In this document: in pieces, positions 1 to 64,000 of the stretch
Position numbering within the stretch: the stretch's first letter is position 1
Layout of the letters: every line of letters begins with the position of its first letter
Origin: Vicinamibacterales bacterium
Lineage (GTDB): Bacteria > Acidobacteriota > Vicinamibacteria > Vicinamibacterales > JAMQPK01
DNA: 64,000 bases
Assembly: GCA_963784045.1 (NCBI GenBank)
Contig: CAWAPZ010000003.1
Coordinates: 174,143-238,142 of the forward strand
Direction of reading: 5' to 3'
Notes under the pieces: generated by a model
The model's database searches: none
Told to the model about the DNA's origin: nothing
What the model saw: only the letters and a program-made list of their open reading frames with translations
Translations under genes and position numbers: made by a program

Positions 1-54
1 GGTGGTCCCCATCACACTGAGGAGGATGAACGTGTCCGTGCTGCTGTCGCTCAT
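1..54 (-). CDS. Probable CheW-like coupling protein; only the first 18 codons are visible before the gene runs off the window
   Basis: Minus-strand ATG at 54..52 preceded by GGAAGGAA. Translation MSDSSTDTFILLSVMGTT. Lies 12 nt downstream of the cheA stop on the same strand. Confidence 0.3.
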   Translation of the reverse strand, partial: MSDSSTDTFILLSVMGTT

Positions 55-66
55 GATTTCCTTCCG

Positions 67-2040
67 TTACGCGGGAAGCCGACCCCATGCGGCCACGTCA
101 GGAATCACGCGCCGCGCCCGCTGGTTCGCGAGCCGCGCGAGCACCGTCGGATCGAGAATGAGCACCACACGGCCGTCGCCCAGGTCTGTCGCCCCGGATA
201 CGCCATCGACGCGCACGAGCGCATCCGCCAGCGTGCGCACGACGATTTCGCGCTGTCCGACGATGCGGTCTACAGCGATGCCCATGGCGGCGGACCCATG
301 GCCAAGGACAAAGACGTGGAGGCGACCAGTGCGCGCGGTCGAGGCGATCCCGAACAGGCGCGAGAGGCGGATGATCGGTAGCGCGCCGTCGCGATATGGG
401 ACGATTTCGTTTTCTTCGAGCTGCCGCAGGTCCGCTTCGGCGATTTCGATGACCTCGCGGACCGCCCCTTGCGGGATGGCGAACGCCTCTGCTCCGACAC
501 GGCCGATGAGTGCATCAGTAATTGCCAACGTGACAGGCAGCCGGAGGATGAATCGAGTGCCCCGCCCGCGATCCGTATCGAGCGCCATTGTGCCGGACAG
601 TTCTTCAACCATCGCCTTGACGACCGCCATTCCAACGCCACGCCCGCTCGCGCGATCGGTTTCTTCCTTGGTGGAGAAGCCCGGCGAGCACAGCAGGCCG
701 AGCACGGCCGCTGCGTCGAGCGGCCCGGACGGTACGCTCAGGCCAGCCTGCCGCGCTTTGTTGACCACAGCCTCCTCGTTCACGCCGTATCCATCGTCCG
801 CCACTTCGAGGGTCACCACGTCACCGACCGCCGCCGCGCACAGCGTGATCGTGCCTTCCGGGCTCTTGCCCTGGGCGATGCGCACATCTGGGGGCTCGAT
901 ACCGTGGCTGATGGCATTGCGCACGAGGTGAAGCACCGGATCCATCATCCGCTCGATCAGGTATTTGTCGATTTCTGTCGCCTGCCCCCGCAGCTCGAGC
1001 TTGACGCGCTTTGCGTTTTCGCGCGCGAGATCGCGCACGACAAGCGGCATCCTGCGGAATATTTCACCGACCGGAACCATGCGCACTCGCATGATGCCTT
1101 CGCGCAGCATGCGAAGCTGGCGGTCGCTGGCGAGAGCGTTTTCCTGCACCGCTCGCCACTCGGAGGGCGGCACGTGGCGCTCTACGCGACTCAAGCTGTC
1201 TGCCAGGCGCGCCCGGGCGATCACCATGTCGCCGACGATCTGCATCAGTTCATCGAGGCGCGCGAGATCGACGCGAACGACATGCGAGATCGCCGCGTTC
1301 GGCGCGCCGGCCGCAGCTGCAGGGTCCATCGTGGCGGCCCCGGGCTCAGCGGCGTGTAGCGTCTCGGCTTCAACTGTCACAGGAATGCCGCCGAGACGCT
1401 CGGCGACATCGACTTCGTCGGCCGTGATCAGCGTGAACTGAAAGCTGATCGTGGCGTCCGGAAGCACGTGCGGCGCGGCTTCGACGATGGTGCCGATCTC
1501 TTCGAGTCGCTTGCGCACAAGATCGACGCCGATGCCCGAGGCCAGCAGCTCGCGGGTGGGGACGAAACGGCATGTCCACCGGCGCCCTGCTTCCGATGTG
1601 TCGGCGAGGGCGGGTGTCGCGGCCTGGCGCTCTCCGCGGGTGCCGACCAGATTCTCGACCTTCGCGAGCATATCCTCTATTGGTGGAAGCGGCGACCCAG
1701 TCCGGTGGGCATTGATGATGTGCTCGAGGCGTCTGGTGCCCTCAATGAGGGCATCGCTGCCTGCGGTCGTGACCGTGCATGCGCCGTCGCGAACAGCGCG
1801 CAGGTAGTGCTCGAGATGATGGGCCAGTTGCTCTGCCGGCCGCAGCTCGACCATCGCCGAAATCGCCTTCAGTGTGTGGAAATAACGGAACAGTTCGTCG
1901 ACGGCGGCGCGCTCGGCAGACGGCTGGCCAATCGACTTGTCCAGCCGCATAACCGCATCCGCGGCTGCACTCAGGTGCTCTTCGGACTCCGCGAAGTAGT
2001 CATCCAGGAAGCCGTCGAAGAACGCGTCCCCAGTGGACAT
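67..2040 (-). CDS. cheA: Chemotaxis histidine kinase CheA
   Basis: 657-aa ORF. HPt motif FRYFHTLKAISAM; HATPase motifs HLVRNAISHGIE, DDGYGV and GRGVGMAVV; C-terminal CheW-like domain. Confidence 0.9.
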   Translation of the reverse strand: MSTGDAFFDGFLDDYFAESEEHLSAAADAVMRLDKSIGQPSAERAAVDELFRYFHTLKAISAMVELRPAEQLAHHLEHYLRAVRDGACTVTTAGSDALIEGTRRLEHIINAHRTGSPLPPIEDMLAKVENLVGTRGERQAATPALADTSEAGRRWTCRFVPTRELLASGIGVDLVRKRLEEIGTIVEAAPHVLPDATISFQFTLITADEVDVAERLGGIPVTVEAETLHAAEPGAATMDPAAAAGAPNAAISHVVRVDLARLDELMQIVGDMVIARARLADSLSRVERHVPPSEWRAVQENALASDRQLRMLREGIMRVRMVPVGEIFRRMPLVVRDLARENAKRVKLELRGQATEIDKYLIERMMDPVLHLVRNAISHGIEPPDVRIAQGKSPEGTITLCAAAVGDVVTLEVADDGYGVNEEAVVNKARQAGLSVPSGPLDAAAVLGLLCSPGFSTKEETDRASGRGVGMAVVKAMVEELSGTMALDTDRGRGTRFILRLPVTLAITDALIGRVGAEAFAIPQGAVREVIEIAEADLRQLEENEIVPYRDGALPIIRLSRLFGIASTARTGRLHVFVLGHGSAAMGIAVDRIVGQREIVVRTLADALVRVDGVSGATDLGDGRVVLILDPTVLARLANQRARRVIPDVAAWGRLPA

Positions 2041-2042
2041 CG

Positions 2043-2438
2043 CTACGCTTGAGGGCTCGCCTCGACAGCTGCGTCGAGAAGCTCTCTGACGGCTTGTGCG
2101 AGGGTCTGTGGCGCGAATGGCTTGGTCAGGTAGGTCGTCGCACCGGCTTCCTTCGCGGTCTGGCGACTGGTTTCGTCGCCCCGTGTGGTGAGCACGATAA
2201 TCGGCAGGCTTCTGTAGTGAGCATTCCGCCGGACGAACCTCAACACGTCGATGCCGTGCATGTCGGGCATGTTGAGGTCGAGGACGATGAGCTGAGCTCG
2301 CGTCACCGCGAGCTGCTCGATGGCCTCCAATCCTGTCGAGGCTTCGATGAATTCGGCGGACGCGATTGTCTGCAGCGAAGCTCGCACCATCTTTCGGATG
2401 GTCGGTGAATCATCGACAATCAGAATTTTATGTATCAA
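2043..2438 (-). CDS. cheY: CheY-like single-domain response regulator
   Basis: In-frame TTG at 2438 gives MIHKILIVDDSPTIRKM. Receiver residues DD, LDLNMPDMHG and TKPF are present. The longer ORF to 2558 has no receiver homology in its N-terminal extension. Confidence 0.8.
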   Translation of the reverse strand: MIHKILIVDDSPTIRKMVRASLQTIASAEFIEASTGLEAIEQLAVTRAQLIVLDLNMPDMHGIDVLRFVRRNAHYRSLPIIVLTTRGDETSRQTAKEAGATTYLTKPFAPQTLAQAVRELLDAAVEASPQA

Positions 2439-2560
2439 AAAACGACACCACTGCGCAGGCCGCACTAAGACTGTTCGACTTCGCTTCAAACTCGCGACTA
2501 GGAACCCCTTCAAGGAGCAAATGTTGTACCCCGACTGGGCAGCGCAAGGGCGGGACAAAG

Positions 2561-4360
2561 TTAACGAATCTGGCGCATCACGAGCTCGAGCACGCGATTC
2601 ACGCGCTCATCGACAGGCACACTCTCTGCCAGCGTCATTTCTGGATGTTCGGGCGGCTCGTACTGTGAGCTCGAGTCGTTCATGGTGCTCAAGTAGGTTT
2701 CCAGGAAAGGGATGTTCGGGCCATCTTCGGTGTCCATCACTTGTCGTGCCCGTTCCCGTTCAGTCCGTGCAGGCGAGGTGAAGCTGACGATGCACACTGA
2801 CCCGGCCATCGCGAACAGGCGAGCCACTTCGGCGACGCGGCGCATGTTCTCCTCGCGATCAGAGCCGGATACGCCAAGGTCGGCGCTCAACCCGGGCCGA
2901 ATATTCTCCCCGTCGAGTACGAACACCTGGATGTGCCGCTCGAAGAGCTGGCGCTCGAGGGATTTCGCGAGTGTCGTTTTTCCGCTGCCGGGAACCCCGG
3001 TGAGCCAGACAACGGCTCCGCGATGGCCATGCCGCAGATGACGCTCGCCGCGCGCAACCTGGGAGACGTCGGCGTTGACGCCCGCCTCCGCGACCATGTT
3101 CGCCGCGGCGAACCGCTCCGGCACGTCGACCACGATGCCGCCGCCAGCCACGTCGAATCCATCGACCAGCACGAGCCGGCCGAGTGTGGGGACCCGCTCG
3201 AACAAGTCGATCGCCACGGGACGCCGTGTATGGATGATCACCTTTGCCGCGTCGTTCGTACGGACGGAATCGGCCCCAGGGATGGTCTGCACAGTCGAGG
3301 CATCGACGACTTCTTCAAGGGTCTTGATCTCGCATTCGACTTCCTGAGTCACAAGCTTCAGCTTGTAGCGCTTGCCGGCTGCCAGCGGCGTGCGGCCGAG
3401 CCAGAAGATACGCGCCGTAAACTCTGTCGCGAGACTGGGGGCATCGTCCGCTTGGACGGCCACCGAGCCTCGCTCGACGAACAGCTGATCCGAGAGTGTC
3501 ACTCCTGCAGGATCGCCGGCCGTCAGTGACTCGACCTGGGGCGAGTTCCAGCGCTCGATCGATCGCACGACGCTGGTGCGGCCCGACGGAAGAAACAGCA
3601 GTTGGTCGCCGGTCCGTAACGTCCCTGCTTCAATTCGTCCGGCGAGGATACGGCGGTGATCGAAACGGTAAACATCCTGGATGGGGAACCGCAGCGGCTG
3701 ATTCGTGATTTCCGCCGCGTCAGGGATCGAGTCGAGGGCTTCGAGCACGGCCGGGCCGTTGAACCAATTGAGGTTCTCTCCCCGCGCGGCGATGTTGTCG
3801 CCCTGGCGGGCCGACACGGGAATGAAGACCTGCGCCTCGACGCCGATGGTCGAAAGAAAGGCGCGATATTCGCTGGACACCCGCTCGAATACGTTCTGCG
3901 AATAATCGACCAGGTCCATCTTGTTGACGACGATGACGACTTGTCTGACGCCGATCAGGCGCAGCAGGTATCCGTGACGCCGCGTCTGCTCCTGCACGCC
4001 TTCTGACGCGTCGATGATGATCAGCGCGGCATCGGCGCGAGCCGCGCCGGTCACCATGTTCTTGACGAATTCCTTGTGGCCCGGCGCGTCGATGATGACG
4101 TACTCGCGCTTGGGTGTGCGGAACCAGATCTGGCTCGTATCGATGGTGATGTTCTGGTCGCGCTCGGCCTGGAGCGCGTCCATGAGGTTGGCGAACTCGA
4201 ACGGCACGCCGCGCCGCTGCGCGATGGCGACGAGCTGTTCGTACTTGCCCGCGGGCAGCGAGCCGGTGTCGTAGAACAGCCGGCCGATGAGCGTGGATTT
4301 GCCGTGGTCGACGTGTCCTACGACGACAAGTCTGAGTTGGTTCCGCGCGTAGGCCATCAC
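2561..4360 (-). CDS. cysNC: Bifunctional sulfate adenylyltransferase subunit 1 / adenylylsulfate kinase (CysN-CysC fusion)
   Basis: GTPase motifs [14 protein letters not shown] and NKMD. C-terminal APS-kinase P-loop GVPGSGKTT. 4-nt overlap with cysD. Confidence 0.9.
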
Positions 4361-5175
4361 ATGTAGCCGTCGCGCCTGAGCTTCTCAAACGCGTCTTCGC
4401 TCTCCTGATCCTGTGCGCGCCCCGCGCGCTCGGGAACATTGGTTCCCTTCAACTCGCTGACGATCTCGGCGACGGTCCTGGCGGTCGACTGAATCGATCC
4501 CGTGCACGGCGCACAGCCGAGCGAGCGGTACCGATGTCCCGTTCCGTCGTCAAAATACAGCGGGATGACGGGAATCTTCTCGCGCTCGATGTACTCCCAG
4601 ACGTTCAGCTCGGTCCAGTGCAGGAGCGGGTGAATACGAATGTGCGTACCCGGGGCAAAATCGGTCTTGAACTGATTCCAGAATTCCGGCGGCTGATCCG
4701 ACGCGTTCCACTCCATGTTGGCGTTCCGCGGGGAGAAATAGCGCTCCTTAGCTCGCGTCGGGTCTTCGTCGCGCCGCACGCCGACGATGATGCCGGTATA
4801 GCCGTAGTGCTCGATGACCTGCTGCAGGCCGTCTTTCTTGAGCATGCCGCAGCATTCCACGCGCGTCGCACGCCCGTTCGGGTACGTGTTGCCGGCTTCG
4901 AGCACCGCTTTGTTCATGCCGACCACGAGCTGGAGGTTCCACTCGCGGACGAGACGGTCGCGATACTCGATCATCGACGGGATTTTGTAACTCGTGTCGA
5001 TGTGAACGAGAGGAAACGGCACGTGCCCGAAAAATGCCTTCCGCGCCAGCCACAGCAGGGCCGTCGAATCCTTGCCGATGCTCCAAAGCATCGCCATGTT
5101 GTCGAACTTGGCGAAGGCTTCGCGCATGATGAAAATCGATTCGCTCTCGAGAGCGTCCAGGTGATCGTGCTGCAT
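4357..5175 (-). CDS. cysD: Sulfate adenylyltransferase subunit 2
   Basis: 272 aa. PAPS-reductase-fold motif [12 protein letters not shown]. Typical CysD length, and coupled to cysN. Confidence 0.92.
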
Positions 5176-5287
5176 GTGTCTGGGTAAAACGCGTGTGCCG
5201 AACCTTTCTATTCTATCGGGTTGTTGAAGATCCCGCCAGCGTGCGCTAACATTTCATGTTTACGGATTTGCAAGAATTCCCCACAGG

Positions 5288-8254
5288 ATGCCCCAATCAC
5301 CGGTCGCGACAACGATCAGAGGCGCCACCGACATCGTCGTTCGCGGTGCGCGCACCCACAATTTAAAGAACATCGACCTCGCGCTGCCGCTGGGCCAGCT
5401 GATTATCGTCACCGGCGTGAGCGGCTCGGGAAAGTCATCGCTCGCCTTCGATACCATTTACGCCGAGGGTCAGCGCCGCTACGTCAGCTCGCTGTCGGCC
5501 TACGCGCGGCAGTTCCTCGAACGGATGGAAAAGCCGGACGTCGATCGCATCGAAGGCATTTGCCCGGCGATCGCCATTCGTCAGAAGAACAGCATCCGCA
5601 ATCCGCGTTCGACCGTCGGCACGACCACGGAGATACACGACTATCTCCGGTTGCTCTTCGCCAGAGTCGGCCGGACGCTCTGCCGCCAGTGCGGCCAGGA
5701 GGTCGTACGCGACACGGCCGAAGTCGTCGCACGCCATCTTGGAAGCCTGGCAGGCGGTACCCGGCTGCTCATCGGCTTCGACATGCCCGTGATGGATCCC
5801 GGGGGTGTCCATGAGGGTACTGACGCCGAACCTGAGGAGGAGGATCCCGAATCTGCAGGGACTAGGGACTTGGGATTGGGGATGAGGAATACCGCTCCCA
5901 CGCAGGCTTCGCTGACATTCACGCTCAACGAGCTTCGCAGGAAAGGGTTTCACCGGCTCTACGTCAACGGACGAACGGTGATGGTCGACGACATCAGCCC
6001 GGCCGAGCTGCGCGATCAGTCGACGCTGAAAGTGATCGTCGACCGCATCAAGCTCGAAGGCGATATGCGCGGACGGCTGACCGATTCGGTCGAGCTGGCG
6101 TACCGCGAAGCCGGCGGGACGGCGTTCGCCATCGAAGATCCAGCGGGCTCGCCCGCCGAGGCGCCCCGCGCGAAGGCGGATGCGAAGACGCACGTGTTCA
6201 GCGAGCGGTTCGAGTGTCAGAACTGCAATCTCACCTACGAGGCGCCGCAGCCGCGTCTCTTCTCGTTCAACAACCCCTTCGGAGCGTGCCAGACCTGTCA
6301 CGGGTTCGGCAACATTATCGAGCTCGACCTCGACCTGGTCGTGCCCGATCCATCCAAATCGATCGCGCAAGGTGCGATTGAGCCGTGGACGAAGACGCAC
6401 TATCGCGCCCAACTGGCCGAGCTCAAGCGAGCCGCCAGGCCGGCGGGCGTGTCGATGGACATTCCCTGGCGGGAGCTGAACGACGAAGAGAAGCGCTTCA
6501 TCGTCGAGGGCGACGGGAAAGATTACGATGGCATTCGCGGCTTCTTTCGGTGGCTCGAGCGCAAGAAATACAAAGTCCACGTTCGCGTCTTCCTGAGCCG
6601 GTACCGAGGGTATCTCACGTGCCCTGATTGCGGTGGCGCGCGGTTGCGGCGCGAGGCGCGGGACGTGAAAGTCGGCGGCCGCACGATCGATCAGGTGTCC
6701 TCCGATACTGTGCGCGAGGCGCAGCAATTTCTCGAGGCATTGCGGCTCACGGAGAAAGAAGCGGCGATTGGCGAGAAAGTACTGAAGGAAATTCAGAAGC
6801 GGCTCAAGTTTCTCAGCGACGTGGGCCTGGACTACCTGACGCTCGACCGCCTGTCGTCGACGCTGTCTGGAGGAGAATCGCAGCGGATCAATCTGGCCAC
6901 GTCGCTCGGCTCGTCGCTCGTGGATACCTTATATGTACTCGACGAGCCGTCGATCGGCCTGCACTCGCGAGACAATCTGCGCCTCATCAACATCCTTCGC
7001 CAGCTGCGCGATCAGGGAAATACCGTGCTCGTCGTCGAACACGATGAAGACATGATTCGCGTCGGCGACACGATCGTCGATCTCGGCCTCGGCGCCGGCG
7101 AGCAGGGCGGCCGGGTGGTGTTCGCGGGAACGCTCGCGAACCTTCTGCAGGATCAGCGATCGCTGACCGCTAAATACCTCCGCGGCGATCTTGCGATTCC
7201 GGTGCCGTCGACGCGGCGGCGCGGAAGCGGGCAGAAGATCCGGCTGCTTGGCGCGACCGAGCATAACCTGAAGAACGTCGACGTCGAGATCCCGCTGAAC
7301 ACGCTGACGTGCATCACCGGCGTCAGCGGATCGGGCAAGTCGACGCTTGTCCACAACGTGCTGTATTCCGCGGTCAAACGCGCAAAGGGCGGGTCGGAGA
7401 AGCGCGTCGGAGCGTTCCGCAAGCTCGAAGGCGCCGAGTTCGTCAGCGACGTGGTGCTCGTCGATCAGACGCCGATCGGCCGGACGCCGCGATCGAATCC
7501 GGTGACGTACTTGAAGGCGTTCGATCCAATCCGCGAGATTTTCGCCGCCACGAAGGACGCCAAATCGCGCGGTCTGACGGCGAGCCATTTTTCCTTCAAC
7601 GTGCCCGGCGGACGCTGCGAGGCATGCCAGGGCGAAGGGGAAGTACGCGTCGAGATGCAGTTTCTGGCGGACGTGTTTGTGCCGTGCGATCAGTGCGACG
7701 GCCGGCGCTTCAAGCCGCAGGTGCTGGAAGTGAAATATCGCGCCAAGAACGTCAACCAGGTACTGGACCTCACCGTTCGGGAAGCGTTGACGTTCTTCAG
7801 CACGTCGCCAAAGGTGCTGCGCCGCCTGCAAGTACTCGACGAAATCGGGCTGGGCTACCTGCGGCTGGGGCAGCCCGCAACGACGCTGTCGGGCGGCGAG
7901 GCGCAGCGCATCAAGATTGCGTCTCATCTATCGTCGAGATCCGGCGACCGGATTCTCTACGTGCTCGACGAGCCAACAACGGGTCTGCACTTCGATGACA
8001 TCGCGAAGCTGCTCACGGCATTCAAGAAGCTCATCGAAGCCGGACACACGCTGGTGGTCATTGAGCACAACCTCGACGTGCTGAAGACGGCCGACTACAT
8101 CATTGATCTCGGGCCGGAGGGAGGCCATGAAGGGGGCAAGGTCGTCGCGACCGGTACGCCGGAGCAGATCGCCAAAGCCCCAGGCTCTCACACGGGCGAG
8201 TTTCTCGCGCCCGTTCTCGCCGTGGGACGGTCTCACGCCTATGCGCTTGAATAA
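5288..8254 (+). CDS. uvrA: Excinuclease ABC subunit A
   Basis: 988 aa. Two ABC modules (GVSGSGKSSLAFDT, GVSGSGKSTLV), LSGGE signatures, and Cys4 zinc modules (CQNC..CQTCHG, CPDCGG, CEACQGEG..CDQCDG). Confidence 0.95.
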   Translation: MPQSPVATTIRGATDIVVRGARTHNLKNIDLALPLGQLIIVTGVSGSGKSSLAFDTIYAEGQRRYVSSLSAYARQFLERMEKPDVDRIEGICPAIAIRQKNSIRNPRSTVGTTTEIHDYLRLLFARVGRTLCRQCGQEVVRDTAEVVARHLGSLAGGTRLLIGFDMPVMDPGGVHEGTDAEPEEEDPESAGTRDLGLGMRNTAPTQASLTFTLNELRRKGFHRLYVNGRTVMVDDISPAELRDQSTLKVIVDRIKLEGDMRGRLTDSVELAYREAGGTAFAIEDPAGSPAEAPRAKADAKTHVFSERFECQNCNLTYEAPQPRLFSFNNPFGACQTCHGFGNIIELDLDLVVPDPSKSIAQGAIEPWTKTHYRAQLAELKRAARPAGVSMDIPWRELNDEEKRFIVEGDGKDYDGIRGFFRWLERKKYKVHVRVFLSRYRGYLTCPDCGGARLRREARDVKVGGRTIDQVSSDTVREAQQFLEALRLTEKEAAIGEKVLKEIQKRLKFLSDVGLDYLTLDRLSSTLSGGESQRINLATSLGSSLVDTLYVLDEPSIGLHSRDNLRLINILRQLRDQGNTVLVVEHDEDMIRVGDTIVDLGLGAGEQGGRVVFAGTLANLLQDQRSLTAKYLRGDLAIPVPSTRRRGSGQKIRLLGATEHNLKNVDVEIPLNTLTCITGVSGSGKSTLVHNVLYSAVKRAKGGSEKRVGAFRKLEGAEFVSDVVLVDQTPIGRTPRSNPVTYLKAFDPIREIFAATKDAKSRGLTASHFSFNVPGGRCEACQGEGEVRVEMQFLADVFVPCDQCDGRRFKPQVLEVKYRAKNVNQVLDLTVREALTFFSTSPKVLRRLQVLDEIGLGYLRLGQPATTLSGGEAQRIKIASHLSSRSGDRILYVLDEPTTGLHFDDIAKLLTAFKKLIEAGHTLVVIEHNLDVLKTADYIIDLGPEGGHEGGKVVATGTPEQIAKAPGSHTGEFLAPVLAVGRSHAYALE
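5858..5890. repeat. 7-bp tandem array inside uvrA: GGGACTA GGGACTT GGGATTG GGGATGA GGAAT
   Basis: Read directly. Period 7. Four G-runs of at least 3 with 3-4 nt loops on the mRNA strand. Encodes TRDLGLGMRN. Confidence 0.85.
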
Positions 8255-8260
8255 AACACA

Positions 8261-8290
8261 GGGACTAGGGATTCGCGATTGGGGATTCGC
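8261..8290. repeat. 7-bp tandem array: GGGACTA GGGATTC GCGATTG GGGATTC
   Basis: Read directly. Lies in the uvrA / HEAT-gene spacer. Confidence 0.8.
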
Positions 8291-8297
8291 ACGGGCG

Positions 8298-9464
8298 ATG
8301 GCGAACGCTGCCGTGTGCGTACCGGTGATGTACGTCGTGCTGGGCTTCAGCCCAGCCGTGATCGCACAGCAGTACACCTTCGAGGAGGTCGCCGCCGGTC
8401 TGAAGCATCAGGATGCCGGTATTCGGCTCAGGACGATTCAGATACTGAAGGACGCCGACTACGCGGAAGCCACCGCTCCGATCGGCACCGCGCTCACCGA
8501 CGTAGACGATCGCGTCCAGCTCGCGGCCATAGACGCCGAACGATCCCTGTTTACGACCCGCGTGGTTCCGCGCAAGAAGAAAGTCGCCCTGATCGTGGAA
8601 GTCAGAACCGTAGCGGGCGGGGACGCTGCCGCGACAGGACAGCTCGCGCTGAAGGCGCGGAGAGTGCCTCCGGAGTTGTTGTCGGGTCTTGCCGTCGCGC
8701 TTCGTGACAACAACGCTCACGTTCGAGCCGAAGCCCTCAGCCTCGCTGCGCTCCTGGGGCCGGTTAGCTGCGCACCAGATGTCCAGCGTGCTTCCGATTC
8801 GAGCGCGTGTGACGGCATCGGCAATGGCCTGATCGACGGCATCAACTCGCGCGATCCGGTGCTGCGCCGAGCTGCGATGGAGGCAATCGGACAAGTACGC
8901 TACGCGAATGCGGTTCAGGCCCTGTCGGATCAGCTGAGCTACCACCAAAAGGGTCCCGACGCCCTGGCAGCCCTCGAGGGGCTGTCGGCGATCGGACATG
9001 CGACCTCCGTGTCGATTTTCGAGAATCAGTTGAAGAGCTCGAACGCCGACATGCGGCGGCTTGCCGTCGCCGGGTTGGCGCGCGCCGGATATCGCGAGGC
9101 GCTCGGGACAATCCAGGACATGGGACAGACGGAACACAACGACGGCGTATTGCTGGCGATGCACTACGCGAACGTCAAGCTCGGTGCTATTGACGCGAGC
9201 CTGCAGCAGCTCGTGGTATCCCTGGGCATTCCAGCGCTCCGCCCGCTGGCGTTGGCATACCTGCTGGACCTGTCGACGTCGCACGCTCAAGGCCTGGCGG
9301 CCTCGCTCACGAATCCCAGCGCGGACATCCGGCGCCTGGTCGCCGACATTCTCGGGTTCTCGCGAAACGCCAACGTGATTATCCAGCTCGGGGCGGCGGC
9401 ACAAGAGTCCGATCCCGATGTCGCCGGCGCCGCACAGCAGGCGATCGCGCGGCTCCATCTGTAG
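8298..9464 (+). CDS. HEAT/PBS-lyase-like repeat protein with an N-terminal signal-like hydrophobic segment
   Basis: Repeated roughly 30-aa units of the D..VR..A..AL type. ATG at 8298 gives MANAAVCVPVMYVVLGFSPAVIAQQ. An alternative ATG at 8241 would overlap the uvrA stop and translate a heptamer array. Confidence 0.65.
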   Translation: MANAAVCVPVMYVVLGFSPAVIAQQYTFEEVAAGLKHQDAGIRLRTIQILKDADYAEATAPIGTALTDVDDRVQLAAIDAERSLFTTRVVPRKKKVALIVEVRTVAGGDAAATGQLALKARRVPPELLSGLAVALRDNNAHVRAEALSLAALLGPVSCAPDVQRASDSSACDGIGNGLIDGINSRDPVLRRAAMEAIGQVRYANAVQALSDQLSYHQKGPDALAALEGLSAIGHATSVSIFENQLKSSNADMRRLAVAGLARAGYREALGTIQDMGQTEHNDGVLLAMHYANVKLGAIDASLQQLVVSLGIPALRPLALAYLLDLSTSHAQGLAASLTNPSADIRRLVADILGFSRNANVIIQLGAAAQESDPDVAGAAQQAIARLHL

Positions 9465-10089
9465 TGCCGCTACCGCGTGCGTTTTACGCGCGGCCGACCC
9501 TGGTCGTTGCGGGCGACCTGATCGGGAAAGTCCTCGTGCACCGCTCGCGCGCGGGCGTCACGTCGGGCATCATCGTCGAAGTCGAGGCGTACATCGGCGA
9601 ATCCGATCCCGCGTGCCACGCCGCTCCAGGTCCGACCACGCGGAATGCGCCGATGTACGGCCCACCGGGGCACGCGTACGTGTATTTGAACTACGGTGTC
9701 CATCCTCTGGTGAACGTCGTGACAGAGCCCGAACGCTCACCCGCGGCGGTGTTGATCCGCGCGCTCGAGCCGCTCGAAGGGCTTGCATTGATGCGCAGGC
9801 GCCGCATGCGGCCGCGAACAGCCCGCCGGAGAAAGCCTGCCCCGATTCCTGATCACGCGCTCTGCCGCGGGCCTGGCAATCTGACACACGCGATGGGGAT
9901 TACGCTGAAAGATACCGGAATCGATCTGCTCGGAGAGAAACTCTATATCGAAGATCGCGGGCAACGAGTCGAGACGATTGGATGGAGCACCCGAATCGGC
10001 ATCAATGTGGCGACCGAACGCGAGTGGCGCTGCTACGCCAGCGGCCACCCATCGGTATCCGGCTCACGGAATTTGTCACCGTGTTCTTC

Positions 10090-10093
<4 letters not shown>
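9464..10093 (+). CDS. mpg: DNA-3-methyladenine glycosylase (AAG/Mpg family)
   Basis: Motifs LIGKVL, VEVEAYIG..DPACHA and GPPGHAYVYLNYG. The GTG start overlaps the upstream TAG by 1 nt. Confidence 0.85.
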
Positions 10094-11250
<1,157 letters not shown>

Positions 11251-11275
11251 CGAAGGTTTTTCATCGTAGCATGGT

Positions 11276-11305
11276 TTGACGCGCCTTCGGCAAGTTGGCT
11301 ACGAT
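11276..11305 (+). promoter_or_regulatory. Candidate promoter of efp giving a near-leaderless mRNA
   Basis: TTGACG, 18-nt spacer, TACGAT. The ATG is 8 nt after the -10 box and there is no SD. Confidence 0.3.
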
Positions 11306-11313
11306 CGGCGGTT

Positions 11314-11877
11314 ATGGCGTCCATTCAAGCGACACGACTGCGGAAAGGCAATCTCATCAAGGTCGGCGACGACCTGCTCCGCATTCTCGAGCTCCACCAC
11401 CTGACCCCGGGCAACAAGCGCGGATTCGTCCAGTGCCGGGCGCGCAACATCCGCACCAATACGCTCATCGATCACAAGTTCCGCGCGGAAGAAGATATCG
11501 AGCGCGCGATTCTCGACGAGCACGACATGCAGTATCTGTATACGGAAGGCGACTCGTTCCACTTCATGAACACGGAGACGTTCGAGCAGCTCCACATCGA
11601 TCGCGAGGTGCTGGGCGATGCGGTCAACTACATCCTGCCGGACTCCACCATCAAAGTGGAGTTCTACGGAGACGAACCGGTGGGCATTGATTTGCCGGTG
11701 ACGGTCGATCTCCGCGTCGATGACACGGTGCCGGGCATCAAGGGCGCGACAGCGAGCGCGCAGGTGAAGCCGGCGCGCACCGAAACCGGCCTCGTCGTGC
11801 AGGTGCCGCCGTTCATCAACGTCGGCGACCGCATCCGCGTCAACACGGAAACCGGCGAATATCAGTCTCGAGTCTGA
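11314..11877 (+). CDS. efp: Elongation factor P family protein
   Basis: 187 aa, collinear with EF-P along its whole length. C-terminal motifs [15 protein letters not shown] and TGEYQSRV. Confidence 0.93.
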
Positions 11878-12476
11878 TGGACGTCCCGCTCCGCCAGCCC
11901 GTCCACGGTTGGATCGAAGTGATCACCGGCAGCATGTTCAGCGGAAAAAGCGAGGAGCTTATTCGCCGGCTTCGCCGAGCGCAGATCGCGCGGCAGCGGG
12001 TGCAGATCTTCAAGCCGGCCTTCGACAACCGGTTCGCGGGCTCGGACATCGTCTCGCACAGCGAGATGCGCATACAAGGCGTCAACGTCGGCAGCTCGGC
12101 GGAACTGCTGAGGCTGGTCAACGACGACACCGAGGTGGTCGGCATCGACGAAGCGCAGTTTTTCGACAAGGAGTTGCCGGCCGCCTGCACGCAGCTTGCA
12201 GGCAGCGGCAAACGCGTCGTCGTGGCGGGCCTCGATACCGATTACCTCGGCCGCCCGTTCGAGCCGATGCCGGTCATGATGGCGATTGCCGAATATGTGA
12301 CAAAGACGCATGCCATCTGCATGGTCTGCGGCAATCCTGCGAGCCACACGCAGCGCCTCGTCGTCAGCGATGAGCGGCTTCTGCTCGGCGCGACGGGCAC
12401 TTACGAGGCTCGGTGTCGGAAGTGTTTTGATCCCACGCTGGCATCGGCGGGAAGAGAGATTGAAAGTGAAAAGTAG
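11877..12476 (+). CDS. tdk: Thymidine kinase
   Basis: P-loop [11 protein letters not shown] and a C-terminal zinc-binding pair (CMVCG..., CRKC). The start overlaps the efp stop. Confidence 0.92.
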
Positions 12477-12524
12477 AAAGTGAAAAGTAGAGAGTAGAAA
12501 GTCTAGAGTCCAAATTCCAAAGTC
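12455..12524. repeat. 7-bp tandem array, about 10 units: GAAAGTG AAAAGTA GAAAGTG AAAAGTA GAGAGTA GAAAGTC TAGAGTC CAAATTC CAAAGTC
   Basis: Read directly. Spans the last codons and stop of tdk and ends 5 nt before ATG 12530. Confidence 0.9.
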
Positions 12525-12529
12525 GAGTC

Positions 12530-13114
12530 ATGAGCACCCAGTGGACCCCGCAACTCCTTCTTTTGCTGGGCGTCGGGTTTCTCGTCGCCAATGTGCGAGT
12601 CGGGGTTGACGGGCTGAGGTTTCTTCGGCGTCGGTCGTCGGCGCTGCTGATTTGGCGCGGGCCCAAACCGCGGTACTACGGGCTGCAGCTTGCGCTCGGC
12701 GTGGTGCTGGGCGCGCTGCTGATTTACCACATCGTCAACGTCATGCGTTCCGCACCGGAAATCCGCGGACGCTATGCACCTCAGGTGTTCGGCATCGGCA
12801 TGATGTTCGTGTACTACGGTTATGTGGTTCCGTTGAGCCGGCGGATTGGCCGAGGCTTTTACGCCGACGGTATCTGGTCCGAGACCGGCTTCGTCCCGTA
12901 CTGGAAAATCGGCGCTGTTTCGTGGCGGGAAGGGGAAGAGGTCGCCCTGGTCATCGTGTCCCGGCTGCGCAACCTGGCCCGAAGACTGATCGTGCCGGGG
13001 GTCCACTACGGCGCCGCTCGCCGCCTGCTGCGGGAAAAAATAGCCGCCCACGATATACAGTTGTTGCATACCGGGCTGGAGTTGGGGGCCCACGACGAGA
13101 TCGATGATGCGTAA
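12530..13114 (+). CDS. Hypothetical membrane protein (about 3 TM segments plus a soluble C-terminal domain)
   Basis: 194-aa ORF with hydrophobic helices and good third-position GC. No family recognised. Confidence 0.55.
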   Translation: MSTQWTPQLLLLLGVGFLVANVRVGVDGLRFLRRRSSALLIWRGPKPRYYGLQLALGVVLGALLIYHIVNVMRSAPEIRGRYAPQVFGIGMMFVYYGYVVPLSRRIGRGFYADGIWSETGFVPYWKIGAVSWREGEEVALVIVSRLRNLARRLIVPGVHYGAARRLLREKIAAHDIQLLHTGLELGAHDEIDDA

Positions 13115-13144
13115 TCGGGTGCAATGGTGCAAAAGGCGACGGGG

Positions 13145-13186
13145 CGGACCAACGGTCAACGGTAGACGGTAAACTTAAAACGGCAT
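13145..13186. repeat. 7-bp tandem array: ACGGTCA ACGGTAG ACGGTAA ACTTAAA ACGGCAT
   Basis: Read directly. Lies upstream of ku. Confidence 0.75.
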
Positions 13187-13207
13187 CGTGCCGATATGGG
13201 AAGGCAT

Positions 13208-14065
13208 ATGGCAGCACGAGCAACCTGGAAGGGCTTTCTCAAGGTCAGCCTGGTGAACATTCCGATCAAGGTGTTCCCGGCCACCGAGTCAAGCGGCACG
13301 CTCTCGTTCAACCAGCTTCACGGCGAGTGCCAGACCCGTATTCAGCAGAAGCGATGGTGCCCGACCTGTAATAAGGAGGTCGCCAACACCGAGCTCGTGA
13401 AGGGTTACGAGTTCGAAAAGGGGCGGTACGTCGTCATGACGGAGGACGACATCGAGAAGGTGCGTCCAACGTCCACACGCGTCATCGACCTCGTCCAGTT
13501 CGACGACGCCGGGTCCCTCGACCCGATGTACGTGGATCGGACGTACTACCTCGCGCCTGATGGGCAGGTGGCAGCCGACGCATTCGCCGTCTTCAGCGAG
13601 GGAATGAAAGGCAAGATCGGCGTCGGTAAGCTCGCGCTTTACGGGCGCGAATACCTCGTCGCGGTAAAACCGCACGACCGGGGCCTCGTGATGTACACGC
13701 TCCATCATGCCGCTGAGATCCGCGGCACCGAAAGCATCGAAGAGCTCGCCACGATCCCGACCAAGGTGAAGCCCCAGGAAGTGCAGCTGGCCAAGCAGGT
13801 CATCGCGACATTCGAGAAAAAGCTCGATCTGAACGAGTATCGCGACGAGTACCGTGAGGGCCTTCAGCACATCATCGACGCGAAGGTCGCAGGCGAAGAA
13901 TTCGTCGCGCCGGCTGTGGAGATGCCCGCGAAGGTCGTGAATCTGATGGAGGCGCTCAAGAAGAGCCTCGACACGGTGAGCGCCAACAAGAAGCCCGCCG
14001 CGAAGGCAGATCTGAAGGTGGTCAAAAAGGGTAAAAGCGCGGAGCCGAAACGTCGGCGAGCATAG
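13208..14065 (+). CDS. ku: Ku protein (non-homologous end joining)
   Basis: MAARATWKGFLKVSLVNIPIKVF is the typical bacterial Ku N-terminus. Basic C-terminal tail. SD-like GGGAAGG lies 3 nt upstream of ATG 13208. Confidence 0.9.
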   Translation: MAARATWKGFLKVSLVNIPIKVFPATESSGTLSFNQLHGECQTRIQQKRWCPTCNKEVANTELVKGYEFEKGRYVVMTEDDIEKVRPTSTRVIDLVQFDDAGSLDPMYVDRTYYLAPDGQVAADAFAVFSEGMKGKIGVGKLALYGREYLVAVKPHDRGLVMYTLHHAAEIRGTESIEELATIPTKVKPQEVQLAKQVIATFEKKLDLNEYRDEYREGLQHIIDAKVAGEEFVAPAVEMPAKVVNLMEALKKSLDTVSANKKPAAKADLKVVKKGKSAEPKRRRA

Positions 14066-14086
14066 AAACGAAAAACGAAGAACGAA
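14066..14086. repeat. 7-bp tandem array, 3 units: AAACGAA AAACGAA GAACGAA
   Basis: Starts immediately after the ku stop. AACGAAT (14081-14087) pairs with ATTCGTT (14101-14107). Confidence 0.7.
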
Positions 14087-14119
14087 TTGCGGTTTTCGCT
14101 ATTCGTTATCATGTTCTCC

Positions 14120-15109
14120 ATGCGCTTTATTGTCCTGGGTGCCGGCGCCGTTGGCGGCGTCGTGGGGGGACGGCTCGCGCAGCACGGGCATGAGGTCGTG
14201 CTCATCGCACGGGGCGCCAACTACGAGGCGATTCGTGACAATGGCCTCCGGATCGAGTCGCCCGACGCTGCGGAGACGCTTCACATTCCTGTCGTCGACA
14301 CACCCGCGTGCCTCACCTGGTCGAGCGATGACGTTCTTCTTCTCGCGACCAAGACCCAGGATACCGAACGCGCCCTCGATCAGCTCGAGCAGACGGCGCC
14401 GCGCACGATGCCTGTTCTGTGCGCGCAGAATGGTGTCGCCAACGAACGCATGGCAGCGGATCGGTTTGCCAACGTCTACGGCGTGTTCGTGTGGTGCCCT
14501 GCCGACTATCTGACGCCAGGCACAGTGCAGGTTTGGTGCGCGCCGACTAGCGGCATTCTTCATGTCGGCTGCTATCCATCCGGCACCAACCCGACGGCAG
14601 AGGCAGCGGCTGCGGCGTTCAGGGACTCGACATTCCTCGCCGACGCCAAGCCGGACATCATGCGCTGGAAATATCGGAAGCTGTTATCGAATCTCGGAAA
14701 TGCTGTCGACGCGCTGTGCGGCACAGCGGCGCGGGGCAGCGGTCTTGCCCAGCGCGCACGGCGCGAAGGGATCGCCTGTTTCGAGGCGGCGGGGATCTCG
14801 TTTATCGCCGACGACGAAGAGGATGCGGGTCAGCTCGAGCGCCAGGTGCAGCCGAGAACGATCGACGGCGTGGAGCGGCAAGGCGGATCGTCATGGCAGA
14901 GTCTCGCCCGCCGGCTGGGCACCATCGAGACGGATTATCTGAACGGAGAAATCGTCCGGATGGGGCGGGACCACGGAGTGCCGACACCCGTCAACGCGTT
15001 GCTGCAGTACCTTTCGCAACGGGTCGCGCGCGAGCGGCGCCCGCCTGGCAGCATCAACCCCGACAAGATTCTGATTGCGCTAGATCTTCGACAGAATCCA
15101 CTGGAGTAG
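14120..15109 (+). CDS. Ketopantoate reductase (PanE/ApbA) family oxidoreductase
   Basis: Rossmann N-terminus MRFIVLGAGAVGGVVGG and an ApbA-like C-terminal domain. Alternative in-frame starts at 14087 and 14111. Confidence 0.75.
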   Translation: MRFIVLGAGAVGGVVGGRLAQHGHEVVLIARGANYEAIRDNGLRIESPDAAETLHIPVVDTPACLTWSSDDVLLLATKTQDTERALDQLEQTAPRTMPVLCAQNGVANERMAADRFANVYGVFVWCPADYLTPGTVQVWCAPTSGILHVGCYPSGTNPTAEAAAAAFRDSTFLADAKPDIMRWKYRKLLSNLGNAVDALCGTAARGSGLAQRARREGIACFEAAGISFIADDEEDAGQLERQVQPRTIDGVERQGGSSWQSLARRLGTIETDYLNGEIVRMGRDHGVPTPVNALLQYLSQRVARERRPPGSINPDKILIALDLRQNPLE

Positions 15110-15859
15110 CCCCGGCTGGCCCGCGGCCGTTGGATCGTTCAGCCAGTCTGGCGGCGTGAGCCAGACGAATGCCAGGATCGCGATCACCCACAAGTCGTAT
15201 GGGATCGTCGTGCGTTCGTCGCGCCAGAAGAACGCACGGTTGAACGTGCCGCGCAACCCGCTCGTCGACGGCAGGGGCTGCTTGTTGAGCGCCAGATACG
15301 TATAGTGGATGCGGTTGGCGACCGATAGCACGGAGAGTACCAATATCACCCACAGGATCCCGGCCATTCTGTTCGTGAACGCGCCGATCATGAACAGCAC
15401 GATCCGCTCCGGCCGCTCCATGAAGCCGACCTTGCACTTTTCGATCAGGCACTCCGCACGCGCACGGGCGTAGCTCGTCATGATCGCAAAAATCAGCGTG
15501 AGCGTCGTGATCAGGACGTAGTCGGTGCGCCCGAGCTTCGCGTACAACCAGATAAGGCCAGTGAAGAGCGCGAGGTCGGAGAAACGATCGAGCGTCGAAT
15601 CCCAGAACGCACCGAATTCGGATTGCGTGCCGGTGATGAACGCCACCTTCCCGTCGATGAAGTCGAAAATATTGGCGCAGATCATGATGAAGCCCGCCAA
15701 CACGAAGCGGTTGTGCGCGAGCGCGAAAGCGGCCGCGCAATTGATCAGGACGCCAATCAGCGTAAGAGTGTTCGGAGAGATACCAAGCGCCACGCTGGCG
15801 CCGATGATGGCGCGCAGCGGGAACATGGAGATTTTCCCGACAGTTCCGGTAAAGGTCAT
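15080..15859 (-). CDS. CDP-alcohol phosphatidyltransferase family protein
   Basis: Signature DFIDGKVA...GAFWDSTLDRFSD within a polytopic membrane protein. Confidence 0.85.
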   Translation of the reverse strand: MTFTGTVGKISMFPLRAIIGASVALGISPNTLTLIGVLINCAAAFALAHNRFVLAGFIMICANIFDFIDGKVAFITGTQSEFGAFWDSTLDRFSDLALFTGLIWLYAKLGRTDYVLITTLTLIFAIMTSYARARAECLIEKCKVGFMERPERIVLFMIGAFTNRMAGILWVILVLSVLSVANRIHYTYLALNKQPLPSTSGLRGTFNRAFFWRDERTTIPYDLWVIAILAFVWLTPPDWLNDPTAAGQPGLLQWILSKI

Positions 15860-15961
15860 TTGTGGTCGCGGGGCCCCGGTCCCGCTCCGCTCGCGGCTCT
15901 CGGATCGGAGGATATAATGAAAGGTTCGTTGATTCGCTTAGAGCGCGCGTCATAGTACCGT

Positions 15962-17776
15962 ATGCCCGTCCAGAACCTCAAGAGCCAGATCGCCCGACTG
16001 CCCGAGCAGCCCGGGGTGTATCTGTTCTCGAACGACGAAGGCGAGACGATTTACATCGGCAAGGCGCGATCGCTTCGCGACCGCGTGCGCAGCTATCTGG
16101 GTGCGCGAGGACTCCATCCCAAGACGGACGCGCTGCTCGACGAGGCTGCGGGTCTCACTGTCATCGTCACCGACTCGGTCGTCGAGGCGCTGGCGCTCGA
16201 GAACAACCTCGTCAAGGAGCGCTCGCCGCGCTACAACGTCCGGCTGCGCGACGACAAGAACTATCCCTATCTGCAGCTGACGACGAACGAAGACTTCCCT
16301 CGCGTGCTCGTCGCGCGTCGCGTCGAGCGAGACGGGAGCTTCTACGCCGGTCCGTTCATGCCCGCGTCGCTCGCGCGCCGGACGATGGGGTTGACGCACC
16401 GGCTTTTCGGCATGCGCTCGTGCAACGAAGTCATCACCGGCAATCGCGAGCGGCCCTGCCTCGAGTACGACATCAAGCGATGTATCGCGCCGTGCGTCGT
16501 CGCAATCTGTTCGAAGGAGCAGTACGACGCGGCCGTGCAGCATACCCACCTGTTCTTCGAAGGAAAAAATGACGAGCTCATCGATCGGCTGACGGCATCG
16601 ATGAGCGACGCGGCGGCGGCGGAACGGTTCGAGGAAGCCGCGCACCTTCGCGATGCCGCGCGAACCGTGCAGACGCTTCGCGACCGCCAGCAGAAAATTG
16701 CGACCGTGCGGCTGGGCGACCGGGATGCTTTCGGCTTGCACATGGGACCAGCAGGCGCGGTCGTCCACGTATTTGTGATGCGCGCCGGCAAAGTGCTCGA
16801 GCGCGTGGAGCTGGCCGCGAACGAAGGCATTTCGGGCACGGCGGCAGAGATCCTTCAGGCGTCTGTCGAGCAGTTCTATGAGGATCGGCCCGCCCCCGCC
16901 GAAGTGCACCTGTCGAGCGACCCAGAGGACGCCGAACTGCTCGAGGCGTGGCTTTCGGCCCGCGCGGAGCGGCGCGTGCAAGTGCTGGTACCGAAGCGCG
17001 GCGACAAGCGCGGGTTGGTCGAGCTTGCCGTGCGCAACGCACGCATCGCGTATCAGGCGCGCCTCATCGACACAGGACTCTCGCAGTACGACGCGTTGGA
17101 GATCTTGCGGTCGACGCTGGCGCTGCCGGCAATCCCGCGGCGCATCGAGTGCTTCGACATCTCGACGATTCAGGGCAGCGAGACGGTGGCATCGATGGTC
17201 GTCTGCGAGGACGGCAAGATGCGAAAAAGCGACTACCGCAAGTACCGGATCTCCCCGGCGAACCACGCGGGATCGGACGATTTCGCGGCGATGAACGAGG
17301 TCGTCACGCGGCGGTATCGCAAGCTCCTCGAACAGGGCGGGCCGTTTCCAGACCTCATTCTGATCGACGGCGGCAAGGGGCAACTGTCGGCCGCCTACGA
17401 CGCGCTGCAGCAGCTTGGTCTCGCCAACCTGATTGCGGTCGGCATCGCGAAGAAGGAAGAGCTCCTGTATACGCGCGATCGCGAGGAACCGATTGCGTTC
17501 GAGAAAGACGATCCGGCGTTGCGGCTCGTCCAGCAGATTCGCGACGAAGCGCACAGGTTCGCCGTGACCTTTCATCGAAAGGCGCGCGCAATGCGCGATT
17601 TGCGCTCAGAGCTCGATAGCGTCCCGGGCGTGGGGCCGCGCCGGAGGAGGGCATTGCTCGTTGCGTTCGGCAGCCTCGCCGGCGTGCGCCGCGCGTCTCG
17701 CGAAGAGCTGACCGCCGTCGTCGGCGCGAAAACGGCCGATGCGGTACTCGGATACTTCGCCGGCGGGGGGCGGTAA
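15962..17776 (+). CDS. uvrC: Excinuclease ABC subunit C
   Basis: 604 aa. GIY-YIG N-terminus (GVYLF...IYIGKA), UVR domain, and C-terminal (HhH)2. Confidence 0.95.
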   Translation: MPVQNLKSQIARLPEQPGVYLFSNDEGETIYIGKARSLRDRVRSYLGARGLHPKTDALLDEAAGLTVIVTDSVVEALALENNLVKERSPRYNVRLRDDKNYPYLQLTTNEDFPRVLVARRVERDGSFYAGPFMPASLARRTMGLTHRLFGMRSCNEVITGNRERPCLEYDIKRCIAPCVVAICSKEQYDAAVQHTHLFFEGKNDELIDRLTASMSDAAAAERFEEAAHLRDAARTVQTLRDRQQKIATVRLGDRDAFGLHMGPAGAVVHVFVMRAGKVLERVELAANEGISGTAAEILQASVEQFYEDRPAPAEVHLSSDPEDAELLEAWLSARAERRVQVLVPKRGDKRGLVELAVRNARIAYQARLIDTGLSQYDALEILRSTLALPAIPRRIECFDISTIQGSETVASMVVCEDGKMRKSDYRKYRISPANHAGSDDFAAMNEVVTRRYRKLLEQGGPFPDLILIDGGKGQLSAAYDALQQLGLANLIAVGIAKKEELLYTRDREEPIAFEKDDPALRLVQQIRDEAHRFAVTFHRKARAMRDLRSELDSVPGVGPRRRRALLVAFGSLAGVRRASREELTAVVGAKTADAVLGYFAGGGR

Positions 17777-17796
17777 GCGGTTATACTCTCTACCCG

Positions 17797-18414
17797 TTGC
17801 TGCCGGACCTCAACGTTCCCTATCTCGTCACCGCCCTCCTGGTTTTGATCTTTTCGTTGAGCGTTCACGAGGCGGCTCACGCATGGTCGGCGAGCCAGCT
17901 GGGTGATGACACCGCGAAACGTCTCGGTCGTGTCACCTTGAACCCCGTCGTTCACGTCGATCTCATCGGCACCTTGTTACTGCCCCTGGTGGCGATGCTC
18001 TCGGGCGCGCCGCTGATTGGCTGGGCGAAGCCGACGCCGGTCAATACGCGCAACCTGCGGCACCCACGGCGCGATCAGATTCTTGTCACGGCCGCGGGGC
18101 CCATCAGCAACCTCGTGATCGCGTTGGCGGCCGCCGCGGTGCTGCGAGCGGGCGCCTCCGAAGGCAACTGGCTCGGGATGCTCGTGATCGAGGCGCTGAC
18201 GCTCAACGTCCTGCTCGCCGTGTTCAACATGCTGCCGATACCGCCGCTCGACGGCGGGCAAATTGTGATGGGCCTGCTGCCGCCGCGGGTCGCGTTGCAA
18301 CTCCGTTTCCTGTATGAGTACGGCTTTTTGATACTGATGGGATTGCTCGTCACCGGCGTGCTCTGGGCGTTGGTAGGGCCGCCGTATTATGTGATCCTCT
18401 CGTGGCTGCGCTGA
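17797..18414 (+). CDS. Site-2 protease (peptidase M50) family membrane metalloprotease
   Basis: HEAAHAW zinc motif in TM1, polytopic topology, and downstream NMLPIPPLDGG motif. Confidence 0.8.
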   Translation: MLPDLNVPYLVTALLVLIFSLSVHEAAHAWSASQLGDDTAKRLGRVTLNPVVHVDLIGTLLLPLVAMLSGAPLIGWAKPTPVNTRNLRHPRRDQILVTAAGPISNLVIALAAAAVLRAGASEGNWLGMLVIEALTLNVLLAVFNMLPIPPLDGGQIVMGLLPPRVALQLRFLYEYGFLILMGLLVTGVLWALVGPPYYVILSWLR

Positions 18415-19412
18415 CCGCTCGCAAACGCGTCGTCTCGGGCATGCGCCCGACGGGACAGCTGCACCTCGGCCACCTGGTCGGCGCCCTGCAGAACTGGGTC
18501 GCGCTGCAGGAGCAGTACGAGTGTTTCTACTTCGTCGCCGACTGGCACGCGCTGACGACCGACTACGCCGATACCAGCCGGTTGACGCAGTTTGCGTACG
18601 ACAACGCGATTGACTGGATCGCAGCCGGGCTCGATCCGGAACGCAGCACGTTTTTCGTGCAGTCGATGGTGCCCGAGCACGCCGAGTTGTACCTGCTGCT
18701 AGCGATGGCGACCCCGGTGTCGTGGCTCGAGCGCGTGCCGACCTACAAGGAGCAGCAGGACGCGCTGTCCGACAAAGATCTGTCGTCGATCGGGTTCCTC
18801 AGCTATCCGTTGCTGCAGACAGCGGACGTCGCGATGTATGACGCGAATCTCGTCCCTGTCGGCGACGATCAGGTCGCACACCTGGAGCTCGCGCGTGAAG
18901 CGGTTCGCCGCTTCAATCGCTTCTACGGCAGTGTCCTCGTCGAGCCGCAGCCGCTGCTGACGAAAACATCGCGCCTGCCCGGCCTCGACGGCGGCAAAAA
19001 GATGAGCAAGAGTCTAGGCAACACGATTCTGCTGTCCGAGGAGACGAACGCCGTCAAGAAGAAAGTACGCTCGATGTACACGGACCCGAAGCGCATCCGT
19101 CCAGACATCCCGGGCACGGTCGAGGGGAATCCAGTATTCCTGTATCACGATGTGTTCAATGCGGATATCGCAGAGGTCGAAGACCTCAAGTCTCGGTATC
19201 GCGCAGGAAGAGTTGGCGACGTCGAAGTCAAGGACAAGCTTGCGAACGCACTGAATGCGACACTCGAGCCGTTGCGCGAGCGGCGCCGAGAACTTGCTTC
19301 GCGGCCGCACCGGATTCGTGAGATCCTCGTCGAGGGCTCGGCGCGCGCGCGGCGGACGGCGGTTGAAACAATGGAGCGCGTGCGGGACGCCATGCAGATC
19401 TCCTACAAATGA
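18402..19412 (+). CDS. trpS: Tryptophan--tRNA ligase
   Basis: 336 aa. HIGH-type motif GQLHLGHL and KMSKS motif KKMSKS. Confidence 0.95.
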   Translation: MAALTARKRVVSGMRPTGQLHLGHLVGALQNWVALQEQYECFYFVADWHALTTDYADTSRLTQFAYDNAIDWIAAGLDPERSTFFVQSMVPEHAELYLLLAMATPVSWLERVPTYKEQQDALSDKDLSSIGFLSYPLLQTADVAMYDANLVPVGDDQVAHLELAREAVRRFNRFYGSVLVEPQPLLTKTSRLPGLDGGKKMSKSLGNTILLSEETNAVKKKVRSMYTDPKRIRPDIPGTVEGNPVFLYHDVFNADIAEVEDLKSRYRAGRVGDVEVKDKLANALNATLEPLRERRRELASRPHRIREILVEGSARARRTAVETMERVRDAMQISYK

Positions 19413-20251
19413 ACGAGTTGCCTCCTTCATCCTCCGACTTCGAGTCCGCGCCGGACGCCTACTCGGTGAAGCTCGATTCCTTCGAAGGCCCCCTCGATCT
19501 CTTGATTCACCTGATCAAGAAGAACGAGGTGAACATCTACGACATCCCTATCGCCCTCATCACCCGGCAGTATCTCGAGTACATCGAGATGATGAAGGAG
19601 CTGAATCTCGATACGGTCGGCGAGTTCCTGGTGATGGCGGCGACGCTGATTCACATCAAGTCGAAGATGCTCCTGCCGCGGCCGGAATCGGCCCAGGAAG
19701 GCGCGCCCGAGGAGGATCCGCGCGATGCGCTGGTGCGCCGGCTCCTGGAACACCAGAAGTTCAAAGCCGCCGCGGAGCTGCTCCACGAGCGCGCCGTGTT
19801 GCGCGGCGCGCAATGGATTCGTCCGGACGGGCGCATCGCCGAGATTGCCGGCGACGAGTACGCCTACGAGCCGGAGGTCGAAGTCGATCTCTTCAGCCTG
19901 CTCGCGGCGTTCCGCGGCGTCCTCGAGCGAGCCAAGCAGCGGCCGAAAATGCTGCTGCCGCCCGAGGAAGTGCCAGTCGAGGTCCGGATCGATCAGCTGC
20001 TTGCGATGCTCTCCGAAACCGAAGCGTGCGGCTTCGAGGATCTGTTTGCGAAGGATGACTCGCGCGGTGGAATGATCGTGACATTTCTCGCGCTGCTCGA
20101 GATGATCCGCCTGAAATTGATACGTGTCTTTCAGACGATGGCATTCGGACCGATTCGGGTCTATAAGAGAGCGCGGCCGGTTGACGCACCGGTGCCGATT
20201 GGCGATCCTGAGGCAGTTAAAAACGAAAAACGAAAAGCGGAAAACGAATAA
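19409..20251 (+). CDS. scpA: Segregation and condensation protein A
   Basis: FEGPLDLLIHLIKKNEVNIYDIPIA is the typical ScpA N-terminus. Followed by scpB. Confidence 0.9.
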   Translation: MNELPPSSSDFESAPDAYSVKLDSFEGPLDLLIHLIKKNEVNIYDIPIALITRQYLEYIEMMKELNLDTVGEFLVMAATLIHIKSKMLLPRPESAQEGAPEEDPRDALVRRLLEHQKFKAAAELLHERAVLRGAQWIRPDGRIAEIAGDEYAYEPEVEVDLFSLLAAFRGVLERAKQRPKMLLPPEEVPVEVRIDQLLAMLSETEACGFEDLFAKDDSRGGMIVTFLALLEMIRLKLIRVFQTMAFGPIRVYKRARPVDAPVPIGDPEAVKNEKRKAENE

Positions 20252-20270
20252 CGAACAGCGAAAACGAACC
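20219..20270. repeat. 7-bp tandem array, about 7 units of AAAACGA type
   Basis: CGA/GCG recurs at 20224, 20231, 20238, 20245, 20252, 20259 and 20266. Covers the scpA C-terminal codons and stop. Confidence 0.9.
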
Positions 20271-20312
20271 GATTCTAGATTCCAGATTCCCGATTCCAGA
20301 TTCCAGAGTCAA
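20271..20312. repeat. 7-bp tandem array: GATTCTA GATTCCA GATTCCC GATTCCA GATTCCA GAGTCAA
   Basis: Read directly. Abuts the AAAACGA array. Lies upstream of scpB. Confidence 0.92.
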
Positions 20313-20329
20313 ACTCAGGTAGCACCACT

Positions 20330-20983
20330 ATGAGTGACGAACTGAAGCCGGTCATCGAAGCACTGATTTTCGCGTCGCCCGATCCGCTCACGCCAAAGAT
20401 GCTTTTCAAGCTTCTCGAGAGCGAGCCGAAAGAAGACGTCGAAGCAGCCGTCGAGGCGCTCAAGCGCGACTACGACCGGCCTGGCGGCCTGCAGCTGGTC
20501 GAAGTGGCCGGCGGATATCAGATTGTCACGAAGCCGGAGCTGCACGAGTGGGTGCGGCGGCTGTTCCACGAGCGGACGACGCAGCGGCTGTCGGTGCAGG
20601 CGCTCGAGACGCTCGCCGTGATCGCCTACAAGCAGCCGATCACCGCGCCCGAGATCACCGAAATCCGCGGCGTCAACACCGCCGGCGTCGTCAATACCCT
20701 GATCGAGCGACAGCTCGTGAAAATCGTCGGTCGAAAGCAGGTCGTCGGGCGGCCGTTCATGTACGCCACCACGCGCGAATTCCTGATCCGGTTCGGCCTG
20801 CGCGATCTGTCCGACCTGCCGAAGATCGAAGAGATGGCCGAAGCGCTCGGCTTTGACGTGCCGGCCGGGCTCGCCGCGCCGTCGCCCTCGCAGGCGCAAC
20901 TGGATCTTCTCGAGAGTGCCGCGCCGATCGAGGAGATTCAGTCGATGTCGATCGACGTCGAGCCCGGCGAGAAGATTCACTGA
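20330..20983 (+). CDS. scpB: Segregation and condensation protein B
   Basis: Tandem winged-helix ScpB motifs (IEALIFAS..PL, ETLAVIAYKQPIT..EI..IRGV). Confidence 0.9.
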   Translation: MSDELKPVIEALIFASPDPLTPKMLFKLLESEPKEDVEAAVEALKRDYDRPGGLQLVEVAGGYQIVTKPELHEWVRRLFHERTTQRLSVQALETLAVIAYKQPITAPEITEIRGVNTAGVVNTLIERQLVKIVGRKQVVGRPFMYATTREFLIRFGLRDLSDLPKIEEMAEALGFDVPAGLAAPSPSQAQLDLLESAAPIEEIQSMSIDVEPGEKIH

Positions 20984-20994
20984 TCTCCGGATTC

Positions 20995-21105
20995 GCCGCG
21001 GAGACGCCACGACGCGACGGATCTTGAACAAGAGGTCAGCACATCAGGAGGCGCTCTTCAGAATCCCCGCCGGACGCATGCGGCTTCATTCCAGACGTAC
21101 TCAAC
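20995..21105 (+). repeat. Copy 1 of a roughly 110-bp dispersed element (head GCCGCGGAGACGC..GGATCTTGAAC, tail CCAGACGTACTCAAC)
   Basis: Aligns by eye with 21453-21562 along its whole length at roughly three quarters identity. Confidence 0.8.
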
Positions 21106-21158
21106 GCGAAGACGCGAAGGCACCATGAAAGAGTGCTCTTGCCAGAAGGTGAGGTCGA

Positions 21159-21446
21159 ATGATTATCAAGCGCATCGGACCAATGTCAATCGCGCGACTG
21201 AGCGGGATGCTGTATGCCGTCATCGGGCTCGTCCTCGGCGGGATCATCTCGTTGATCGCGCTGGCCGGCGGGTTTGCCTCGGACAGTGAAGGTGCCGCGC
21301 AATTCGGCGGCTTCATTGGGGTGGGCGCTGTTCTTGTGTTGCCGATTTGCTACGGTCTGCTGGGATTCGTCGCGACGCTCATCGCCGCGTGGCTCTACAA
21401 CGTCGCGGCAGGGGTCGTGGGCGGCATCGAGGTTGATATTTCCTGA
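21159..21446 (+). CDS. Small membrane protein (DUF3566-like from memory; ends LYNVAAGVVGGIEVDIS)
   Basis: 95 aa with two hydrophobic helices. SD-like GGTGAGG lies 4 nt upstream of the ATG. Confidence 0.55.
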   Translation: MIIKRIGPMSIARLSGMLYAVIGLVLGGIISLIALAGGFASDSEGAAQFGGFIGVGAVLVLPICYGLLGFVATLIAAWLYNVAAGVVGGIEVDIS

Positions 21447-21452
21447 TCGTCC

Positions 21453-21562
21453 CACCGCGGAGACGCGACGCCGCCACGGATCCTGAACAGAAGTCAGGAG
21501 AATCAGGAGAATCTCTGCAGGATTCCCGCTGGGCGATGGGCGTCATCCAGAACGTACTCAAC
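21453..21562 (+). repeat. Copy 2 of the roughly 110-bp dispersed element (head CACCGCGGAGACGC..GGATCCTGAAC, tail CCAGAACGTACTCAAC)
   Basis: Direct repeat of 20995-21105. The two copies flank the 95-aa membrane protein gene. Confidence 0.8.
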
Positions 21563-21564
21563 TC

Positions 21565-22365
21565 CTAGTCTCTTGTTCTCTTGTTCGTCTTTCTGGTATG
21601 CGAATCTGAGGGTTGTGAACGCCTCCCGGCGTGCTTGAGCTTCCGCACTTCCTCCGTCGTGAGTTCCCTGTAACTCCCAACCCTCAGATTCTTGTCGGCG
21701 ATGGGGCCGATGCGGACGCGTTTGAGGGTTCGAACGGGATGGCCGATCGCGTCGGCCATCTTGCGGACCTGGCGCGTGCGGCCTTCGTGAATTGTGACGC
21801 GCAAGACCGACGTGTCCGCATCAGTGCGCCGCTCCCGCAGCAGTTCGACGTTCGCGGGACTCGTCCGGCGGCCTTCGATGACGATGCCGCGCGCGAGACG
21901 ATCGATGTCGTGCGCATCAGGAACGCCGAGCACCTGCGCCTCGTACACGCGCTCGACCTCGTGTCTCGGATGCATCAGCATGGCGGCGAGATCGCCGTCG
22001 TTGGTGAGAAGCAGCAGCCCTTCGGAATCGAAGTCAAGGCGTCCGACGGGATACACATACTCCCGCACGCCCTTCAGGAGATCGAGCACCGTCGGCCTGT
22101 GCTCAGGATCGGATCGCGTGGTGACGTAGCCTCGCGGCTTGTTGAGGAGGAGATATCGATGCCGCTGCGGTTGCTTGATGCGGCGTTCGTCGACGCGGAT
22201 GTCATCTGTATCCGGATCGGCCTTTGTGCCGAGCTCGGTAACCGTTGCGCCGTTGACCTGAACGCGCCCTTCTTCGATGAGCTTCTCAGCCGCGCGTCGG
22301 GACGCGACCCCTGCGGCGGAGATGATCTTTTGCAGCCGGACTTCTACCATGGCGAAATCTTTCAT
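21565..22365 (-). CDS. rluB: Pseudouridine synthase, RsuA/RluB family
   Basis: S4 domain (RLQKIISAAGVASRRAAEKLIEEGRV) and catalytic motif GRLDFDSEGLLLLTNDG. The start is ATG 22365 or 22350. The longer ORF to 22539 overlaps the upstream gene and is rejected. Confidence 0.85.
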   Translation of the reverse strand: MKDFAMVEVRLQKIISAAGVASRRAAEKLIEEGRVQVNGATVTELGTKADPDTDDIRVDERRIKQPQRHRYLLLNKPRGYVTTRSDPEHRPTVLDLLKGVREYVYPVGRLDFDSEGLLLLTNDGDLAAMLMHPRHEVERVYEAQVLGVPDAHDIDRLARGIVIEGRRTSPANVELLRERRTDADTSVLRVTIHEGRTRQVRKMADAIGHPVRTLKRVRIGPIADKNLRVGSYRELTTEEVRKLKHAGRRSQPSDSHTRKTNKRTRD

Positions 22366-22366
22366 C

Positions 22367-22387
22367 TGGAATCTTGAATCTAACGTA
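22367..22387. repeat. Short 7-bp array: TGGAATC TTGAATC TAACGTA
   Basis: Same unit family as 36980-37035. Lies between the SGNH hydrolase stop and the rluB start. Confidence 0.55.
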
Positions 22388-23045
22388 GATGCGGGCGCAG
22401 CATCTCCGTCCACGCCTTGTAGCCGGCCGGTGTCATGTGCAGACCGTCGTCGACGAAGAACTCGGGCTTCGGCGTGCCATCCTTTCCGATCATCGACGGC
22501 CATGGATCGACATACGTGCATTTGCGATCTGCCGCGCACTGCGTACGGATGAGCGTGTTCGTCTGGTGCATCCCGTCTCGGAGCTTCCAGCGCAGGAGCG
22601 ATGGCTTCAGGCCGATGACGACGGTGCGGGTGGCCGGCAGTGAGGTATGAATCAGTTGCAGGAACTTGTCGAAATCAGATGCGATGGTGTCGGGAGTGAC
22701 GCCGCGATTCAGGTCGTTCTCGCCGGCATACAGGACGACGATGCGTGGCGCATGCGGCACCACGGCTCTGGGGGCGTATTTGACGGCCTCGGAGAGCTCC
22801 GACCCGCCGAACCCGCGATTCACCACGCGGAGATCGGGAAACGACTCAGCGAGATTCGTCCATCGCGCGATGCTCGATGCGCCGATGAACAGGATGCCGC
22901 CCTTGAGGGGAGGAGTCGCCTTGTCCTCCGCCTCGAACTTCTGAATCGCCGGCTCAAACCGGTTCGGATCGATAGGTTGCTGTGCGGTGAGCCCCAGAGT
23001 GGCGGCAAACACCGATGCAAGGACGAGCGTCATGACACGTCGCAT
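22380..23045 (-). CDS. SGNH/GDSL-family hydrolase with signal peptide
   Basis: Blocks GASS, GFGGS, GEND and DGLHMT in SGNH order. Confidence 0.8.
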   Translation of the reverse strand: MRRVMTLVLASVFAATLGLTAQQPIDPNRFEPAIQKFEAEDKATPPLKGGILFIGASSIARWTNLAESFPDLRVVNRGFGGSELSEAVKYAPRAVVPHAPRIVVLYAGENDLNRGVTPDTIASDFDKFLQLIHTSLPATRTVVIGLKPSLLRWKLRDGMHQTNTLIRTQCAADRKCTYVDPWPSMIGKDGTPKPEFFVDDGLHMTPAGYKAWTEMLRPHLR

Positions 23046-23080
23046 AGAGGCCTCCTGGTGCCGGAATCATAACCCCTGAA

Positions 23081-23779
23081 TTGCTCGGATATACTCCGAA
23101 CGTGTCCTCTCGTCGTCTCATCATCGCGATCGACGGCCCTTCGGGCGCCGGAAAAGGGACGGTTGCGCGCGAGATTGCGCGCCGCCTCGATTACAAGCAT
23201 CTCGACACCGGCGCGATGTACCGGGCCGTCGCCTGGAAGGCGCTGCGCGATCGATTGCCGCTCGATGATGAAGATGCCATGGCCGATCTCGCGCAGCGTG
23301 CGGCGCTCGACGTCGGACCTGCCGCCGTTCTCATCGACGGCCACGACGTGACGAGCGCGATTCGCACGCCGGAAATCGATCGTGCGTCCGCGGCCGCGGC
23401 GCGCCTGCCGAAAGTGCGCGCGGTGCTCGTCGAGCGTCAGCGCCAGCAAGGCGCGCACGGCGGCATCGTCATGGAGGGGCGCGATATCGGATCGGTCGTC
23501 TTTCCGAACGCCGACGTGAAGATCTACCTCGACGCGTCTCCGGAGGAGCGGGCGCGCCGACGTGCCGCCGATCCGGCGCACGGAATCAATCGGGCAGCTG
23601 CCGCCGCGGATGTCGCAGCCGAGATGGCGGCGCGCGACCGATCGGATCGCACGCGCTCGACGTCGCCGCTGACCATCCCGTCGGACGCCGTCCCGCTCGA
23701 TACGAGCGGGCTGTCGATCGAGGACACCGTCGAACAGGTGCTGGCGATCGTCACGCGTGCGATGTCCGCCCCGCGGTGA
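23081..23779 (+). CDS. cmk: Cytidylate kinase
   Basis: IAIDGPSGAGKGTVAREIA...LDTGAMYRA. Alternative GTG start at 23102. Confidence 0.92.
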   Translation: MLGYTPNVSSRRLIIAIDGPSGAGKGTVAREIARRLDYKHLDTGAMYRAVAWKALRDRLPLDDEDAMADLAQRAALDVGPAAVLIDGHDVTSAIRTPEIDRASAAAARLPKVRAVLVERQRQQGAHGGIVMEGRDIGSVVFPNADVKIYLDASPEERARRRAADPAHGINRAAAAADVAAEMAARDRSDRTRSTSPLTIPSDAVPLDTSGLSIEDTVEQVLAIVTRAMSAPR

Positions 23780-24482
23780 TCGTCGGAGTGGGACCGCCGC
23801 TCCACGTGAACCGGTAGGTTTTTCCCCGACGAACGTTGGCTACGAGCGCGGGCCGGAAGCAGGCCACGCACGTGCCGCCGGCATGCCGGACGCTGGGATA
23901 TATCACGCCTAGAGAGTCCGCCTCGAGAAGGCGCTCGGCCAGCGCCTGAGACTCGACGTAGCTGTCAGGATCGAGATATGCGCGCATCCGGGAAAGGTCC
24001 GACGTGTCCGCCGCAGCGCTGTGCGCGGAGGCGGATCGAAGGTCGTGAAACGATGCGCTGAAGTCGCAGCGGTAGTCATCGTAGGTGACCGTATCTTCGA
24101 AGCGGCCAATCTCCGCGAGTTCAACTGTCTTGTGGAAGCCCACTTCCGCCTGCGAAGTCTCGAGCGCAAACGCGGCGTACCAGGCGCCGCGCCCCGGTCC
24201 GTTGAAGCGGCTGCCGAGCGGATGCGGGTGACAAAAGGCCGCGTTGATGACGGACGCATGCGGAACCGCACTCACCAGTTCCTCGACGCCGATGCCCGGC
24301 AGCCGCTGCCGCGACGCAAGCAGGCGGTCGTTCGTCGCCGCATCCAGCTCGAAAATCGCCTGCAGATGCGCGTCGTCGTCGCTGATGGCGACGAGCACGC
24401 TGTCGCTGTGCGGCAGATGCCGTGAGAGTACGAGCCGGTGGGTATCGAACTGGCGGACGAGCGCGACCGGCGGACCCGTCAT
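23751..24482 (-). CDS. RES-domain toxin (ParT/MbcT-like NAD+-targeting toxin)
   Basis: R-E-S triad context: GSRFNGPGRGAWYAA, ETSQAEV, YPSVRHAGGTCVACF. ATG 24482 overlaps the antitoxin stop as ATGA. Confidence 0.85.
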   Translation of the reverse strand: MTGPPVALVRQFDTHRLVLSRHLPHSDSVLVAISDDDAHLQAIFELDAATNDRLLASRQRLPGIGVEELVSAVPHASVINAAFCHPHPLGSRFNGPGRGAWYAAFALETSQAEVGFHKTVELAEIGRFEDTVTYDDYRCDFSASFHDLRSASAHSAAADTSDLSRMRAYLDPDSYVESQALAERLLEADSLGVIYPSVRHAGGTCVACFRPALVANVRRGKTYRFTWSGGPTPTITAGRTSHA

Positions 24483-24919
24483 CCCGAGCGGCGCGCGTCT
24501 AGCAGACGTCGCACGGTCTGCATCGCGGGCAGACCGCCGCGGATCATGTACCCGAGCGGCGTGTCGCCGGCGAAGATCGGATTGGTGTTCGGCAGGCGCA
24601 CCCACTCGTCCGCGAGCTTGCGCGAGTGAAGGATGTGCAGCGCTTTGAAAATGCCGATGAGATAGGAAATGCGCGTGAGCCGGTCGGTATCGAGCATCCG
24701 ATCGGGCTTGCGCTTCATTTCATAGAAGGGGCCGTTTGTGACTCCGCCGAGCAGGGCGCGGGCATCTTCATCGCGCACTTTCCAGCGCGTGGCGATGTTG
24801 AAAAACGCCTTCAGGCCGGGCGCGGACAAACGCTCGCGCACGGCCCGTGTACTGAGGTCGGGTGGGGATTCCGTCTGGTAGCGGCTGGCGGGGTACCGCA
24901 GGACCTGTGCCATCATCAA
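24479..24919 (-). CDS. Xre/ParS/MbcA-type antitoxin (DUF2384 C-terminal toxin-binding domain)
   Basis: Motifs RISYLIGIFKAL and PNTNPIFAGDTPLGYMIRGG..RRLLD. Likely real start is ATG 24913, 6 nt after an AGGAG. Confidence 0.85.
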   Translation of the reverse strand: MMMAQVLRYPASRYQTESPPDLSTRAVRERLSAPGLKAFFNIATRWKVRDEDARALLGGVTNGPFYEMKRKPDRMLDTDRLTRISYLIGIFKALHILHSRKLADEWVRLPNTNPIFAGDTPLGYMIRGGLPAMQTVRRLLDARRSG

Positions 24920-24931
24920 CTCCTAATCAGG

Positions 24932-24961
24932 AGTATATTTTATCCTGACTGGCGGCGTCAA
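24932..24961 (-). promoter_or_regulatory. Candidate promoter of the Xre/RES toxin-antitoxin operon
   Basis: On the minus strand: TTGACG, 18-nt spacer, TATACT. Followed by the palindrome CTCCTAATCAGGAG, which overlaps the SD. Confidence 0.35.
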
Positions 24962-24976
24962 GCCCCGCGGCGGCGT

Positions 24977-25687
24977 CTACGAGTCGCGGCGGTTGCGATC
25001 CTTGTAGTCCTCTGCGCTCGCCGGGTCGTATTCCCAGCGGTTGCGGTCGCGGCTCTCGATCTTGTCGGCGCCCTTCAGTTCCTCGGAATCCTCATATTCG
25101 ACGCCCAACGCACGCCCGATTTCCTCGACGACATCCTGATCCGGTGTCGACATGTCGCCGCCCGGCGTCTCCTCGCCGCTGGAGTACGCGTCGTTCCAAT
25201 CCGAATCGACGTCGCCACCGGTGAGCGCCTGTCCGCCTTCAGTGTGTTCCTTGGCGCGCTGGTTATACATCTGATGGCCCGACTCGGCCGCCGACGCCTT
25301 GGTCGCGAAGTTCAAGCTCGACGGCGCGCCTGGGACCGTTTCGTCCTCGCGCAACTGACGCCGCTCGCGCGAAAGAGCCGCGGGCTTCGGCCGCGAGGCC
25401 GCCTGTCGTGGAGGTTTAGCGGGCGCAGAGCGCGCAGCAGCACGGGTGCGGGCGGCCTTGCGTGCGGTGGCCTGCCTCGCCGACCTGTCCGACGTGGCGC
25501 GACGCGCGGCGGCGGAAGCGCCCGGGGCGCGAGGGCGGGCTTTCGGCTTCGCCGCGGGCCGTCGACGGGCGGATTTGCGCGAACTTTGGCGCGCCTTCGC
25601 CTGTCGCGTCGCCGTGCCAGTGGCGCGAGGTCGGGCCTTGCGGCCGTCCTTACGCGCGCGTGCCTTCGCTTTGCGTTTTGCCATCAC
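24977..25687 (-). CDS. Hypothetical bipartite protein: Arg/Lys/Ala-rich N-terminal half, acidic conserved-looking C-terminal half
   Basis: 236-aa ORF. The N-terminal roughly 110 aa are histone-H1/AlgP-like low complexity. C-terminal sequence includes TGGDVDSDWNDAYSSGEETPGGDMSTPDQDVVEEIGRALGVEYEDSEEL. Confidence 0.6.
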   Translation of the reverse strand: MMAKRKAKARARKDGRKARPRATGTATRQAKARQSSRKSARRRPAAKPKARPRAPGASAAARRATSDRSARQATARKAARTRAAARSAPAKPPRQAASRPKPAALSRERRQLREDETVPGAPSSLNFATKASAAESGHQMYNQRAKEHTEGGQALTGGDVDSDWNDAYSSGEETPGGDMSTPDQDVVEEIGRALGVEYEDSEELKGADKIESRDRNRWEYDPASAEDYKDRNRRDS

Positions 25688-25738
25688 CAGAGTCCTTTCA
25701 GCCTCTCGCGCCGTCTCCCAGGAAGGCCTGAGGCGTCC

Positions 25739-25768
25739 TTGACAGTTTAACCATAAACTCTCTACACT
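25739..25768 (+). promoter_or_regulatory. Candidate sigma-70-type promoter of rpsA
   Basis: TTGACA (25739-25744), 18-nt spacer, TACACT (25763-25768). Implies a leader of about 180 nt. Confidence 0.35.
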
Positions 25769-25951
25769 CTAACGCTTATCGCAACATCAACGGCCGCAGC
25801 ATGAAACTGCTTGCTTCACCGACCTGTCCGCCGAAGCGCAGCGCGCGAAGGTGGAAGCGCGAGAGCGCGAAGGCGGGCCGACGATGAAATCCGGGGCGCC
25901 GGACCCCTCAAACACGGCAATCGATTCGATCGATCAGGAGAACTTCAAGGC

Positions 25952-27736
25952 ATGGTGAACGTGGACGACGAGCGCACTCAGAAAGAATCCGCCCGGGAGA
26001 TTGGCGGCGCAACTACCCGAGCGGGCGGGAAACCCCAGGGACGGGGCGTGCTCACCCCCTTCAAGGACGACGACGCGGACCCGCAGGAATTTTCCCGGAT
26101 GCTCGACATCTACGATAACAGCTTCCGGAACATCGCCGAAGGCGAGGTGATGAAGGGAACGGTCCTTAAAGTCACCCCTTCTGAAGTGATCGTCGATATT
26201 GGCTACAAGTCGGAAGGCATCATCGGCGTCGACGAATTTCTCGACGAGCGCGGCGAAGTAACCGTGCAGCCCGGCGACACCGTCGACGTGCTCCTCGAGC
26301 GCACGGAAGATCGCGACGGCTACGTCGTGCTCTCGCGCGAAAAAGCCGAGAAGATGAAGATTTGGGACGAGGTCGAGAAGGCCTATGCCGAGCGCAAGGT
26401 CGTCATCGGCCGCGTCATCGAGCGCATCAAGGGCGGCCTCGCCGTCGACATCGGCGTCCGTGCCTTCCTGCCCGGTTCGCAGATTGACGTGCGGCCCGTC
26501 CGCAACCTCGACGCCCTGCGCGGCCAGGAACTGAGGATGCGCGTCATCAAGGTGAACAAGAAGCGCGGCAACATCGTGCTCTCACGGAAAGTCCTCCTCG
26601 AGGAGGAAAACGCCGAAAAGAAGAAGCACACCCTGCACACGCTCGCTGAAGGCAAGGTGCTCAAGGGCACCGTCAAGAACATCACCGACTACGGCGCGTT
26701 CATCGATCTCGGCGGCATCGACGGCCTGCTGCACATCACCGACATGTCGTGGGGTCGGGTGGGCCATCCGTCGGAGCTCTTTAAGGTCAACGACGAAATC
26801 GACGTCATCGTGCTCAAGTACGACCCGGCGACCGAGCGCGTCTCGCTCGGCCACAAACAGCTCGTCAACGACCCGTGGTCGAACGTGTCCGATCGGTATC
26901 CGGTGGGCGCGCGCATGTCTGGCAAGGTGGTCAGCCTCACCGACTACGGCGCGTTCATTGAGCTCGAGCCGGGCGTCGAAGGACTCATCCACGTGTCCGA
27001 GATGTCGTGGAGCAAGCGCGTCAAGCATCCGTCGAAAATCCTGAACGTCGGCGACAGCGTCGACGCGATGGTGCTCGGCGTGGATGCGACAGCACGCCGA
27101 ATTTCGCTCGGCCTCAAGCAGGTCGAAACGAATCCGTGGCACGAGCTCGCCGAGAAGTATCCGGTCGGCGCGAAGATCGTCGGCAAGGTGCGTAACCTCA
27201 CCGAGTTCGGCGCGTTCGTCGAGGTCGAGGACGACATCGACGGCCTGATTCACATCTCCGATATGTCGTGGAGCAAGCGAATCAAGCATCCGTCCGAAGT
27301 GCTGAAGAAGGGCGACAAGGTCGAGGCGATGGTCCTCAACATCGACGCCGAAAATCAGCGCCTCTCACTTGGGCTGAAGCAGCTGGCCACCGATATCTGG
27401 GATGACTTCTTCTCGCGGCATCAGGTCGGACAGACCATCGAAGGCAAGGTCGTGCGGGTCACCAACTTCGGCGCCTTCGTGGAGTTGGACGAGGGTATCG
27501 AAGGGCTCATCCACGTGTCCGAACTGGACGATACAAAGAGCACGGAGAAGATCGAGCTGACCGTCGACCAGAACTACCCGATGAAGATCATCAAGCTCGT
27601 GCCGTCGGAACGGAAGATCGGACTCAGCATTCGCGCGCTGAAATCAGACGAGTTCAGGACCGACTGGGAAGAATACGCCGAGAAGGCAGGCACCGGCGAG
27701 GCGACACTCGGCGATCATTTCAAGGCGAAAGCGTAA
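25952..27736 (+). CDS. rpsA: 30S ribosomal protein S1
   Basis: Six S1 motifs (repeated G.V..I.D/FGAF..). ATG 25952 with CAGGAG 11 nt upstream. The upstream ORF extension is Arg-rich and unlikely to be coding. Confidence 0.93.
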   Translation: MVNVDDERTQKESAREIGGATTRAGGKPQGRGVLTPFKDDDADPQEFSRMLDIYDNSFRNIAEGEVMKGTVLKVTPSEVIVDIGYKSEGIIGVDEFLDERGEVTVQPGDTVDVLLERTEDRDGYVVLSREKAEKMKIWDEVEKAYAERKVVIGRVIERIKGGLAVDIGVRAFLPGSQIDVRPVRNLDALRGQELRMRVIKVNKKRGNIVLSRKVLLEEENAEKKKHTLHTLAEGKVLKGTVKNITDYGAFIDLGGIDGLLHITDMSWGRVGHPSELFKVNDEIDVIVLKYDPATERVSLGHKQLVNDPWSNVSDRYPVGARMSGKVVSLTDYGAFIELEPGVEGLIHVSEMSWSKRVKHPSKILNVGDSVDAMVLGVDATARRISLGLKQVETNPWHELAEKYPVGAKIVGKVRNLTEFGAFVEVEDDIDGLIHISDMSWSKRIKHPSEVLKKGDKVEAMVLNIDAENQRLSLGLKQLATDIWDDFFSRHQVGQTIEGKVVRVTNFGAFVELDEGIEGLIHVSELDDTKSTEKIELTVDQNYPMKIIKLVPSERKIGLSIRALKSDEFRTDWEEYAEKAGTGEATLGDHFKAKA

Positions 27737-27856
27737 GGCCGCCGCAGGGCCGACCTGAAGGTGAGAGGCATGGCCGACCTGAAGGTCGGCACGACGATTG
27801 ACGTGACGCGACACCCTGTACGTAGTGCTGGCCTTTAGGCCAGCCCAAGGAAAAAA

Positions 27857-28198
27857 ATGGACGATCACGATCACGAGCAGGAGATGGCAGCGGCGCTCGG
27901 CGGGAGCATGACGAAAGCCGAGCTCGTGGAGGAAGTCTCACGGGTCTCGGACCTCACCAAGAAGCACTCCGAGGTGATCGTCGACACCGTGTTCCGCAGC
28001 ATCATCACGGCACTGCATCGCGGCGAAAAGATCGAGCTGCGCGGTTTCGGGAGCTTTCGACTCCGCCGGCGCGAGCCGCGCAAGGGCCGCAATCCGAAAA
28101 CCGGCGACAAGGTAGACGTGCCGCCGAAGAAAGTCCCGTACTTCAAGCCCGGCAAAGAACTGAAAGAACTCATCAACCAAGAACCTCCGCAGGTCTAG
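27857..28198 (+). CDS. ihfB: Integration host factor beta-like HU/IHF family protein
   Basis: MTKAELVEE...GFGSFRLRRREPRKGRNPKTGDKVDVPPKKVPYFKPGKELK closely parallels E. coli IHF-beta. Homology favours a start at 27908; SD-like AAGGA favours 27857. Confidence 0.88.
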   Translation: MDDHDHEQEMAAALGGSMTKAELVEEVSRVSDLTKKHSEVIVDTVFRSIITALHRGEKIELRGFGSFRLRRREPRKGRNPKTGDKVDVPPKKVPYFKPGKELKELINQEPPQV

Positions 28199-28212
28199 AA
28201 CCAGGGAGTGGC

Positions 28213-28255
28213 GATCCCCAATCCCCAATCCCGAATCCCTGATCCCCAATCCCGT
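28213..28255. repeat. 7-bp tandem array, C-rich on the + strand: GATCCCC AATCCCC AATCCCG AATCCCT GATCCCC AATCCCG
   Basis: Read directly. Fills the ihfB/HIT spacer up to ATG 28257. Confidence 0.92.
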
Positions 28256-28256
28256 C

Positions 28257-28757
28257 ATGGATCGTTTATGGGCTCCCTGGCGACTTTCTTACGTGACCGC
28301 CGCTCAGGTTCCGGCAACCACCTGCATCTTCTGTGACCCGTCCGCGGGCCGCGATCTCGACCTCGTCGTCTTGCGCGGTGAGCGCTGCTACGTCATCCTC
28401 AATCTCTACCCATACAACAACGGACACTTGATGGTCGTGCCCAACCGCCACCTTGCGGCGCTCGAAGCGCTGACTCCGGAAGAGCAGACCGAGTTGATGC
28501 ATTTCACGCGGCTGTCAGAGATGGCGCTGAACAACGCCTATAACCCGCAGGGCATCAACGTCGGCATCAATCTCGGCAAAGCGGCGGGCGCCGGCATCGA
28601 GAACCACCTCCACATTCATCTCGTGCCCCGCTGGTCGGGTGACACCAACTTCATGACGGCGGTGGGCGAGACGCGCGTGCTTCCCGAGGACCTGACCGCG
28701 ACGGCCGCTCGGCTGCGCCCGATTTTCGAGACGTTGCGCGCCCGTCCGGGCCCCTGA
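28257..28757 (+). CDS. HIT-family nucleotide hydrolase/phosphorylase
   Basis: Histidine triad HLHIHLVPRW, with NNGHLMVVPNRH upstream. Confidence 0.85.
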   Translation: MDRLWAPWRLSYVTAAQVPATTCIFCDPSAGRDLDLVVLRGERCYVILNLYPYNNGHLMVVPNRHLAALEALTPEEQTELMHFTRLSEMALNNAYNPQGINVGINLGKAAGAGIENHLHIHLVPRWSGDTNFMTAVGETRVLPEDLTATAARLRPIFETLRARPGP

Positions 28758-28758
28758 G

Positions 28759-30717
28759 GTGCGTCACGTGCGTTCGGTGAGACACGCGCGATGGCTGCCG
28801 GCGTTCGTCCTCGTCGCAGGTGCTCTGACGGTCGCACTTGCGCAGGACGCGCCGAAGCGCCGCAACGCGATTATCTTCGTCGCCGACGGCCTTCGCCACG
28901 GTTCGGTCAACCCCATCGATACACCGGCGCTCTACAGCGTCCGAGCCGAAGGTGTGTACTTCGCCAACAGCCACTCCGTGTTTCCCACGCAGACGATGCC
29001 GAACGCCGCCGCGATTGCCACCGGACATTACCCGGGCGACACGGGGCAGTTCGCGAACCTGCCTTATATCGGCTATCCCCTGTTTCTGACCGGGAACTTC
29101 GGCCAGCGTGCCGGCACAATGGCCCCCGACGTCGAAGATCCGTTCGTACTCTCGGACCTCAACGGCTACTACGGCGGCAACTACTTGCGCGAAGCATCGC
29201 TTCTCGCGTTTGCGCGTTCCTACGGATACAACACGGCCGCTCTCGGAAAGACCGGGCCTGCCGCAGCGCAGGATGTGACGGAAGTGGCCTCGATTCGAGG
29301 AGCGATGCGGGAACCGGTCACGATCATTCTCGAAGGGTCGACAGGTACGCCGCGCACAGTGCCGCTTGCGCCGCAGACGATTGCACTGCTGAAAGCCGCC
29401 GGCCTGCCACCGATGCCGCCGCCGCGAAGTCAGTCGGCAGGCACGAACACCGTGCCCGGAACCCTTGGCGCGAACGTCGAGCACCAGCAGTGGTTCGTCG
29501 ACGCCGCCACCAGGGCTATTTTACCGGCGTTCGCGAAGAGCGCCGAGCCATTCGTGCTCGTGTACTGGTCGGGCGATCCTGATTTGACCCAACACGCGCA
29601 GGGCGATAGCCTGAATCGCCTGACGCCGGGGATCAACGGGCCGACGTCGAAGGCGGCCATCCAGAACGCCGATCGGAACCTGAAGCAGATCCTCGATTAT
29701 CTCGACGCGAATCCAGACGTCCGCGACAACACGAACGTGTTCGTCACGTCCGATCATGGATTTTCTACCGTCAGCCGCCGCGATATCGACGCCTCCGCAC
29801 AGGCGACACGAAGCTATTCGGCGACCCTTCGGTACAAAGACGCCGACGATCGGCTGGAAGTGAATGAGGGATTTCTTCCACCTGGCTTTCTCGCAATCGA
29901 TCTCGCGCGTGCGCTCGAGTTGCCGCTCTACGATCCCGCCGAGCAGATTCCAGACGAACACGGCGCGATGCGCTACGCAAGAGTCGACCCCGCCATCGCG
30001 CAGCCGACGGCGACCGTTCGGCAACGCCCCAGTGGCGCGACGGCGTTGATTGGCGGAACGGGTCGGATTGGCATGCCCGTCGACGCGAAGGTCGTGGTCG
30101 CACAGGCGTCGATCCATGTGCCTAGCGGCGATCGCGCGCTCGTGCAGCGCATTGTGCGATTCCTCGCCGCGCAGGACTATGTCGGCGGCCTGTTTGTGAA
30201 CGATCGCCTCGGTAAACCGCCCGGCACTCTGCGCATGAGCGATGTCGGTCTCATGGGAGGCGCGACCATGCCTAAGCCGGCCGTGGTCGTCAATTTCAAG
30301 AGTTTCCCGCTCGATCCGAACAACCCCCACATGACCGGCATCGTGGTCGGAGGCACGCGCCAGCACGGGCAAGGGGAACACGGAACGCTCTCGCGTGCCA
30401 ACACGTTCAACAACATGGCGGCCATTGGCCCGGACTTCAAGAAACGATTTGTGAGTCAGACGCCGGTCAGCAACGCTGACGTGCAACCGACGCTTGCTCA
30501 CGTCATGAAGATGAGGATTCCCAGCCTCGGGGCGCTTCGAGGCCGCGTCATTACCGAAGCGCTTGTTGGAGGACCCACGGCCGCGCGTGTCGTGCGCGAA
30601 GTGGCGCGATCGCGTCCGGCGTCGAATGGGTATTCAACTGTGCTGATGTATCAAGTCGCCGAGCGTCGGTTGTATCTCGACGAAGCGTGCTTCACGACAA
30701 GCCGCACCTGCGAGTGA
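28759..30717 (+). CDS. Secreted alkaline-phosphatase-superfamily protein (nucleotide pyrophosphatase/phosphodiesterase-like)
   Basis: Signal peptide. Metal-site context IIFVADGLRHG and FPTQTMPNAAAIATGHYPGDTG, later VTSDHGF. Confidence 0.7.
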   Translation: MRHVRSVRHARWLPAFVLVAGALTVALAQDAPKRRNAIIFVADGLRHGSVNPIDTPALYSVRAEGVYFANSHSVFPTQTMPNAAAIATGHYPGDTGQFANLPYIGYPLFLTGNFGQRAGTMAPDVEDPFVLSDLNGYYGGNYLREASLLAFARSYGYNTAALGKTGPAAAQDVTEVASIRGAMREPVTIILEGSTGTPRTVPLAPQTIALLKAAGLPPMPPPRSQSAGTNTVPGTLGANVEHQQWFVDAATRAILPAFAKSAEPFVLVYWSGDPDLTQHAQGDSLNRLTPGINGPTSKAAIQNADRNLKQILDYLDANPDVRDNTNVFVTSDHGFSTVSRRDIDASAQATRSYSATLRYKDADDRLEVNEGFLPPGFLAIDLARALELPLYDPAEQIPDEHGAMRYARVDPAIAQPTATVRQRPSGATALIGGTGRIGMPVDAKVVVAQASIHVPSGDRALVQRIVRFLAAQDYVGGLFVNDRLGKPPGTLRMSDVGLMGGATMPKPAVVVNFKSFPLDPNNPHMTGIVVGGTRQHGQGEHGTLSRANTFNNMAAIGPDFKKRFVSQTPVSNADVQPTLAHVMKMRIPSLGALRGRVITEALVGGPTAARVVREVARSRPASNGYSTVLMYQVAERRLYLDEACFTTSRTCE

Positions 30718-30740
30718 GGCTCGATGCCGGAACGGTGTCT

Positions 30741-30772
30741 CACCGCAAACGACGCTACGACACGGCGTGAAG
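30741..30772 (+). repeat. Head-only relative of the element (CACCGCAAACGACGCTACGACACGGCGTGAAG)
   Basis: Lies 23 nt after the phosphatase-family gene stop. A partially complementary relative on the minus strand lies at 30795-30822. Confidence 0.45.
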
Positions 30773-30828
30773 TTTCTTTATAGAAGATCGTATCGTTGCG
30801 TCTTCGCGCCGTATCGGCGGATGACGTG

Positions 30829-31992
30829 TTATGAACCGAGTATGTGTTTCGCGATCGTCTGCAGCTGCAGGTTGGATGTGCCTTCATAGATCTGGCCGAT
30901 CTTGGCGTCGCGGTAGAGCTTCTCTACCGGGTAGTCTTTCACGTACCCGTAACCGCCGAACAACTGGACAGCCAGTGATGTGACATGTTCCGCCGCGTTG
31001 GCGGAGAACAGCTTGCACATCGCCGCGGCGCTGATGAATGGCTCGCCGGCGTCGCGGAGGCGTGCGGCGTTGTACACGAGCAGGCGTGCCGCGGCCAGTT
31101 CTGTCGCCACGTGCGCGATCTGGAACTGCACGCCCTGGAAATCGGCGAGCGCCTTGCCGAATTGTTTTCGCTCTTTGGTGTAGGCCACGGCGTGATCCAG
31201 CGCGCCTTGCGCGAGGCCAATCATCTGGGCGCCGATACCGATCCGCCCCTCGTTGAGCGTTTCAATGGCGACCTTGTAGCCGCGGCCGACGTCGCCGAGC
31301 ACGTTGGCGCGCGGCACCCGGCAATCCTCCAGCAGCAGCTCGCACGTGCTGCTCGCGCGAATGCCGAGCTTGTCCTCCTTCTTGCCGACGGCGAACCCGG
31401 CGAAGCCTCGCTCGATGAGGAAGGCGGTGATCCCCCGATAACCGGCGTCCGGGTCGACATTGGCAAAGACGACGAAGAGGTCGGCTTCGTTCGCGTTGGT
31501 GATCCAGAGCTTCCGGCCGGTCAGGACGAAATCGTCACCCGATTCCACGGCGCGCGTCGTCAACGCGAAGGCATCGCTGCCCGACCCGGCTTCCGAGAGC
31601 GCGTACGCGCCCACGGTATTCGCCGCCAGGCGCGGCAGGTATAGATCCCGCTGGTCGTTCGAGCCCCAGCGCAGCAGCGCGTTGATGACCAGAGTGTTCT
31701 GCACATCCACCAGAACTCCCACGGAAGGGTCGACAGAGGATAGAGCCTCGACCGCGAGCACTGAATGAAAGAACGTCCCGCCTGCGCCGCCATGGGTATC
31801 GGGGATTTCGATGCCCATTAGGCCCATGTGGAACAGCCGATCGATGAAGGAGCGCGGCATTTTGGCCAGATCGTCCATTTGCCGGACGATCGGCGTGATT
31901 TCACGCGCGGCGAACTCCCGGACGCTCTCCCGGAACAGCGATTCGTCTTCCGACAGGCGGGTCAGTGGAAGTGGACTTCCAGCTTTTTCCAC
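30829..31992 (-). CDS. Acyl-CoA dehydrogenase (short/branched-chain type)
   Basis: 387 aa, collinear ACAD. Ends with YRDAKIGQIYEGTSNLQLQTIAK. Confidence 0.92.
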   Translation of the reverse strand: MEKAGSPLPLTRLSEDESLFRESVREFAAREITPIVRQMDDLAKMPRSFIDRLFHMGLMGIEIPDTHGGAGGTFFHSVLAVEALSSVDPSVGVLVDVQNTLVINALLRWGSNDQRDLYLPRLAANTVGAYALSEAGSGSDAFALTTRAVESGDDFVLTGRKLWITNANEADLFVVFANVDPDAGYRGITAFLIERGFAGFAVGKKEDKLGIRASSTCELLLEDCRVPRANVLGDVGRGYKVAIETLNEGRIGIGAQMIGLAQGALDHAVAYTKERKQFGKALADFQGVQFQIAHVATELAAARLLVYNAARLRDAGEPFISAAAMCKLFSANAAEHVTSLAVQLFGGYGYVKDYPVEKLYRDAKIGQIYEGTSNLQLQTIAKHILGS

Positions 31993-32020
31993 GGCGCGGG
32001 AATGTTATCATTCGGGAGTC

Positions 32021-34105
32021 ATGTCAAAGGGGCGCGTTCGCCTCGCCTACAGCCTGCTCGCGGCCGTGTTCGCCGCCCCGCTAGCGCTCGGCGTCAAGGC
32101 GCAGGATGCGCAGGCCCCGCCTGCGCCTGCGCAGCAACCGGCACCCGCACCTGCCGCGCCCGCGGATCAACAGACTCCGGTCTTCCGCTCTGACATCAAC
32201 TTCGTCCGCGTGGACGTCATCGTGACCGACCGGCAAGGCAACCCCGTCCACGATTTGAAGCAGACAGACTTCGAAGTCACGGAGGACGGGAAACCGCAGG
32301 CGATCCAGACCTTCAAGCTCATCAACGTGTCCGAGGACACCGGCGTCGGCACCGATCCGCCGCGCGAAGTACGGAACCCGATCGACGAGCAGACGGAAGC
32401 GGCGCGCGACGACGTGCGGCTGTTTGCGATTTTTCTGGACGACTACCACGTGCGCCTCGAAAACAGCATGCGCGCGCGCGAGATCCTCGCGCGGTTTGCC
32501 GAGGACTCGTTCAACCCGAAGGATATCGTGAGCATCATGTATCCGTTGTGGTCGATCAACGACGTGCTGCTCACACGGAACCGCAAGGCGCTCGCCACCG
32601 CTCTCCGCGAGTTTACCGGGCGGAAGTACGATTACACGCCGCGGAACGCTTTCGAAGAACGCTACGTCCACTACGTCTCCACGATCGAGGCTGAGCGCAT
32701 CCGGAATCAGGTGACGCTGACGGCGATCAAGGGCCTGATTATCAAATTGGGCGGGCTGGGCGAAAGACGCAAGGCGATCGTGCTCGTCAGCGAGGGCTTC
32801 ACGAATGTGTTGCCCGTGCAGGTGAACGATCAGATTGCGACTTGCAACGGCGGCGCGTGCGGCAACCAGCCCAGGCCGCGGAGCGATCCGATTGGCGGCG
32901 CGAATTCGCCGGCGCAGCAACGGCTGGAATCTCAGGAGTTCTTCCTGCAGTCAGAGATGATGTCGGACATCAAGATGGTGACCGACCTCGCGAACCGGTA
33001 CAACTGCGCGATTTACAGCCTGGACCCGCGCGGTCTCGCGCCGTTCGAGTTCGACCTCAGCACCGCCGGGCAGGCAGCCGTCAGCCTGACCAGGGACCAG
33101 CAGATGCTCAACACCACGATCGATACGCTCCGGGTTCTCTCGGACGAAACGGACGGCCGCGCTATCGTTAACAGCAACGACCTCGATCGCGGGTTGAAGC
33201 AGATTATCCGCGACACGAGCGCCTATTACCTGCTCGGCTACACGTCGGCGGTGACCACGGACGGCAAGTTCCATAAGCTCAACGTGCGCGTCAAACGGCC
33301 CGGACTGCAGGTGCGTTCGCGTCCCGGTTACATGGCGATGAGCGCGACCGAAGTGGAACGGGCCCTCGCGCCGAAGAAAGCGGGACCGCCTCCAGCCATC
33401 ACCGAAGCGCTCGGGACGCTGGCCGTCAGCGCGCAGCAGCGGCGCAATCCGATCCGCACCTGGCTTGGCATGTCGCCGGGCAGTGACGGCAAGACAAAGA
33501 TCACCTTCGTGTGGAATCCAATGCCGGCGGTTCCGGGCACGCGACGCGAAGTGGCCGCCACTGTTTCGCTGCTTGCGGGTGGCCCGAACTCGGATCTGTA
33601 CCATCGCGAAAAAGCCATCAGGCCGGGACGGGTCGAGTTCGAGGTGCCGCCGGGACCAATGGAGCTGGAGATCGGCGCGGTCGATGCGGCGGGCGAGGTC
33701 CTCGATCGCGAAATACGCAAGCTCGTCGTGCCGAGCATGGGCCTGGGCTTGACAGTGAGCACGCCCGAGGTCTTTCGCGGGCGAACGTTGCCGGAGTGGC
33801 AGACGCTCTCTACCGATCCCCGGGCGCTCCCGGTCATCGAGCGCGAGTTCCGCCGTACTGATCGGCTTCTCGTTCGTGTCGGGGCGCAAAGCGCCGGCGG
33901 CACACCCGCTCTCTCCGCGAGGATGCTCAACCGCGAGGGTGGGGAGATGTTGGTCCTGACAGTCACTCCCACCGGGTTCGGCGGCCTGAGTCAGATCGAC
34001 GTTCCACTTTCCGCCCTTCCACCGGGCGAGTTCCTGATCGAAGTCATCGCCAAAGAGGGCGCAGAGCAGACTTCGGCGCTGATTGCGTTCCGAGTGACCC
34101 CGTGA
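32021..34105 (+). CDS. VWA-domain protein of the VWFA-related Acidobacterial type
   Basis: ATG 32021 after GGGAG. Signal peptide, then FRSDINFVRVDVIVTDRQGNPVHDLKQTDFEVTEDGKPQ, then a VWA core. The upstream ORF extension overlaps the ACAD gene. Confidence 0.8.
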   Translation: MSKGRVRLAYSLLAAVFAAPLALGVKAQDAQAPPAPAQQPAPAPAAPADQQTPVFRSDINFVRVDVIVTDRQGNPVHDLKQTDFEVTEDGKPQAIQTFKLINVSEDTGVGTDPPREVRNPIDEQTEAARDDVRLFAIFLDDYHVRLENSMRAREILARFAEDSFNPKDIVSIMYPLWSINDVLLTRNRKALATALREFTGRKYDYTPRNAFEERYVHYVSTIEAERIRNQVTLTAIKGLIIKLGGLGERRKAIVLVSEGFTNVLPVQVNDQIATCNGGACGNQPRPRSDPIGGANSPAQQRLESQEFFLQSEMMSDIKMVTDLANRYNCAIYSLDPRGLAPFEFDLSTAGQAAVSLTRDQQMLNTTIDTLRVLSDETDGRAIVNSNDLDRGLKQIIRDTSAYYLLGYTSAVTTDGKFHKLNVRVKRPGLQVRSRPGYMAMSATEVERALAPKKAGPPPAITEALGTLAVSAQQRRNPIRTWLGMSPGSDGKTKITFVWNPMPAVPGTRREVAATVSLLAGGPNSDLYHREKAIRPGRVEFEVPPGPMELEIGAVDAAGEVLDREIRKLVVPSMGLGLTVSTPEVFRGRTLPEWQTLSTDPRALPVIEREFRRTDRLLVRVGAQSAGGTPALSARMLNREGGEMLVLTVTPTGFGGLSQIDVPLSALPPGEFLIEVIAKEGAEQTSALIAFRVTP

Positions 34106-34989
34106 TGAGCCGGTTCGCGTGGACGTGTCGCGTCCGCGCAACTGTACGGCGCAGCAAACCTTCAATTCGCTGGAAAGCTGTCCTCATCGCCGGACTCACG
34201 CTGGTCTGCGTGGCAGCGGCGGACGCGCAGTGGCGCGGGCGTTATCGCGAAGGGTCGTTTGCTGCGCGGTACGCTCCCGCCCGCATGCCGGACGGAGACT
34301 TCACCGTATGCCGGCTCGAGTACACCAGGGTGGTCATCGAGGACATGGGCGTCGGATGGCAGACCGACTACCCGTTTTCCGAGCGGAACCTCATGACCCG
34401 CCTCTCCGAGCTGACCAAGACGCCGATCAGCCGCGACTCGCGTAAGGAGCCGAACACCTGGGTCGTGCGCGCCACTGATCCGCAGCTGTTCAACTGTCCC
34501 TACGTTGTTGCTTCGGACGCCGGCACGATCGGCCTGGCCCCGGAAGAAGTCCTCGGTCTTCGGGATTACCTGTTGAAGGGTGGGTTTCTGTGGGTCGACG
34601 ACTTCTGGGGAACGGCCGCGTGGGAGCAGTGGTCTGGCGAAATCAGCCGTGTGCTGCCCTCGTCAGAATATCCGATTAAAGACGTGCCGTTGACCGATCC
34701 GCTTCTTCGGACGCTGTATCCCGTCACGCAGATTCCGCAGATCACCAACATCCAGTTCTGGCGCAGCTTCCAGGGACGGGTCACGTCGGAGCGCGGCCGC
34801 GACAGCGAGGAAGCCCACCTCCGCGCCATTCGCGATCGGCACGGTCGCATTATGGTGCTGATGACCCACAATACCGACGTTGCCGATTCATGGGAGCGCG
34901 AAGGCGAGGATCCGGGTTTCTTCTATCAGTTCTCACCGAACGGCTACGCACTCGGTGTCGATGTGCTCCTCCACGCGATGACGCACTAA
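34102..34989 (+). CDS. DUF4159-like protein
   Basis: Motifs GWQTDYPFSERNL and GGFLWVDDFWG recalled as DUF4159. Start overlaps the VWA stop. Confidence 0.7.
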   Translation: MMSRFAWTCRVRATVRRSKPSIRWKAVLIAGLTLVCVAAADAQWRGRYREGSFAARYAPARMPDGDFTVCRLEYTRVVIEDMGVGWQTDYPFSERNLMTRLSELTKTPISRDSRKEPNTWVVRATDPQLFNCPYVVASDAGTIGLAPEEVLGLRDYLLKGGFLWVDDFWGTAAWEQWSGEISRVLPSSEYPIKDVPLTDPLLRTLYPVTQIPQITNIQFWRSFQGRVTSERGRDSEEAHLRAIRDRHGRIMVLMTHNTDVADSWEREGEDPGFFYQFSPNGYALGVDVLLHAMTH

Positions 34990-34990
34990 T

Positions 34991-35067
34991 CTGAACCTGG
35001 AATCTAGAAACTAGAATTTGGGAACTAGAATCTAGAAACTGAAATCTGGGAACGGAATCCAAAAACA
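34991..35067. repeat. 7-bp tandem array, 11 units: CTGAACC TGGAATC TAGAAAC TAGAATT TGGGAAC TAGAATC TAGAAAC TGAAATC TGGGAAC GGAATCC AAAAACA
   Basis: Read directly. Begins 1 nt after the DUF4159 gene stop. Confidence 0.92.
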
Positions 35068-35300
35068 GGCAACTCGATCCTCGCTACCGGCTACAAGCTA
35101 CCAGCTGGTGTACACTATAAGGACCGCTCAGAAGAGCGCGTGGAAAGGCCGCTAAGCCATTGCCTGAGGAGTCAATCTGCCTTTGCGGTGAAGCCGCTAC
35201 GGCGCGATGGGCGGAAGGGCGCGAACTGAATAGGCCGCGGCCGGGAGGTGCTCAAACGCATGGCTAAATCTACGGTGATTCGCAAGTAGCACGTCTTCAG

Positions 35301-35340
35301 CAGCCCGTCGCACTTCGTGCGGCGGGCTGTTGTCGTTGTG
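35301..35340 (+). terminator. Terminator-like hairpin plus U-rich tail, 6 nt before the mutase ATG
   Basis: 12-bp stem CAGCCCGTCGCA / TGCGGCGGGCTG with one G-U pair and a 5-nt loop, followed by TTGTCGTTGTG. Confidence 0.45.
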
Positions 35341-35345
35341 AGCAC

Positions 35346-36979
<1,634 letters not shown>

Positions 36980-36983
<4 letters not shown>

Positions 36984-37035
36984 ACCTGGAATCTAGAATC
37001 TAGAATCTAGAATCTGGAATCTAAAATCTAGAACT
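36980..37035. repeat. 7-bp tandem array, 8 units: CTGAACC TGGAATC TAGAATC x3 TGGAATC TAAAATC TAGAACT
   Basis: Read directly. Occupies the whole spacer between the two mutase subunit genes. Confidence 0.95.
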
Positions 37036-37037
37036 GA

Positions 37038-37460
37038 ATGAAAAAAATCCGAGTTGTCATCGCCAAACCCGGGCTCGATGGGCACGACCGTGGGGCCAAG
37101 GTGATTGCGCGGGCGCTGCGGGACGCGGGCATGGAGGTGATCTACACGGGCCTCCGCCAGACGCCCGAGCAGATTGTCGCGGCGGCCCTGCAGGAGGATG
37201 CCGATGTCATCGGGCTGTCGATCCTGTCGGGCGCGCACAACTCGATTTGCCCCAGGTTGATGGATTTGCTCCGGGATAAAGGGCTGACGGATATGCTCGT
37301 CGTATTGGGGGGCATCATTCCGGACGCCGATCTGCCTGCCCTGAAAGCGATGGGTGTCGCCGGAGTGTTCCGCCCCGGTACGTCCATGCAGGATATCGTC
37401 GATTTCCTCACCTCCCGCCTTGGCGGCGACCGGCCAGGCCCGAGCGCGGCATCGAGTTGA
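37038..37460 (+). CDS. Acyl-CoA mutase small subunit (cobalamin-binding domain)
   Basis: 140 aa. DxHxxG motif [11 protein letters not shown] and a Rossmann-like B12-binding fold. Confidence 0.9.
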
Positions 37461-37554
37461 CGTTCGCCGACGAAGACATCGATGTGACCACGGTTGGAGA
37501 CGGACAGCTCGCAATCGAACGCCTCGATACGGATCCGCGGTACCATTGTGCGCA

Positions 37555-40137
37555 ATGGATCACAGTGTAACGTCGCGCGTTCCCGAAAAGCCTGCGCTCG
37601 AGGGACTCGAGCCGAAGTGGCAGGAGCGTTGGGAGAACGGTGGCACGTATCGTTTCGATCGCACCAAATCGCGCGACCAGATTTTTTCTATCGACACGCC
37701 GCCGCCGACGGTCAGTGGCTCACTGCATATCGGCCACGTGTTTTCATACACACATACTGACGTCATCGCGCGGTTTCAACGGATGCGCGGGCGCGAAGTG
37801 TTCTATCCCATGGGATGGGACGATAACGGGCTGCCGACCGAGCGTCGTGTGCAGAACTACTACGGTGTGCGCTGCGATCCGTCGCTGCCGTACGAGCCGA
37901 ATTTCCAGCCGCCGCCGGAACCGCCGAAGCAGCCGATCTCGATCTCGCGTCCCAACTTTGTCGAGCTCTGCCTCAAGCTGACGAAGGAAGACGAGCAGGC
38001 ATTCGAACACCTGTGGCGCTACCTTGGCTTATCTGTCGACTGGTCGATGACCTACGCGACGATCGACAGGCGATCGCAGCTCGCGTCGCAGACCGGCTTT
38101 CTGCACCTGCTCGAGCGGGGCCTGGCATACCAGCTCCAGGCACCCACACTGTGGGACGTGGACTTTCGCACGGCTGTGGCCCAGGCGGAGCTCGAGGATC
38201 GCGAGCGCGAAGGTGCCTACCACCGTCTGCGGTTCGACCGGCCCGATGGTGGCGCGGTCGAGATCGAGACGACGCGGCCCGAGATGCTTCCCGCCTGCGT
38301 CGCGCTGGTGGCGCACCCGGAGGACGAGCGCTACAAACCCCTGTTCGGCAAGGACGTGCTGACTCCGTTGTTCCGCGCGCGTGTCCCGGTGAGAGCCCAC
38401 GGGCTCGCCGACCCCGAAAAGGGCAGCGGCATCGCGATGATCTGTACCTTCGGCGACATCACCGACGTCACCTGGTGGCGCGAGCTGTCGCTGCCGGTTC
38501 GCGCGGTGATTCAGCCGAACGGCACGCTGCGTCGCGTCATGTGGGGCGAAGCCGGGTGGGAGTCACAGGACCCCGCAGCGGCTCAGCTCGCGTACGACCA
38601 GATCGCCGGCCAGTCGATCAACAAGGCGCGCTCGAAGGTGGTCGAGCTGCTGCGCGAGAGCGGATCAATGATCGGCGAGCCGCGGCGGATCATGCACAAC
38701 GTCAAGTTTTACGAGAAGGGCGATCGTCCGCTCGAGATCGTGACGAGCCGGCAGTGGTTCTTCAAGACGCTGGAACTCCGATCGGCGTTGATCGAGCGGG
38801 GCCGTCAGATCGCGTGGCATCCCGAATACATGCGGGTGCGCTTCGAGAACTGGGTCAACGGCTTGAACGGCGACTGGTGCGTCAGCCGCCAGCGGTTCTT
38901 CGGCGTGCCGATCCCGCTCTGGTATCCGATCGGCACGGAGGGCGGCGTGGACTATTCACGCCCGCTCGTGCCGGATGAATCGCGGCTTCCGATCGATCCG
39001 TCCACTGACGTGCCGGACGGGTATCGAGCCGAGCAACGAGGCCAGCCGAATGGCTTTGCGGGAGATCCCGACATCATGGACACGTGGGCGACTTCGTCCA
39101 TGACGCCGCAGATCGTGTCACGCTGGCGTGAAGATCCTGAGCTGTTCGCGCGTGTATTTCCGATGGATTTAAGGCCGCAAGCGCACGACATCATCCGCAC
39201 GTGGCTGTTCACGAGCGTGCTTCGCGCGCATCTCGAGCACGACAGCCTTCCGTGGTCCCACGCGGCGATCTCCGGATTCGTGACCGATCCCGACCGCAAG
39301 AAGATGTCGAAATCGAAAGGGAACGTTGTCACGCCGTTCGCGCTGCTCGAGGAGCACGGCTCCGACGGCGTGCGTTACTGGGCGACGCGAGGCGGTCCCG
39401 GGGTCGACACCATGTTCGACGCGGCACAGATGAAGGTGGGCAGGCGTCTGGCCATCAAGCTGCTGAACGCATCGAAATTCATCCTGTCGTCCCTCGACGA
39501 AGGCTCAGATCCGCATGGACCGATCACGGCCGCAGTCGACCGGGCGATGTTGGGCAGCCTCGCGAGCCTGGTGCGCGAGGCGACGCAGGCGCTTGAGGGC
39601 TACGAGTACGGGCGGGCAATCGAACTGATTGAGCGCGAGTTCTGGGGCTTCTGCGACGATTATCTCGAGTTCGTCAAGGGCCGTCGGTACGGAGAGCAGG
39701 GACCCGAAGGGGCCGGGTCGGCGAACAGTGCGCTCGTCGCAGCGTTGTCTGTGTACTTGCGACTGTTCGCGCCGTATCTTCCGTTTGCGACCGAAGAAGT
39801 CTGGTCGTGGTGGAAGGACGGGTCTGTCCATCGTGCGTCGTGGCCCTCGGACGATGAGCTGGCGCCGCTGGTCCGCGGCCTCAGCGACGATGATCAGCAG
39901 AAGTGGAGCTATGCCCGCGAGGTGATAGGGGAGGTACGCAAACGTCGCTCCGAGGCCAAACAGCCGTTGAAAGTGCCGATTGTCTGCGCAGTCATTGCAG
40001 ACGCTTCGGTGCGTCTTGCGCACCTCGATGCGATCGAAGCCGATCTGCGCGCAGCGGTGCGCATCGAGACTATCGAGCGAAAAAGCGCCGACGCTCTTTC
40101 CGTCGAGGTGCAGTTTGGCGCCGCCCCGCAGGCTTGA
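37555..40137 (+). CDS. valS: Valine--tRNA ligase (short actinobacterial/archaeal-like form)
   Basis: ATG 37555 gives MDHSVTSRVPEKPALEGLEPKWQERW. HIGH motif SLHIGHV and KMSKS motif KKMSKSKGN. Confidence 0.93.
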   Translation: MDHSVTSRVPEKPALEGLEPKWQERWENGGTYRFDRTKSRDQIFSIDTPPPTVSGSLHIGHVFSYTHTDVIARFQRMRGREVFYPMGWDDNGLPTERRVQNYYGVRCDPSLPYEPNFQPPPEPPKQPISISRPNFVELCLKLTKEDEQAFEHLWRYLGLSVDWSMTYATIDRRSQLASQTGFLHLLERGLAYQLQAPTLWDVDFRTAVAQAELEDREREGAYHRLRFDRPDGGAVEIETTRPEMLPACVALVAHPEDERYKPLFGKDVLTPLFRARVPVRAHGLADPEKGSGIAMICTFGDITDVTWWRELSLPVRAVIQPNGTLRRVMWGEAGWESQDPAAAQLAYDQIAGQSINKARSKVVELLRESGSMIGEPRRIMHNVKFYEKGDRPLEIVTSRQWFFKTLELRSALIERGRQIAWHPEYMRVRFENWVNGLNGDWCVSRQRFFGVPIPLWYPIGTEGGVDYSRPLVPDESRLPIDPSTDVPDGYRAEQRGQPNGFAGDPDIMDTWATSSMTPQIVSRWREDPELFARVFPMDLRPQAHDIIRTWLFTSVLRAHLEHDSLPWSHAAISGFVTDPDRKKMSKSKGNVVTPFALLEEHGSDGVRYWATRGGPGVDTMFDAAQMKVGRRLAIKLLNASKFILSSLDEGSDPHGPITAAVDRAMLGSLASLVREATQALEGYEYGRAIELIEREFWGFCDDYLEFVKGRRYGEQGPEGAGSANSALVAALSVYLRLFAPYLPFATEEVWSWWKDGSVHRASWPSDDELAPLVRGLSDDDQQKWSYAREVIGEVRKRRSEAKQPLKVPIVCAVIADASVRLAHLDAIEADLRAAVRIETIERKSADALSVEVQFGAAPQA

Positions 40138-40963
40138 GCCGGGCGACTATCGCGACCTTGTGCGTCGCGCGCTGGCAGAGGATCTCGCCGGCGGCGATGT
40201 CACCACGGATGCGATTGTCGGCCAAGGCGATAGGGCGCGCGGCGCCTTTCTCGTCAAGTCGCCCTGCACGCTCGCCGGCCTCGATATCGCGCTCGAAGTG
40301 TTCGTCCAGCTCGATCCGCGTGTCGGCGCCGAATGGCAGTTTCGCGACGGCGATACATGTGACGCTGGCGTGACGATCGGCCATCTTACAGGGAGCGCGC
40401 GCGCCCTGCTCTCCGGCGAGCGCACGGCGCTGAACATCCTGCAGCATCTGTCAGGTATCGCGACGCTCGCTCGACAGTTTGTCGAGGCGAGCGGAGGCAC
40501 CATCACGATCCTCGACACACGCAAAACGACGCCCACGCTGCGATCCCTTGAGAAGTACGCTGTCCGGATGGGCGGCGCCACGAATCATCGCATGTCGCTG
40601 AACGACGGCGTGATGATCAAAGACAATCACATCAGGCTCGGCGGGGGTATTGCCAACGCACTCACGCAGGTGCGTGCGTTCGGTGCGAGGCCGGTGGTCG
40701 AAGTCGAAGTCGAGACGCTGAAACAGGTCGACCAGGCCCTCGACGCCGGCGCGGATATCCTGCTGCTCGATAACATGACCACCGACGACATCCGCGAGGC
40801 CGTGCGACGATGCCGGGGCCGTGCCAAGACCGAGATCTCAGGGGGTGTCACGCTCGCGCGTATTCCAGAGCTGGCCTCGACGGGCGCTGATTTTGTGTCC
40901 GCCGGAGCGCTCACGCATTCTGCTCCCGCGGTCGACATCAGCCTTGACATCCAACCCGCCTGA
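40115..40963 (+). CDS. nadC: Nicotinate-nucleotide pyrophosphorylase (quinolinate phosphoribosyltransferase)
   Basis: ERTALNILQHLSGIAT, DTRKTTPTLR, HR.SL.D..MIKDNH. TTG 40115 is the first in-frame start near the valS stop; the ORF-track start at 39980 lies inside valS. Confidence 0.88.
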   Translation: MAPPRRLEPGDYRDLVRRALAEDLAGGDVTTDAIVGQGDRARGAFLVKSPCTLAGLDIALEVFVQLDPRVGAEWQFRDGDTCDAGVTIGHLTGSARALLSGERTALNILQHLSGIATLARQFVEASGGTITILDTRKTTPTLRSLEKYAVRMGGATNHRMSLNDGVMIKDNHIRLGGGIANALTQVRAFGARPVVEVEVETLKQVDQALDAGADILLLDNMTTDDIREAVRRCRGRAKTEISGGVTLARIPELASTGADFVSAGALTHSAPAVDISLDIQPA

Positions 40964-41009
40964 CGAATCGTTCGACTGGCATGCAGTTCCGGCGGATATC
41001 GCGCGGGAG

Positions 41010-41786
41010 ATGTCACGCGTCGCCCCGCGCACGCGGGGCATGGGCCGGTGCATCCATTGGCTCGAGTCGACCGGGTCGACCAATGACGTGGCCGCACGCC
41101 TCGCCGAATCCGGCGCCGAGCAAGGCACGATCGTCGTCGCGGACATGCAGACCGCCGGTCGCGGTCGACATGGGCGCGTATGGTTTTCGCCGCCGGGAGC
41201 CGGATTGTACGCGTCGATCATCATTCGTCCCGCGCACCCGACCGCGGGCGAAGAGCGGCCGGCCGCGCTGTTGACGCTCGCCGCTGGAGTGGCGATCGCC
41301 GAGGCCGTTCGTGGGCTGACAGGGCTGCCTGCGAAGATCAAATGGCCGAACGACGTCGTTGTCGGCCCGCGGAAGCTCGCCGGAATTTTGGCCGATGCGG
41401 CGATGCAGGGAGGCATCCTCCAGCACATCGTACTTGGCTTCGGTGTCAACCTGCGATCCGCCGCGTATCCGCCCGAGCTCACCGCGCGGACGACTTCGAT
41501 TGAAGCAGAAACGAATCGGCCGGCCGAGCGCGGATTGATGCTTGCCGAAATCCTTGCGGCGCTGGCGGATCGCTGCGCAGATCTCCAGGCCGGAAGGTTC
41601 GATGCTATTCTGAGCGCCTGGCGACAGAATGCGGCGCGCGTCCCTGGCGCGCGAGTCGAATGGGACTCGCCCCATGGCGTCGTGTGCGGCTGTGCGGAAG
41701 ATATCGATCGAGACGGTGCTTTGCTGGTACGCGTCGGGGACAAGTTAGAGCGCGTGGTCGCTGGAGAAGTGCGGTGGATCGACTGA
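41010..41786 (+). CDS. birA: Biotin--[acetyl-CoA-carboxylase] ligase (group I, no DNA-binding domain)
   Basis: STGSTND...QTAGRGRHGRVW...KWPNDV. Alternative TTG start at 40944. Confidence 0.85.
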   Translation: MSRVAPRTRGMGRCIHWLESTGSTNDVAARLAESGAEQGTIVVADMQTAGRGRHGRVWFSPPGAGLYASIIIRPAHPTAGEERPAALLTLAAGVAIAEAVRGLTGLPAKIKWPNDVVVGPRKLAGILADAAMQGGILQHIVLGFGVNLRSAAYPPELTARTTSIEAETNRPAERGLMLAEILAALADRCADLQAGRFDAILSAWRQNAARVPGARVEWDSPHGVVCGCAEDIDRDGALLVRVGDKLERVVAGEVRWID

Positions 41787-41811
41787 GAACTGAGAGCTGA
41801 GAGCAAAACGC
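41784..41811. repeat. 7-bp tandem array: TGAGAAC TGAGAGC TGAGAGC AAAACGC
   Basis: Runs from the birA stop codon to the coaX ATG. Confidence 0.8.
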
Positions 41812-42594
41812 ATGCTATTAGCCATTGACGTCGGCAATACCAACATCGTGCTCGGCGTGTTCGAGGGCGAGCAGCTCGTGGAGAGCTGGCGTCTGGCGAC
41901 TCTGCGCGAGCGCACGTCCGACGAGATCGGCATCTGGGTCGCGCAGCTCTTGCAGCACCGTATGATCGATGTTGACAAGGTGACCGGCATCGTCATGGGA
42001 TCGGTGGTGCCGCCTTTGACGAGCACATTCATGACGATGGCCCAGCGCTATTTCGGCATGCGGCCGTTGAATGTGGACAGCGCGGTCGACACGGGAATGC
42101 CCATCCTGTACAAGAATCCCGCGGAGGTGGGCGCCGATCGTCTTCTCAACGGCGTCGCCGCATTCCGTCTGTACGGACGCGAGCGCCGCGCGCCGACGAT
42201 TGTCGTCGATTTCGGTACTGCCACGACGTTCGACGCCATTTCCGCAAAAGGGGAATATCTCGGCGGCATCATTACTCCGGGCATGCAGATTTCCGCCGAT
42301 GCGCTCTTTCAGCGCGCCGCTCGGCTGCCGCGTGTCGACATCAAGAAGCCGTGCGAGGTGATTGGGCGGACCACGGTCGGCGCAATCGAATCGGGTCTCT
42401 ATTACGGGTACGTCGGGTTGGTGGACGGCCTCGTCCGACGCATGCGCGACGAGCTCGGTCAGAATGCGGTCTGTATCGCGACGGGCGGACTGGCAGGGGT
42501 CATTGCCCCGGAAGTGGAGCTCATCGAGCACGTCGACGCGGATTTGACGCTCCAGGGATTGAGAATGGTGTGGGAGAGAAACAGACCCCGTTGA
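41812..42594 (+). CDS. coaX: Type III pantothenate kinase
   Basis: MLLAIDVGNTNIVLGVF and GADRLLN. The birA-coaX adjacency is typical. Confidence 0.92.
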   Translation: MLLAIDVGNTNIVLGVFEGEQLVESWRLATLRERTSDEIGIWVAQLLQHRMIDVDKVTGIVMGSVVPPLTSTFMTMAQRYFGMRPLNVDSAVDTGMPILYKNPAEVGADRLLNGVAAFRLYGRERRAPTIVVDFGTATTFDAISAKGEYLGGIITPGMQISADALFQRAARLPRVDIKKPCEVIGRTTVGAIESGLYYGYVGLVDGLVRRMRDELGQNAVCIATGGLAGVIAPEVELIEHVDADLTLQGLRMVWERNRPR

Positions 42595-42741
42595 GCGGGG
42601 CCAGCCGCCCCGAGATGGACACAGACGAGTACCTGCCGGGAGATCGAAGCCTACCTCTGCCGCAAGAACGACGGCCACCTGATCAGAATCGTCGGACCTT
42701 CTTTCGAGCGTGTCCGCAGCTGGTCCGCACAAGGCGTTCCA

Positions 42742-43323
42742 TTGAAGATCGCGTGCCAGGGCATCGACGCCTACTTCGTGAGGTACTACGCCAAGGGGGT
42801 TCGGCGCCGGCCGGTACAGATTGATTTCTGCGAGAACGACATCCTTGATGCCTTCGATGCCTGGCGCCGCGCCGTCGGCGTGCGCCTTCCTGGCGCAGAA
42901 GAGATGCCGGCAGAGAACCAAAGCAGGCGGCGCAAGCGAAGTCTGCCCGAACATCTGGATCGTGTGTGCGAGCGCGTTACGGCGCGGCGTGCCGGCATGA
43001 CGCCGCCTCCTCCCGAGTTTGATGGGGTGCTGGACATGATCGCTCGGGAAGCGGCGGCCTTTCGCGATCAGCCGGGACCGTTGCGTGGAGAAACGCGGGA
43101 ACGGATTATGGCGCGCCTCGCCGAGTTGGATCGCCTGATGCTCGACGCCGCGCGCGCGCAGGCGGATCCGGCGGCCGTTCAGGCGATGCGTATTGAAGCC
43201 TCGACGCAGCTGCTGCCGTTCCGCGAACGCATGGCGGCCGAGACGTACGGGCGCGCGATCGAAGCGGCGGTCGACCGTCTGTTGCGCGAGCGCGAACATC
43301 TGCCCGTTGTGGCGTTTGGCTAG
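42742..43323 (+). CDS. Conserved hypothetical protein. The minimal TTG-start model is given here; coding signal extends upstream to about 42637, with a candidate ATG at 42615 in another frame (see findings).
   Basis: High third-position GC continues upstream of 42742 in the same frame (REIEAYLCRKNDGHLIRIVGPSFERV...) without any ATG, GTG or TTG. Confidence 0.55.
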   Translation: MKIACQGIDAYFVRYYAKGVRRRPVQIDFCENDILDAFDAWRRAVGVRLPGAEEMPAENQSRRRKRSLPEHLDRVCERVTARRAGMTPPPPEFDGVLDMIAREAAAFRDQPGPLRGETRERIMARLAELDRLMLDAARAQADPAAVQAMRIEASTQLLPFRERMAAETYGRAIEAAVDRLLREREHLPVVAFG

Positions 43324-43433
43324 CGCATTTTCGATTTCGCTGTAGTTGATGTAGGCCGGGTCCTTCGGACCCGGCAGCGGAGGCGGGTCGGCACGACCCG
43401 CTCTACGTACTACAGCGAAATCGAAAATGCTCT
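43322..43433. repeat. Structured element bounded by inverted repeats (MITE-like or ncRNA-like)
   Basis: A 22-nt perfect inverted repeat (43325-43346 versus 43409-43430) encloses two perfect GC hairpins: GCCGGGTCC-TTC-GGACCCGGC and GCGGGTCG-GCA-CGACCCGC. Confidence 0.85.
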
Positions 43434-43442
43434 AGGTGGTAG

Positions 43443-43486
43443 GGGAGAGATGAGAGCGGAGAGCCGAGACTAAGCGCCGAGAGCTA
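43443..43486. repeat. 7-bp periodic GAGAG-type array
   Basis: GAGAG/GAGAC at 43445, 43452, 43459, 43466 and 43479. Abuts the methyltransferase stop. Confidence 0.65.
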
Positions 43487-44740
43487 CGTCGTAAGCACCG
43501 CCAGCGTCTCGACGTGGGCGGTGTTCGGAAACAGATCGAACGCTTCGAGGTGCTCGAGCCGGTAGCCGGCCTCCGAGAATCGTTTGACGTCCCGGGCGAG
43601 CGTGGCGGGATCGCACGATACGTACACCACCCGCGGGGTTTTCAGGCCGATGATGCCCGACATCGCCTCGGTCGAGATCCCCGTCCTGGGCGGATCGAGC
43701 AGCAGCGTGCCAGGCCGCTGAAGACCGCGCCGCGTCAGGTAACTTTCAACCGAAAGATGCTGAACGTGCGTCGCGGCGCCATAAGGCGCCGCATTGGATT
43801 CGAGATCGCGCGCGCTCGAACGGTCGCCCTCGACCGCCACAACCTGAGTGTTTCCTCGGGCTGCGAGCGAAACGGAGAACAGGCCCACGCCGGCATATAA
43901 CTCCGTCACCGTGCCGGCCGGAACCTGTGCGAGTACTTGCGTCACGAGCTCTGGCAGCAGGTGACGATTGCCCTGAAAGAACGACTGCACGTGGTGGGTC
44001 ACCGCGATCGACGCGTCGTACACGGGAATCAGGTCGCAGACATATGGCGAGCCGTACGAGACCGTCATGTGTCCCTGTTGATGATCGATGAACAGCAGCC
44101 CAGAAATGCCCTCAATCGGATCGATGAGGTCAGGTCTGGCGGCCGACGGCGCTAACTCCAGCAGCACCGCCCGTTCGGTTGCGGCGGCGTTCTCTGAAAG
44201 CTCGCACGACGTGACCGCGACGCTGTGCAGGGCGCGCTCGAGCCGCCGCAGCGCATCCATGGAATCGGGCAACAACTGTTGCGTTAGCGCCGCGTCGCAG
44301 AGATCGTGAGTGCCTTCGCGGAAATATCCGAGCTTTCCCTCTCGCGCGTGAAGACGAGCCCGCATGCGATAGCCCTCTTCCCTGGAGGCACGGACGACGA
44401 CCTCCGCGGCGAGTGTCATTTTGGCGATGCGTGCAAATGCGTCGGCGATCACTTCCGACTTCAGCTGACGCTGGCGCTCGTACGCGATGTGCGCATACAG
44501 AGATCCACCGCACGCCCAATCGACATCGGCCGCTCTTCGATCGGGGCTCGGATCGAGGATGGCGACGACGTTTCCAAACGCGAGTTGTTTCTGAATGCGA
44601 TCGATGCGCACACGTGCGCGCTCTCCGGGGATCGCGCCGGCGACGAAGACAATCTGTCCTTCGTGCCGCGCGAGCATGCGCCCGCCGGCGACCGGCTTCT
44701 CGATCGTTGAAATAATTTCGTCGTGGAGTTTAAGAGGCAT
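43484..44740 (-). CDS. Class I SAM-dependent RNA (uracil-5-)methyltransferase, TrmA/RumA family, with TRAM-like N-terminus
   Basis: 418 aa. SAM motifs ELYAGVGLFS and LLLDPPRTG; catalytic region VVYVSCDPATLARD. Confidence 0.88.
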   Translation of the reverse strand: MPLKLHDEIISTIEKPVAGGRMLARHEGQIVFVAGAIPGERARVRIDRIQKQLAFGNVVAILDPSPDRRAADVDWACGGSLYAHIAYERQRQLKSEVIADAFARIAKMTLAAEVVVRASREEGYRMRARLHAREGKLGYFREGTHDLCDAALTQQLLPDSMDALRRLERALHSVAVTSCELSENAAATERAVLLELAPSAARPDLIDPIEGISGLLFIDHQQGHMTVSYGSPYVCDLIPVYDASIAVTHHVQSFFQGNRHLLPELVTQVLAQVPAGTVTELYAGVGLFSVSLAARGNTQVVAVEGDRSSARDLESNAAPYGAATHVQHLSVESYLTRRGLQRPGTLLLDPPRTGISTEAMSGIIGLKTPRVVYVSCDPATLARDVKRFSEAGYRLEHLEAFDLFPNTAHVETLAVLTT

Positions 44741-44793
44741 CGCCTAACAGGAGACTGACTCCTATTCTCCTAAACTCATCTGTTTCGTATTTC

Positions 44794-45471
44794 TCAGCGG
44801 GTCTCGGCTGCTTTCACGAATTCCTCGAACAGCGAGCGGAACTCGCCCGTCCGCCAGAAGTTCTCGGGGTGCCACTGCACCGCGATACAGAAACGACTCG
44901 CGGGGCGCTCGATCGCTTCGATGACGCCATCGGGCGCGGTCGCGGAGACGGTGAATCCTCCTTCGGTCTTGTCGACGGCCTGGTGATGGCGGCTGTTGAC
45001 CTGGAGTACTTCGCCGTCGACGAGCTCTTCCTGCATGACGCGCGCGAGCACGCTGCCGGGCGTGACCCAAACCTCGTGCGCGATCGCGAACGGCGGGGCA
45101 TCGACCTGATGGCCGAGCGCCTGGTTCACCTGCGCCGGAATGTCCTGCGTGAGTGTTCCGCCGGCGGCGACGTTGACGACCTGTAGTCCGCGGCACACCG
45201 CGAGCAGCGGCGTGTTGCTTGCGAGCGCAAGCTTCGCAAGCGCAAGCTCGAACGCGTCGCGCGCCGCGTCAGGTTCGTTCGTCTTTGGATGTCGCGTGTC
45301 GCCGTAGTGGGCGGGGTCGATGTCGCCGCCGCCGGTAAAGAGCACGCCGTCGAGACCGTCGAGTGTGGGCGCTGCATCCATCGAAAGGACACGCGGGTCG
45401 CCGCCGGCCCGCCGAATGGATTCGACGTAGTCGGTCAACCGGTTGGATGGCGTGATGCCGATGACGGCCAT
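44794..45471 (-). CDS. Class I glutamine amidotransferase / gamma-glutamyl-GABA hydrolase family (peptidase C26)
   Basis: LAVCRGLQVVNVAAGGTL, VNSRHHQAV and VQWHPE. Confidence 0.85.
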   Translation of the reverse strand: MAVIGITPSNRLTDYVESIRRAGGDPRVLSMDAAPTLDGLDGVLFTGGGDIDPAHYGDTRHPKTNEPDAARDAFELALAKLALASNTPLLAVCRGLQVVNVAAGGTLTQDIPAQVNQALGHQVDAPPFAIAHEVWVTPGSVLARVMQEELVDGEVLQVNSRHHQAVDKTEGGFTVSATAPDGVIEAIERPASRFCIAVQWHPENFWRTGEFRSLFEEFVKAAETR

Positions 45472-47537
45472 TACATTCTCGGTGGTACGGCAATGCCCAT
45501 GAGATCAAGCGCGCGCGTCAGCTGCGCACGCACGTACGCCACGCCGGCGGCGCGCCAGAGCCGGGCGGCCGCCTGCTCCTCGTTGAGGATCGGATACCGA
45601 TGATAAAAGCCGTTGAACATCTGTGCCAGCCCGAACGCGTATTTTGCGAGCACCGAGAACTCCAGCGTCCGAACGACTTGCTCGACGATTTCATCGAGGC
45701 GCGAGGCTTCGAGGATGAGCGCCCACAAATCATGGCTGCCTCCCTCGCCAGTCAGCTCGGCAGCGTCGATCTCGCCAAGCGTCGCAAACACCGCGGCTTC
45801 GTCGACCTTGTCGCGGTCGCGCAGCTTGGCCAAAATGTTCTGGGCCCGAACGACAGCATACTGTAGATACGGGCCGCTTTCACCCTCGAACGCGAGGGCT
45901 TCGTCTATATCGAAGGCAATGATCTTCGTGCGCGAATACTTCACCATGAAATAGCGCACCGCGGCGACCGCGATCATGTCGGCGATGCGCCGATGCTCCC
46001 CGGTGGCGAGCTCTGAATTGCGCCTGGCCACTTCGGTTTCGGCGCGCGCGATGAGGGTGTCCAGCAGGTCATCGGCCTTCACGCCCTGTCCCTTGCGACC
46101 CGACACATCGACGAACCCGCGCTTGTCATCGGCCGCATCGGCGGCGAGGTATCCGAGCGCTCGCGCTGCAGCGTTCGAGAGTGCCACCATTTCGTACGAG
46201 AAGTGCGTTGCCCGCTCGGCTTGCTCGGCGTAGCCAAGAGTCCGAAGCGCCTGTTTCAGGAGCTTCTGAAGATACGATTGCCGCACATCGATGACGTTGT
46301 AGGTCGCGTCGGCGCGGCCGAATGGGGGATGCGAAGCATCCCCGGGTGTCTGCGAAGTCGACCACAGGACTTCGCCGTTTGTCCGGGTTCCGAACCGGCA
46401 ATAGTAGAAGTCGCGCCCCAACAGCCCGAGCTTCCAGAACTGATAGGCGATGTCCTTGCCGACGTACGTAACGGTGCCGTTCGATCGGACAATAACCTTT
46501 TCGCGTTCGCTTTCTCCGCTTTCCCTAATCCCTAATCCCTCATCCCCAATCCCTAGTCCAGCATCTCCAATCCCTAATCCCACATCCCCAATCCCTTCAG
46601 AGGCAGGCTCGTCCTCCTCGATCTTCATGACCCAGCAACCAGCCAGTTTGCCTTCAGTCTGGAAATACACCGCGCCTTTCTCTTTCAAGATCTCGAAGGC
46701 CCGCGCCCAGAACTGCAGCCGCAGAATGTGGCCTTCCCACGTCAGAAGGTCGTAATCCACGTTCAGCCGCGCCATCGTCTTCAGGTGGCATCGGACGATG
46801 CGTTCGGCGATGAACGCGGCAATGTCTGAGGTCGCCGTGCCGCCGTGCTCGATATCGTGCAACGTCGCCGTGCGAATCTTGAGGCGCTCTTTGTCTTCGT
46901 CGTACCACTGCGTAACGCGCGCGTAGAGATCCCAGCAGTAATAGTCGAACCGCGTCGAGTCCGCGATGGCGCGGATGTCCTCGATCGTCTTGTCTTCGAG
47001 CTCGCGAAATCCGACGACGACGTCGGCCACCTGGACGCCGGTGTCGTCGATGTAGTTCTGCACCTCGACGGGAACGCCTCGGAAGCGCTGCACGCGTACG
47101 AGCGTGTCGCCCAGCGCGGCATTGCGAATATGGCCGATGTGCGCCGCCTTGTTCGGGTTGATGGCCGTGTGCTCGACGATGGCTTTTTGGGGTCTGACCC
47201 CCGTACCGGTACGGGGGTCAGACCCCGATGGCACGACTTTCTTGACGAAGGCGATGCGATCTAAATAGATGTTCAGGTAGCCGTTCGGCGCGGCCTCGAC
47301 GCGAACGACGCCGTCCAGAGGCCCGAGGGCCGCAGCGAGCTCCTGTGCGATGACGCGCGGCGCTTTGCGCAGGCGGCGCGCAAGCTCGAAGGCCACGGGC
47401 GTTGCGAGATCGCCGAGCTCGCGCTTCGGCGGATATTCGATCGGCAGTTGTGGCAGTGCGTCAGGCGGCACCTGATAAAGGTGCTGAAGCGTCGTCGATA
47501 ACCGCTCTCGCAACTGTTCGTGAATTGGAAGAATCAT
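45471..47537 (-). CDS. argS: Arginine--tRNA ligase, carrying two unusual in-frame inserts
   Basis: 688 aa. HIGH-type motif NPNKAAHIGH; class I core; C-terminal anticodon-binding domain ending in M. Confidence 0.93.
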   Translation of the reverse strand: MILPIHEQLRERLSTTLQHLYQVPPDALPQLPIEYPPKRELGDLATPVAFELARRLRKAPRVIAQELAAALGPLDGVVRVEAAPNGYLNIYLDRIAFVKKVVPSGSDPRTGTGVRPQKAIVEHTAINPNKAAHIGHIRNAALGDTLVRVQRFRGVPVEVQNYIDDTGVQVADVVVGFRELEDKTIEDIRAIADSTRFDYYCWDLYARVTQWYDEDKERLKIRTATLHDIEHGGTATSDIAAFIAERIVRCHLKTMARLNVDYDLLTWEGHILRLQFWARAFEILKEKGAVYFQTEGKLAGCWVMKIEEDEPASEGIGDVGLGIGDAGLGIGDEGLGIRESGESEREKVIVRSNGTVTYVGKDIAYQFWKLGLLGRDFYYCRFGTRTNGEVLWSTSQTPGDASHPPFGRADATYNVIDVRQSYLQKLLKQALRTLGYAEQAERATHFSYEMVALSNAAARALGYLAADAADDKRGFVDVSGRKGQGVKADDLLDTLIARAETEVARRNSELATGEHRRIADMIAVAAVRYFMVKYSRTKIIAFDIDEALAFEGESGPYLQYAVVRAQNILAKLRDRDKVDEAAVFATLGEIDAAELTGEGGSHDLWALILEASRLDEIVEQVVRTLEFSVLAKYAFGLAQMFNGFYHRYPILNEEQAAARLWRAAGVAYVRAQLTRALDLMGIAVPPRM
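46523..46599. repeat. 7-bp tandem array inside argS, 11 units: CCCTAAT CCCTAAT CCCTCAT CCCCAAT CCCTAGT CCAGCAT CTCCAAT CCCTAAT CCCACAT CCCCAAT CCCTTCA (+ strand)
   Basis: Read directly. The G-rich strand is the argS mRNA. Encodes GIGDVGL GIGDAGL GIGDEGL GIRE. Confidence 0.95.
47189..47226. repeat. Perfect 38-nt palindrome (19+19) inside argS
   Basis: GGGGTCTGACCCCCGTACC / GGTACGGGGGTCAGACCCC. The arms are exact reverse complements with no spacer. Confidence 0.95.
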
Positions 47538-48169
47538 GAAGGATAGTGATACTCTCCATCGAGATCGATCGCACGTATGTGGTCATCCGGGGTGTTGAGG
47601 TTGAAGAACAGCACCTCTTCGGGCCCGAACGCGTTGAGCTCGTCCCGTCCTACCTCGTGGACGTTCAAGCCGGGAATCCGGGCGACATCGCTCAGCCTGA
47701 ATCGCCGTTCGTCGATCAGGCGCCGCAGCTCCGTCGCGGAGCGGCGGGAATAAGTCGCGCACAGCGGCTCATAACCGCGCGCCGTGCGGGGAATCGCAAT
47801 GTCGACGGAGCCTCCGACCGATACAAGATGTGCGAGCAGCCGCTCGCTGACAAAGGGCATGTCGCACGCAATCACCAGCGTCCAGTCGGTACCGGCCGCA
47901 TGAACGGCCGTGTAGAGCGCGCCGAGCGCGCCGCCGTCCGGCACCATGTCGGGAATCACTGGAACGCCGGCGCCGCTGAACGGCTCCGCGTCGTTGGCAA
48001 TGATGATTGTCCGATCGACCACGCGGCGGAGCCGCGCCAGTTGACGATCCAGAACGGACGCGCTGCCGGGGTGCAGAATCAGCGTGGCCTTGTTCAGCCC
48101 CCCCAGGCGCCGCGCGCGGCCGCCTGCGAGGATGGCTCCCGTCCACATCGAAATCAGGTCAGGCACCAC
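47534..48169 (-). CDS. mobA: Molybdenum cofactor guanylyltransferase (MobA-like)
   Basis: GAILAGGRARRLGGLNKA N-terminal NTP-transferase motif. 4-nt overlap with argS. Confidence 0.82.
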   Translation of the reverse strand: MVPDLISMWTGAILAGGRARRLGGLNKATLILHPGSASVLDRQLARLRRVVDRTIIIANDAEPFSGAGVPVIPDMVPDGGALGALYTAVHAAGTDWTLVIACDMPFVSERLLAHLVSVGGSVDIAIPRTARGYEPLCATYSRRSATELRRLIDERRFRLSDVARIPGLNVHEVGRDELNAFGPEEVLFFNLNTPDDHIRAIDLDGEYHYPS

Positions 48170-48204
48170 AACAGTGGTGCCATGGGCGGAAGGATATCAG
48201 AAGA

Positions 48205-48783
48205 ATGAATCGAGGGGGAGTCGGGCGGATGCTTGTGGCAAGCCTGCATCAGGGCATCTCTGATCTCATCCCCACGCGGCTGGAATTCTACGAAAACTGG
48301 TTGAATCCGACCGGGATGCGCGACGGCAGAATCGGACTGGCGCCACTTGCCGCCGTTCTGAGTTTTCTCAGGCAGGAAGGTGAGCCCTACACGCTCGTCA
48401 CCTCGCGAGCGGGTCAATACGCGGCGCAGTGGACGTTCGACAATCTGACGCCGCTCGAGCGATCGATCATCCGCGCGCTGCCGGCCATGCTGCGGGCGCG
48501 GCTGGCGATGCAGCTCGCGAGGAAGGTCGTTCGGAGGAGCTACGGCGGCAGCCGGGCGGTAGCGAAGCTGCGGCGCGGACGCGGGACCCTGATGCTGCGT
48601 AACTCGATCTTCTGCGCTGTTCGGGAGCCGTTCGACTGGCCGTTGTGCGTCTTCTACTCAGCAGCCCTGTCGCACCTGTTTGCCCTCGTCGGCGTAGGCG
48701 GGGAGGTGCGGGTTCACGCGTGCCAGGGCGTCGGTGACACGAGCTGCATCATTGCGGTGCATGTGCCGCTGGAGCAGAAATAG
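48205..48783 (+). CDS. V4R-domain-like hypothetical protein
   Basis: C-terminal CVFYSAALSHLFALVG..VRVHACQGVGDTSCIIAVHV resembles the V4R ligand-binding domain. ATG 48205 follows GGAAGG. Confidence 0.5.
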   Translation: MNRGGVGRMLVASLHQGISDLIPTRLEFYENWLNPTGMRDGRIGLAPLAAVLSFLRQEGEPYTLVTSRAGQYAAQWTFDNLTPLERSIIRALPAMLRARLAMQLARKVVRRSYGGSRAVAKLRRGRGTLMLRNSIFCAVREPFDWPLCVFYSAALSHLFALVGVGGEVRVHACQGVGDTSCIIAVHVPLEQK

Positions 48784-48785
48784 AG

Positions 48786-50390
48786 ATGAGGTTCCGGTTC
48801 CAATTCCTTTTCCTGTTCTGGTTGCTGATTCCGTGTTCCGGGTTCGCGGCCGCGCAGCCAAACGAGCGCGTGCTCGTCATTCCCTTTGAAAACCCCACGC
48901 GAGAGCCGCGGATCCTTTGGATCGGCGAGGCATCGGCGGTGTTGCTCGCCGACGATCTAAACGCCTTCGGTAAGCGCGCGTACACGCGGGAGGAACGTCT
49001 CGATGCCTTCCAGCGCCTGCAGGTGCCTCCCGTCGCCACATTGAGTCACGCCACGGTCATCCGGCTGGGACAAGTCGTGGGCGCGACGCATGTCGTCATC
49101 GGCTCGTTCCGGTTGAACGGTGGAATGATTTCGGTGCGCACCCAGAATATCCGGCTCGACACCGGCCGGATGGAGCACGAATTCGTCGAAGCCGGACCGC
49201 TCGAAGATCTGTTTGCCATTTTCGGGCGCGTCAGCCGGCGCCTCGCGGGCCAGCCTGTGTCAGACGCACCGCCGCCGCGGCCGGCGCTGCCGGTGTTCGA
49301 GAACTACATCAAAGGGCTCATCGCGACGTCGACGGCGGCGAAAATCGGCTATCTCGAAGCGGCTATCAAGGTCGATCCCGGATTCGATCGTGCGCGCCTG
49401 GCGCTGTGGAACGTGCAGTATGACGACGCGAACGGACAGGCCGCCCTGGTCGCCGCGGCGGCGGTGGCGGAGACCTCTCCGATGTACGCGCCTGCGCGGT
49501 TCAGCGTGGCGCTGTCGCTGATCCAGCTCAATCGCCTGGACGATGCGTTTGCCACGCTGAGAACGCTCGCCGATCGTGCGCCGTCGGCGACATTGATGAA
49601 CAACATCGGCGTCATCCAGTTGCGGCGGCCCGTCACGCCGGAGACCGGCCGCGCGACGTATTACTTCAATCAGGCATTGAAGCTCGACCAAGACGATCAG
49701 GACTACTACTTCAATCTCGGGTACGCCTACTGGGCCGAGAAGGATGCGGCGTCCGCGACCTTCTGGTTGCGCGAGGCTGTCCGCCGCGATCCGGCGGATG
49801 GAGAAGCGCATGCCGTGCTCGCCGCCGCGCTGCAGGCAACCGGCGCGGCCGCCGAGGCAGCGCGCGAGCGCGAGCTCGCTACACAGTTGTCCTCGACGTA
49901 CGCCGAGTGGGCGAAGAGACCGGCTACTCCGGGCGGCGAGACTATCCCACGCAGGCTCGAGCGGCTCAAGCTATCGTTGGAGGTCTCCACGCTCCACAGA
50001 ATCGACAACGCGATAGCGATTACGGGCCAGCGCGAGCAAAAAGAGCTTGCGGCCTTTCATCTCGATCGCGGGCGGAGGCTGTTCGAGCAGGGCAGCAACA
50101 CCGAAGCCGTCACCGAGCTGTCTCGCGCGATCTATCTGTCGCCGTACGAGGCCGCGGCGCACCTGCTGCTCGGTCGCATTCATCTGAGAACGGGCGAGAC
50201 TGCGGCGGCCATCGGCGCGTTCAAGATCGCGCTGTGGAGCCAGGAATCGGTCGAGGGGCGCATCGCGCTGGCCCAGGCCCATCTCCAGATGAAGGATACG
50301 GCCGGCGCCCGCTCGGCGCTCGAGCGCGCGCTGTCGCTCGATCCGAATTCCTCCGAAGCCAGGGAGTTACTCGGTAAACTGGCACCGTGA
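48786..50390 (+). CDS. TPR-repeat protein with signal peptide
   Basis: Signal MRFRFQFLFLFWLLIPCSGFAAAQ. Multiple TPR-like A..Y..A....P pairs. Confidence 0.75.
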   Translation: MRFRFQFLFLFWLLIPCSGFAAAQPNERVLVIPFENPTREPRILWIGEASAVLLADDLNAFGKRAYTREERLDAFQRLQVPPVATLSHATVIRLGQVVGATHVVIGSFRLNGGMISVRTQNIRLDTGRMEHEFVEAGPLEDLFAIFGRVSRRLAGQPVSDAPPPRPALPVFENYIKGLIATSTAAKIGYLEAAIKVDPGFDRARLALWNVQYDDANGQAALVAAAAVAETSPMYAPARFSVALSLIQLNRLDDAFATLRTLADRAPSATLMNNIGVIQLRRPVTPETGRATYYFNQALKLDQDDQDYYFNLGYAYWAEKDAASATFWLREAVRRDPADGEAHAVLAAALQATGAAAEAARERELATQLSSTYAEWAKRPATPGGETIPRRLERLKLSLEVSTLHRIDNAIAITGQREQKELAAFHLDRGRRLFEQGSNTEAVTELSRAIYLSPYEAAAHLLLGRIHLRTGETAAAIGAFKIALWSQESVEGRIALAQAHLQMKDTAGARSALERALSLDPNSSEARELLGKLAP

Positions 50391-51727
50391 TGGGTCTGCC
50401 GACACGCGGTTCCAGGCGCTGGGCACTGGGTGCTGCGGTTCTGGTTCTGACGTCGGCTCCAGCGGCCCAGCCGGCACGGTCGCCCGCGCAGGGTTCGCCC
50501 AGGCCGGTCGTCTACTCGGCCGAAGTCGATAGCATCATTCATCCCGCCTCGGCCCGCTACATGATCGACACAATCGATCGTGCTGACGAAGCGAATGCCG
50601 CACTTCTGGTGTTCACGCTGCGCACGCCCGGCGGCCTCGTCGACTCGACGCGCGACATCGTCACGAAGATGATCGCCGCCAAGACCCCGATCGTGGTCTT
50701 CGTTGCGCCGTCGGGGGCGCGGGCGGCGTCAGCGGGATTCATCCTCACGATTGCCGCAGACGTCGCCGCGATGGCGCCCGGAACGCACATCGGCGCCGCG
50801 CATCCGGTTGGTGGCGACGGCGCGCTCATGGATGAGACGACGTCGAAGAAGGCGGCGGAAGATGTCGCGGCGTACGTGCGCACGATAGCCGGCCCTCGTG
50901 GCCGCAACGCGCAACTGGCTGAGCAGGCGGTGCTGCAGAGCAAAGCGTTCACCGACGACGAAGCGATCAAGGCGACGCCGCCGTTGATCGACGTCGTGGC
51001 CACTAGCCTTGACGATTTGTTGAAGAAGCTCGACGGCCGCTCGGTCACGCGGTTCGACGGTCGCATCGCTACGCTCCGCACGGTATCGGCGACCGTTGTG
51101 CCGATCCAGATGACACTGCGGCAGCGCATCCTCAGCGCAATCGCCCACCCGAACATCGCGTATATCCTTTTGAGCCTGGGCACGCTTGGATTGACTATCG
51201 AGCTGTGGAGTCCTGGTGCAGTCCTGCCCGGCGTGGTCGGTGGCCTGTCGCTGCTGCTCGCGTTTTTCGCGCTCCAAGTGCTGCCCATCAACTTCGCCGG
51301 CTTGCTGCTGATGCTCTTTGGGCTGCTCCTTTTCGCGCTCGAGATCAAAGTGACCAGTTACGGGCTGCTCACTGTGGGCGGCATCATCAGTCTGATCTTC
51401 GGATCATTGATGCTGATCGATTCGCCCGCGCCGGAGCTTCAGCTCAGCCTGGCGCTCGTGGTCTCGGTAGTGCTAGGGTTCACAGCCATCGCCGCATTTC
51501 TGGTACGTCTCGCGCTGGCCTCCCGGCAGGGTGCGCCGGTGACCGGCGCCGAAGGGTTGATCGGCGAGCGCGGCCTCGCGCTCGAATCGCTCGGCCCGGG
51601 AATGCGCGGCCGGGTCCGAGTACACGGCGAGATCTGGGCGGCAATCGCCGGCGAACCGATCGTCGACGGCGCCCCGATAACAGTCACGAATGTCGACGGG
51701 TTGACGTTGACCGTCCGGAAGCCATGA
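50387..51727 (+). CDS. Membrane-bound NfeD-family serine protease (ClpP-like domain, TM segments and a C-terminal OB domain)
   Basis: 446 aa. ClpP-class domain (PSGARAASAGFIL), four TM helices, and an NfeD C-terminal beta domain. Upstream of an SPFH gene. Confidence 0.85.
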   Translation: MMGLPTRGSRRWALGAAVLVLTSAPAAQPARSPAQGSPRPVVYSAEVDSIIHPASARYMIDTIDRADEANAALLVFTLRTPGGLVDSTRDIVTKMIAAKTPIVVFVAPSGARAASAGFILTIAADVAAMAPGTHIGAAHPVGGDGALMDETTSKKAAEDVAAYVRTIAGPRGRNAQLAEQAVLQSKAFTDDEAIKATPPLIDVVATSLDDLLKKLDGRSVTRFDGRIATLRTVSATVVPIQMTLRQRILSAIAHPNIAYILLSLGTLGLTIELWSPGAVLPGVVGGLSLLLAFFALQVLPINFAGLLLMLFGLLLFALEIKVTSYGLLTVGGIISLIFGSLMLIDSPAPELQLSLALVVSVVLGFTAIAAFLVRLALASRQGAPVTGAEGLIGERGLALESLGPGMRGRVRVHGEIWAAIAGEPIVDGAPITVTNVDGLTLTVRKP

Positions 51728-51736
51728 GGCACAGCC

Positions 51737-52510
51737 ATGTTGTTTGACCTCTCACCGGTGCTGATCGTTCTGTTCATCTTCGTCGTGTACCTTCTGATGT
51801 CGATCAACATCCTGAACGAGTACGAGCGCGGCGTGATCTTTCGCCTCGGCAAGCTGCTGCCGCAGCCGAAAGGCCCGGGCGTCGTTCTGGTGTTTGCGCC
51901 GCTCGACCGCATCGTACGGGTAAGCCTGCGGACCGTCGTCATGGACGTGCCGCCGCAGGACGTCATCACGCGCGACAACGTCTCGGTAAAAGTGAATGCG
52001 GTGGTCTATTTTCGCGTTATCGATCCGCGGCGGGCAATCGTGGAGGTCGAGAGTTACCACTACGCAACCTCGCAGCTCGCCCAGACGACGCTGAGAAGCG
52101 TCCTGGGCCAAGTTGAGATGGACGAGCTGTTGTCGGAGCGCGAGCGCTTGAATCAGCAGCTGCAGCAGATTCTCGATCAGCATACCGATCCATGGGGCAT
52201 CAAGGTGTCGTCGGTCGAGGTGAAGCACGTCGATCTGCCGCCCGATATGCAGCGCGCGATGGCGCGGCAGGCCGAAGCCGAGCGCGAGAAGCGTGCTAAA
52301 ATCATCCACGCAGCGGGCGAACTGGAAGCCTCGGAGAAGTTGTCCCAGGCCGCTGTCATAATCGCCTCCGAGCCCGTCGCGATTACACTGCGATATCTTC
52401 AGACGCTGACGGAAATTGCTGCCGAGAAAAATTCAACGATCGTCTTCCCTCTGCCGATCGAGATGATGCATCTGTTGAAACAGATCACCGGAGTGGAGAA
52501 GAAACCGTGA
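51737..52510 (+). CDS. SPFH/band-7 (stomatin-like) protein
   Basis: [28 protein letters not shown] and [12 protein letters not shown]. Confidence 0.9.
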
Positions 52511-53277
52511 ACGACGAAGGCTTTCGCGAAATACAGCTGAACGGCAAGCAGCTGATCTTTCTGTTCATGGCCGTGACGGTCGTGCTGGTTGTCACGTTTC
52601 TTTTCGGCGTCCTCGTTGGTCGTGGTGTGCGCGAAGGCGGAGCGTCCCAGATTGCGAGCAGCGACATCGCATCCGATCCCGGCCTCGTTCCGGCATCAGA
52701 GCAGGCAGACCCGCCGCCCGCCGCCGGGGGCGCGGCAGCTCCCGCGCCGCCCGCAGAGGAGCTCAGTTACGCTGACCGTCTCCTGCGCGATTCGGCTCCG
52801 CCAGAGACGCTGAAACCCGCGGCCCAGCCTACTCCCGCGCCGGTCATTCAGGAGCCGGTGTCTCAGAAGGCTCCGGTTCCGCCTCCGCCGGCAACGGCCC
52901 CTAAGCAGCCCGCACCGGCACCCGCACCTGCTGCCGCACCTAGCGACCGTACACCCACGACTGCCACTTCCGGGTCTCAAAATGCGCCGGTGACGCCGGC
53001 TCCTGCGCTCGAGACGGCCGCAAAGGCGTCCGATCCCTCCGGCCCGGGCTTTGCAGTGCAAGTGGGCGCGTACAAGGATCGTCGTGATGCGGACGGCCTG
53101 GCGAAGCAGTTGGCGGCCAAAGGCTATCCGGCGTTCGTCATGGATCCAGTGAAAGGCACATCCACGGTCCTATTCAGAGTACGCATCGGCAAGTACAAGA
53201 CTCTGAAGGACGCCGAGGCGGTTGAGAGCCGGCTCCAGACTTCGGAGCAGCTCAAAAACCTCTGGATTGCCCGGTAA
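52507..53277 (+). CDS. SPOR-domain protein (TM anchor, Pro/Ala-rich linker, C-terminal SPOR)
   Basis: C-terminal [30 protein letters not shown]...[17 protein letters not shown]. Confidence 0.8.
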
Positions 53278-53285
53278 ATGGAGGC

Positions 53286-54995
53286 ATGAAGCCACTACGA
53301 CTACTGCTGGTTGAGGATTCGGAAGCCGACGCGACACTCCTCATAGAGTACTTGCGGCAAGGGGGATACGAGCCGGCCGTCACTCGTGTCGAGTCCGCGA
53401 AGGCCCTCAACCGGGCTCTCGACGGGCAAGACTGGGATCTGGTGATCGCCGATTACACGATGCCCGGCTTCAGCGGGTCCGCGGCCCTCACGATCGTCCG
53501 CGATCGTGGTCTGGAAGTGCCTTTCATTTTCGTGTCCGGCACCATCGGCGAAGAAATCGCCGTCGAGGCGATGAAGAATGGCGCCGACGACTACATCATC
53601 AAGAACAACCTCAACCGGCTGATTCCCGCGATCAACCGCGAACTGCGTGACGCTGATGTTCGCCGCGAGCGTTCGAAAGCCGAAGAGCGCATCCGCCATC
53701 TGGCGTACTACGACAGCCTCACCGACCTGCCGAACCGCACGCTGTTTCAGAACCGGCTCGAGATGGCGGTCGCGAATGCGGTGCGCACGCGCAATCCCTT
53801 GTCGGTGTTGATCATGGACCTCGATGGGTTCAAAGAGATCAACGACACGATGGGGCACTTGATGGGTGATGCCGTGCTTCGCGAGATTGGCCGTCGGCTG
53901 CAGACGGGCCTGCGCGAGTGCGATACGGTCGCGCGTCTCGGCGGCGATGAGTTCGCATTGATGCTGCCGGGTGTCGGACAGCCAGGCGCCGAACTGGCGG
54001 CGCGCAAGCTGATTGCCGCCGTGCAGGAACCTCTTACCATCGAAGGGCTCAACCTCGACGTACACGGCAGCGTGGGGATTGCGATCGCGCCGGAGCATGG
54101 CTCTGAGGGCGAAGTGCTGGTGCAGCGAGCCGACGTGGCGATGTACGTCGCGAAGGAGGATCGATCGGGCTGCGTTGTGTATGCGCCAGAGCTCGATCGG
54201 CACAGCCCCGAGCGCCTCGCGTTGATGGGCGATTTCCGTCATGCCATTTCGCGCGACGAGCTGCGCGTGGTGTACCAGCCGAAGCTCAACTTGAAGACGC
54301 GCCAGATTTTCGGCGTCGAGGCACTGGTGCGCTGGCAGCACCCGCAGCTTGGCTTCATACTTCCCGATCGTTTCATTCCCATGGCCGAGCAGACCGGCGC
54401 GGTCCGGCCGCTCACCTTGTGGATGCTCGAGCGTGCCGTGCAGCAGTGCCTCGAATGGAAGAAGCTCGGCCACGCTCTCGTCGCTGCGGTGAATCTTTCG
54501 CCGCGCAATCTGCACGATCCGGAGCTGCCGGAGCGCGTCCGTGCGCTGCTCGACGTGTTGGGCGCACCGGCAGCGATGCTCGAGCTGGAAATCACCGAGA
54601 GCGTGATCATGTCGGATCCACTCCGATCGCTCCAGGTACTCACCCGACTGAGCAAAATGGGATTGCGGTTGGCAGTCGATGATTTCGGCACGGGCTACTC
54701 GTCATTCAGCTACCTGCGCAAGCTGCCCGTGCACGAAATCAAGATTGACAAGTCGTTCATCGACGACATGGTGGAAGACGGGGATGAGGTGATCGTGCAA
54801 TCGACGATCGATCTCGCGCATAACCTCGGCTTGACGTGCGTGGCCGAAGGAGTGCAGGACGAGGTCACGCTCGAGCGGCTCGCAAAGCTCGGCTGCGATA
54901 CCGCGCAGGGGGACTTCATTTCTCCGCCGCTTGACGGCCCGGGTGTCACCGACTGGCTGCGCCAGCGCGGACCCGGCCGGGTGACGCAGCCCTGA
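53286..54995 (+). CDS. Response regulator with GGDEF and EAL domains (c-di-GMP turnover)
   Basis: REC domain (LLLVEDSEADA...DLVIADYTMPG), an intact GGDEF motif (RLGGDEFALML), and an intact EAL motif (FGVEALVRW, DDFGTGYSS). Confidence 0.9.
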   Translation: MKPLRLLLVEDSEADATLLIEYLRQGGYEPAVTRVESAKALNRALDGQDWDLVIADYTMPGFSGSAALTIVRDRGLEVPFIFVSGTIGEEIAVEAMKNGADDYIIKNNLNRLIPAINRELRDADVRRERSKAEERIRHLAYYDSLTDLPNRTLFQNRLEMAVANAVRTRNPLSVLIMDLDGFKEINDTMGHLMGDAVLREIGRRLQTGLRECDTVARLGGDEFALMLPGVGQPGAELAARKLIAAVQEPLTIEGLNLDVHGSVGIAIAPEHGSEGEVLVQRADVAMYVAKEDRSGCVVYAPELDRHSPERLALMGDFRHAISRDELRVVYQPKLNLKTRQIFGVEALVRWQHPQLGFILPDRFIPMAEQTGAVRPLTLWMLERAVQQCLEWKKLGHALVAAVNLSPRNLHDPELPERVRALLDVLGAPAAMLELEITESVIMSDPLRSLQVLTRLSKMGLRLAVDDFGTGYSSFSYLRKLPVHEIKIDKSFIDDMVEDGDEVIVQSTIDLAHNLGLTCVAEGVQDEVTLERLAKLGCDTAQGDFISPPLDGPGVTDWLRQRGPGRVTQP

Positions 54996-55117
54996 TCCTT
55001 CCGGCTCCGCGCGCAGCGCCACGGCGGGACCTCGCCGACGCTTTAGCAAAGGCGGGCGCCTCGGGTATTCTCCTCGCGCTCAGCTTCCCGCGATATGGTC
55101 AGCCGGCGCTCGCGTGG

Positions 55118-56551
55118 GTGGCGTTGGCGCCGCTCATCGTGGCGCTGTTTGCGTCACCGCAGGGCTTTCGAAGGGGGCGGGCGTTTCTGCTCGGCTTTAT
55201 CGCCGGACTCGGGTATTTCGGCGGAACGGTCTACTGGACAGGCACGGTTGTTACGCAGTTCGGCGGCCTGGCCTGGCCGGTTGGCGTCATCGTCGGGGCC
55301 TTCCTCGTCGCCTACCTCGCACTGTTTCCAGCGTTGTTCTCGCTCTGCCTTGATTGGCTGAGGTCCCGGTACGGCGATCGCGCCATCCTGCTTGCGCCCG
55401 CGGTGTGGGTGACGACCGAGCTGGGGCGGACGTACTTCTGGAGCGGCTTCCCCTGGCTGCTGCTGGGTTACAGCCAGACGACCGTGCTGCCAATCGCGCA
55501 ATTCGCGAGCGTGGCCGGGGTGTTTGGGCTGTCGGCGCTCGTCGCGCTCGTGAGCACGGCCCTCGCCTGCCTTGTCGTGTCACGCTCGGTCAATTCGATT
55601 GTCGTCGTGGGTGCGACTGCCGTGGCAGTGATCGCTCTCACGGCATGGGGTCACCGGCGCATAGAAAACGACGGGCTCGCGCAGCGGGGTCGCCAGGTCC
55701 GGGTCGCGCTCATCCAGGGAAACATCCCTCAAGATCAGAAGTGGGACGCGGCGCACGCGGACAGCATACTGAATACGTACCTCTCAATGACGCGCGAGGC
55801 GGCCGGCCGCGGGGCGCAACTCGTCATCTGGCCCGAGTCGTCTACGCCGTTTCCCTTCCTCGATAACAAGGGCGGAGGCGAACGGATCCGTTCGCTCGTG
55901 CGGGAGACCGGAATCGAGCTGCTGCTCGGCAGCGATCAGGTCGATCATCAGACTCGGGCGTACTACAACGCGGCGTTTCTGGTCCGGAAGGACGGCGACG
56001 TCGCCGGCGTGTACCAGAAGATGCACCTGGTGCCGTTCGGCGAGTTCGTCCCGCTTCAACAGCTCTTGTTTTTCGTCGGACCGCTTGTGGAACAAGTGGG
56101 TGGCTTTACGCCAGGCCGGGACATGGTGATGCTGCGGACGACTAACGGCCCCATAGGTACCGCCATCTGCTACGAGATTGTATTTCCTCGGCTGGTGGGT
56201 GAGTCGGTGTCGCGCGGCAGCCAGCTCCTCACCACGATTACCAACGACGCGTGGTACGGCCGGTCGTCTGCGCCCTATCAGCACTTTCTGCAGGCGTCGA
56301 TGCGGGCGATCGAGCAGGGGCGGTATCTTGCGCGTGCCGCCAATACCGGCATCACAGGGTTCGTCGATCCATATGGGCGAATCGTCGACAAGACTGAGAT
56401 TTTCGAGCGCGCCATCCTGATCGGCGACGTGCGCATGCTCGAAGAGCGCACGTTTTATGGCAGAATCGGAGACCTGTTCGCATACATCCTGGCGGCGCTG
56501 ACGACCGTCGCGCTGCTGTTCGCCCCTCGACGGCGCTCGGGGCAGTCCTGA
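55118..56551 (+). CDS. lnt: Apolipoprotein N-acyltransferase. The GTG-start model is given here; the conserved N-terminus continues upstream (see findings).
   Basis: Polytopic N-terminal domain (GFPWLLLGYSQ) and a C-terminal nitrilase-like domain (WPES, ICYE). Confidence 0.88.
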   Translation: MALAPLIVALFASPQGFRRGRAFLLGFIAGLGYFGGTVYWTGTVVTQFGGLAWPVGVIVGAFLVAYLALFPALFSLCLDWLRSRYGDRAILLAPAVWVTTELGRTYFWSGFPWLLLGYSQTTVLPIAQFASVAGVFGLSALVALVSTALACLVVSRSVNSIVVVGATAVAVIALTAWGHRRIENDGLAQRGRQVRVALIQGNIPQDQKWDAAHADSILNTYLSMTREAAGRGAQLVIWPESSTPFPFLDNKGGGERIRSLVRETGIELLLGSDQVDHQTRAYYNAAFLVRKDGDVAGVYQKMHLVPFGEFVPLQQLLFFVGPLVEQVGGFTPGRDMVMLRTTNGPIGTAICYEIVFPRLVGESVSRGSQLLTTITNDAWYGRSSAPYQHFLQASMRAIEQGRYLARAANTGITGFVDPYGRIVDKTEIFERAILIGDVRMLEERTFYGRIGDLFAYILAALTTVALLFAPRRRSGQS

Positions 56552-56579
56552 GCCGCGTAGACGGACGCTGGAGGCATTC

Positions 56580-57717
56580 GTGGCCATCGCACTCGATGAT
56601 TTGACCCGCAAATATCAGGACCTCGTGAAGCGCGCCGCCGATCTCCGGAGTTATCTTTGAGGCCGCTCGCCCCGGTGACGAGCTCGCACAGATAGAAGCC
56701 CGCGCATCGGCGCCAGATTTCTGGAACAACCAGATCGAAGCGCAGAAGATCCTTCAGCGCCGGCGGCGCGTCGAGGAAGAAGTCGAGCTGATCGCCGCGC
56801 TCGCAGCGAAAACAGACGACCTGGGTGTGCTCATCGACTGGGCCGGCCAGGGTGAAGACGTGTTTGCTGAGCTATCGGCCGGCCTCGAGCAGCTCGCCGG
56901 CCTCGTCGAAGGCGGGGAGATCAAGAAGATGCTCGGCGGCGAGCACGACAGGAAGAACGCCATCATCACGATTCATCCGGGCGCCGGAGGAACGGAGTCG
57001 CAGGACTGGGCCGAGATGTTGCTGCGGATGTATATGCGATGGATCGAGCGGCGAGGGTTCAAGCGCGATGTCATCGACTATCAGCCGGGTGACGAGGCCG
57101 GTCTCAAAAGCGCGACGGTGACTGTGCAGGGCGAGTTTGCATTCGGTTTGCTCTCGGCCGAGGCAGGCGTGCATCGGCTCGTGCGCATCTCGCCGTTCGA
57201 CTCCGCCGCACGCCGCCACACGTCGTTCGCCTCCGTCTATGTATGGCCGGAGCTGCCGGAGGACGAGGACATTGTCATCGACGACAAGGACATCCGCATC
57301 GACACGTTTCGGTCGAGCGGCGCCGGCGGCCAGCACGTCAACGTGACCGATTCGGCCATTCGCATCACGCACCTGCCGACCGGCATCGTCGTATCGTGCC
57401 AGAACGAACGGTCGCAGCATCGTAACAAGGATTCCGCGATGCGGGTGCTGAAAGCGCGCCTGTTCGATATCAAGATGAAGGAGCAGCAGTCAAAGCTCGA
57501 TCAGATCGGCGGCGCGAAAAAAGAAATCGCGTTCGGCCATCAGATTCGCAGCTACGTGCTGCATCCCTATCAGATCGTGAAGGACCACCGCACGAAGTTC
57601 GACATCGGCGATCCCGGCCGCGTCCTCGACGGCGATCTGGATCCGTTCATCAAGGCGTACCTGATGCAGAAGGCATCCGGTACGTTAGGGCAGCCTTCGG
57701 CGGAGGACGACGAGTAA
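56580..57717 (+). CDS. prfB: Peptide chain release factor 2, expressed via a programmed +1 frameshift: join(56580..56657, 56659..57717)
   Basis: GTG 56580 follows GGAGG. Frame-0 ORF of 26 codons ends CGG AGT TAT CTT TGA G. The +1 frame continues with DFWNN..., SPF-type domain 2, and GGQHVN (GGQ). Confidence 0.92.
56646..56661 (+). promoter_or_regulatory. prfB: RF2 programmed +1 frameshift site (SD-like GGAG, then UAU CUU UGA G)
   Basis: CGG AGT TAT CTT TGA G matches the canonical CUU UGA slippery/stop context with an upstream SD-like element. Confidence 0.85.
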
Positions 57718-57729
57718 ATTCAATATCCC

Positions 57730-57770
57730 ACCGCAAGGACGCCAAGACGCAACGAAACCTCATTGAGGAA
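57730..57770 (+). repeat. Short copy of the same element head (CACCGCAAGGACGCCAAGACGCAACGAAACCTCATTGAGGA)
   Basis: Shares the CACCGC-RRG-ACGC..ACGC head. Lies 12 nt after the prfB stop. Confidence 0.55.
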
Positions 57771-57780
57771 GAAGTCACCA

Positions 57781-59319
57781 CTACCGGCTCGGAGCGGGCA
57801 GGGAGTAGGACACTGCTGCGCCAGGTCCGACCGGGATTTCGAGCGCAACCCAAATCGCGGTCAAGACAGCGCCGCCCAGATAGAACGCGATGCTCACGGG
57901 CAATACCAGCGCGAGCAACGTGCCAAGGCGGAAATCCGGAATCCAACGACGGCAGAAGGCGAGCGTCATCACAAAGTAAGGATTGAGCGGCGAGATCAGG
58001 TTGGTAACGGTGTCTCCGACCCGATACGCCGCTGTGGTCATTTCAGGAGAGATGCCCAGCAGCATCATCATCGGCGCCGCCACCGGCGCCATCGCCGTCC
58101 ACTTCGCCGAACCGGAAGCGATGAGAAAGTCGAGCCAGGCCGACATGGTCGTCAACATCGGCAGCAATAGCGCCGGCGGCGCATTCATGTCGCGGAGCTG
58201 CCTGGCGCCAACAATCGCGGTAATCGGGCCGAGATTCGACCAGCCGAACATCGCCACGAACTGAGCGGCGAAGAACACCAGTACCAGATAGGGCAACATC
58301 CCGGCTAGCCCCTTTTCCATCATCGCCACGATGTCGTGATGGGACCGGACCGTTCCCGTGGACGCGCCGTACGCCCATCCGCTGGCGAGGAAAAGCAACA
58401 GGAATGCGGGCGGCAGGCCCCGAAACAGCGGCGTGAGCCGCTGGCCGGGCGCCGCCGCTTCGTCATACAACGGCGTAAAGTTCGGCCAAAGTGCCAGCGC
58501 GGCGAATACTGCGAACACTGCCAGCGCGGTCAGCCCCGCCGCCCACAGCCCACGCCGTTCCACCTCCGTAAGCTGCGCAGCCTGACGTTCACACACTTCA
58601 GAGCCGTCACCGTGCCAGGCCCCGAGTCGCGGGGCGACGATGCGCTCTATGACGAACCAGCCCAGCGCGGTGAACACGACCGCAATCCCGATGCTGAACC
58701 ACCAGTTGCCCACCGGATTCATCGACCAGCCGGGCTCGATGAGGCGAGCCCCGGTTTCAGTGATGCCGAGAATCAACACATCGTACTGACCTGGCAGCAG
58801 ATTGCCCGCCAAACCGACGCACACGCCGGCAAAGCCAACCGTCACTCCCAGAACCGGGTGGCGTCCAGCGGCGGCAAAGGTGAGACCGGCCAACGGGACG
58901 AAGACGACATAGCCAGCATCGACTGCCTGGCAGGTCAGCATGCCGATCAACAGCGTTGCAGGTACCAAGGCCCATTCGGGGACGGCGTTGAGGGACGCGC
59001 GGATGAGCGCGGCGAACAGGCCGCTGCCTTCGGCCACCCCCGCGCCGAGCATGATCGTCAGCACCAAGCCCAGTGGCGCGAATCCCGTATAGGTGCGCGG
59101 GGTCTCCGCAATGATCAACTGCAGCGACTCTTCCGACAACAGACTCTTCACACTCAGCGTGTCGCCGGTGACGGGATTGATGGCCGACCAGCCGGCCGCC
59201 GCACCGACAGCGGACATCGCCATGAGGAGCGCGATCAAGCCGATGAAGATTACGACTGGATCGGGCAGGGCGTTGCCCAGCCGCTCCACTCCGTCCAAAA
59301 AGCGGCTGCGCTCCTGCAT
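57781..59319 (-). CDS. abgT: AbgT-family transporter (p-aminobenzoyl-glutamate / antimetabolite efflux family)
   Basis: 512 aa. FLDGVERLGNALPDPVVIF is the typical AbgT N-terminus. Polytopic. Confidence 0.88.
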   Translation of the reverse strand: MQERSRFLDGVERLGNALPDPVVIFIGLIALLMAMSAVGAAAGWSAINPVTGDTLSVKSLLSEESLQLIIAETPRTYTGFAPLGLVLTIMLGAGVAEGSGLFAALIRASLNAVPEWALVPATLLIGMLTCQAVDAGYVVFVPLAGLTFAAAGRHPVLGVTVGFAGVCVGLAGNLLPGQYDVLILGITETGARLIEPGWSMNPVGNWWFSIGIAVVFTALGWFVIERIVAPRLGAWHGDGSEVCERQAAQLTEVERRGLWAAGLTALAVFAVFAALALWPNFTPLYDEAAAPGQRLTPLFRGLPPAFLLLFLASGWAYGASTGTVRSHHDIVAMMEKGLAGMLPYLVLVFFAAQFVAMFGWSNLGPITAIVGARQLRDMNAPPALLLPMLTTMSAWLDFLIASGSAKWTAMAPVAAPMMMLLGISPEMTTAAYRVGDTVTNLISPLNPYFVMTLAFCRRWIPDFRLGTLLALVLPVSIAFYLGGAVLTAIWVALEIPVGPGAAVSYSLPAPSR

Positions 59320-59449
59320 CGACTACGGAAAGGTCAACAACTCAGTCCGGCGGCGTGAAAACCTTCGGATGACGTTACGGCGAGACGCGTGAGCGGTATG
59401 AAGGCCAAAACGGTGTGGATTATACCGGGCTGGGCCGGCGAAGCAGGAT

Positions 59450-59545
59450 GAATCCTCATTACGCCGTAGGGTAGACCGAACACTGGCCTGGGCCCTCAGT
59501 GCCAGCGCAGTTTCAGGATCCTCTGCGCCTTGGCGTCTTGCGGTG
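59450..59545 (-). repeat. Copy of the element on the minus strand (CACCGCAAGACGCCAAGGCGCAGAGGATCCTGAAAC...TGAGGATTC)
   Basis: Head is about 80 percent identical to the copy at 57730 and shares GGATCCTGAA with the copy at 21453. Lies 10 nt after the mrcA stop. Confidence 0.6.
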
Positions 59546-59555
59546 AGACAGAAAC

Positions 59556-61844
59556 TCAGTGCGGAAACGCCGTGCCCGGCTGTGTGCCTGAGATGAACGC
59601 TTCGTTGAGGCCGGTTGCGCCTTCCTCGGCGACCTCGCCGCTCGCGGCGTTGACCGGCACAAACACGATGTTGCCCGGCGGCGTGAATTCGGGTGGGTTC
59701 TTCGGGTCGCGCGTCTCGAGATACGCGCGCATGAATTCGATCCAGATCGGCAGCGCGGCCACGCCGCCCGTCTCGTTGTGGCCAATCGGCTTCCGCTCGT
59801 CATGGCCCAACCAGACGCCAACGGTGATGTCTGGATCGAAGCCGATGAACCACGCGTCGCCATAATCGTCAGTCGTTCCGGTCTTCCCCCCGAGCGGCCA
59901 GCCGAGCTTGGCGGCCGAGGCTGCCGTTCCGCGCTGCACGACGCCACGGAGGAGGTTCGTCATCACGAATGCCGTGTCGGCTCTAATCGCATCCTGCGGA
60001 TCGGAGCGGCCCTCTTCCAGAAGATTGCCCTCGCGATCTGAAATCTTGAGGACCGAATACGGCCGCATGCGCACGCCGCCGTTCGGAAACACCGAATAAG
60101 CGGATGTCATGTCCAGAAGTGTCAGGTCGGCGGCGCCGAGGGCGAGTGACAGGAACGGCTCGAGCTTCGTCTCGAGGCCGAACCGCCGCGCGTAAGCAAT
60201 CACTTGCGGCGGCGTCAGCGCGTCCATCATCTTCACTGCGGGCACGTTCCGCGAATCCTCCAGTGCGTGGCGGAGCGTGACGTTCCCCTCGTACTTGCCG
60301 TCGTAGTTCCGTGGTTGATACGGCGGCTGCCCCGGACCGGGCTCGTACCAGACGGGTTCGTCCACGATGACCGACGCGGGCGTATATCCGCGATCGATGG
60401 CGGCGGTGTAGACGATGGGCTTGAACAACGAACCCACCTGCCGGCGAGCCTGTGTGGCGCGATTGAATTTGCTGCGATCGAAGCTGAAGCCGCCGACCAT
60501 CGCCCGAATCTGGCCCGTGCGGTTGTCGATGGCAACGAGCGCGCCTTCGACGAGAGGCGACTGCTCGAGCGACACCGCCGAAATCTTCCCGGAGTCGTCC
60601 ATCTGCGTGACGAGAACGTCAATCAGGTCGCCCACCTTGAAGAGCGCCGGTGGCGCGCGTCTCCCCCATGCGATGCCGTCGCCGCGCAGCTCGGCAATCT
60701 GCTGGCCGATACGGACGCGCGCGGATGTCGGCGACACGTTCATGACTACGGCCGGGACGATGTCATCCTGCGCTATGGGCTGCGACCATCGTTCGTGACG
60801 GAACGTCTCGATGTTCTGGCCCTGTGCGGCGATGTTCGGCTTGTCGCGGCGGTAGCCGCGGCGCTTGTCGACAAGGCGCAGCCCGCGGTCGACGGCGCGG
60901 TTGGCGGCCCGCTGCAGGCGGATATCGATGCCCGTCTGGACGGAAAGCCCGCTTTCGTAAAGGGCCTTCGCACCATATTTCTGCTCCAGATATTTGCGGA
61001 CTTCTTCTGTGAAGAATGGGGCCACCGATCGAACCGGCTGCGGCTGGCCGCGCGTGACAATCGGCGTTTTCTTCGAGGTGTCGGCCTGTTCCTGGGTGAT
61101 GTACCCGTTGTCCGCCATCTGCTGCAGCGTGTAATCGCGGCGGAACTTTGCGGCGCCGCGATTGACGTACGGGCTCTGACGAGCGGGTGTCTGAATGATG
61201 CCGGCGATCATCGCGGCCTCTTCCAGCGTTACGTCTTTTGCGCGCTTGCCGAAGTAAAGCCGCGCGGCGGCTTCAACGCCGTACGTGCCGTGCCCGAAAA
61301 TCATCTGATTGCAGTAGAGCGTAAGGATCTCGCGCTTCGTATACCGTTTTTCGATCTGTATGGCGACGAGGATCTCCTTGATCTTCCGCTCCGGGCTCTT
61401 GTCGCCAAGCGTGAATCCCACTTCGGCGGCAAACAGGTTGCGCGCGAGCTGCATGGTGAGCGTGCTTGCCCCTGCGACCATACGGCGACGCAGAAGGTCG
61501 CTGGAGAGCCGCACGAGCATGGCTGACACGCTGAGCCCGAAGTGGTTGTTGAAGTCCTTGTCTTCGGCCGAGATGATCGCGTTGCGCAGGTGCGGAGAAA
61601 TCTCGTCGTACCAGATGACCAGACGGCGCTCCGTCGCAAACTCTCCGAGCGTCTCGCCATTCGATGCGTACACACGGGTGATGGCGTTCGGCGCATAGTC
61701 GTCGAGCGTGGAAATAAGCGGGAGGTCGCCTGCATACGCGAACATGACGCCGCTGAGCACGCCGAGGAGGGCGACGGCGATGAAGAGCGCGGCAAGTCCC
61801 GCGTGGCCGGCAAAGCGGATGACGAAGGTCTTGGTATTGGCCAC
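59556..61844 (-). CDS. mrcA: Penicillin-binding protein 1A (bifunctional glycosyltransferase/transpeptidase)
   Basis: GT51 motifs (EDKDFNNHFG, GASTLTMQLARN, RKIKE). Transpeptidase motifs SLFKP (SxxK), SRN and KTGTT. Confidence 0.92.
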   Translation of the reverse strand: MANTKTFVIRFAGHAGLAALFIAVALLGVLSGVMFAYAGDLPLISTLDDYAPNAITRVYASNGETLGEFATERRLVIWYDEISPHLRNAIISAEDKDFNNHFGLSVSAMLVRLSSDLLRRRMVAGASTLTMQLARNLFAAEVGFTLGDKSPERKIKEILVAIQIEKRYTKREILTLYCNQMIFGHGTYGVEAAARLYFGKRAKDVTLEEAAMIAGIIQTPARQSPYVNRGAAKFRRDYTLQQMADNGYITQEQADTSKKTPIVTRGQPQPVRSVAPFFTEEVRKYLEQKYGAKALYESGLSVQTGIDIRLQRAANRAVDRGLRLVDKRRGYRRDKPNIAAQGQNIETFRHERWSQPIAQDDIVPAVVMNVSPTSARVRIGQQIAELRGDGIAWGRRAPPALFKVGDLIDVLVTQMDDSGKISAVSLEQSPLVEGALVAIDNRTGQIRAMVGGFSFDRSKFNRATQARRQVGSLFKPIVYTAAIDRGYTPASVIVDEPVWYEPGPGQPPYQPRNYDGKYEGNVTLRHALEDSRNVPAVKMMDALTPPQVIAYARRFGLETKLEPFLSLALGAADLTLLDMTSAYSVFPNGGVRMRPYSVLKISDREGNLLEEGRSDPQDAIRADTAFVMTNLLRGVVQRGTAASAAKLGWPLGGKTGTTDDYGDAWFIGFDPDITVGVWLGHDERKPIGHNETGGVAALPIWIEFMRAYLETRDPKNPPEFTPPGNIVFVPVNAASGEVAEEGATGLNEAFISGTQPGTAFPH

Positions 61845-61862
61845 TGCGTCACTATTCTAACT

Positions 61863-61897
61863 GGCTTTAGGCTCTAGGCTTTAGGCTTTGGCTAAAG
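61863..61897. repeat. 7-bp tandem array: GGCTTTA GGCTCTA GGCTTTA GGCTTTG GCTAAAG
   Basis: Read directly. Lies in the divergent mrcA/dnaK spacer. Confidence 0.85.
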
Positions 61898-61929
61898 CCG
61901 CACAGTCTACGCCCAGAGCCGGCTTGTGC

Positions 61930-61958
61930 TTTACACAGAAGCACTCACATTTCATAAT
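61930..61958 (+). promoter_or_regulatory. Candidate dnaK promoter overlapped by an imperfect inverted repeat
   Basis: TTTACA, 17-nt spacer, CATAAT. The inverted repeat GCTTGTGCTT-N7-AAGCACTCAC spans the -35 box and spacer. Confidence 0.3.
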
Positions 61959-62009
61959 CAAAGAAGCCTAAAGGTTTGACGCGGCATTCACTCGTACGAG
62001 GGATTTCAT

Positions 62010-63914
62010 ATGAGCAAAATCATCGGCATCGATCTCGGCACTACCAATTCAGTCGTCGCGGTCATGGAGGGCGGGGAGCCAACCGTCATCACGAATCCAG
62101 AAGGCGGACGCCTGACGCCGTCCGTCGTGGCGTTCACGAAAGCGGGGGAGCGCCTCGTCGGCCAGGTCGCGAAGCGGCAGGCCGTGACGAATCCGGAGAA
62201 CACCGTCTTTTCGATCAAGCGCTTCATGGGACGCAAGTTCGATGAGGTGAACGAAGAAATGAAGATGGTGCCGTTTCGCGTGATACGCCCGGCCAACGGC
62301 GACGTGCGGATCGAAGCCGGTGCCAAGGAGTCCTCGCCTCCTGAGATCTCCGCGATGATTCTGCAGAAGCTGAAACAGGCGGCTGAGGAGTATCTCGGCC
62401 AGCCGGTGACCAAGGCCGTGATCACCGTCCCTGCGTACTTCAACGACGCCCAGCGCCAGGCCACGAAGGATGCGGGGCAGATCGCCGGCCTCGAAGTGAT
62501 GCGTATCGTCAACGAGCCCACGGCCGCGGCGCTCGCCTACGGGCTCGACAAGAAGAAGGACGAGACGATTGCCGTGTATGACTTCGGGGGCGGCACGTTC
62601 GACATCTCGATTCTCGAGGTCGGTGAAGGAGTCGTCGAGGTCAAGTCGACCAACGGGGACACGCACTTGGGAGGAGACAACCTCGACCAGAAAGTCATCG
62701 ACTGGATCGCGGCTGAGTTCAAGAAGAGCGACGGCATCGATCTCACGAAAGATCGCATGGCCCTTCAGCGCCTCAAGGAAGCCGCCGAGAAGGCGAAGAT
62801 GGAGCTCTCGTCGGTGATGGAAACCGACATCAGCCTGCCGTTCATCACGGCCGATGCTAGCGGCCCAAAGCACCTGGCGATGAAGCTGACGCGCGCGAGA
62901 TTCGAGCAGCTCGTCGAAGATCTGCTTCAGCGCACGGTAGGCCCGACCAGGCAGGCCCTCAAGGATGCCGGCGTCGAACCGGGCAAGATCGACGAGGTCG
63001 TTCTCGTCGGCGGGTCGACGCGCATTCCACGCGTGCAGGCGATCGTCAAAGAGCTGTTCGGGAAGGAGCCGCACAAAGGCGTGAACCCCGACGAAGTGGT
63101 CGCCGTGGGCGCGGCGATTCAGGCGGGCGTGCTCGCGGGCGAAGTGAAGGATCTGCTGCTCCTGGACGTGACGCCGCTGTCGCTCGGGATCGAGACGCTT
63201 GGAGGCGTGATGACGACCCTGATTCCCCGCAACACGACGATTCCCACACGCAAGAGCGAAGTCTTCTCGACGGCGGCCGACAACCAGACCAGCGTCGAAG
63301 TGCACGTGCTGCAGGGCGAGCGGCCGCTCGCGCGCGACAACCGCACGCTCGGCAGGTTCCATCTCATCGGTCTTCCACCGGCGCCGCGCGGGATCCCGCA
63401 GGTCGAAGTGACGTTCGACATCGACGCGAACGGCATCGTCAACGTCCAGGCGAAGGATCTGGGCACCGGCAAGGAGCAGAAGATTACGATCACTTCTTCG
63501 AGCGGCCTCAGCAAAGACGAGGTCGACAAGATGATGCGGGAGGCCGAATCGCACGCCGACGAAGACAAGAAGCGGCGGGATGAAATCGAGGCGCGCAACC
63601 GCGCCGACCAGACGGTCTATGCCGCCGAGCGAATGTTGAAGGACACCGGCGACAAGCTTTCGAGCGCCGACCGTACGGCCGTCGAATCCGCGATCGAAGA
63701 AGCCAAGAAGGCCAACGCGGGCACGGACATCTCGGCGATCAACGCCGCGATGGAGGCGTTGAACAAAGCGCAGCACGCCGCGGCTGAGAATCTTTACAAG
63801 CAGGCCGCCCAGACGCCCGGCGGGACCGCGCCATCCCCCGAAGACGGCGCGTCGCAACCCAACGGCCAGAAAGAAGGGGACGTGATCGACGCGGAAGTGG
63901 TGGATGACAAATAG
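62010..63914 (+). CDS. dnaK: Molecular chaperone DnaK (Hsp70)
   Basis: [26 protein letters not shown] and the full-length collinear Hsp70. Confidence 0.97.
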
Positions 63915-63948
63915 GGATTAGGGATTGGGATTAGGGATTAGGGATTTG
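63914..63948. repeat. Roughly 7-bp tandem array: GGGATTA GGGATT GGGATTA GGGATTA GGGATTT
   Basis: Five GGG runs separated by 3-4 nt. Fills the dnaK/dnaJ spacer and overlaps the dnaJ TTG. Confidence 0.92.
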
Positions 63949-64000
63949 GATCTATACGAGCTCCTCGGAATCGCGCGGGGCGCGACGCTGATTGACATCA
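63946..64000 (+). CDS. dnaJ: DnaJ, N-terminal J-domain start (partial; runs off window)
   Basis: TTG 63946, then DLYELLGIARGATLIDI, the canonical J-domain opening. Located directly after dnaK. Confidence 0.6.
   Translation, partial: MDLYELLGIARGATLIDI

Follow-up and report, generated by a model that had tools for sequence, protein, structure and literature searches.

Tandem arrays of 7-nt units occupy many gene junctions in the chromosome of a Vicinamibacterales bacterium (Acidobacteriota), a soil acidobacterium. Here we ask what these arrays are, and whether they act as cis-regulatory elements or arise as a by-product of mutation. The DNA analyzed was a stretch of 64,000 nucleotides, which we refer to as the window.

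Heptanucleotide arrays in the window

A sequence-only reading of the window had described 16 sites with STRR-like heptanucleotide tandem repeats. This description was supported, since all 16 sites showed the periodicity when the letters were set out in register. At a score of at least 30, TRF recovered 14 of them (not 8261-8290 and 22367-22387) and reported 18 arrays of period 7 over the window, where 1.23 would be expected from shuffles. No other period was enriched in the window except 14 and 21, which are multiples of 7. Similarly, sliding autocorrelation gave 8 segments of period 7 against 0.06 expected, and 0-1 for other periods. Both approaches revealed a strong excess of period 7 in the window. 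The unit families were confirmed as given, the unit CCCCAAT/GGGGATT is present, and further arrays had been overlooked (GCTACNN at 35083-35106; AAAACGA-type arms at 43320-43346 and 43409-43435). All families together reach a density of ~250 arrays per Mb. As had been noticed, the arrays are AT-richer than their surroundings, with GC ~0.30-0.62 against 0.63 for the window. Set against the genome (0.63), array GC is about 0.48. The assignment to Acidobacteriota from gene content also held, as 80 of 80 ArgRS-linked loci belong to Vicinamibacterales or Vicinamibacteria MAGs.

There is next to no probability that the arrays reflect chance, assembly artefact or contamination, and comparisons with related genomes already refute this explanation. 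A few low arrays (score 30-37) fall where shuffles yield ~1.2 matches per window, but at a score of at least 40 nine arrays were found against 0.03 expected. An assembly artefact was rejected because an independent metagenome contig (L081) carries the same arrays with point changes. Moreover, two essential genes keep their reading frame through their arrays, and comparable arrays are found in dozens of independent MAGs from this order, built from short-read and long-read data.

Position of the arrays relative to genes

The arrays of the window are as follows.

5858-5890, + strand: GGGACTN/GGGATTN, 4.5 units, in frame in uvrA (aa 191-201, GTRDLGLGMRN); G-quadruplex (G4) predicted
8261-8290, + strand: GGGAYTN, 4 units, filling the spacer between uvrA (stop 8254) and a HEAT-repeat gene (start 8298)
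12455-12524, + strand: GAAAGTN, 10 units, including the tdk stop (12474-12476), with 5 nt between its end and an ATG (12530)
13145-13186, + strand: ACGGTNA, 6 units, between the stop of a hypothetical gene (13114) and ku
14066-14112, + strand: AAACGAA, 3 units, with an inverted partner (TTTTCGC TATTCGT, 14090-14112); as a hairpin the two fill the spacer between ku (stop 14065) and panE (start 14120)
20219-20270, + strand: AAAAACG, 7 units, encoding the last 10 scpA residues and the stop (20249-20251)
20271-20312, + strand: GATTCCA, 6 units, TRGAATC family in reverse complement, with the scpB ATG (20330) 17 nt downstream
22367-22387, + strand: TGGAATC TTGAATC, 2 good units, between convergent genes; marginal
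28213-28255, + strand: AATCCCN, 6 units, C-rich in the sense direction, separating HU (stop 28198) from a HIT-family gene (ATG 28257); G4 predicted on the antisense strand
34991-35106, + strand: TRGAAHC, 11 units (34991-35067), beginning 1 nt past the DUF4159 stop, then GCTACNN, 3.4 units (35083-35106)
36980-37035, + strand: TRGAATC, 8 units, including the methylmalonyl-CoA mutase (mcm) stop (36981-36983), with 2 nt between its end and the B12-binding subunit gene (ATG 37038)
41784-41811, + strand: CTGAGAG, 3-4 units, including the birA stop and adjoining the coaX ATG (41812)
43320-43435, + strand: inverted arms of 27 nt with AAAACGA-type units (43320-43346, 43409-43435) in a convergent spacer, enclosing two GC hairpins
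43443-43486, + strand: SSGAGAG, 6 units, degenerate, adjoining the stop of a trmA-like gene (43484, minus strand)
46523-46599, - strand: GGGATTN (sense strand), 11 units, in frame in argS (aa 313-339, GIGDVGLGIGDAGLGIGDEGLGI)
61863-61897, + strand: GGCTTTA, 5 units, in the divergent PBP1/dnaK spacer, with the palindrome GGCTTTGGCTAAAGCC at its end
63912-63948, + strand: (TA)GGGATT, 5 units, including the dnaK stop (63912-63914)

The arrays had been said to fill intergenic spacers, which is true of many spacers but not of the two in-frame arrays in uvrA and argS. The observation that they sit at stop codons and often extend to the next start was supported. The upstream stop codon lies within or overlaps the arrays at 12455, 20219, 36980, 41784 and 63914, so that tdk and scpA have array-encoded C-terminal residues, and six of nine co-directional arrays end at most 7 nt from a start. 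At its end, the 63912-63948 array probably supplies the TTG start of dnaJ (63946), where the downstream frame reads DLYELLGIAR. Two families can indeed abut (20219-20312), the AAAAACG array directly joining the GATTCCA array. The gene that follows uvrA has its start at 8298 and is encoded by the + strand, which corrects the sequence-only reading, and conserved alignments place the starts of ku at 13208, with a conserved GGAAGG Shine-Dalgarno (SD) sequence, and of panE at 14120.

The uvrA array sits in a 50-aa lineage-specific loop insertion, and the argS array has a super-period of 21 nt (7 aa). In both genes the remaining two frames hold stops, and the segments concerned are missing from solved homologues. 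The argS array comprises ~3.5 blocks of 21 nt in the window versus one in five close relatives, and the same family occupies this loop in either orientation, depending on clade. Heptamer arrays showed no preference for a spacer class over the gene-pair background (p=0.42); convergent spacers and CDS loops harbour them too, and either orientation is seen. Strand choice with respect to transcription was likewise unbiased: 17 arrays had more G than C, 12 had more C than G, and the sense strand was purine-rich in 18 of 31.

Turnover among related loci

We compared the window with 93 related loci, for which gene calls were crude and GC3-based. Orthologous spacers, whose comparison had been suggested, showed presence/absence and unit-number differences. 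The mcm to B12 spacer, TRGAATC in the window, contains GGTCGCGTA and AAACGGT in L002, CAGAGCC in L005, TCNNCAG with an inverted partner in L014 and GGGGGCA in L016, and L009 and L010 have no array there. In the birA to coaX spacer L008 shares the CTGAGAG family with the window, L002, L005 and L014 carry other heptamer families, and L003, L004, L006 and L013 have a TGATG stop/start overlap. The spacer upstream of ku holds an inverted GGTAGGT/ACCTACC pair in L085 and GGGGCTN in L093 but no array in L084 and L091. At 12455 the array recurs in L081 with a 12-nt indel and is replaced by a palindrome in L085. The scpA array of the AAAACGA family has ~7 copies in the window, 4 in L081 and 5 in L082; the adjoining GATTCCA array is missing from both relatives and is therefore a recent insertion in the window lineage. 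The array at 8261-8290 is backed by L081, which has four clean GGGATTN units in the same place. Here the number is exactly 4 in both, with point changes only, and this fixed number counts against plain slippage.

L081, with ~89% DNA identity to the window, served as the rate reference. Identity was 0.80 in arrays, 0.78 at third codon positions and 0.86 in other intergenic sequence, compared to 0.96 and 0.98 at codon positions 1 and 2. Gaps made up 35% of array columns versus 0.5% of coding columns. As judged from these alignments, the arrays diverge like unconstrained DNA, at the synonymous rate and with rapid turnover.

Period counts covered 1.57 Mb, in which 89 arrays had period 7, 31 period 8 and 32 period 9. 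Only 6 arrays had period 6, and there were almost none with periods of 5 or less or 10 or more. The preferred period is genome-specific (Fisher p = 5e-4 and 1e-3), and some sister genomes favour 8 or 9. Identical units at non-orthologous loci or in different genomes formed 25 pairs against 3.75 ± 1.9 expected. Within the window, the arrays at 34991 and 36980, 2 kb apart, are identical over their first 23 nt, TAATCTGAACCTGGAATCTAGAA, including 4 nt of flank. The unit AATCTAG of the 36980 array equals the last 7 nt of mcm in relatives, which suggests that this array was seeded locally. In the ku to panE spacer the inverted-pair hairpin architecture is kept in four genomes while the unit family differs; the conserved fold suggests structural selection or a templated fold-back mechanism.

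Translation initiation and secondary structure

The arrays had been proposed to replace the SD sequence. This did not hold, as anti-SD pairing was -3.6 kcal/mol at array-adjacent starts and -3.3 at other starts (p=0.71). The whole window is SD-poor, and therefore the arrays are not specific SD replacements. Relatives without arrays at the same junctions have TGATG stop/starts and no spacer SD. The proposal of unstructured standby sites applied to some arrays but failed for TRGAATC (36980, z -4.0 versus shuffles) and for the inverted pair at 14066-14112 (z -2.3). Most arrays had no structural signature versus shuffles (z -0.7 to +1.2), and the GGCTTTA array at 61863 had z -2.6. Folding was weak between tdk and the hypothetical gene (-0.06 kcal/nt) and likewise low at birA to coaX and dnaK to dnaJ.

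There is a small but real chance that the arrays are functional intercistronic spacers, i.e. AT-richer, repetitive leaders that would keep the start open in a GC-rich, SD-poor genome. Initiation could then be SD-independent (S1-dependent) or proceed by 70S re-initiation after termination. The anchoring at the upstream stop, the closeness of the co-directional arrays to starts, their lower GC and the weak folding of several of them are consistent with such a role, as is the scarcity of SD sequences, and similar proposals exist for TAACTGA arrays and start-adjacent Nostoc heptamers. However, the arrays do not fold more weakly than shuffles of matched composition, two families fold more strongly, close relatives express the same gene pairs by TGATG overlap without a spacer, arrays also lie in convergent spacers and CDS loops and in either orientation, and their sequence changes at the synonymous rate. 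We consider it unlikely that the GGGATTN/GGGACTN subset acts via G4s in DNA or mRNA on transcription, translation or local genome stability, a role that has been put forward for GGGNATC-type arrays in Xanthomonas and Nostoc. G4s are predicted for four of five GGGATTN arrays, each with four or more G3 tracts, and (GGGATTG)3GGG and (GGGACTG)3GGG form them in vitro with K+ (PMC4692102). The published placement also recurs here, on the sense strand just past the stop at 8261 and 63914 and, at 28213, immediately before the ORF with the G-rich sequence on the antisense strand. Against this reading, the AAAACGA, GAAAGTN, TRGAATC, ACGGTNA, GGCTTTA and CTGAGAG families lack G-tracts, the window copy at 8261 is short of one G-tract, G-rich arrays lie on the sense strand of two essential genes, in which a stable G4 would be expected to do harm, and the loci show no G/C strand preference.

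Origin and persistence of the arrays

The location in unconstrained sites, the decay at the synonymous rate and the turnover by indels together suggest that the arrays are mainly mutational and near-neutral. The arrays are probably slippage-born heptanucleotide long simple-sequence repeats (LSSRs), a near-neutral by-product and not conserved cis-regulatory motifs. Of the functions listed in the sequence-only reading, the comparative data agree best with selfish simple-sequence expansion. Replication slippage or tandem duplication would create the arrays and alter their size, with a unit length typical of the lineage (7 here; 8 or 9 in some sister genomes). Shared sequences suggest that some were seeded by local gene-end sequence and some copied between loci. 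They persist where sequence is unconstrained, as seen in co-directional stop-to-start gaps of the SD-poor genome, in dispensable C-terminal tails and in lineage-specific surface loops of proteins, where only steps of 21 nt (three units) hold the frame. Once present they decay, as observed against L081, with point changes accumulating roughly as fast as at synonymous sites and with very high indel turnover.

Plain slippage leaves the sharp unit length of 7-9 nt, the unit recurrence and the inverted-pair architecture unaccounted for. Instead of generic slippage, a templated mechanism that is specific to the lineage and dedicated to making or spreading arrays, with a ruler of 7-9 nt, could explain these features; template switching, fold-back synthesis in repair or an RNA- or DNA-templated polymerase are candidates. 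Such a mechanism seems quite unlikely to us. It agrees with the sharp, genome-specific period distribution, with units that reappear across loci and genomes, including the two arrays with the same first 23 nt, with inverted pairs that keep their architecture while changing units, and with the colonisation of the argS loop in both orientations. However, no enzyme candidate, target-site duplication or terminal signature was found at the one dated insertion, one array or more appears locally seeded, and the recurrence could come from ectopic conversion between arrays or from composition bias. It is highly improbable that the arrays are multivalent platforms for a single-stranded nucleic acid-binding or nucleoid protein with a ~7-nt footprint, e.g. 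a cold-shock or S1-like OB-fold protein. CspB binding to heptamer direct repeats with one protein per heptamer, as outlined in PMC4679880, speaks for it, as do the speculation in a Nostoc study on a heptamer-binding protein and the combination of strict period and loose sequence. The unit sequences, though, are unrelated between families and unconserved at orthologous sites, strand bias is lacking, sister genomes have 8- and 9-nt periods, and the rate is neutral.

Relation to known repeats

Cyanobacterial STRRs (Calothrix, Anabaena, Nostoc) resemble the arrays of the window in their 7-nt tandem units, in having several unrelated families per genome with many dispersed, mostly intergenic copies, and in the common unit CCCCAAT/GGGGATT. 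Here the host is a GC-rich acidobacterium, the units are more degenerate and sister genomes use 8- and 9-nt units. Classical STRR units also include TTGGTCA and CAACAGT; tandems of these two are absent here but for one chance-level near-match. Heptameric repeats had been called a hallmark of heterocystous cyanobacteria, which is too narrow in view of Xanthomonas (PMC4692102) and scattered prokaryotes (PMC4679880). In GC-rich Xanthomonas, GGGAATC arrays lie between co-directional ORFs at stop codons, and Nostoc GGGGAYT arrays have the same placement (Rehm et al. 2015, PMC4692102). The window units GGGATTN, GGGACTN and TRGAATC/GGGAATC are nearly identical to GGGAATC of Xanthomonas and GGGGA(C/T)T of Nostoc. 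Common to both are a GC-rich host (Xanthomonas), dispersed copies with a preference for co-directional spacers and some within genes, positions at most 50 bp from or over a stop codon, inverted pairs and G4-competent tracts. However, the GGGNATC type is just one of at least seven window families, most others cannot form G4s, and the window density is far above the roughly 190 arrays per Xanthomonas genome.

Like REP/BIME elements, the inverted pairs at 14066-14112 and 43320-43435, and many others in relatives, make hairpins in intergenic DNA, often where two genes converge, but their arms consist of tandem short units and not of a fixed palindrome. A separate, genuine REP-like palindrome, GTAGTGTCCGGCTNNAGCCGGACACTAC, occurs in relatives but not in the window. 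TAACTGA repeats of marine Beggiatoaceae, some cyanobacteria and Bacteroidetes (MacGregor 2015, PMC4679880) are also heptamer arrays directly upstream of starts that overlap gene ends up to in-frame stops and are occasionally translated in frame in a permissive orientation. They comprise one dominant unit in 2-6 copies, with a suggested link to an alternative RpoC, whereas the arrays described here belong to many families and are longer and degenerate. As in contingency-locus SSRs of host-adapted pathogens, unit number shifts by slippage. Those SSRs, however, are near-perfect, have units of 1-5 (rarely 7) nt and lie in 5' coding regions or promoters of surface or host-interaction genes, whereas ours have degenerate units, are found at the 3' ends of housekeeping genes and at their junctions, and preserve the frame in CDS.

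According to the account of Mrazek, Guo & Shah 2007 in PMC4679880, heptanucleotides are the commonest class of LSSRs with units of 5-11 nt, with Burkholderia, actinobacteria and Xanthomonas among the hosts, and polymerase slippage has been proposed as their source. The likeness to the present arrays, as far as that account goes, lies in the dominance of heptanucleotides, in large GC-rich non-pathogens and in the mostly non-coding location. A mutation-accumulation study in an acidobacterium described an unusually large share of indels, 39% of them in SSRs (PMC8717266), and our literature search found no report of an LSSR-rich acidobacterial genome. Here heptamer arrays of a known class are present in a Vicinamibacterales chromosome, and a genome-specific switch among periods 7, 8 and 9 within one order adds to what is known of LSSRs. 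In these bacteria the arrays may have side effects through the predicted G4s of GGGATTN arrays, the hairpins of inverted pairs and altered spacing of coupled cistrons, and such effects may be put to use locally.

Results

The sequence-only reading had claimed at least 16 tandem arrays with a seven-nucleotide period. When printed in 7-nt register, all 16 sites (named here by their start coordinate in the window) showed this periodicity. A tandem-repeat finder (TRF, score at least 30) reported 14 of them but missed 8261-8290 and 22367-22387, and the 22367 array is marginal with two units only. At this threshold TRF found 18 period-7 arrays in the window compared to 1.23 expected from 40 shuffled windows, and at a score of at least 40 it found 9 compared to 0.03 in the shuffles. 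A sliding autocorrelation test, with block shuffles keeping the local composition as null, likewise gave 8 period-7 segments in the window against 0.06 expected; periods 14 and 21 yielded 7 segments each and the remaining periods from 2 to 22 yielded 0-1. The heptamer excess in the window is real, specific to period 7 and statistically solid. The low-scoring arrays at 5858, 13145, 14066, 41784 and 43443 are credible mainly through their context and their relatives. Within arrays the units are degenerate, matching to 70-93% (TRF), and they fall into at least seven families within 64 kb, among them GGGATTN (5 loci), TRGAATC (4 loci) and AAAACGA (3 loci). As had been read from the sequence, the arrays are AT-richer than the genome, with a GC content of 0.30 to 0.62 compared to a window mean of 0.63. 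Their density is about 250 per Mb and about one quarter of the spacers is occupied.

The gene map was built from Pfam scans and substitution phase.

Gene order in the window
First part: cysH, uvrA, HEAT-repeat gene (plus strand, ATG at 8298), methylpurine glycosylase, HtrA-like protease, efp, tdk
Continued: hypothetical gene, ku, panE, uvrC, M50 peptidase, class-I tRNA synthetase (W/Y), scpA, scpB
Continued: cmk, rpsA, HU, HIT-family gene, DUF4159, methylmalonyl-CoA mutase (mcm) and its B12-binding subunit (B12), class-I tRNA synthetase
Last part: birA, coaX, trmA-like gene, C26 peptidase, argS, PBP1, dnaK

The description of the arrays as fillers of intergenic spacers holds for 14 of the 16, which lie outside the cores of coding sequences (p=1e-11), but not for 5858-5890 and 46523-46599, which are intragenic. 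In co-directional spacers the arrays start near stop codons as proposed (-33 to +30 nt from the stop), and at tdk, scpA, mcm, birA and dnaK the upstream stop codon lies in the array or is overlapped by it. A run up to the next start was true of six of nine co-directional cases, where the array ends at most 7 nt from the start codon. The neighbours are housekeeping genes with arrays at their 3' ends, at their junctions or in in-frame loops, and the use of spacer classes by heptamers is proportional to the gene-pair background (p = 0.42).

Several gene models around the arrays were revised. The long minus-strand ORF 8265-9458 is spurious, since the plus frame 8298-9464 is coding by substitution phase against L081, a close relative on an independent metagenome contig, and encodes the HEAT-repeat protein. 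By conserved alignments, ku begins at 13208 (MAARATWKG, after GGAAGG) and panE at 14120 (ATGCGCTTTATTGTCC), so that their longest-ORF starts (13196 and 14087) are too far upstream. In the spacer that separates the convergent hypothetical gene 42742-43323 and trmA-like gene, inverted arms of 27 nt with AAAACGA-type units (43320-43435, 96% complementary) surround two GC-rich hairpins; this structure may serve as a bidirectional terminator or represent a further inverted-array module. Besides, a perfect 10-nt complement (CTTTAGGCTT at 61879-61888, AAGCCTAAAG at 61964-61973) connects the GGCTTTA array with a position about 36 nt 5' of the dnaK ATG and could allow long-range pairing in the dnaK leader. 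Rfam covariance models gave no match at the gathering score across the whole window, and a scan over the same length gave neither tRNA nor tmRNA genes.

Both intragenic arrays lie in the sole open frame, 5858-5890 corresponding to uvrA residues 191-201 and 46523-46599 to argS residues 313-339 (GIGDVGLGIGDAGLGIGDEGLGI). In alignments to solved structures uvrA residues 161-210 stand in place of about 15 residues of 2r6f and argS residues 309-347 in place of about 10 residues of 2zue. Judged from these sequence comparisons, both arrays sit in lineage-specific insertions, the evidence for uvrA consisting of frame analysis and structure alignment. Among 65 orthologues, the argS loop flanked by CWVMxI and REKVIVRSNG is hypervariable. 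Five close relatives carry one 21-nt block (GGGATTGGGGATTCGGGATTA, translated as GIGDSGLGI) compared to about 3.5 blocks in the window, and the loop evidently grows by three-unit steps with the frame kept. More distant clades have AACTCCC, AAATCCC or CAATCCC heptamers of the reverse-complement family, read as PNSQ, PKSQ or PTPN, and further families at this site are GGCTCCG, AAAGTTC and CGGATCC. Since the orientation is unable to flip by point mutation, the loop was colonised more than once.

argS has another in-frame hot spot, between the N-terminal domain and the catalytic core (nt ~310-370; locus coordinates ~10307-10373), in L005-L008 and L011, which belong to the 93 related loci compared (L numbers). 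It consists of GACGATC/TCGACGA heptamers with up to 9.6 copies or of an 8-mer x6 (L011); the window has no array there. Moreover, the predicted N-terminus (MRFRFQFLFLFWLL...) of the gene 48786-50390 derives from a GGTTCC-like hexamer array (48790-48841) in the window, L008 and L011. At the orthologous site, L001 and L013 carry heptamers with the same core (GGTTCYG) instead; therefore, periods 6 and 7 occur at the 5' end of one orthologous coding sequence.

At orthologous junctions the arrays differ between relatives. The mcm→B12 junction carries (TRGAATC)x8 in the window, 9-mers and AAACGGT heptamers in L002, (CAGAGCC)x10 in L005, (GGGGGCA)x7 in L016 and a TCNNCAG array with an inverted partner in L014; L009 and L010 are without an array, the junction of L010 being TAGATG. 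At birA→coaX, the window and L008 carry CTGAGAG and L002, L005 and L014 carry unrelated heptamers, and in L003, L004, L006 and L013 the stop and start codons overlap as TGATG. A metagenome scan around uvrC identified L081 (UvrC 97% identical, about 89% DNA identity across 14 kb) beside several more distant relatives. The array at the uvrA end has four units in both the window and L081 with point changes only, and the GAAAGTN array common to both differs by a 12-nt indel. For the AAAACGA array at scpA→scpB, about 7, 4 and 5 units were counted in the window, L081 and L082, which together with the argS loop (3.5 vs 1 blocks of 21 nt) documents unit-number change between species. The GATTCCA array that adjoins it at scpA→scpB is, together with 17 nt, an insertion private to the window lineage, and L084 and L086 have (GCTGRRA)x12 there instead. 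The ku→panE spacer is an inverted array pair in the window, L081, L085 and L091, with three unit families among them. Identity between the window and L081 is 80% in array columns, 78% at third codon positions, 86% in other intergenic sequence, and 96% and 98% at codon positions 1 and 2; gaps make up 35% of array columns vs 0.5% in genes. Therefore, substitutions in the arrays occur at about the synonymous rate and indels far above the rest of the alignment.

A REP-like palindrome, GTAGTGTCCGGCT(G/T)(A/C)AGCCGGACACTACGTAC, is dispersed in spacers of L001, L003, L005, L006, L011, L014, L019 and L086, in the last of these once inserted within a heptamer array. In the window a search for it gave chance-level matches with three mismatches only.

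The best 80 genomic loci with relatives of the window ArgRS all belong to Vicinamibacterales, Vicinamibacteria or Acidobacteriota MAGs, a few titles being obviously mislabelled, and synteny is kept across them. A TRF census of the window and these loci (1.57 Mb, at least 3 copies, score at least 40) gave 89 arrays of period 7, 31 of period 8, 32 of period 9 and 6 of period 6, and nearly none of 5 or below or 10 or above. The window has 9 heptamer arrays and zero 8- or 9-mers, L038 has five 9-mers (GCACCYGAG) and zero heptamers, and the 8-mer GGTGCGAC is dominant in L024, L032 and L062. The array period preference is genome-specific (Fisher p = 5e-4 and 1e-3). Many 8-/9-mer arrays are non-coding, since stop codons lie within them. 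8-mers are over-represented between convergent genes (p = 0.0014), and several 8-/9-mer arrays occur as inverted pairs. A common GGTGCG core (GGTGCGAC, GGGTGCGAA, GCACCYGAG) was seen in 8-/9-mer arrays of L024, L032, L062, L026, L038 and L045, which have a GC content of 0.61-0.65, often lie directly 3' of the argS stop and are frequently inverted pairs.

Unit recurrence was scored on exact canonical units, as single-linkage clustering (at most one mismatch, any rotation or strand) was too permissive and gave one cluster in the null as well. We counted 25 pairs of identical canonical units compared to 3.75 ± 1.9 expected from a composition-matched null (maximum 14 in 2000 trials). This recurrence spans non-orthologous loci in different genomes: GAAAGTA occurs at tdk→hypothetical gene in the window and at ku→panE in L085, and GCTGAGA at birA→coaX in the window and at scpA→scpB in L084 and L086. 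Within the window, the first 23 nt of the arrays 34991 and 36980 are identical, including 4 nt of flank. The unit AATCTAG equals the final 7 nt of mcm in relatives.

Discussion

Heptanucleotide arrays have been known in cyanobacteria since 1990 and in Xanthomonas, Burkholderia and others since 2007-2015, and the view that they are unexpected outside cyanobacteria was overstated. To our knowledge, neither a reason for the 7-nt unit nor any function has yet been established. The short tandemly repeated repetitive (STRR) sequences were first defined for heterocystous cyanobacteria only, with CCCCAAT, TTGGTCA and CAACAGT as canonical units. The arrays were rightly called STRR-like, as they have a strict 7-nt unit and several unit families dispersed over several loci within 64 kb. 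Of the three canonical units, CCCCAAT/AATCCCC is present in the window. We found no TTGGTCA tandems in the window and, for CAACAGT tandems, a single two-mismatch near-match (CAACGGTCAACGGT) at chance level. The host restriction does not hold, as the host of the window belongs to the Vicinamibacterales (Acidobacteriota). In the literature we found no report of heptamer arrays in Acidobacteriota.

According to the summary of Mrazek et al. 2007 in PMC4679880, heptanucleotide long simple-sequence repeats (LSSRs) are the commonest 5-11 nt class in scattered prokaryotes, and polymerase-footprint slippage was proposed as their origin. The window arrays share the excess of long arrays, the heptamer dominance and the mainly non-coding location, and they match unit-number change by slippage through the differences between species. 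Rehm et al. 2015 described dispersed, transcribed arrays of GGGAATC (Xanthomonas) and GGGGA(C/T)T (Nostoc), located mostly between aligned ORFs, at most 50 bp from or over a stop codon, partly intragenic and at times as inverted pairs (PMC4692102). This description closely matches the two commonest window families. The GGGATTN/GGGACTN arrays at 5858, 8261, 28213, 46523 and 63914 agree with their GGGNATC unit, and GGGAATC is found within TRGAATC arrays, whereas the other families differ. They reported placement on the sense strand up to 50 bp after a stop or antisense upstream of an ORF (PMC4692102); accordingly, 8261 and 63914 lie on the sense strand at a stop and 28213 is G-rich antisense, 1 nt upstream of an ORF. 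Two of the GGGATTN/GGGACTN arrays are likewise intragenic. Transcription of the window arrays is probable from their position in likely operons and coding sequences. Placement like that of the window arrays was also described for TAACTGA arrays that precede start codons in Beggiatoaceae (PMC4679880) and for Nostoc heptamers adjoining start codons (bioRxiv 10.1101/2022.06.06.494920), with speculative function in both.

Several functional readings were put to the test. Uniformly unstructured RNA, and with it the suggested standby sites as a uniform trait, is ruled out by folding: most arrays behave like composition-matched shuffles (z -0.7 to +1.2), but more stable folds were obtained for the TRGAATC arrays with their TCTAGA palindromes (z -4.0 and -1.7), for the ku→panE inverted pair (z -2.3) and for the 61863 array (z -2.6). 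The arrays were also thought to replace the Shine-Dalgarno (SD) sequence, a reading that we reject. Anti-SD pairing does not differ between nine array-adjacent starts (mean -3.6 kcal/mol) and 27 other, unverified longest-ORF starts (-3.3, p = 0.71), the window is SD-poor overall, and at ku a conserved GGAAGG SD is retained 3' of the array. Recognisable SD sequences are rare among the window starts, and at several junctions stop and start codons overlap; initiation in this lineage seems to depend little on the SD sequence. Strand composition was compared for 31 heptamer arrays in co-directional spacers: G exceeds C in 17 and C exceeds G in 12, A exceeds T in 19 and T exceeds A in 12, and the sense strand is purine-rich in 18; we see no RNA-level orientation constraint in them. 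G-quadruplexes (G4s) are predicted for four of the five GGGATTN arrays (at least four G3 tracts), and the other families are unable to form them. Rehm et al. demonstrated G4s in vitro for their own sequences, including (GGGATTG)3GGG and (GGGACTG)3GGG (PMC4692102), which are not the exact ones of the window. A phase-variation switch is ruled out by array position, degeneracy and gene class: contingency loci have near-perfect repeats in 5' coding sequence or promoters of surface or host-interaction genes, and the window arrays differ on all points. On direct reading, the AAAAACG array of scpA was rejected as a -1 frameshift slippery site, since A AAA AAC is out of the required frame.

The comparative evidence favours near-neutral, slippage-driven simple-sequence repeats in unconstrained sequence, with G4s, hairpins and cistron spacing as possible local side effects. 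Mutation accumulation in Acidobacterium capsulatum, which belongs to another class of the phylum, revealed an unusually high indel share with 39% of indels in SSRs (PMC8717266). Simple slippage does not account for the genome-specific ruler of 7-9 nt, for identical units that recur, for the common 23-nt start of 34991 and 36980 or for the inverted-pair architecture kept at ku→panE. Together they suggest that units are also copied from array to array, through ectopic conversion or template switching, besides being seeded locally; the local seeding is suggested by the match of AATCTAG to the mcm 3' end in relatives. We consider it rather improbable that Vicinamibacterales encode a 'ruler' that makes and disperses short arrays of genome-specific unit length (7, 8 or 9 nt). 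This could be the activity of a polymerase, of repair or of template switching; it would start new arrays at the ends of genes and in protein loops that tolerate them, and favoured units would be re-copied between loci and into inverted pairs.

The window extends the heptamer-array phenomenon to a soil acidobacterial order, at high density. The comparative data are unusually direct evidence that arrays are replaced more quickly than gene order or gene sequence changes, diverge at the synonymous rate and lack transcription-strand bias. Genome-specific unit length within one order, recurrent in-frame colonisation of ArgRS loops and inverted-pair spacers with swapped units but lasting architecture are worth recording. 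In ArgRS, one surface loop of an essential enzyme was repeatedly colonised by steps of 21 nt, in either orientation, which gave rise to peptide repeats of the types GIGD/GLG or PNSQ/PKSQ. Moreover, arrays can misguide gene callers on stops and starts and swell apparent protein-length variation in MAG annotation. Units of 7, 8 or 9 nt, specific to genomes within one order, are a natural experiment on the determinant of unit length. If an encoded ruler exists, comparative genomics within the order could lead to this determinant, since sister genomes differ in period, and could answer the long-standing puzzle of heptameric bacterial LSSRs.

Follow-up and report, generated by a model that had tools for sequence, protein, structure and literature searches.

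A 108-bp palindromic element has inserted between two convergent genes of a Vicinamibacterales-like acidobacterium (Acidobacteriota). Its target, CTAG or the TA within it, flanks the insert left and right, the orthologous site is empty in five related contigs, and a second copy lies dispersed at an unrelated locus of a different genome. The element is a composite, in which a doublet of REP-like hairpins is enclosed by MITE-like terminal repeats, and to judge from these comparisons it is a dispersed repeat and most likely mobile. The insertion is recent: relatives with 93-95% identity in DNA sequence had already diverged when it occurred, and the arms of the element are still perfect.

The window analysed here, by which we mean the whole stretch of 64,000 nucleotides, contains only housekeeping genes by Pfam annotation of its ORFs. 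The element lies, as the original prediction had stated, between a hypothetical gene on the forward strand and an RlmD-type gene on the reverse strand (Table 1). The hypothetical protein, which is 250 aa long as called in relatives, belongs to no Pfam or NCBIfam family, and the closest homologues of the RlmD-type protein come from soil metagenomes, the named ones being from Vicinamibacterales (Acidobacteriota). An origin in Burkholderia, which the G+C content had suggested, is ruled out by these homologues. The stop codon of rlmD is 48 nt from the right-hand CTAG. Fast-evolving heptamer arrays fill the intergenic spacers of this genome, and a spacer of this type is also present here, outside the element.

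Table 1. Coordinates of the element, its component parts and the neighbouring genes in the 64-kb window.
Feature	Position	Strand	Remarks
Type III pantothenate kinase gene	41812-42594	+	Further upstream
Upstream flanking gene, hypothetical protein	42742-43323	+	TAG stop at 43321-43323, kept intact by the insertion
Left CTAG, duplicated target	43320-43323		Holds the TAG stop of the upstream hypothetical gene
Inserted element, 108 bp	43324-43431		Absent at the orthologous site in L065, L066, L067, L096 and L097
Alternative bounds if TA is duplicated, 110 bp	43323-43432		Ends 5'-G(C/A)GCATTTT
Left terminal inverted repeat, GCATTTTCGATTTCGCTGTAGT	43325-43346	+	41% G+C; GTAG at inner end
GTAG/CTAC helix	43351-43354 / 43403-43406		Inside the terminal repeats
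REP-like unit 1, GTAG then GCCGGGTCC-TTC-GGACCCGGC	43351-43375	+	Identical in the L028 copy
Hairpin 1 stem, loop TTC	43355-43363 / 43367-43375	+	Perfect 9-bp stem
REP-like unit 2, GTAG-A-GCGGGTCG-TGC-CGACCCGC in minus-strand reading	43383-43406	-	
Hairpin 2, GCGGGTCG-GCA-CGACCCGC	43383-43390 / 43394-43401		Loop GCA on the plus strand
Right terminal inverted repeat	43409-43430	-	Exact reverse complement of the left repeat
Right CTAG, copy of the duplicated target	43432-43435		
Pre-existing spacer, GGAGAGC-type heptamer repeats	43444-43484		Outside the element; variable form in relatives
RlmD-type 23S rRNA m5U methyltransferase gene (TRAM domain)	43484-44740	-	Convergent

The inverted repeat and the two perfect GC hairpins that it encloses span 43320-43435 and together form the top short-range inverted repeat of the window. 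The arms are exactly complementary over 22 nt, and when GCATTTTCGATTTCGCTGTAGT was searched with up to three mismatches these two arms were the sole matches in the window, against 0 expected from shuffled sequence. If one mismatch is admitted the repeat grows to 27 nt, pairing 43320-43346 with 43409-43435, and counted from the TA it comprises 24 nt, again with one mismatch. The terminal repeats of the element itself are 22-24 bp, AT-rich and start 5'-G(C/A)GC(A/G)TTTTCGATTTCGCTGTAG; the G+C content of the arms, 41%, compares with about 64% in the surroundings. The original prediction had counted three further pairs beyond the mismatch. The additional pairing is real, but there are four such pairs, formed by the CTAG on either side, which is the duplicated target and falls outside the element.

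Within the arms, the two REP-like units stand head to head, 7 nt apart. Unit 2 is related to unit 1 in inverted orientation, with partial co-variation and compensated stem differences, the two being 78% complementary across 23 nt. On the strand from which each hairpin is read, the tetranucleotide GTAG precedes it by 0-1 nt on the 5' side, and GTAG recurs at the inner end of each arm. Hairpin 1 has the stem that had been proposed for it, 9 bp in length, but not the C(UUCG)G-type loop: in the register that keeps the stem perfect the loop is the triplet TTC, and forming a C(UUCG)G tetraloop would cost a C-A mismatch. The 22-nt perfect repeat, the GTAG/CTAC helix, the second hairpin with its GCA loop, the AT-rich arms and the lack of a U-tract were all recovered as first described. 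Two features had been overlooked, namely the GTAG tags, which give the inner part the look of a REP/BIME doublet, and the role of CTAG as a target that includes the stop codon of the upstream gene.

The 126-nt region has a predicted folding energy of -82.2 kcal/mol on the forward strand (z = -11.8) and -76.7 kcal/mol on the reverse strand (z = -11.5), and for both strands 0 shuffles were as low. On both strands the hairpins lack a following T-run, so the U-tract of an intrinsic terminator is lacking, and no promoter-like site was found at the element. There is also no contained ORF; each strand has one open frame, with no start codon and no protein relatives. A covariance-model check, which had been suggested at the outset, matched no family: Rfam 15 gave 0 matches at the gathering score across the whole window and nothing meaningful locally at E <= 10, the best sub-threshold hit being a plant miRNA-precursor model (19.8 bits versus a gathering score of 77.5). 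An integron attC site was considered and rejected, as inspection revealed no RYYYAAC or GTTRRRY core sites at the ends of the element, and the flanking genes are syntenic housekeeping genes rather than cassettes. A proposed link to the rpsA-ihfB spacer likewise fell away, in that the shared 12-mer does exist at 27784-27795 but has two equals among the 12-mer matches in the window, and with E = 1 for each of the three the similarity is no more than chance.

Evidence that the element is an insertion comes from comparison with five related contigs that have the same gene order (L065, L066, L067, L096 and L097). Read in the orientation of rlmD, all five have ...CTAG|CCAAACGCC... (CTAC in L067) with the element absent; the occupied site in the window reads ...CCTACCAC-CTAG-(108 bp)-CTAG-CCAAACGCC..., where CCAAACGCC is antisense gene sequence that in the relatives directly follows the single CTAG. 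Nucleotide identity to the window over about 21 kb is 95.5% for L065, 93.4% for L066 and 88.6% for L067, and in the four-way alignment of these 21 kb no other sizeable insertion is confined to the window. The spacers of the relatives between this pair of genes are 27-69 bp long and hold no comparable hairpin. The empty sites, taken with the CTAG/108 bp/CTAG arrangement, therefore indicate that the element inserted cleanly and recently and that CTAG (or TA) was duplicated, two readings that the window copy does not separate because CTAG is its own reverse complement. Since the duplicated target rebuilds the TAG stop, both flanking coding sequences are undamaged. The tetranucleotide itself is scarce in the genome of the window (33 observed versus 217 expected, an under-representation of about 7-fold), and where it does occur it favours stop codons and intergenic heptamer arrays. 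Comparison by BLASTN with relatives, in search of empty sites and target duplications, had been put forward as the check on a MITE-like origin. The comparison with relatives gave five precise empty sites and a duplicated CTAG or TA, with the repeats reaching the junction, and the MITE-like description is further borne out by the second copy elsewhere.

That second copy emerged when 185,579 species-representative genomes were scanned with an 18-mer of the arm, exact matches only. Of the 64 hits one is real; the other 63 fall in coding DNA of unrelated phyla, each a single match due to chance. It resides on L028, a 253-kb contig (CAVUTO010000006.1) of a Vicinamibacterales MAG, and reads CTAG-AGCGTTTTCGATTTCGCTGTAGT-ACGTAGG-(hairpin)-CTCCGTT-(hairpin)-CTACATCAAC-TGCACCGAAATCG... 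Over 102 nt it is 94% identical to the window copy, with six differences. In unit 2 the differences are confined to the loop and the base adjoining the stem, and none of the six substitutions falls among the 34 hairpin-stem bases, a count that is not statistically compelling. The L028 copy is flanked by a 115-aa gene (after lepA-lepB) and a convergent DivIVA gene, a locus unrelated to that in the window, and both verified copies thus lie between convergent genes. It sits within the remnant of a DUF167 gene, and its distal arm lacks the outer ~8 nt. When the site was compared with six related loci, the DUF167 gene was found intact in L078, L080 and L093 and lost in L079 and L095, and the sequences of L090 and L092 end inside it; in place of the CTAG of L028 the relatives have AGAG or GGAG. 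L079 and L066 come from the same sample.

Beside the full copy in L028 stands a partial unit, in which a variant arm (AGCGTTTCAACAACGCTGTAGT) is joined to GTAG and a single hairpin, and whose outer end abuts the TAG stop of the 115-aa gene (in ATAG). Four ends of the family can be observed, all of which touch TA, three within CTAG and one within ATAG, and two independent insertions, the window element and the L028 partial unit, abut the TAG of a gene exactly. The core-gene DNA of L028 and L079 differs by 16%, which places the host lineages at about 84% identity. A match of 94% in a non-coding element, set against about 84% between the hosts, means either that the common ancestor of the copies is younger than that of their hosts or that the element is under strong constraint, and on both readings it is a discrete, transferable unit.

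Within everything searched, the family is rare and has a very low copy number. Short-word BLAST of the window and of ~200-300 kb from related loci found no further copies, and a covariance model (R1) built from the two copies retrieved only those two from ~300 kb of window and acidobacterial loci, its weak hits (E 0.05-1) falling on a palindrome within argS that is unrelated. The PLSDB plasmid collection yielded no BLASTN match to the element, and nine hits of the 18-mer in IMG/VR viral contigs were all chance matches in coding DNA. In JGI metagenomes an exact 20-mer of the arm occurred at three loci (L075, L076 and L077), none of them a certain copy. The match in L075 is a chance one inside a C5-methyltransferase gene. 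L076 and L077 represent one region, in which the arm-like 20-mer lies between tRNA-Sec and selD, with GTAG, two different GC hairpins and CTACATCAAC after it. The similarity beyond the 20-mer is weak (shuffle p ~0.017, with 1 of 72 chance controls scoring equally), the region was undetected by the covariance model, and it is left out of the copy count. Mis-called proteins lying over other copies were sought by comparing both open frames with 5.8 billion proteins, and nothing was found. The exact-word scans of the three collections would miss copies with diverged arms. There is no transposase gene in the window or around L077, no transposase-bearing locus among the hits of the 18-mer and 20-mer scans (which a partner with diverged ends would escape), no insertion sequence found with ends matching the arms, and no Y1/HUH transposase or RAYT/TIRYT gene in the window or the related loci that were fetched.

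With moderate confidence, we regard the element as a non-autonomous palindromic mobile element of MITE type, moved by cut and paste and mobilised in trans by a DDE transposase. MITEs are 70-300 bp long with 15-30-bp terminal repeats, adjoin genes and fold in RNA (PMC3733652), and duplication of TA is a hallmark of the IS630/Tc1-mariner family (PMC2170065). The element has perfect terminal repeats at its very ends, a length of 108-110 bp without coding capacity, and CTAG on both sides where the relatives have it once. In the data searched it is represented by two verified copies, at unrelated loci of two genomes, and by the partial unit. A transposase encoded elsewhere would recognise the terminal repeats and paste the element into the TA of the CTAG that holds the TAG stop of the upstream gene; once the staggered cut was mended, TA or CTAG would be duplicated and the stop codon rebuilt. 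Because CTAG is avoided in the genome yet concentrated at stop codons and intergenic repeats, targeting of CTAG may steer insertions to gene ends, where they would be tolerated. An autonomous partner would carry its gene between 5'-GAGCRTTTTCGATTTCGCTGTAG and its complement, and the enzyme would presumably be IS630/Tc1-like if TA is duplicated or IS5-like if CTAG is. IS630 has a preference for CTAG, and IS5-group insertion sequences and their MITEs generate a 4-bp CTAG/YTAR duplication. The element shares with the IS5 group the CTAG on both sides of the insert and its single occurrence in empty sites, but the partial family member in L028 abuts ATAG, not CTAG, no IS5-like gene was found, and the ends do not resemble the known ends of IS5. 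Resemblance is also evident to Correia/NEMIS of Neisseria and the pneumococcal RUP, which are MITEs of IS630/Tc1-mariner type: these likewise measure ~100-150 bp, lack coding capacity, have terminal repeats of ~25 bp, insert at TA with duplication, lie beside or between genes and give a transcript predicted to form one long hairpin. They differ in reaching tens to hundreds of copies per genome, against two verified copies here across all the data searched; sequence similarity is absent, and the core of GTAG-tagged hairpins sets the present element apart.

Several observations weigh against this MITE reading, namely the very low copy number, the lack of an insertion sequence with matching ends and of a transposase in the window, the AGAG or GGAG of the relatives at the position of the L028 CTAG, and the GTAG tags, which point to a different class of transposase. 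In addition, a true duplication of the palindromic CTAG would look the same as a target tetranucleotide to which the element has added a CTAG of its own, as in insertion of the IS200/IS605 type. In the main alternative, which is rather unlikely, the mobile unit is the inverted, GTAG-tagged REP doublet, moved as single-stranded DNA by a RAYT/TIRYT tyrosine (HUH) transposase; the AT-rich arms would then be an accessory palindrome, and CTAG, rather than having been duplicated, would be a tetranucleotide recognised as target or for cleavage. REP dimers (BIMEs/REPINs) typically lie between convergent or co-directional genes and are sometimes nested in longer palindromes (PMC3733652), and the doublet described here is likewise embedded in a longer AT-rich palindrome; nesting of GTAG dimers in long palindromes is reported for Anabaena variabilis (Di Nocera et al. 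2013, PMC3733652). Both units have GTAG at one end of a short GC-rich palindrome and are paired in inverted orientation across a short spacer, their hairpins being relatives with compensated stem differences, and the GTAG tags, the head-to-head dimer and the position between convergent genes all correspond to described features of REP sequences (PMC3733652). The relatives without CTAG at the L028 site are consistent with an element-borne CTAG, and the partial unit beside the full copy, with its arm, tag and single hairpin, also suits a REP-based unit. REP families, however, normally number tens to hundreds of copies per genome, and no other was found in the 64 kb (29 intergenic segments) or in ~300 kb of relatives; nor was a Y1/HUH transposase or a RAYT/TIRYT gene encountered nearby. 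The apparent target duplication and the perfect rather than imperfect stems are further departures from REP dimers, and perfect 22-nt repeats that run up to the junction, with a symmetric CTAG, fit cut and paste more simply. The element thus has the structural features of both MITEs and GTAG-tagged REP dimers. Acidobacteria encode a distinct group of tyrosine transposases flanked by TIRs (PMC3733652), and an improbable intermediate would be a REP doublet in terminal repeats that homes to TAG stops and is moved by such Acidobacteria-specific, TIR-associated enzymes rather than by a DDE transposase. The two insertions that abut a TAG exactly would accord with such homing.

Two further explanations concern function and origin rather than the mode of transposition. 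The structure may be under selection as RNA or DNA, acting as a terminator that works in both directions without a U-tract, as a 3' hairpin that stabilises RNA, or as an RNase III site between the convergent genes, with a mobile origin as the mere route of delivery; this is compatible with the other readings, and we consider it improbable as the principal account. Its appeal lies in the extreme stability of the predicted fold on both strands, in the convergent setting of both verified copies, in the six substitutions that all avoid the 34 stem positions, and in the known action of MITEs and REPs at the RNA level (PMC3733652). Read-through transcripts of either gene would be predicted to fold into a three-way structure with a 27-bp stem, which could block 3' exonucleases, undergo cutting by RNase III or impede converging polymerases. 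Five relatives nevertheless manage the same gene pair with short spacers and no comparable hairpin, there is no Rfam family, promoter-like site or T-run, and the avoidance of the stems by six substitutions carries no compelling statistical weight. Intrinsic (Rho-independent) terminators share with the element GC-rich hairpins just downstream of convergent genes, but differ from this 116-nt three-way fold, which has a U-tract on neither strand and is an insertion absent from relatives. The last explanation would have the element arise in place, by template switching or hairpin-primed repair of the heptamer-repeat spacer and with no transposition. The heptamer arrays mentioned above lend it some colour, as do the heptamer-like rhythm of the arms (ATTTTCG ATTTCGC) and the TTTCGCT repeats in the L065 spacer at the site of the element. 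Against this, none of the 108 bp occurs in the spacer of any relative, the boundaries are exact and flanked by CTAG, and a 94%-identical copy is present at an unrelated locus of a different genome. The L028 copy effectively excludes local de novo origin, which we rate as extremely improbable.

The element is therefore to be seen as a new, rare, MITE/REP-like palindromic element in a poorly studied phylum, and not as a new kind of system. Vicinamibacterales are abundant and almost uncultured soil bacteria, in which mobile DNA is little known, and a cleanly documented recent insertion provides both a strain marker and, through its terminal repeats, a handle for finding the transposase. If a REP doublet does home to TAG stops within terminal repeats moved by tyrosine transposases, the element would be a mobile cassette that targets stop codons and carries a bidirectional RNA hairpin or insulator. 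More generally, should the hairpin act on the converging transcripts, it would represent a regulatory structure that transposition had carried to gene ends. On the present evidence, the kind of element is ordinary and the host is what is unusual.

Within argS, on the minus strand, lies a perfect 38-nt palindrome that is in frame with the gene (see table). It is kept in two of the related contigs with the same gene order and an empty site (L065 and L066), and the version in another of them (L067) is 6 nt longer. Both halves of the palindrome contain GGGGTCAG, a match to GGGGWSAS, the motif that has been reported in TIRs of tyrosine transposases (PMC3733652). The palindrome also has a GGGTC/GACCC hairpin core in common with both hairpins of the 108-bp MITE-like element, and hairpins with this core number five in the window against 0.64 expected. 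Model R1, the covariance model built from the window and L028 copies of the element, matches the palindrome weakly.

Coordinates of repeats and associated genes in the window and in related contigs
Feature	Location	Remarks
argS (arginyl-tRNA synthetase)	45471-47537	minus strand
Palindrome GGGGTCTGACCCCCGTACCGGTACGGGGGTCAGACCCC, perfect, 38 nt	window 47189-47226	in frame within argS
(GGGATTR)n heptamer array	window 46522-46596	in frame within argS
Heptamer-array spacers	window 12462-12502, 13151-74, 14066-86, 20219-20307, 28214-53, 35000-35106	
Heptamer-array spacers, further	window 36977-37033, 41783-804, 43444-84, 61863-93, 63912-51	
Partial element-family member	L028 7228-7286	adjoins the full copy
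tRNA-Sec region with arm-like 20-mer	L076 5253-5470 = L077 540-760	one region

In L028, the Vicinamibacterales MAG contig that carries the second full copy, this copy is adjoined by a partial member of the family, whose start coincides exactly with the TAG that ends the 115-aa gene and which comprises, in order, a variant self-complementary arm (AGCGTTTCAACAACGCTGTAGT), GTAG and the hairpin TCCGCC-TTCA-GGCGGA. The small DUF167 (YggU-like) gene between the DivIVA gene and the 115-aa gene is intact in three of the Vicinamibacterales loci compared (L078, L080 and L093), deleted in two others (L079 and L095) and present as a remnant in L028. At the window site, the hypothetical gene that precedes the element (42571-42741 region) is annotated in relatives as 250 aa and there overlaps the end of coaX. 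In the window this frame is interrupted by a stop codon near 42589, and its first possible start is a TTG at 42742. The shorter gene could be truly truncated or start elsewhere, or a sequencing error could be responsible.

A possibly related arrangement is seen in the JGI metagenome region L076 (the same region as L077), whose host has a G+C content of about 56%. Here, the tRNA-Sec gene is flanked on both sides by heptamer-like repeats (AATCGAAAAT and ATTTTCGATT, a 10-nt inverted repeat) and is followed by an arm-like 20-mer, GTAG and a pair of GC hairpins, after which comes a CCTCAAC array. The tract with this array lies directly upstream of selD, which contains an in-frame TGA.

Elsewhere in the window, a 17-nt inverted repeat (GAATCTGAGGGTTGTGA and TCCCAACCCTCAGATTC, 94% complementary, with 56 nt between the arms; 21602-21691) is located at the 3′ end of the pseudouridine synthase ORF; beside it are TCTCTTGT repeats as well as a CTAG at the ORF's stop codon. 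For the release-factor ORF (56827-57717), the match to the PCRF domain is confined to its later part (profile positions 81-194), a pattern suggesting that the usual prfB frameshift lies upstream; a search for the canonical frameshift site found nothing convincing. The window also has an ORF for a RES-domain toxin and a gene for Ku (23751-24605; 13196-14065).

Tandem heptamer arrays make up about one third of the intergenic spacers of the window. They show a strong self-match at lag 7 and lower G+C, with units that include GAAAGTA, AAAAACG, GATTCCA, ATCCCCA, AATCTAG, GGAGAGC and TAGGGAT, and between close relatives they vary in both unit and length. The unit type of the (GGGATTR)n array inside argS also builds the intergenic arrays at 28214 and 63912. 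The argS array has a super-period of 21 nt and encodes the peptide ...EGIGDVGLGIGDAGLGIGDEGLGIRE...; its copy number is highest in the window (approximately 10.7 units), lower in L065 and L066, and lowest in L067, which has the shortest tract. In L065 and L066 argS is called as two ORFs, the break in L065 falling at the array. A literature search found no report of heptamer arrays in Acidobacteria; those of the window resemble the STRR repeats of cyanobacteria and the TAACTGA repeats of Beggiatoa.

Follow-up and report, generated by a model that had tools for sequence, protein, structure and literature searches.

An old, conserved 38-nt palindrome in frame in argS of Vicinamibacterales bacteria and its likeness to intragenic REP dimers

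We analysed a 64,000-nt stretch of DNA (the window) from a Vicinamibacterales bacterium, in which the arginine--tRNA ligase gene argS carries a perfect 38-nt palindrome in frame. On balance, and with moderate confidence, we believe that it is a tolerated, intragenic REP-like inverted doublet in a permissive linker of the enzyme (ArgRS), which is a known kind of event. The initial annotation had called it a recent insertion of about 13 residues, and we came to a different conclusion on both points. The palindrome is old and conserved, not recent, because its arms are common to lineages that differ at 16–51% of their 4-fold sites, and it is not a net insertion, because in distant orthologs the linker is plain and of much the same length.

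Table 1. Features in the window, with positions counted from its first letter.
Feature	Position	Strand	Remarks
Intergenic REP dimer, GCCGACCTGAAGGTCGGCACGAC .. GTACGTAGTGCTGGCCTTTAGGCCAGC	27773..27844		tags inside
Intergenic GTAG-tagged REP dimer, GTAGGCCGGGTCCTTCGGACCCGGC .. GCGGGTCGGCACGACCCGCTCTAC	43351..43406		nested in an outer inverted repeat
argS (arginine--tRNA ligase), 688 aa	45471..47537	minus	hosts the palindrome
Heptanucleotide tandem array, TCCCYAA, ~10.7 copies	46522..46596	minus	codes GIGDVGLGIGDAGLGIGDEGLGI
ArgRS codons Ser104-Gln117, SGSDPRTGTGVRPQ	47187..47228	minus	hypervariable linker between two domains
Perfect palindrome, 38 nt	47189..47226	translated on minus	19-nt arms, spacer 0
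Sub-palindrome, 13 nt, GGGGTCTGACCCC	47189..47201		core motif, also present outside argS in related genomes
Palindromic centre, 12 nt, CGTACCGGTACG	47202..47213		(GTACNG) hexamers; ortholog-variable part, codes Thr-Gly repeats
Sub-palindrome, 13 nt, GGGGTCAGACCCC	47214..47226		

The palindrome consists of an arm, GGGGTCTGACCCCCGTACC, and, right after it, the exact reverse complement of that arm, GGTACGGGGGTCAGACCCC, just as first described. It is also nested and can be laid out as GGGGTCTGACCCC-CGTACCGGTACG-GGGGTCAGACCCC, with GGGGTC-T-GACCCC (47189-47201) and GGGGTC-A-GACCCC (47214-47226) on either side of the centre. An inverted-repeat search found it to be the longest inverted repeat of the window, with 100% complementarity. 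By simple arithmetic, the chance of a perfect 19+19 palindrome in the window is about 64000 x 4^-19 = 2e-7, and the 19-mer arm has no second site in the window at 3 mismatches or fewer (0.01 matches are expected from shuffles). The sense-strand RNA is predicted to fold into a 17-bp stem with a 4-nt loop, CCGG, at -38 to -39 kcal/mol (z-score -6.3 against shuffles), and the DNA fold of the palindrome comes to -23.5 kcal/mol (z-score -7.0). The predicted fold is one long hairpin of the whole doublet. A lone GGGGTC-W-GACCCC unit has 6+6 complementary bases round one base and can fold only as ~5 bp with a 3-nt loop; a single 13-mer with a 1-nt centre is a poor hairpin alone.

The argS product has the Pfam domains Arg_tRNA_synt_N, tRNA-synt_1d and DALR_1 and matches PDB entries 2zue and 1iq0. 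We placed the linker from the Pfam boundaries together with PDB sequence alignments: Arg_tRNA_synt_N covers residues 8-92 and the catalytic domain starts at residue 116. An AlphaFold2 model of ArgRS, built on a 50-sequence alignment, was too poor (mean pLDDT 57) and was set aside. The palindrome is in frame, beginning at the third base of the Ser104 codon and ending at the first base of the Gln117 codon, and encodes (S)GSDPRTGTGVRP(Q) directly ahead of KAIVEHTAINPNKAAHIGH, which bears out the location given in the initial annotation. Its product is a 13-residue Gly/Pro/Thr-rich loop between domains of an essential enzyme of a soil acidobacterium. The gene has a second repeat-derived segment, the heptanucleotide array, which lies in a second hypervariable loop.

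ArgRS-based retrieval turned up roughly 750 related argS loci (266 genomic, 490 metagenomic). We found an identical 18-nt left arm in 13 other related Vicinamibacterales assemblies from ENA, JGI and NCBI; the right arm is identical in 8 of them, altered in 4 and lost in L099. The GTAC tag is present in 14/14 palindrome sequences. Variation among the orthologs is concentrated in the centre, which is the predicted loop. Here they differ by GTACNG slippage: the two GTACs are separated by CG in the window and by AG or TG in orthologs, and expanded centres contain AGGTACAG or CGGTACCAGTACCG. The one-arm allele (P0014/L099) is nested within the two-arm clade on the tree and looks like a probable deletion product. 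There are also alleles that keep only a remnant of the right arm (P0023, P0027). We had an impression that the left arm is better conserved than the right, but this was an artefact of picking sequences by the GSDP peptide, and P0023 and P0027 are counter-examples.

The arms are conserved beyond what the protein asks for. Across 8 full coding sequences, 200 of the 251 4-fold sites at conserved residues vary (~80%), whereas the arms keep 8 of their 9 such sites unchanged, T-ending rare codons included. Nine to ten codons in a row are invariant at the arms, compared with 26% invariant codons gene-wide, and the arms rank 2nd and 5th among the invariant nucleotide runs of argS by length, yet lie in the least conserved segment of the protein. 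The claim that protein-level selection does not explain the symmetry therefore held up, since the arm codons (TCT, CGT, GGT and AGA, which are rare in argS) are synonymously identical across species. This identity may reflect selection that acts on the motif or on the hairpin, or else correction templated by the hairpin together with constraint on the peptide.

An artefact was considered as well, either a fold-back chimera created by an assembler or a by-product of selection on the peptide. The site is indeed error-prone for assemblers, as L030, a long-read MAG, has a +1 frameshift inside the palindrome. Assembly error had been named at the outset as something that could undo the observation. 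It is excluded by the left arm in 13 other assemblies and the exact right arm in 8. These come from different projects and platforms and, L030 excepted, have the frame intact. The chance expectation is tiny, and the fixed synonymous sites are beyond the reach of selection on a peptide. Artefact or coincidence is thus effectively refuted, and we give it next to no weight.

A functional role has more in its favor. The argS hairpin, or the 13-bp duplex motif, could be a cis-element kept by selection, in which case the repeat-like look would be secondary; it might, for example, pause ribosomes at the domain boundary, serve as an RNase III-type site for processing or stability, or bind a dimeric protein. 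This would account for the invariant 4-fold sites in the arms (20% invariance was expected), and for variation that falls mostly in the predicted loop while the flanks right beside the arms have diverged and the arms have not. The 13-mer core is also identical in unrelated bacteria, which suggests sequence-specific recognition. However, most orthologs have no palindrome, including many in the same clade and ~130 distant ones, and therefore no hairpin is required at this position of the linker. Our ortholog comparison revealed no compensatory double changes between the arms; five lineages (L099, L111, L178, L179, L180) have an uncompensated change or loss in one arm. In our own reading of the ortholog alignment, RNA-neutral G-U transitions are absent from the arms too, so RNA pairing is not enough to account for the pattern. 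There is no terminator-like site and no promoter signature at the palindrome on either strand, and no Rfam family reaches its gathering score anywhere in the window, with only sub-threshold hairpin or miRNA-type matches at the palindrome when the E-value was permissive. Taken together, we consider a functional cis-element unlikely.

Outside argS, the core motif recurs and the full arm hardly does. GGGGTCNGACCCC is the sole one of the 16 possible GGGGNN-N-NNCCCC palindromes that occurs in 2.07 Mb of Vicinamibacterales DNA. Of the 27 occurrences of the 13-mer core there, 6 lie outside argS, apparently in non-coding spacers, and some of the copies outside argS are accompanied by A/T runs. Inverted doublets of the core are present in unrelated contigs; one of these, between two tail genes of a P2-like prophage, has the same T..GTAC..A arrangement. 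In L032 there is, by our own reading, one related 11-mer copy tagged GTAG. The 18-nt arm has no exact copy outside argS in the 2.07 Mb; one intergenic site, in L091, matches with 2 mismatches, and viral contigs returned no exact match. We saw no further copy of the palindrome in the window or in the examined flanks of other palindrome-bearing genomes. A full-text literature search with the 13-mer and an 11-mer returned only unrelated primer and virus papers. A 42-aa query made by joining the palindrome's three frames returned no other host protein, but it is uninformative, as it missed known ArgRS positives too. Going by these searches, the exact element is not demonstrably multi-copy or mobile, and with no GTAG tag its REP membership would have to be called unproven.

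With the full arm so nearly confined to argS, the palindrome may have arisen on the spot. Quasipalindrome template-switch mutagenesis, or inverted duplication, is an established replication-error mechanism, and a snap-back error at the GTAC/CCGG centre could have mirrored a single GGGGTCTGACCCC..GTAC segment of the linker, with hairpin-templated correction keeping the arms alike afterwards. The palindrome shares with such duplications its perfect arms, a short palindromic centre that slips and expands (so the stretch is prone to replication errors), and the lack of a target-site duplication, and a one-arm allele exists in L099. By our own derivation, third codon positions pair with first positions of the other arm; therefore templated correction together with even weak peptide constraint would freeze both arms. 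However, the one-arm allele is the deletion-like one nested in the two-arm clade, and template switching predicts neither that the core motif recurs at further loci and in further phyla nor that the arms are identical across species. The core is dispersed in these genomes, the doublet of T-type 13-mer, GTAC and A-type 13-mer also occurs in the intergenic region of an unrelated prophage, and the same linker demonstrably took up ready-made REPs in sister lineages. We find a local origin doubtful.

What the linker holds in close relatives speaks for a REP-like doublet. Within the close clade, where the enzymes are 77–93% identical, the linker is filled by at least five repeat types: the GTAC palindrome, two GTAG-tagged REP families, heptamer arrays, and an EKGTRPLF-type palindrome, the last of which we infer from its peptide. 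Both GTAG-tagged families have intergenic copies in the window. The linker of L003 holds a GTAG-tagged REP dimer of a family to which the dimer at 27773..27844 is related. L019 has a REP singlet and L021 and L110 have REP dimers, all of the family of the dimer at 43351..43406. L023 and L025 have (CGATCGN)n heptamer arrays. The REP-derived loops include ADLK and GPEG types. A 121-taxon tree requires a minimum of 39 switches of linker type, compared with 67 when the labels are shuffled. The ~130 palindrome-free linkers of orthologs at 63–67% identity are only 1–4 residues shorter, and with these the supposed 13-residue insertion falls away. Among the orthologs compared there is no target-site duplication and no clean empty/filled pair for the palindrome type. 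The palindrome is flanked by ..GTGCCANN and by AAAAAG/AAAAGG/AGAAAG, with no direct repeat that is consistent across orthologs. A direct repeat of GCCATCG on either side of the palindrome in the window was rejected as a target-site duplication: its copies are 49 nt apart, out of frame and absent from orthologs.

The neighborhood of argS is also rich in REP-related sequence. The dimer at 43351..43406 lies between the two halves of a 22-nt outer inverted repeat (43325-43346 and 43409-43430) and appears to sit downstream of argS where related genomes have a RAYT gene. In L180 a RAYT (Y1_Tnp) gene with GTACGTAGTGTCCGGCTTYAGCCGGAC REPs on both sides lies 2.2 kb downstream of argS. RAYT homologs or remnants were found 1–4 kb downstream of argS at 7 close-clade loci, and counting only loci whose downstream flank extends for 4 kb or more, RAYT is downstream of argS in 5 of 19 close loci versus 0 of 51 distant ones. 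The conserved position of the gene is consistent with vertical inheritance. No RAYT gene was found in the 64-kb window. In L020, L030, L110 and L180 the units flanking the RAYT genes near argS are GTAGTGTCCGGCTTYAGCCGGAC, not the palindrome motif, so the REPs flanking RAYT are a different family from the palindrome. The initial annotation had related the palindrome to hairpins at 43355-43399. The link is real but indirect: the REP family of those hairpins does enter the argS linker of L019, L021 and L110, whereas all that the hairpins and the palindrome themselves have in common is the GGGTC/GACCC stem core.

Precedents exist for REP and RPE elements in frame (PMC3733652; PMC10969869), and the closest likeness is to intragenic REP dimers of the GTAG/CGTC superfamilies. 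REPs wholly inside ORFs, mostly dimers, have been described, with tRNA synthetase genes among the hosts (Di Nocera, De Gregorio and Rocco 2013, PMC3733652). Like them, the palindrome is a short GC-rich inverted dimer with almost no spacer that is wholly inside an ORF, in frame, and codes a short extra loop, and in sister genomes this linker houses genuine GTAG REPs from two families. It shares the tags-inside arrangement of TT dimers, and in Opitutus terrae the partners of GTAG-17/19 dimers are 1–2 bp apart (PMC3733652). The differences are that the palindrome codes 13 residues rather than the typical 20–30, is conserved at synonymous sites across species, and, in the 2.07 Mb sampled, has exact copies of its full arm in argS only. 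A GTAG-superfamily REP has a unit with a 5–13 bp stem and a 2–20 nt loop, and many dispersed, mostly extragenic copies per genome. The unit here is a 6-bp stem round a single base and the tag is GTAC; the accepted degenerate tags are GYAG, GYRG, GTRG, GTMG and GTGG, and a C in the fourth position is not listed (PMC3733652).

Compared with REPIN-RAYT systems (Bertels and Rainey 2011, PMC3116915; Ton-Hoang/Messing 2012, PMC3479197), the palindrome is likewise two inverted units that can form one hairpin, and the lineage likewise has one RAYT (Y1 transposase) gene with its REPs on either side. However, a REPIN has a cognate RAYT flanked by the same units, whereas the RAYT genes near argS are flanked by GTAGTGTCCGGCTTYAGCCGGAC, and REPINs are extragenic and abundant while the palindrome is intragenic and apparently unique at full length. 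The Rickettsia palindromic elements, as summarized in PMC10969869 from Ogata et al. 2000, are multi-copy families of ~100–150 bp in Rickettsia with a conserved peptide. Set beside that summary, the palindrome is also selfish-looking DNA, in frame in a housekeeping gene that is essential, at a place that the protein fold can accommodate, but it is 38 nt long and at a single locus. The description as REP/RPE-like therefore stands in part, with the GTAG REP singlets and dimers in sister linkers and the in-frame precedents for it, and the near-confinement of the full arm to argS against it. Two other classes do not fit either: the palindrome lacks the target-site duplication that flanks the terminal inverted repeats of a MITE, and neither strand shows a terminator-like site, which would be a GC-rich hairpin with a T/U run after it.

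Tn3-family terminal inverted repeats are ~38 bp long, start with GGGG, contain an internal TAAG and have a 5-bp target duplication alongside. We treat the likeness as a coincidence: only the first 10 bases (GGGGTCTGAC) agree, each arm has 19 nt, and a 5-bp duplication is absent.

We infer the following history for a REP-like doublet. Two copies of the dispersed hairpin motif GGGGTC-W-GACCCC, joined tag-to-tag through a GTAC-containing centre, would have been acquired once in the ancestor of a Vicinamibacterales subclade, replacing the earlier linker and lengthening it little. The doublet would then have been inherited vertically, with its centre evolving by slippage of GTACNG hexamers, and in some lineages an arm would have decayed or the whole linker would have been overwritten by GTAG REPs or heptamer arrays. 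The site may have been open to this because the linker presumably tolerates almost any sequence, and the RAYT locus and REP cluster 1–4 kb off may favor local insertion. The anatomy and age of the palindrome, the conservation of its arms at the nucleotide level, the turnover of repeats in the linker and the RAYT/REP locus nearby are established here; transposition-like capture as the mode of origin, the role of RAYT proximity, and the idea that the doublet is tolerated rather than needed are deductions. As far as the sequences go, the near-confinement of the full arm to argS, the GTAC tag, the missing insertion signature and the lack of RAYT in the window would argue against a REP-like element. 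In addition, a selfish element that is only tolerated should drift at synonymous sites, but the arms show no such drift, and this points to a constraint of some kind.

In-frame palindromic repeats in housekeeping genes are known from RPEs and intragenic REPs, so the bare observation is not new biology. What is unusual is that one short ArgRS linker is filled by at least five repeat types, that the lineage's RAYT transposase is next to argS, and that one of the inserts, the palindrome, has arms that are synonymously identical across species. A bolder, and in our judgment improbable, reading is that the ArgRS linker of this clade serves as a landing pad for hairpin elements in single-strand form, given its distance of 1–4 kb from the lineage's RAYT/REP locus, and that the GGGGTCWGACCCC doublet, unlike the other inserts, was co-opted there. 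Its stem would now be a cis-element that a conserved factor recognises and whose sequence is maintained by purifying selection, since unrelated phyla retain the same 13-mer. If true, the linker would be a natural example of REPs hopping locally and in frame into an essential gene. The linker alleles, in any event, form a compact natural series of empty, filled, decayed and replaced states, from which one could learn how REP-type DNA gets into coding sequence and persists there, and whether such inserts become constrained.

The perfect 38-nt palindrome that the initial annotation placed in frame in argS is there: at 47189-47226, GGGGTCTGACCCCCGTACC is followed directly by its reverse complement with 100% complementarity, spanning the third base of Ser104 to the first base of Gln117. 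No inverted repeat in the 64-kb window is longer, and a search of the window for the 19-nt arm at up to 3 mismatches returned this single site (expectation 0.01 matches). The structure is nested, with 13-nt GGGGTC-T-GACCCC and GGGGTC-A-GACCCC on either side of a 12-nt palindromic centre, CGTACCGGTACG. As sense RNA the palindrome forms a 17-bp stem capped by a CCGG loop (about -38 kcal/mol, z = -6.3), and as a DNA strand it reaches -23.5 kcal/mol (z = -7.0).

The palindrome lies in an arginyl-tRNA synthetase (ArgRS) ORF at 45471-47537 (minus strand, 688 aa), and the proteins nearest to this ORF in the databases carry the names Vicinamibacterales/Acidobacteriota. The Pfam domains of the protein are Arg_tRNA_synt_N (residues 8-92), a class I catalytic domain starting at residue 116, and DALR_1. 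The palindrome exactly fills the gap between the first two domains, which we call the linker; it is directly followed by KAIVEHT, the strand running into HIGH. The closest matches in the PDB, P. horikoshii and T. thermophilus ArgRS, align poorly and with gaps across this stretch, and our AlphaFold2 model (pLDDT 57) was too poor to inform linker placement. Because the palindrome is symmetric, a + strand ORF antisense to argS (46845-47264) trivially encodes the same peptide as argS across it, LGSDPRTGTGVRPR, which could mislead gene callers.

The palindrome had been thought to be a recent insertion, and its distribution does not support this. Linkers of the GSDP..GVRP type occur in about 28 of 120 homologs (77-93% identity), and we obtained DNA for 13 more assemblies that have one (L001, L002, L018, L030, L098-L101, L108, L111, L178-L180). 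The left arm, GGGGTCTGACCCCCGTAC, is identical in all 13, and lineages that share the palindrome differ at 0.16-0.51 of their 4-fold sites. The right arm is identical in eight, has one or two uncompensated changes in L111, L178, L179 and L180, and is lost in L099. We rejected an assembly artefact because the arms are present in independent assemblies, and we consider artefact or chance extremely improbable. The window copy has CG between two GTACs and is the only perfectly symmetric one; other assemblies have AG or TG there, and some centres are lengthened by GTACNG hexamers, with arms reaching 24-25 nt in L002. This expansion reads as Thr-Gly slippage.

Two copies deserve separate mention. 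L178 (about 10359-10376) and L179 (about 9043-9060) have a common right-arm change of GTC to GGC (GGGGGTCAGACCCC to GGGGGGCAGACCCC) despite being far separated on the tree, which is either recurrent mutation beside the G run or a shared allele. L030, a long-read MAG, has 13 bases and not 12 between the two 13-mers (10312-10350), which shifts the argS frame (+1) inside the palindrome and probably reflects faulty sequencing or assembly at the hairpin.

For nucleotide conservation, we compared eight full-length coding sequences with this linker type. They were picked by protein similarity and peptide, with no nucleotide criterion, so the test of the arms is conditional on the peptide yet not circular. 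At conserved residues, 200 of 251 4-fold sites were variable (mean pairwise difference 0.39, range 0.16-0.51); in the arms, 8 of 9 were invariant, including TCT, CGT and GGT, which like AGA are rare codons in argS. Invariant codons make up 26% of conserved residues gene-wide, and the arms have nine to ten in a row. The arms rank second and fifth among the invariant nucleotide runs of argS while lying in its least conserved protein segment, and the codons directly upstream diverge freely. The top-ranking run (45850-45869, minus strand, residues YLQYAVV, TATCTACAGTATGCTGTCGT) has largely A/T-ending codons (TAT, CTA, TAT, GCT), against mostly G or C at 4-fold sites, and could be either a cluster of rare codons that has been conserved or a nucleotide element embedded in the coding sequence.

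We saw no compensatory arm changes among the compared sequences, so covariation offers no support for pairing as such. Because the third base of every codon is matched to a codon's first base in the opposite arm, any change that preserved the structure would alter the peptide. A functional cis-element could account for conserved synonymous sites in the arms and for variation confined to the loop. We think this unlikely, as the majority of orthologs lack any hairpin, some arms have uncompensated changes, and we found no terminator, promoter or Rfam signals at the palindrome.

Ortholog comparison also spoke against the proposed insertion of roughly 13 residues. Linkers that are not palindromic (best inverted-repeat score at most 10 vs 18-25 in the palindrome type) were found in about 130 orthologs at 63-67% identity, and these linkers are only 1-4 residues shorter; the palindrome takes up the variable part of the linker instead of lengthening it by 13 residues. 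In sister lineages the linker holds other repeats. A tags-inside dimer of GTAGTGCCGACCTTYAGGTCGGC sits in L003 (read as ADLKVGTT..VVPTFRSA) and one copy of GTAGGCCGGGTCCTATTGGACCCGGC in L019, while dimers of that same family with the tags outside occupy L021 and L110 (read as RRAGPFGPAAAPGPEGPGLR). CGATCGN/CGACCAT heptamer arrays fill the linkers of L023, L025 and L102 (DDGRS.. or HRPTIDH..), and back-translation of EKGTRPLF, found in two proteins, gives another palindrome. Compared with L026 (TTCGTAC|GTGC..), L021 looks like a 57-nt insertion after GTAC with no visible duplication, although the pair is not isogenic.

On a neighbour-joining tree of 121 metagenomic proteins, with variable columns removed, linker type changed at least 39 times vs 67 with shuffled labels, a count that does not separate recombination from repeated gain and loss. 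Linker types differ between close sister pairs. The tree, the L021 comparison and the intergenic REP copies described below fit repeated insertion. A second ArgRS loop is also repeat-derived, with a TCCCYAA heptamer array in the window (46522-46596) read as GIGDxGLGIGD. In two homologs, P0020 and P0022, this loop (about window residues 310-345) contains ..EGFGEPRRSAHEADAQRRGLGI.., which resembles a translated GC-rich palindrome, and it may also take up REP-like DNA.

We weighed the points for and against a REP and therefore call the palindrome REP-like, not a REP. Its architecture is that of a REP doublet (inverted, tags inside, almost no spacer), and it shares the stem core GGGTC/GACCC with the GCCGGGTCC REP family. 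Against this, the tag is GTAC instead of GTAG, a unit alone is a marginal hairpin, and the units flanking RAYT genes belong to another family. Also in favour of a REP, the 13-mer core, GGGGTC-W-GACCCC, is a specific motif that is dispersed: of 16 analogous palindromes it alone was present in 2.07 Mb, where six copies lie outside argS and one of these (in L091) has a GTAC tag. In the same direction, doublets of the core occur in unrelated contigs (51-70% GC); one of them, GGGGTCTGACCCC-GTAC-GGGGTCAGACCCC, sits in a P2-like prophage (best match, a Pseudomonas phage), between its tail tube gene and the gene that follows. One 50.9-kb contig, IMGVR GVMAG-S-404869-41 (L007-L009, L012, L014, L016; 51-55% GC), has at least seven GGGGTCAGACCCC..GGGGTCTGACCCC doublets, so the 13-mer is a high-copy repeat in some genomes. 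Counting further against a REP, the exact 18-nt arm was not found outside argS in the 2.07 Mb sampled or in viral contigs. This uniqueness, and the absence of any target duplication, would suit a local mirror-duplication via template switching, which we regard as quite improbable given the dispersed core and the same doublet architecture elsewhere.

The REP families of the linkers have intergenic copies, two of them in the window (see table). In the 27773-27844 dimer, the arms differ by paired changes (CCGACC..GGTCGG vs CTGGCC..GGCCAG), so each unit keeps its own hairpin; the right unit has GTAC in front (GTACGTAG), as do RAYT-flanking REPs. In L180, a Y1_Tnp gene with GTACGTAGTGTCCGGCTTYAGCCGGAC units on both sides lies 2.2 kb downstream of argS and encodes a 170-aa protein carrying an HLH (HUH-type) motif. 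With tblastn, we found RAYT homologs or remnants in seven close-clade loci, 1-4 kb downstream of argS, and those that we inspected had these flanking units too. Their position is conserved, with tandem and inverted GTAGTGTCCGGCTTYAGCCGGAC units alongside. Of the loci whose downstream flank reached 4 kb or more, 5 of 19 close vs 0 of 51 distant ones have a RAYT there. The 64-kb window has no RAYT gene; judged by relative position only, 43325-43430 appears to occupy its place. GTAG-tagged hairpins are only about twofold denser in close-clade loci (7.1 vs 3.5 per 100 kb in distant ones). We infer that RAYT/REP proximity may favour insertion into argS.

Repeat features of the window and RAYT-type genes near argS in related loci
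Feature	Location	Remarks
Composite intergenic palindrome	window 43325-43430	GTAG-tagged REP dimer (43351-43406) within perfect 22-nt outer inverted repeat, GCATTTTCGATTTCGCTGTAGT / ACTACAGCGAAATCGAAAATGC
REP dimer with partial third copy upstream	window 27749-27844	dimer 27773-27844; third copy 27749-27763
RAYT-type Y1 transposase genes	L180 6869-7381; L020 14153-14571; L030 14202-14679; L110 5775-6173; L104 7207-7475; L031 12299-12499; L023 14183-14314	some in pieces
7-nt-period tandem arrays	window 12462-12502; 20219-20307; 21489-21513; 28214-28254; 35000-35053; 36977-37033; 61863-61893; 63912-63951	
7-nt-period tandem array	window 46522-46596	inside argS

REPs wholly within ORFs have been described, more than half of them dimers or grouped repeats, with tRNA synthetase genes among the hosts and dimer partners 1-2 bp apart in O. 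terrae (PMC3733652); in-frame RPEs are summarised in PMC10969869, and other papers treat REPIN-RAYT biology. The palindrome behaves as an intragenic REP dimer would, but its tag, copy number and cognate RAYT differ from what defines one or leave the matter open. In the literature we found no description of multi-family turnover at one linker, of a RAYT adjoining such a linker, or of cross-species nucleotide conservation of one insert.

We somewhat favor the explanation that the permissive ArgRS linker captured a repeat-type hairpin doublet a single time, and that the doublet would then have been inherited, decaying or being replaced in some lineages. This explanation does not account for the arm conservation. 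The 7-nt arrays vary in unit (GAAAGTA, AAAAACG, GATTCCA, ATCCCCA, GAATCTA, GGCTTTA, TAGGGAT) and mostly lie outside mapped high-GC3 ORFs, so they appear intergenic; the CGATCGN arrays in the L023 and L025 linkers are akin to them. Heptanucleotide arrays look like a lineage-wide repeat phenomenon, and the sequence comparisons mark the ArgRS linker as a hotspot for repeats within the close clade.
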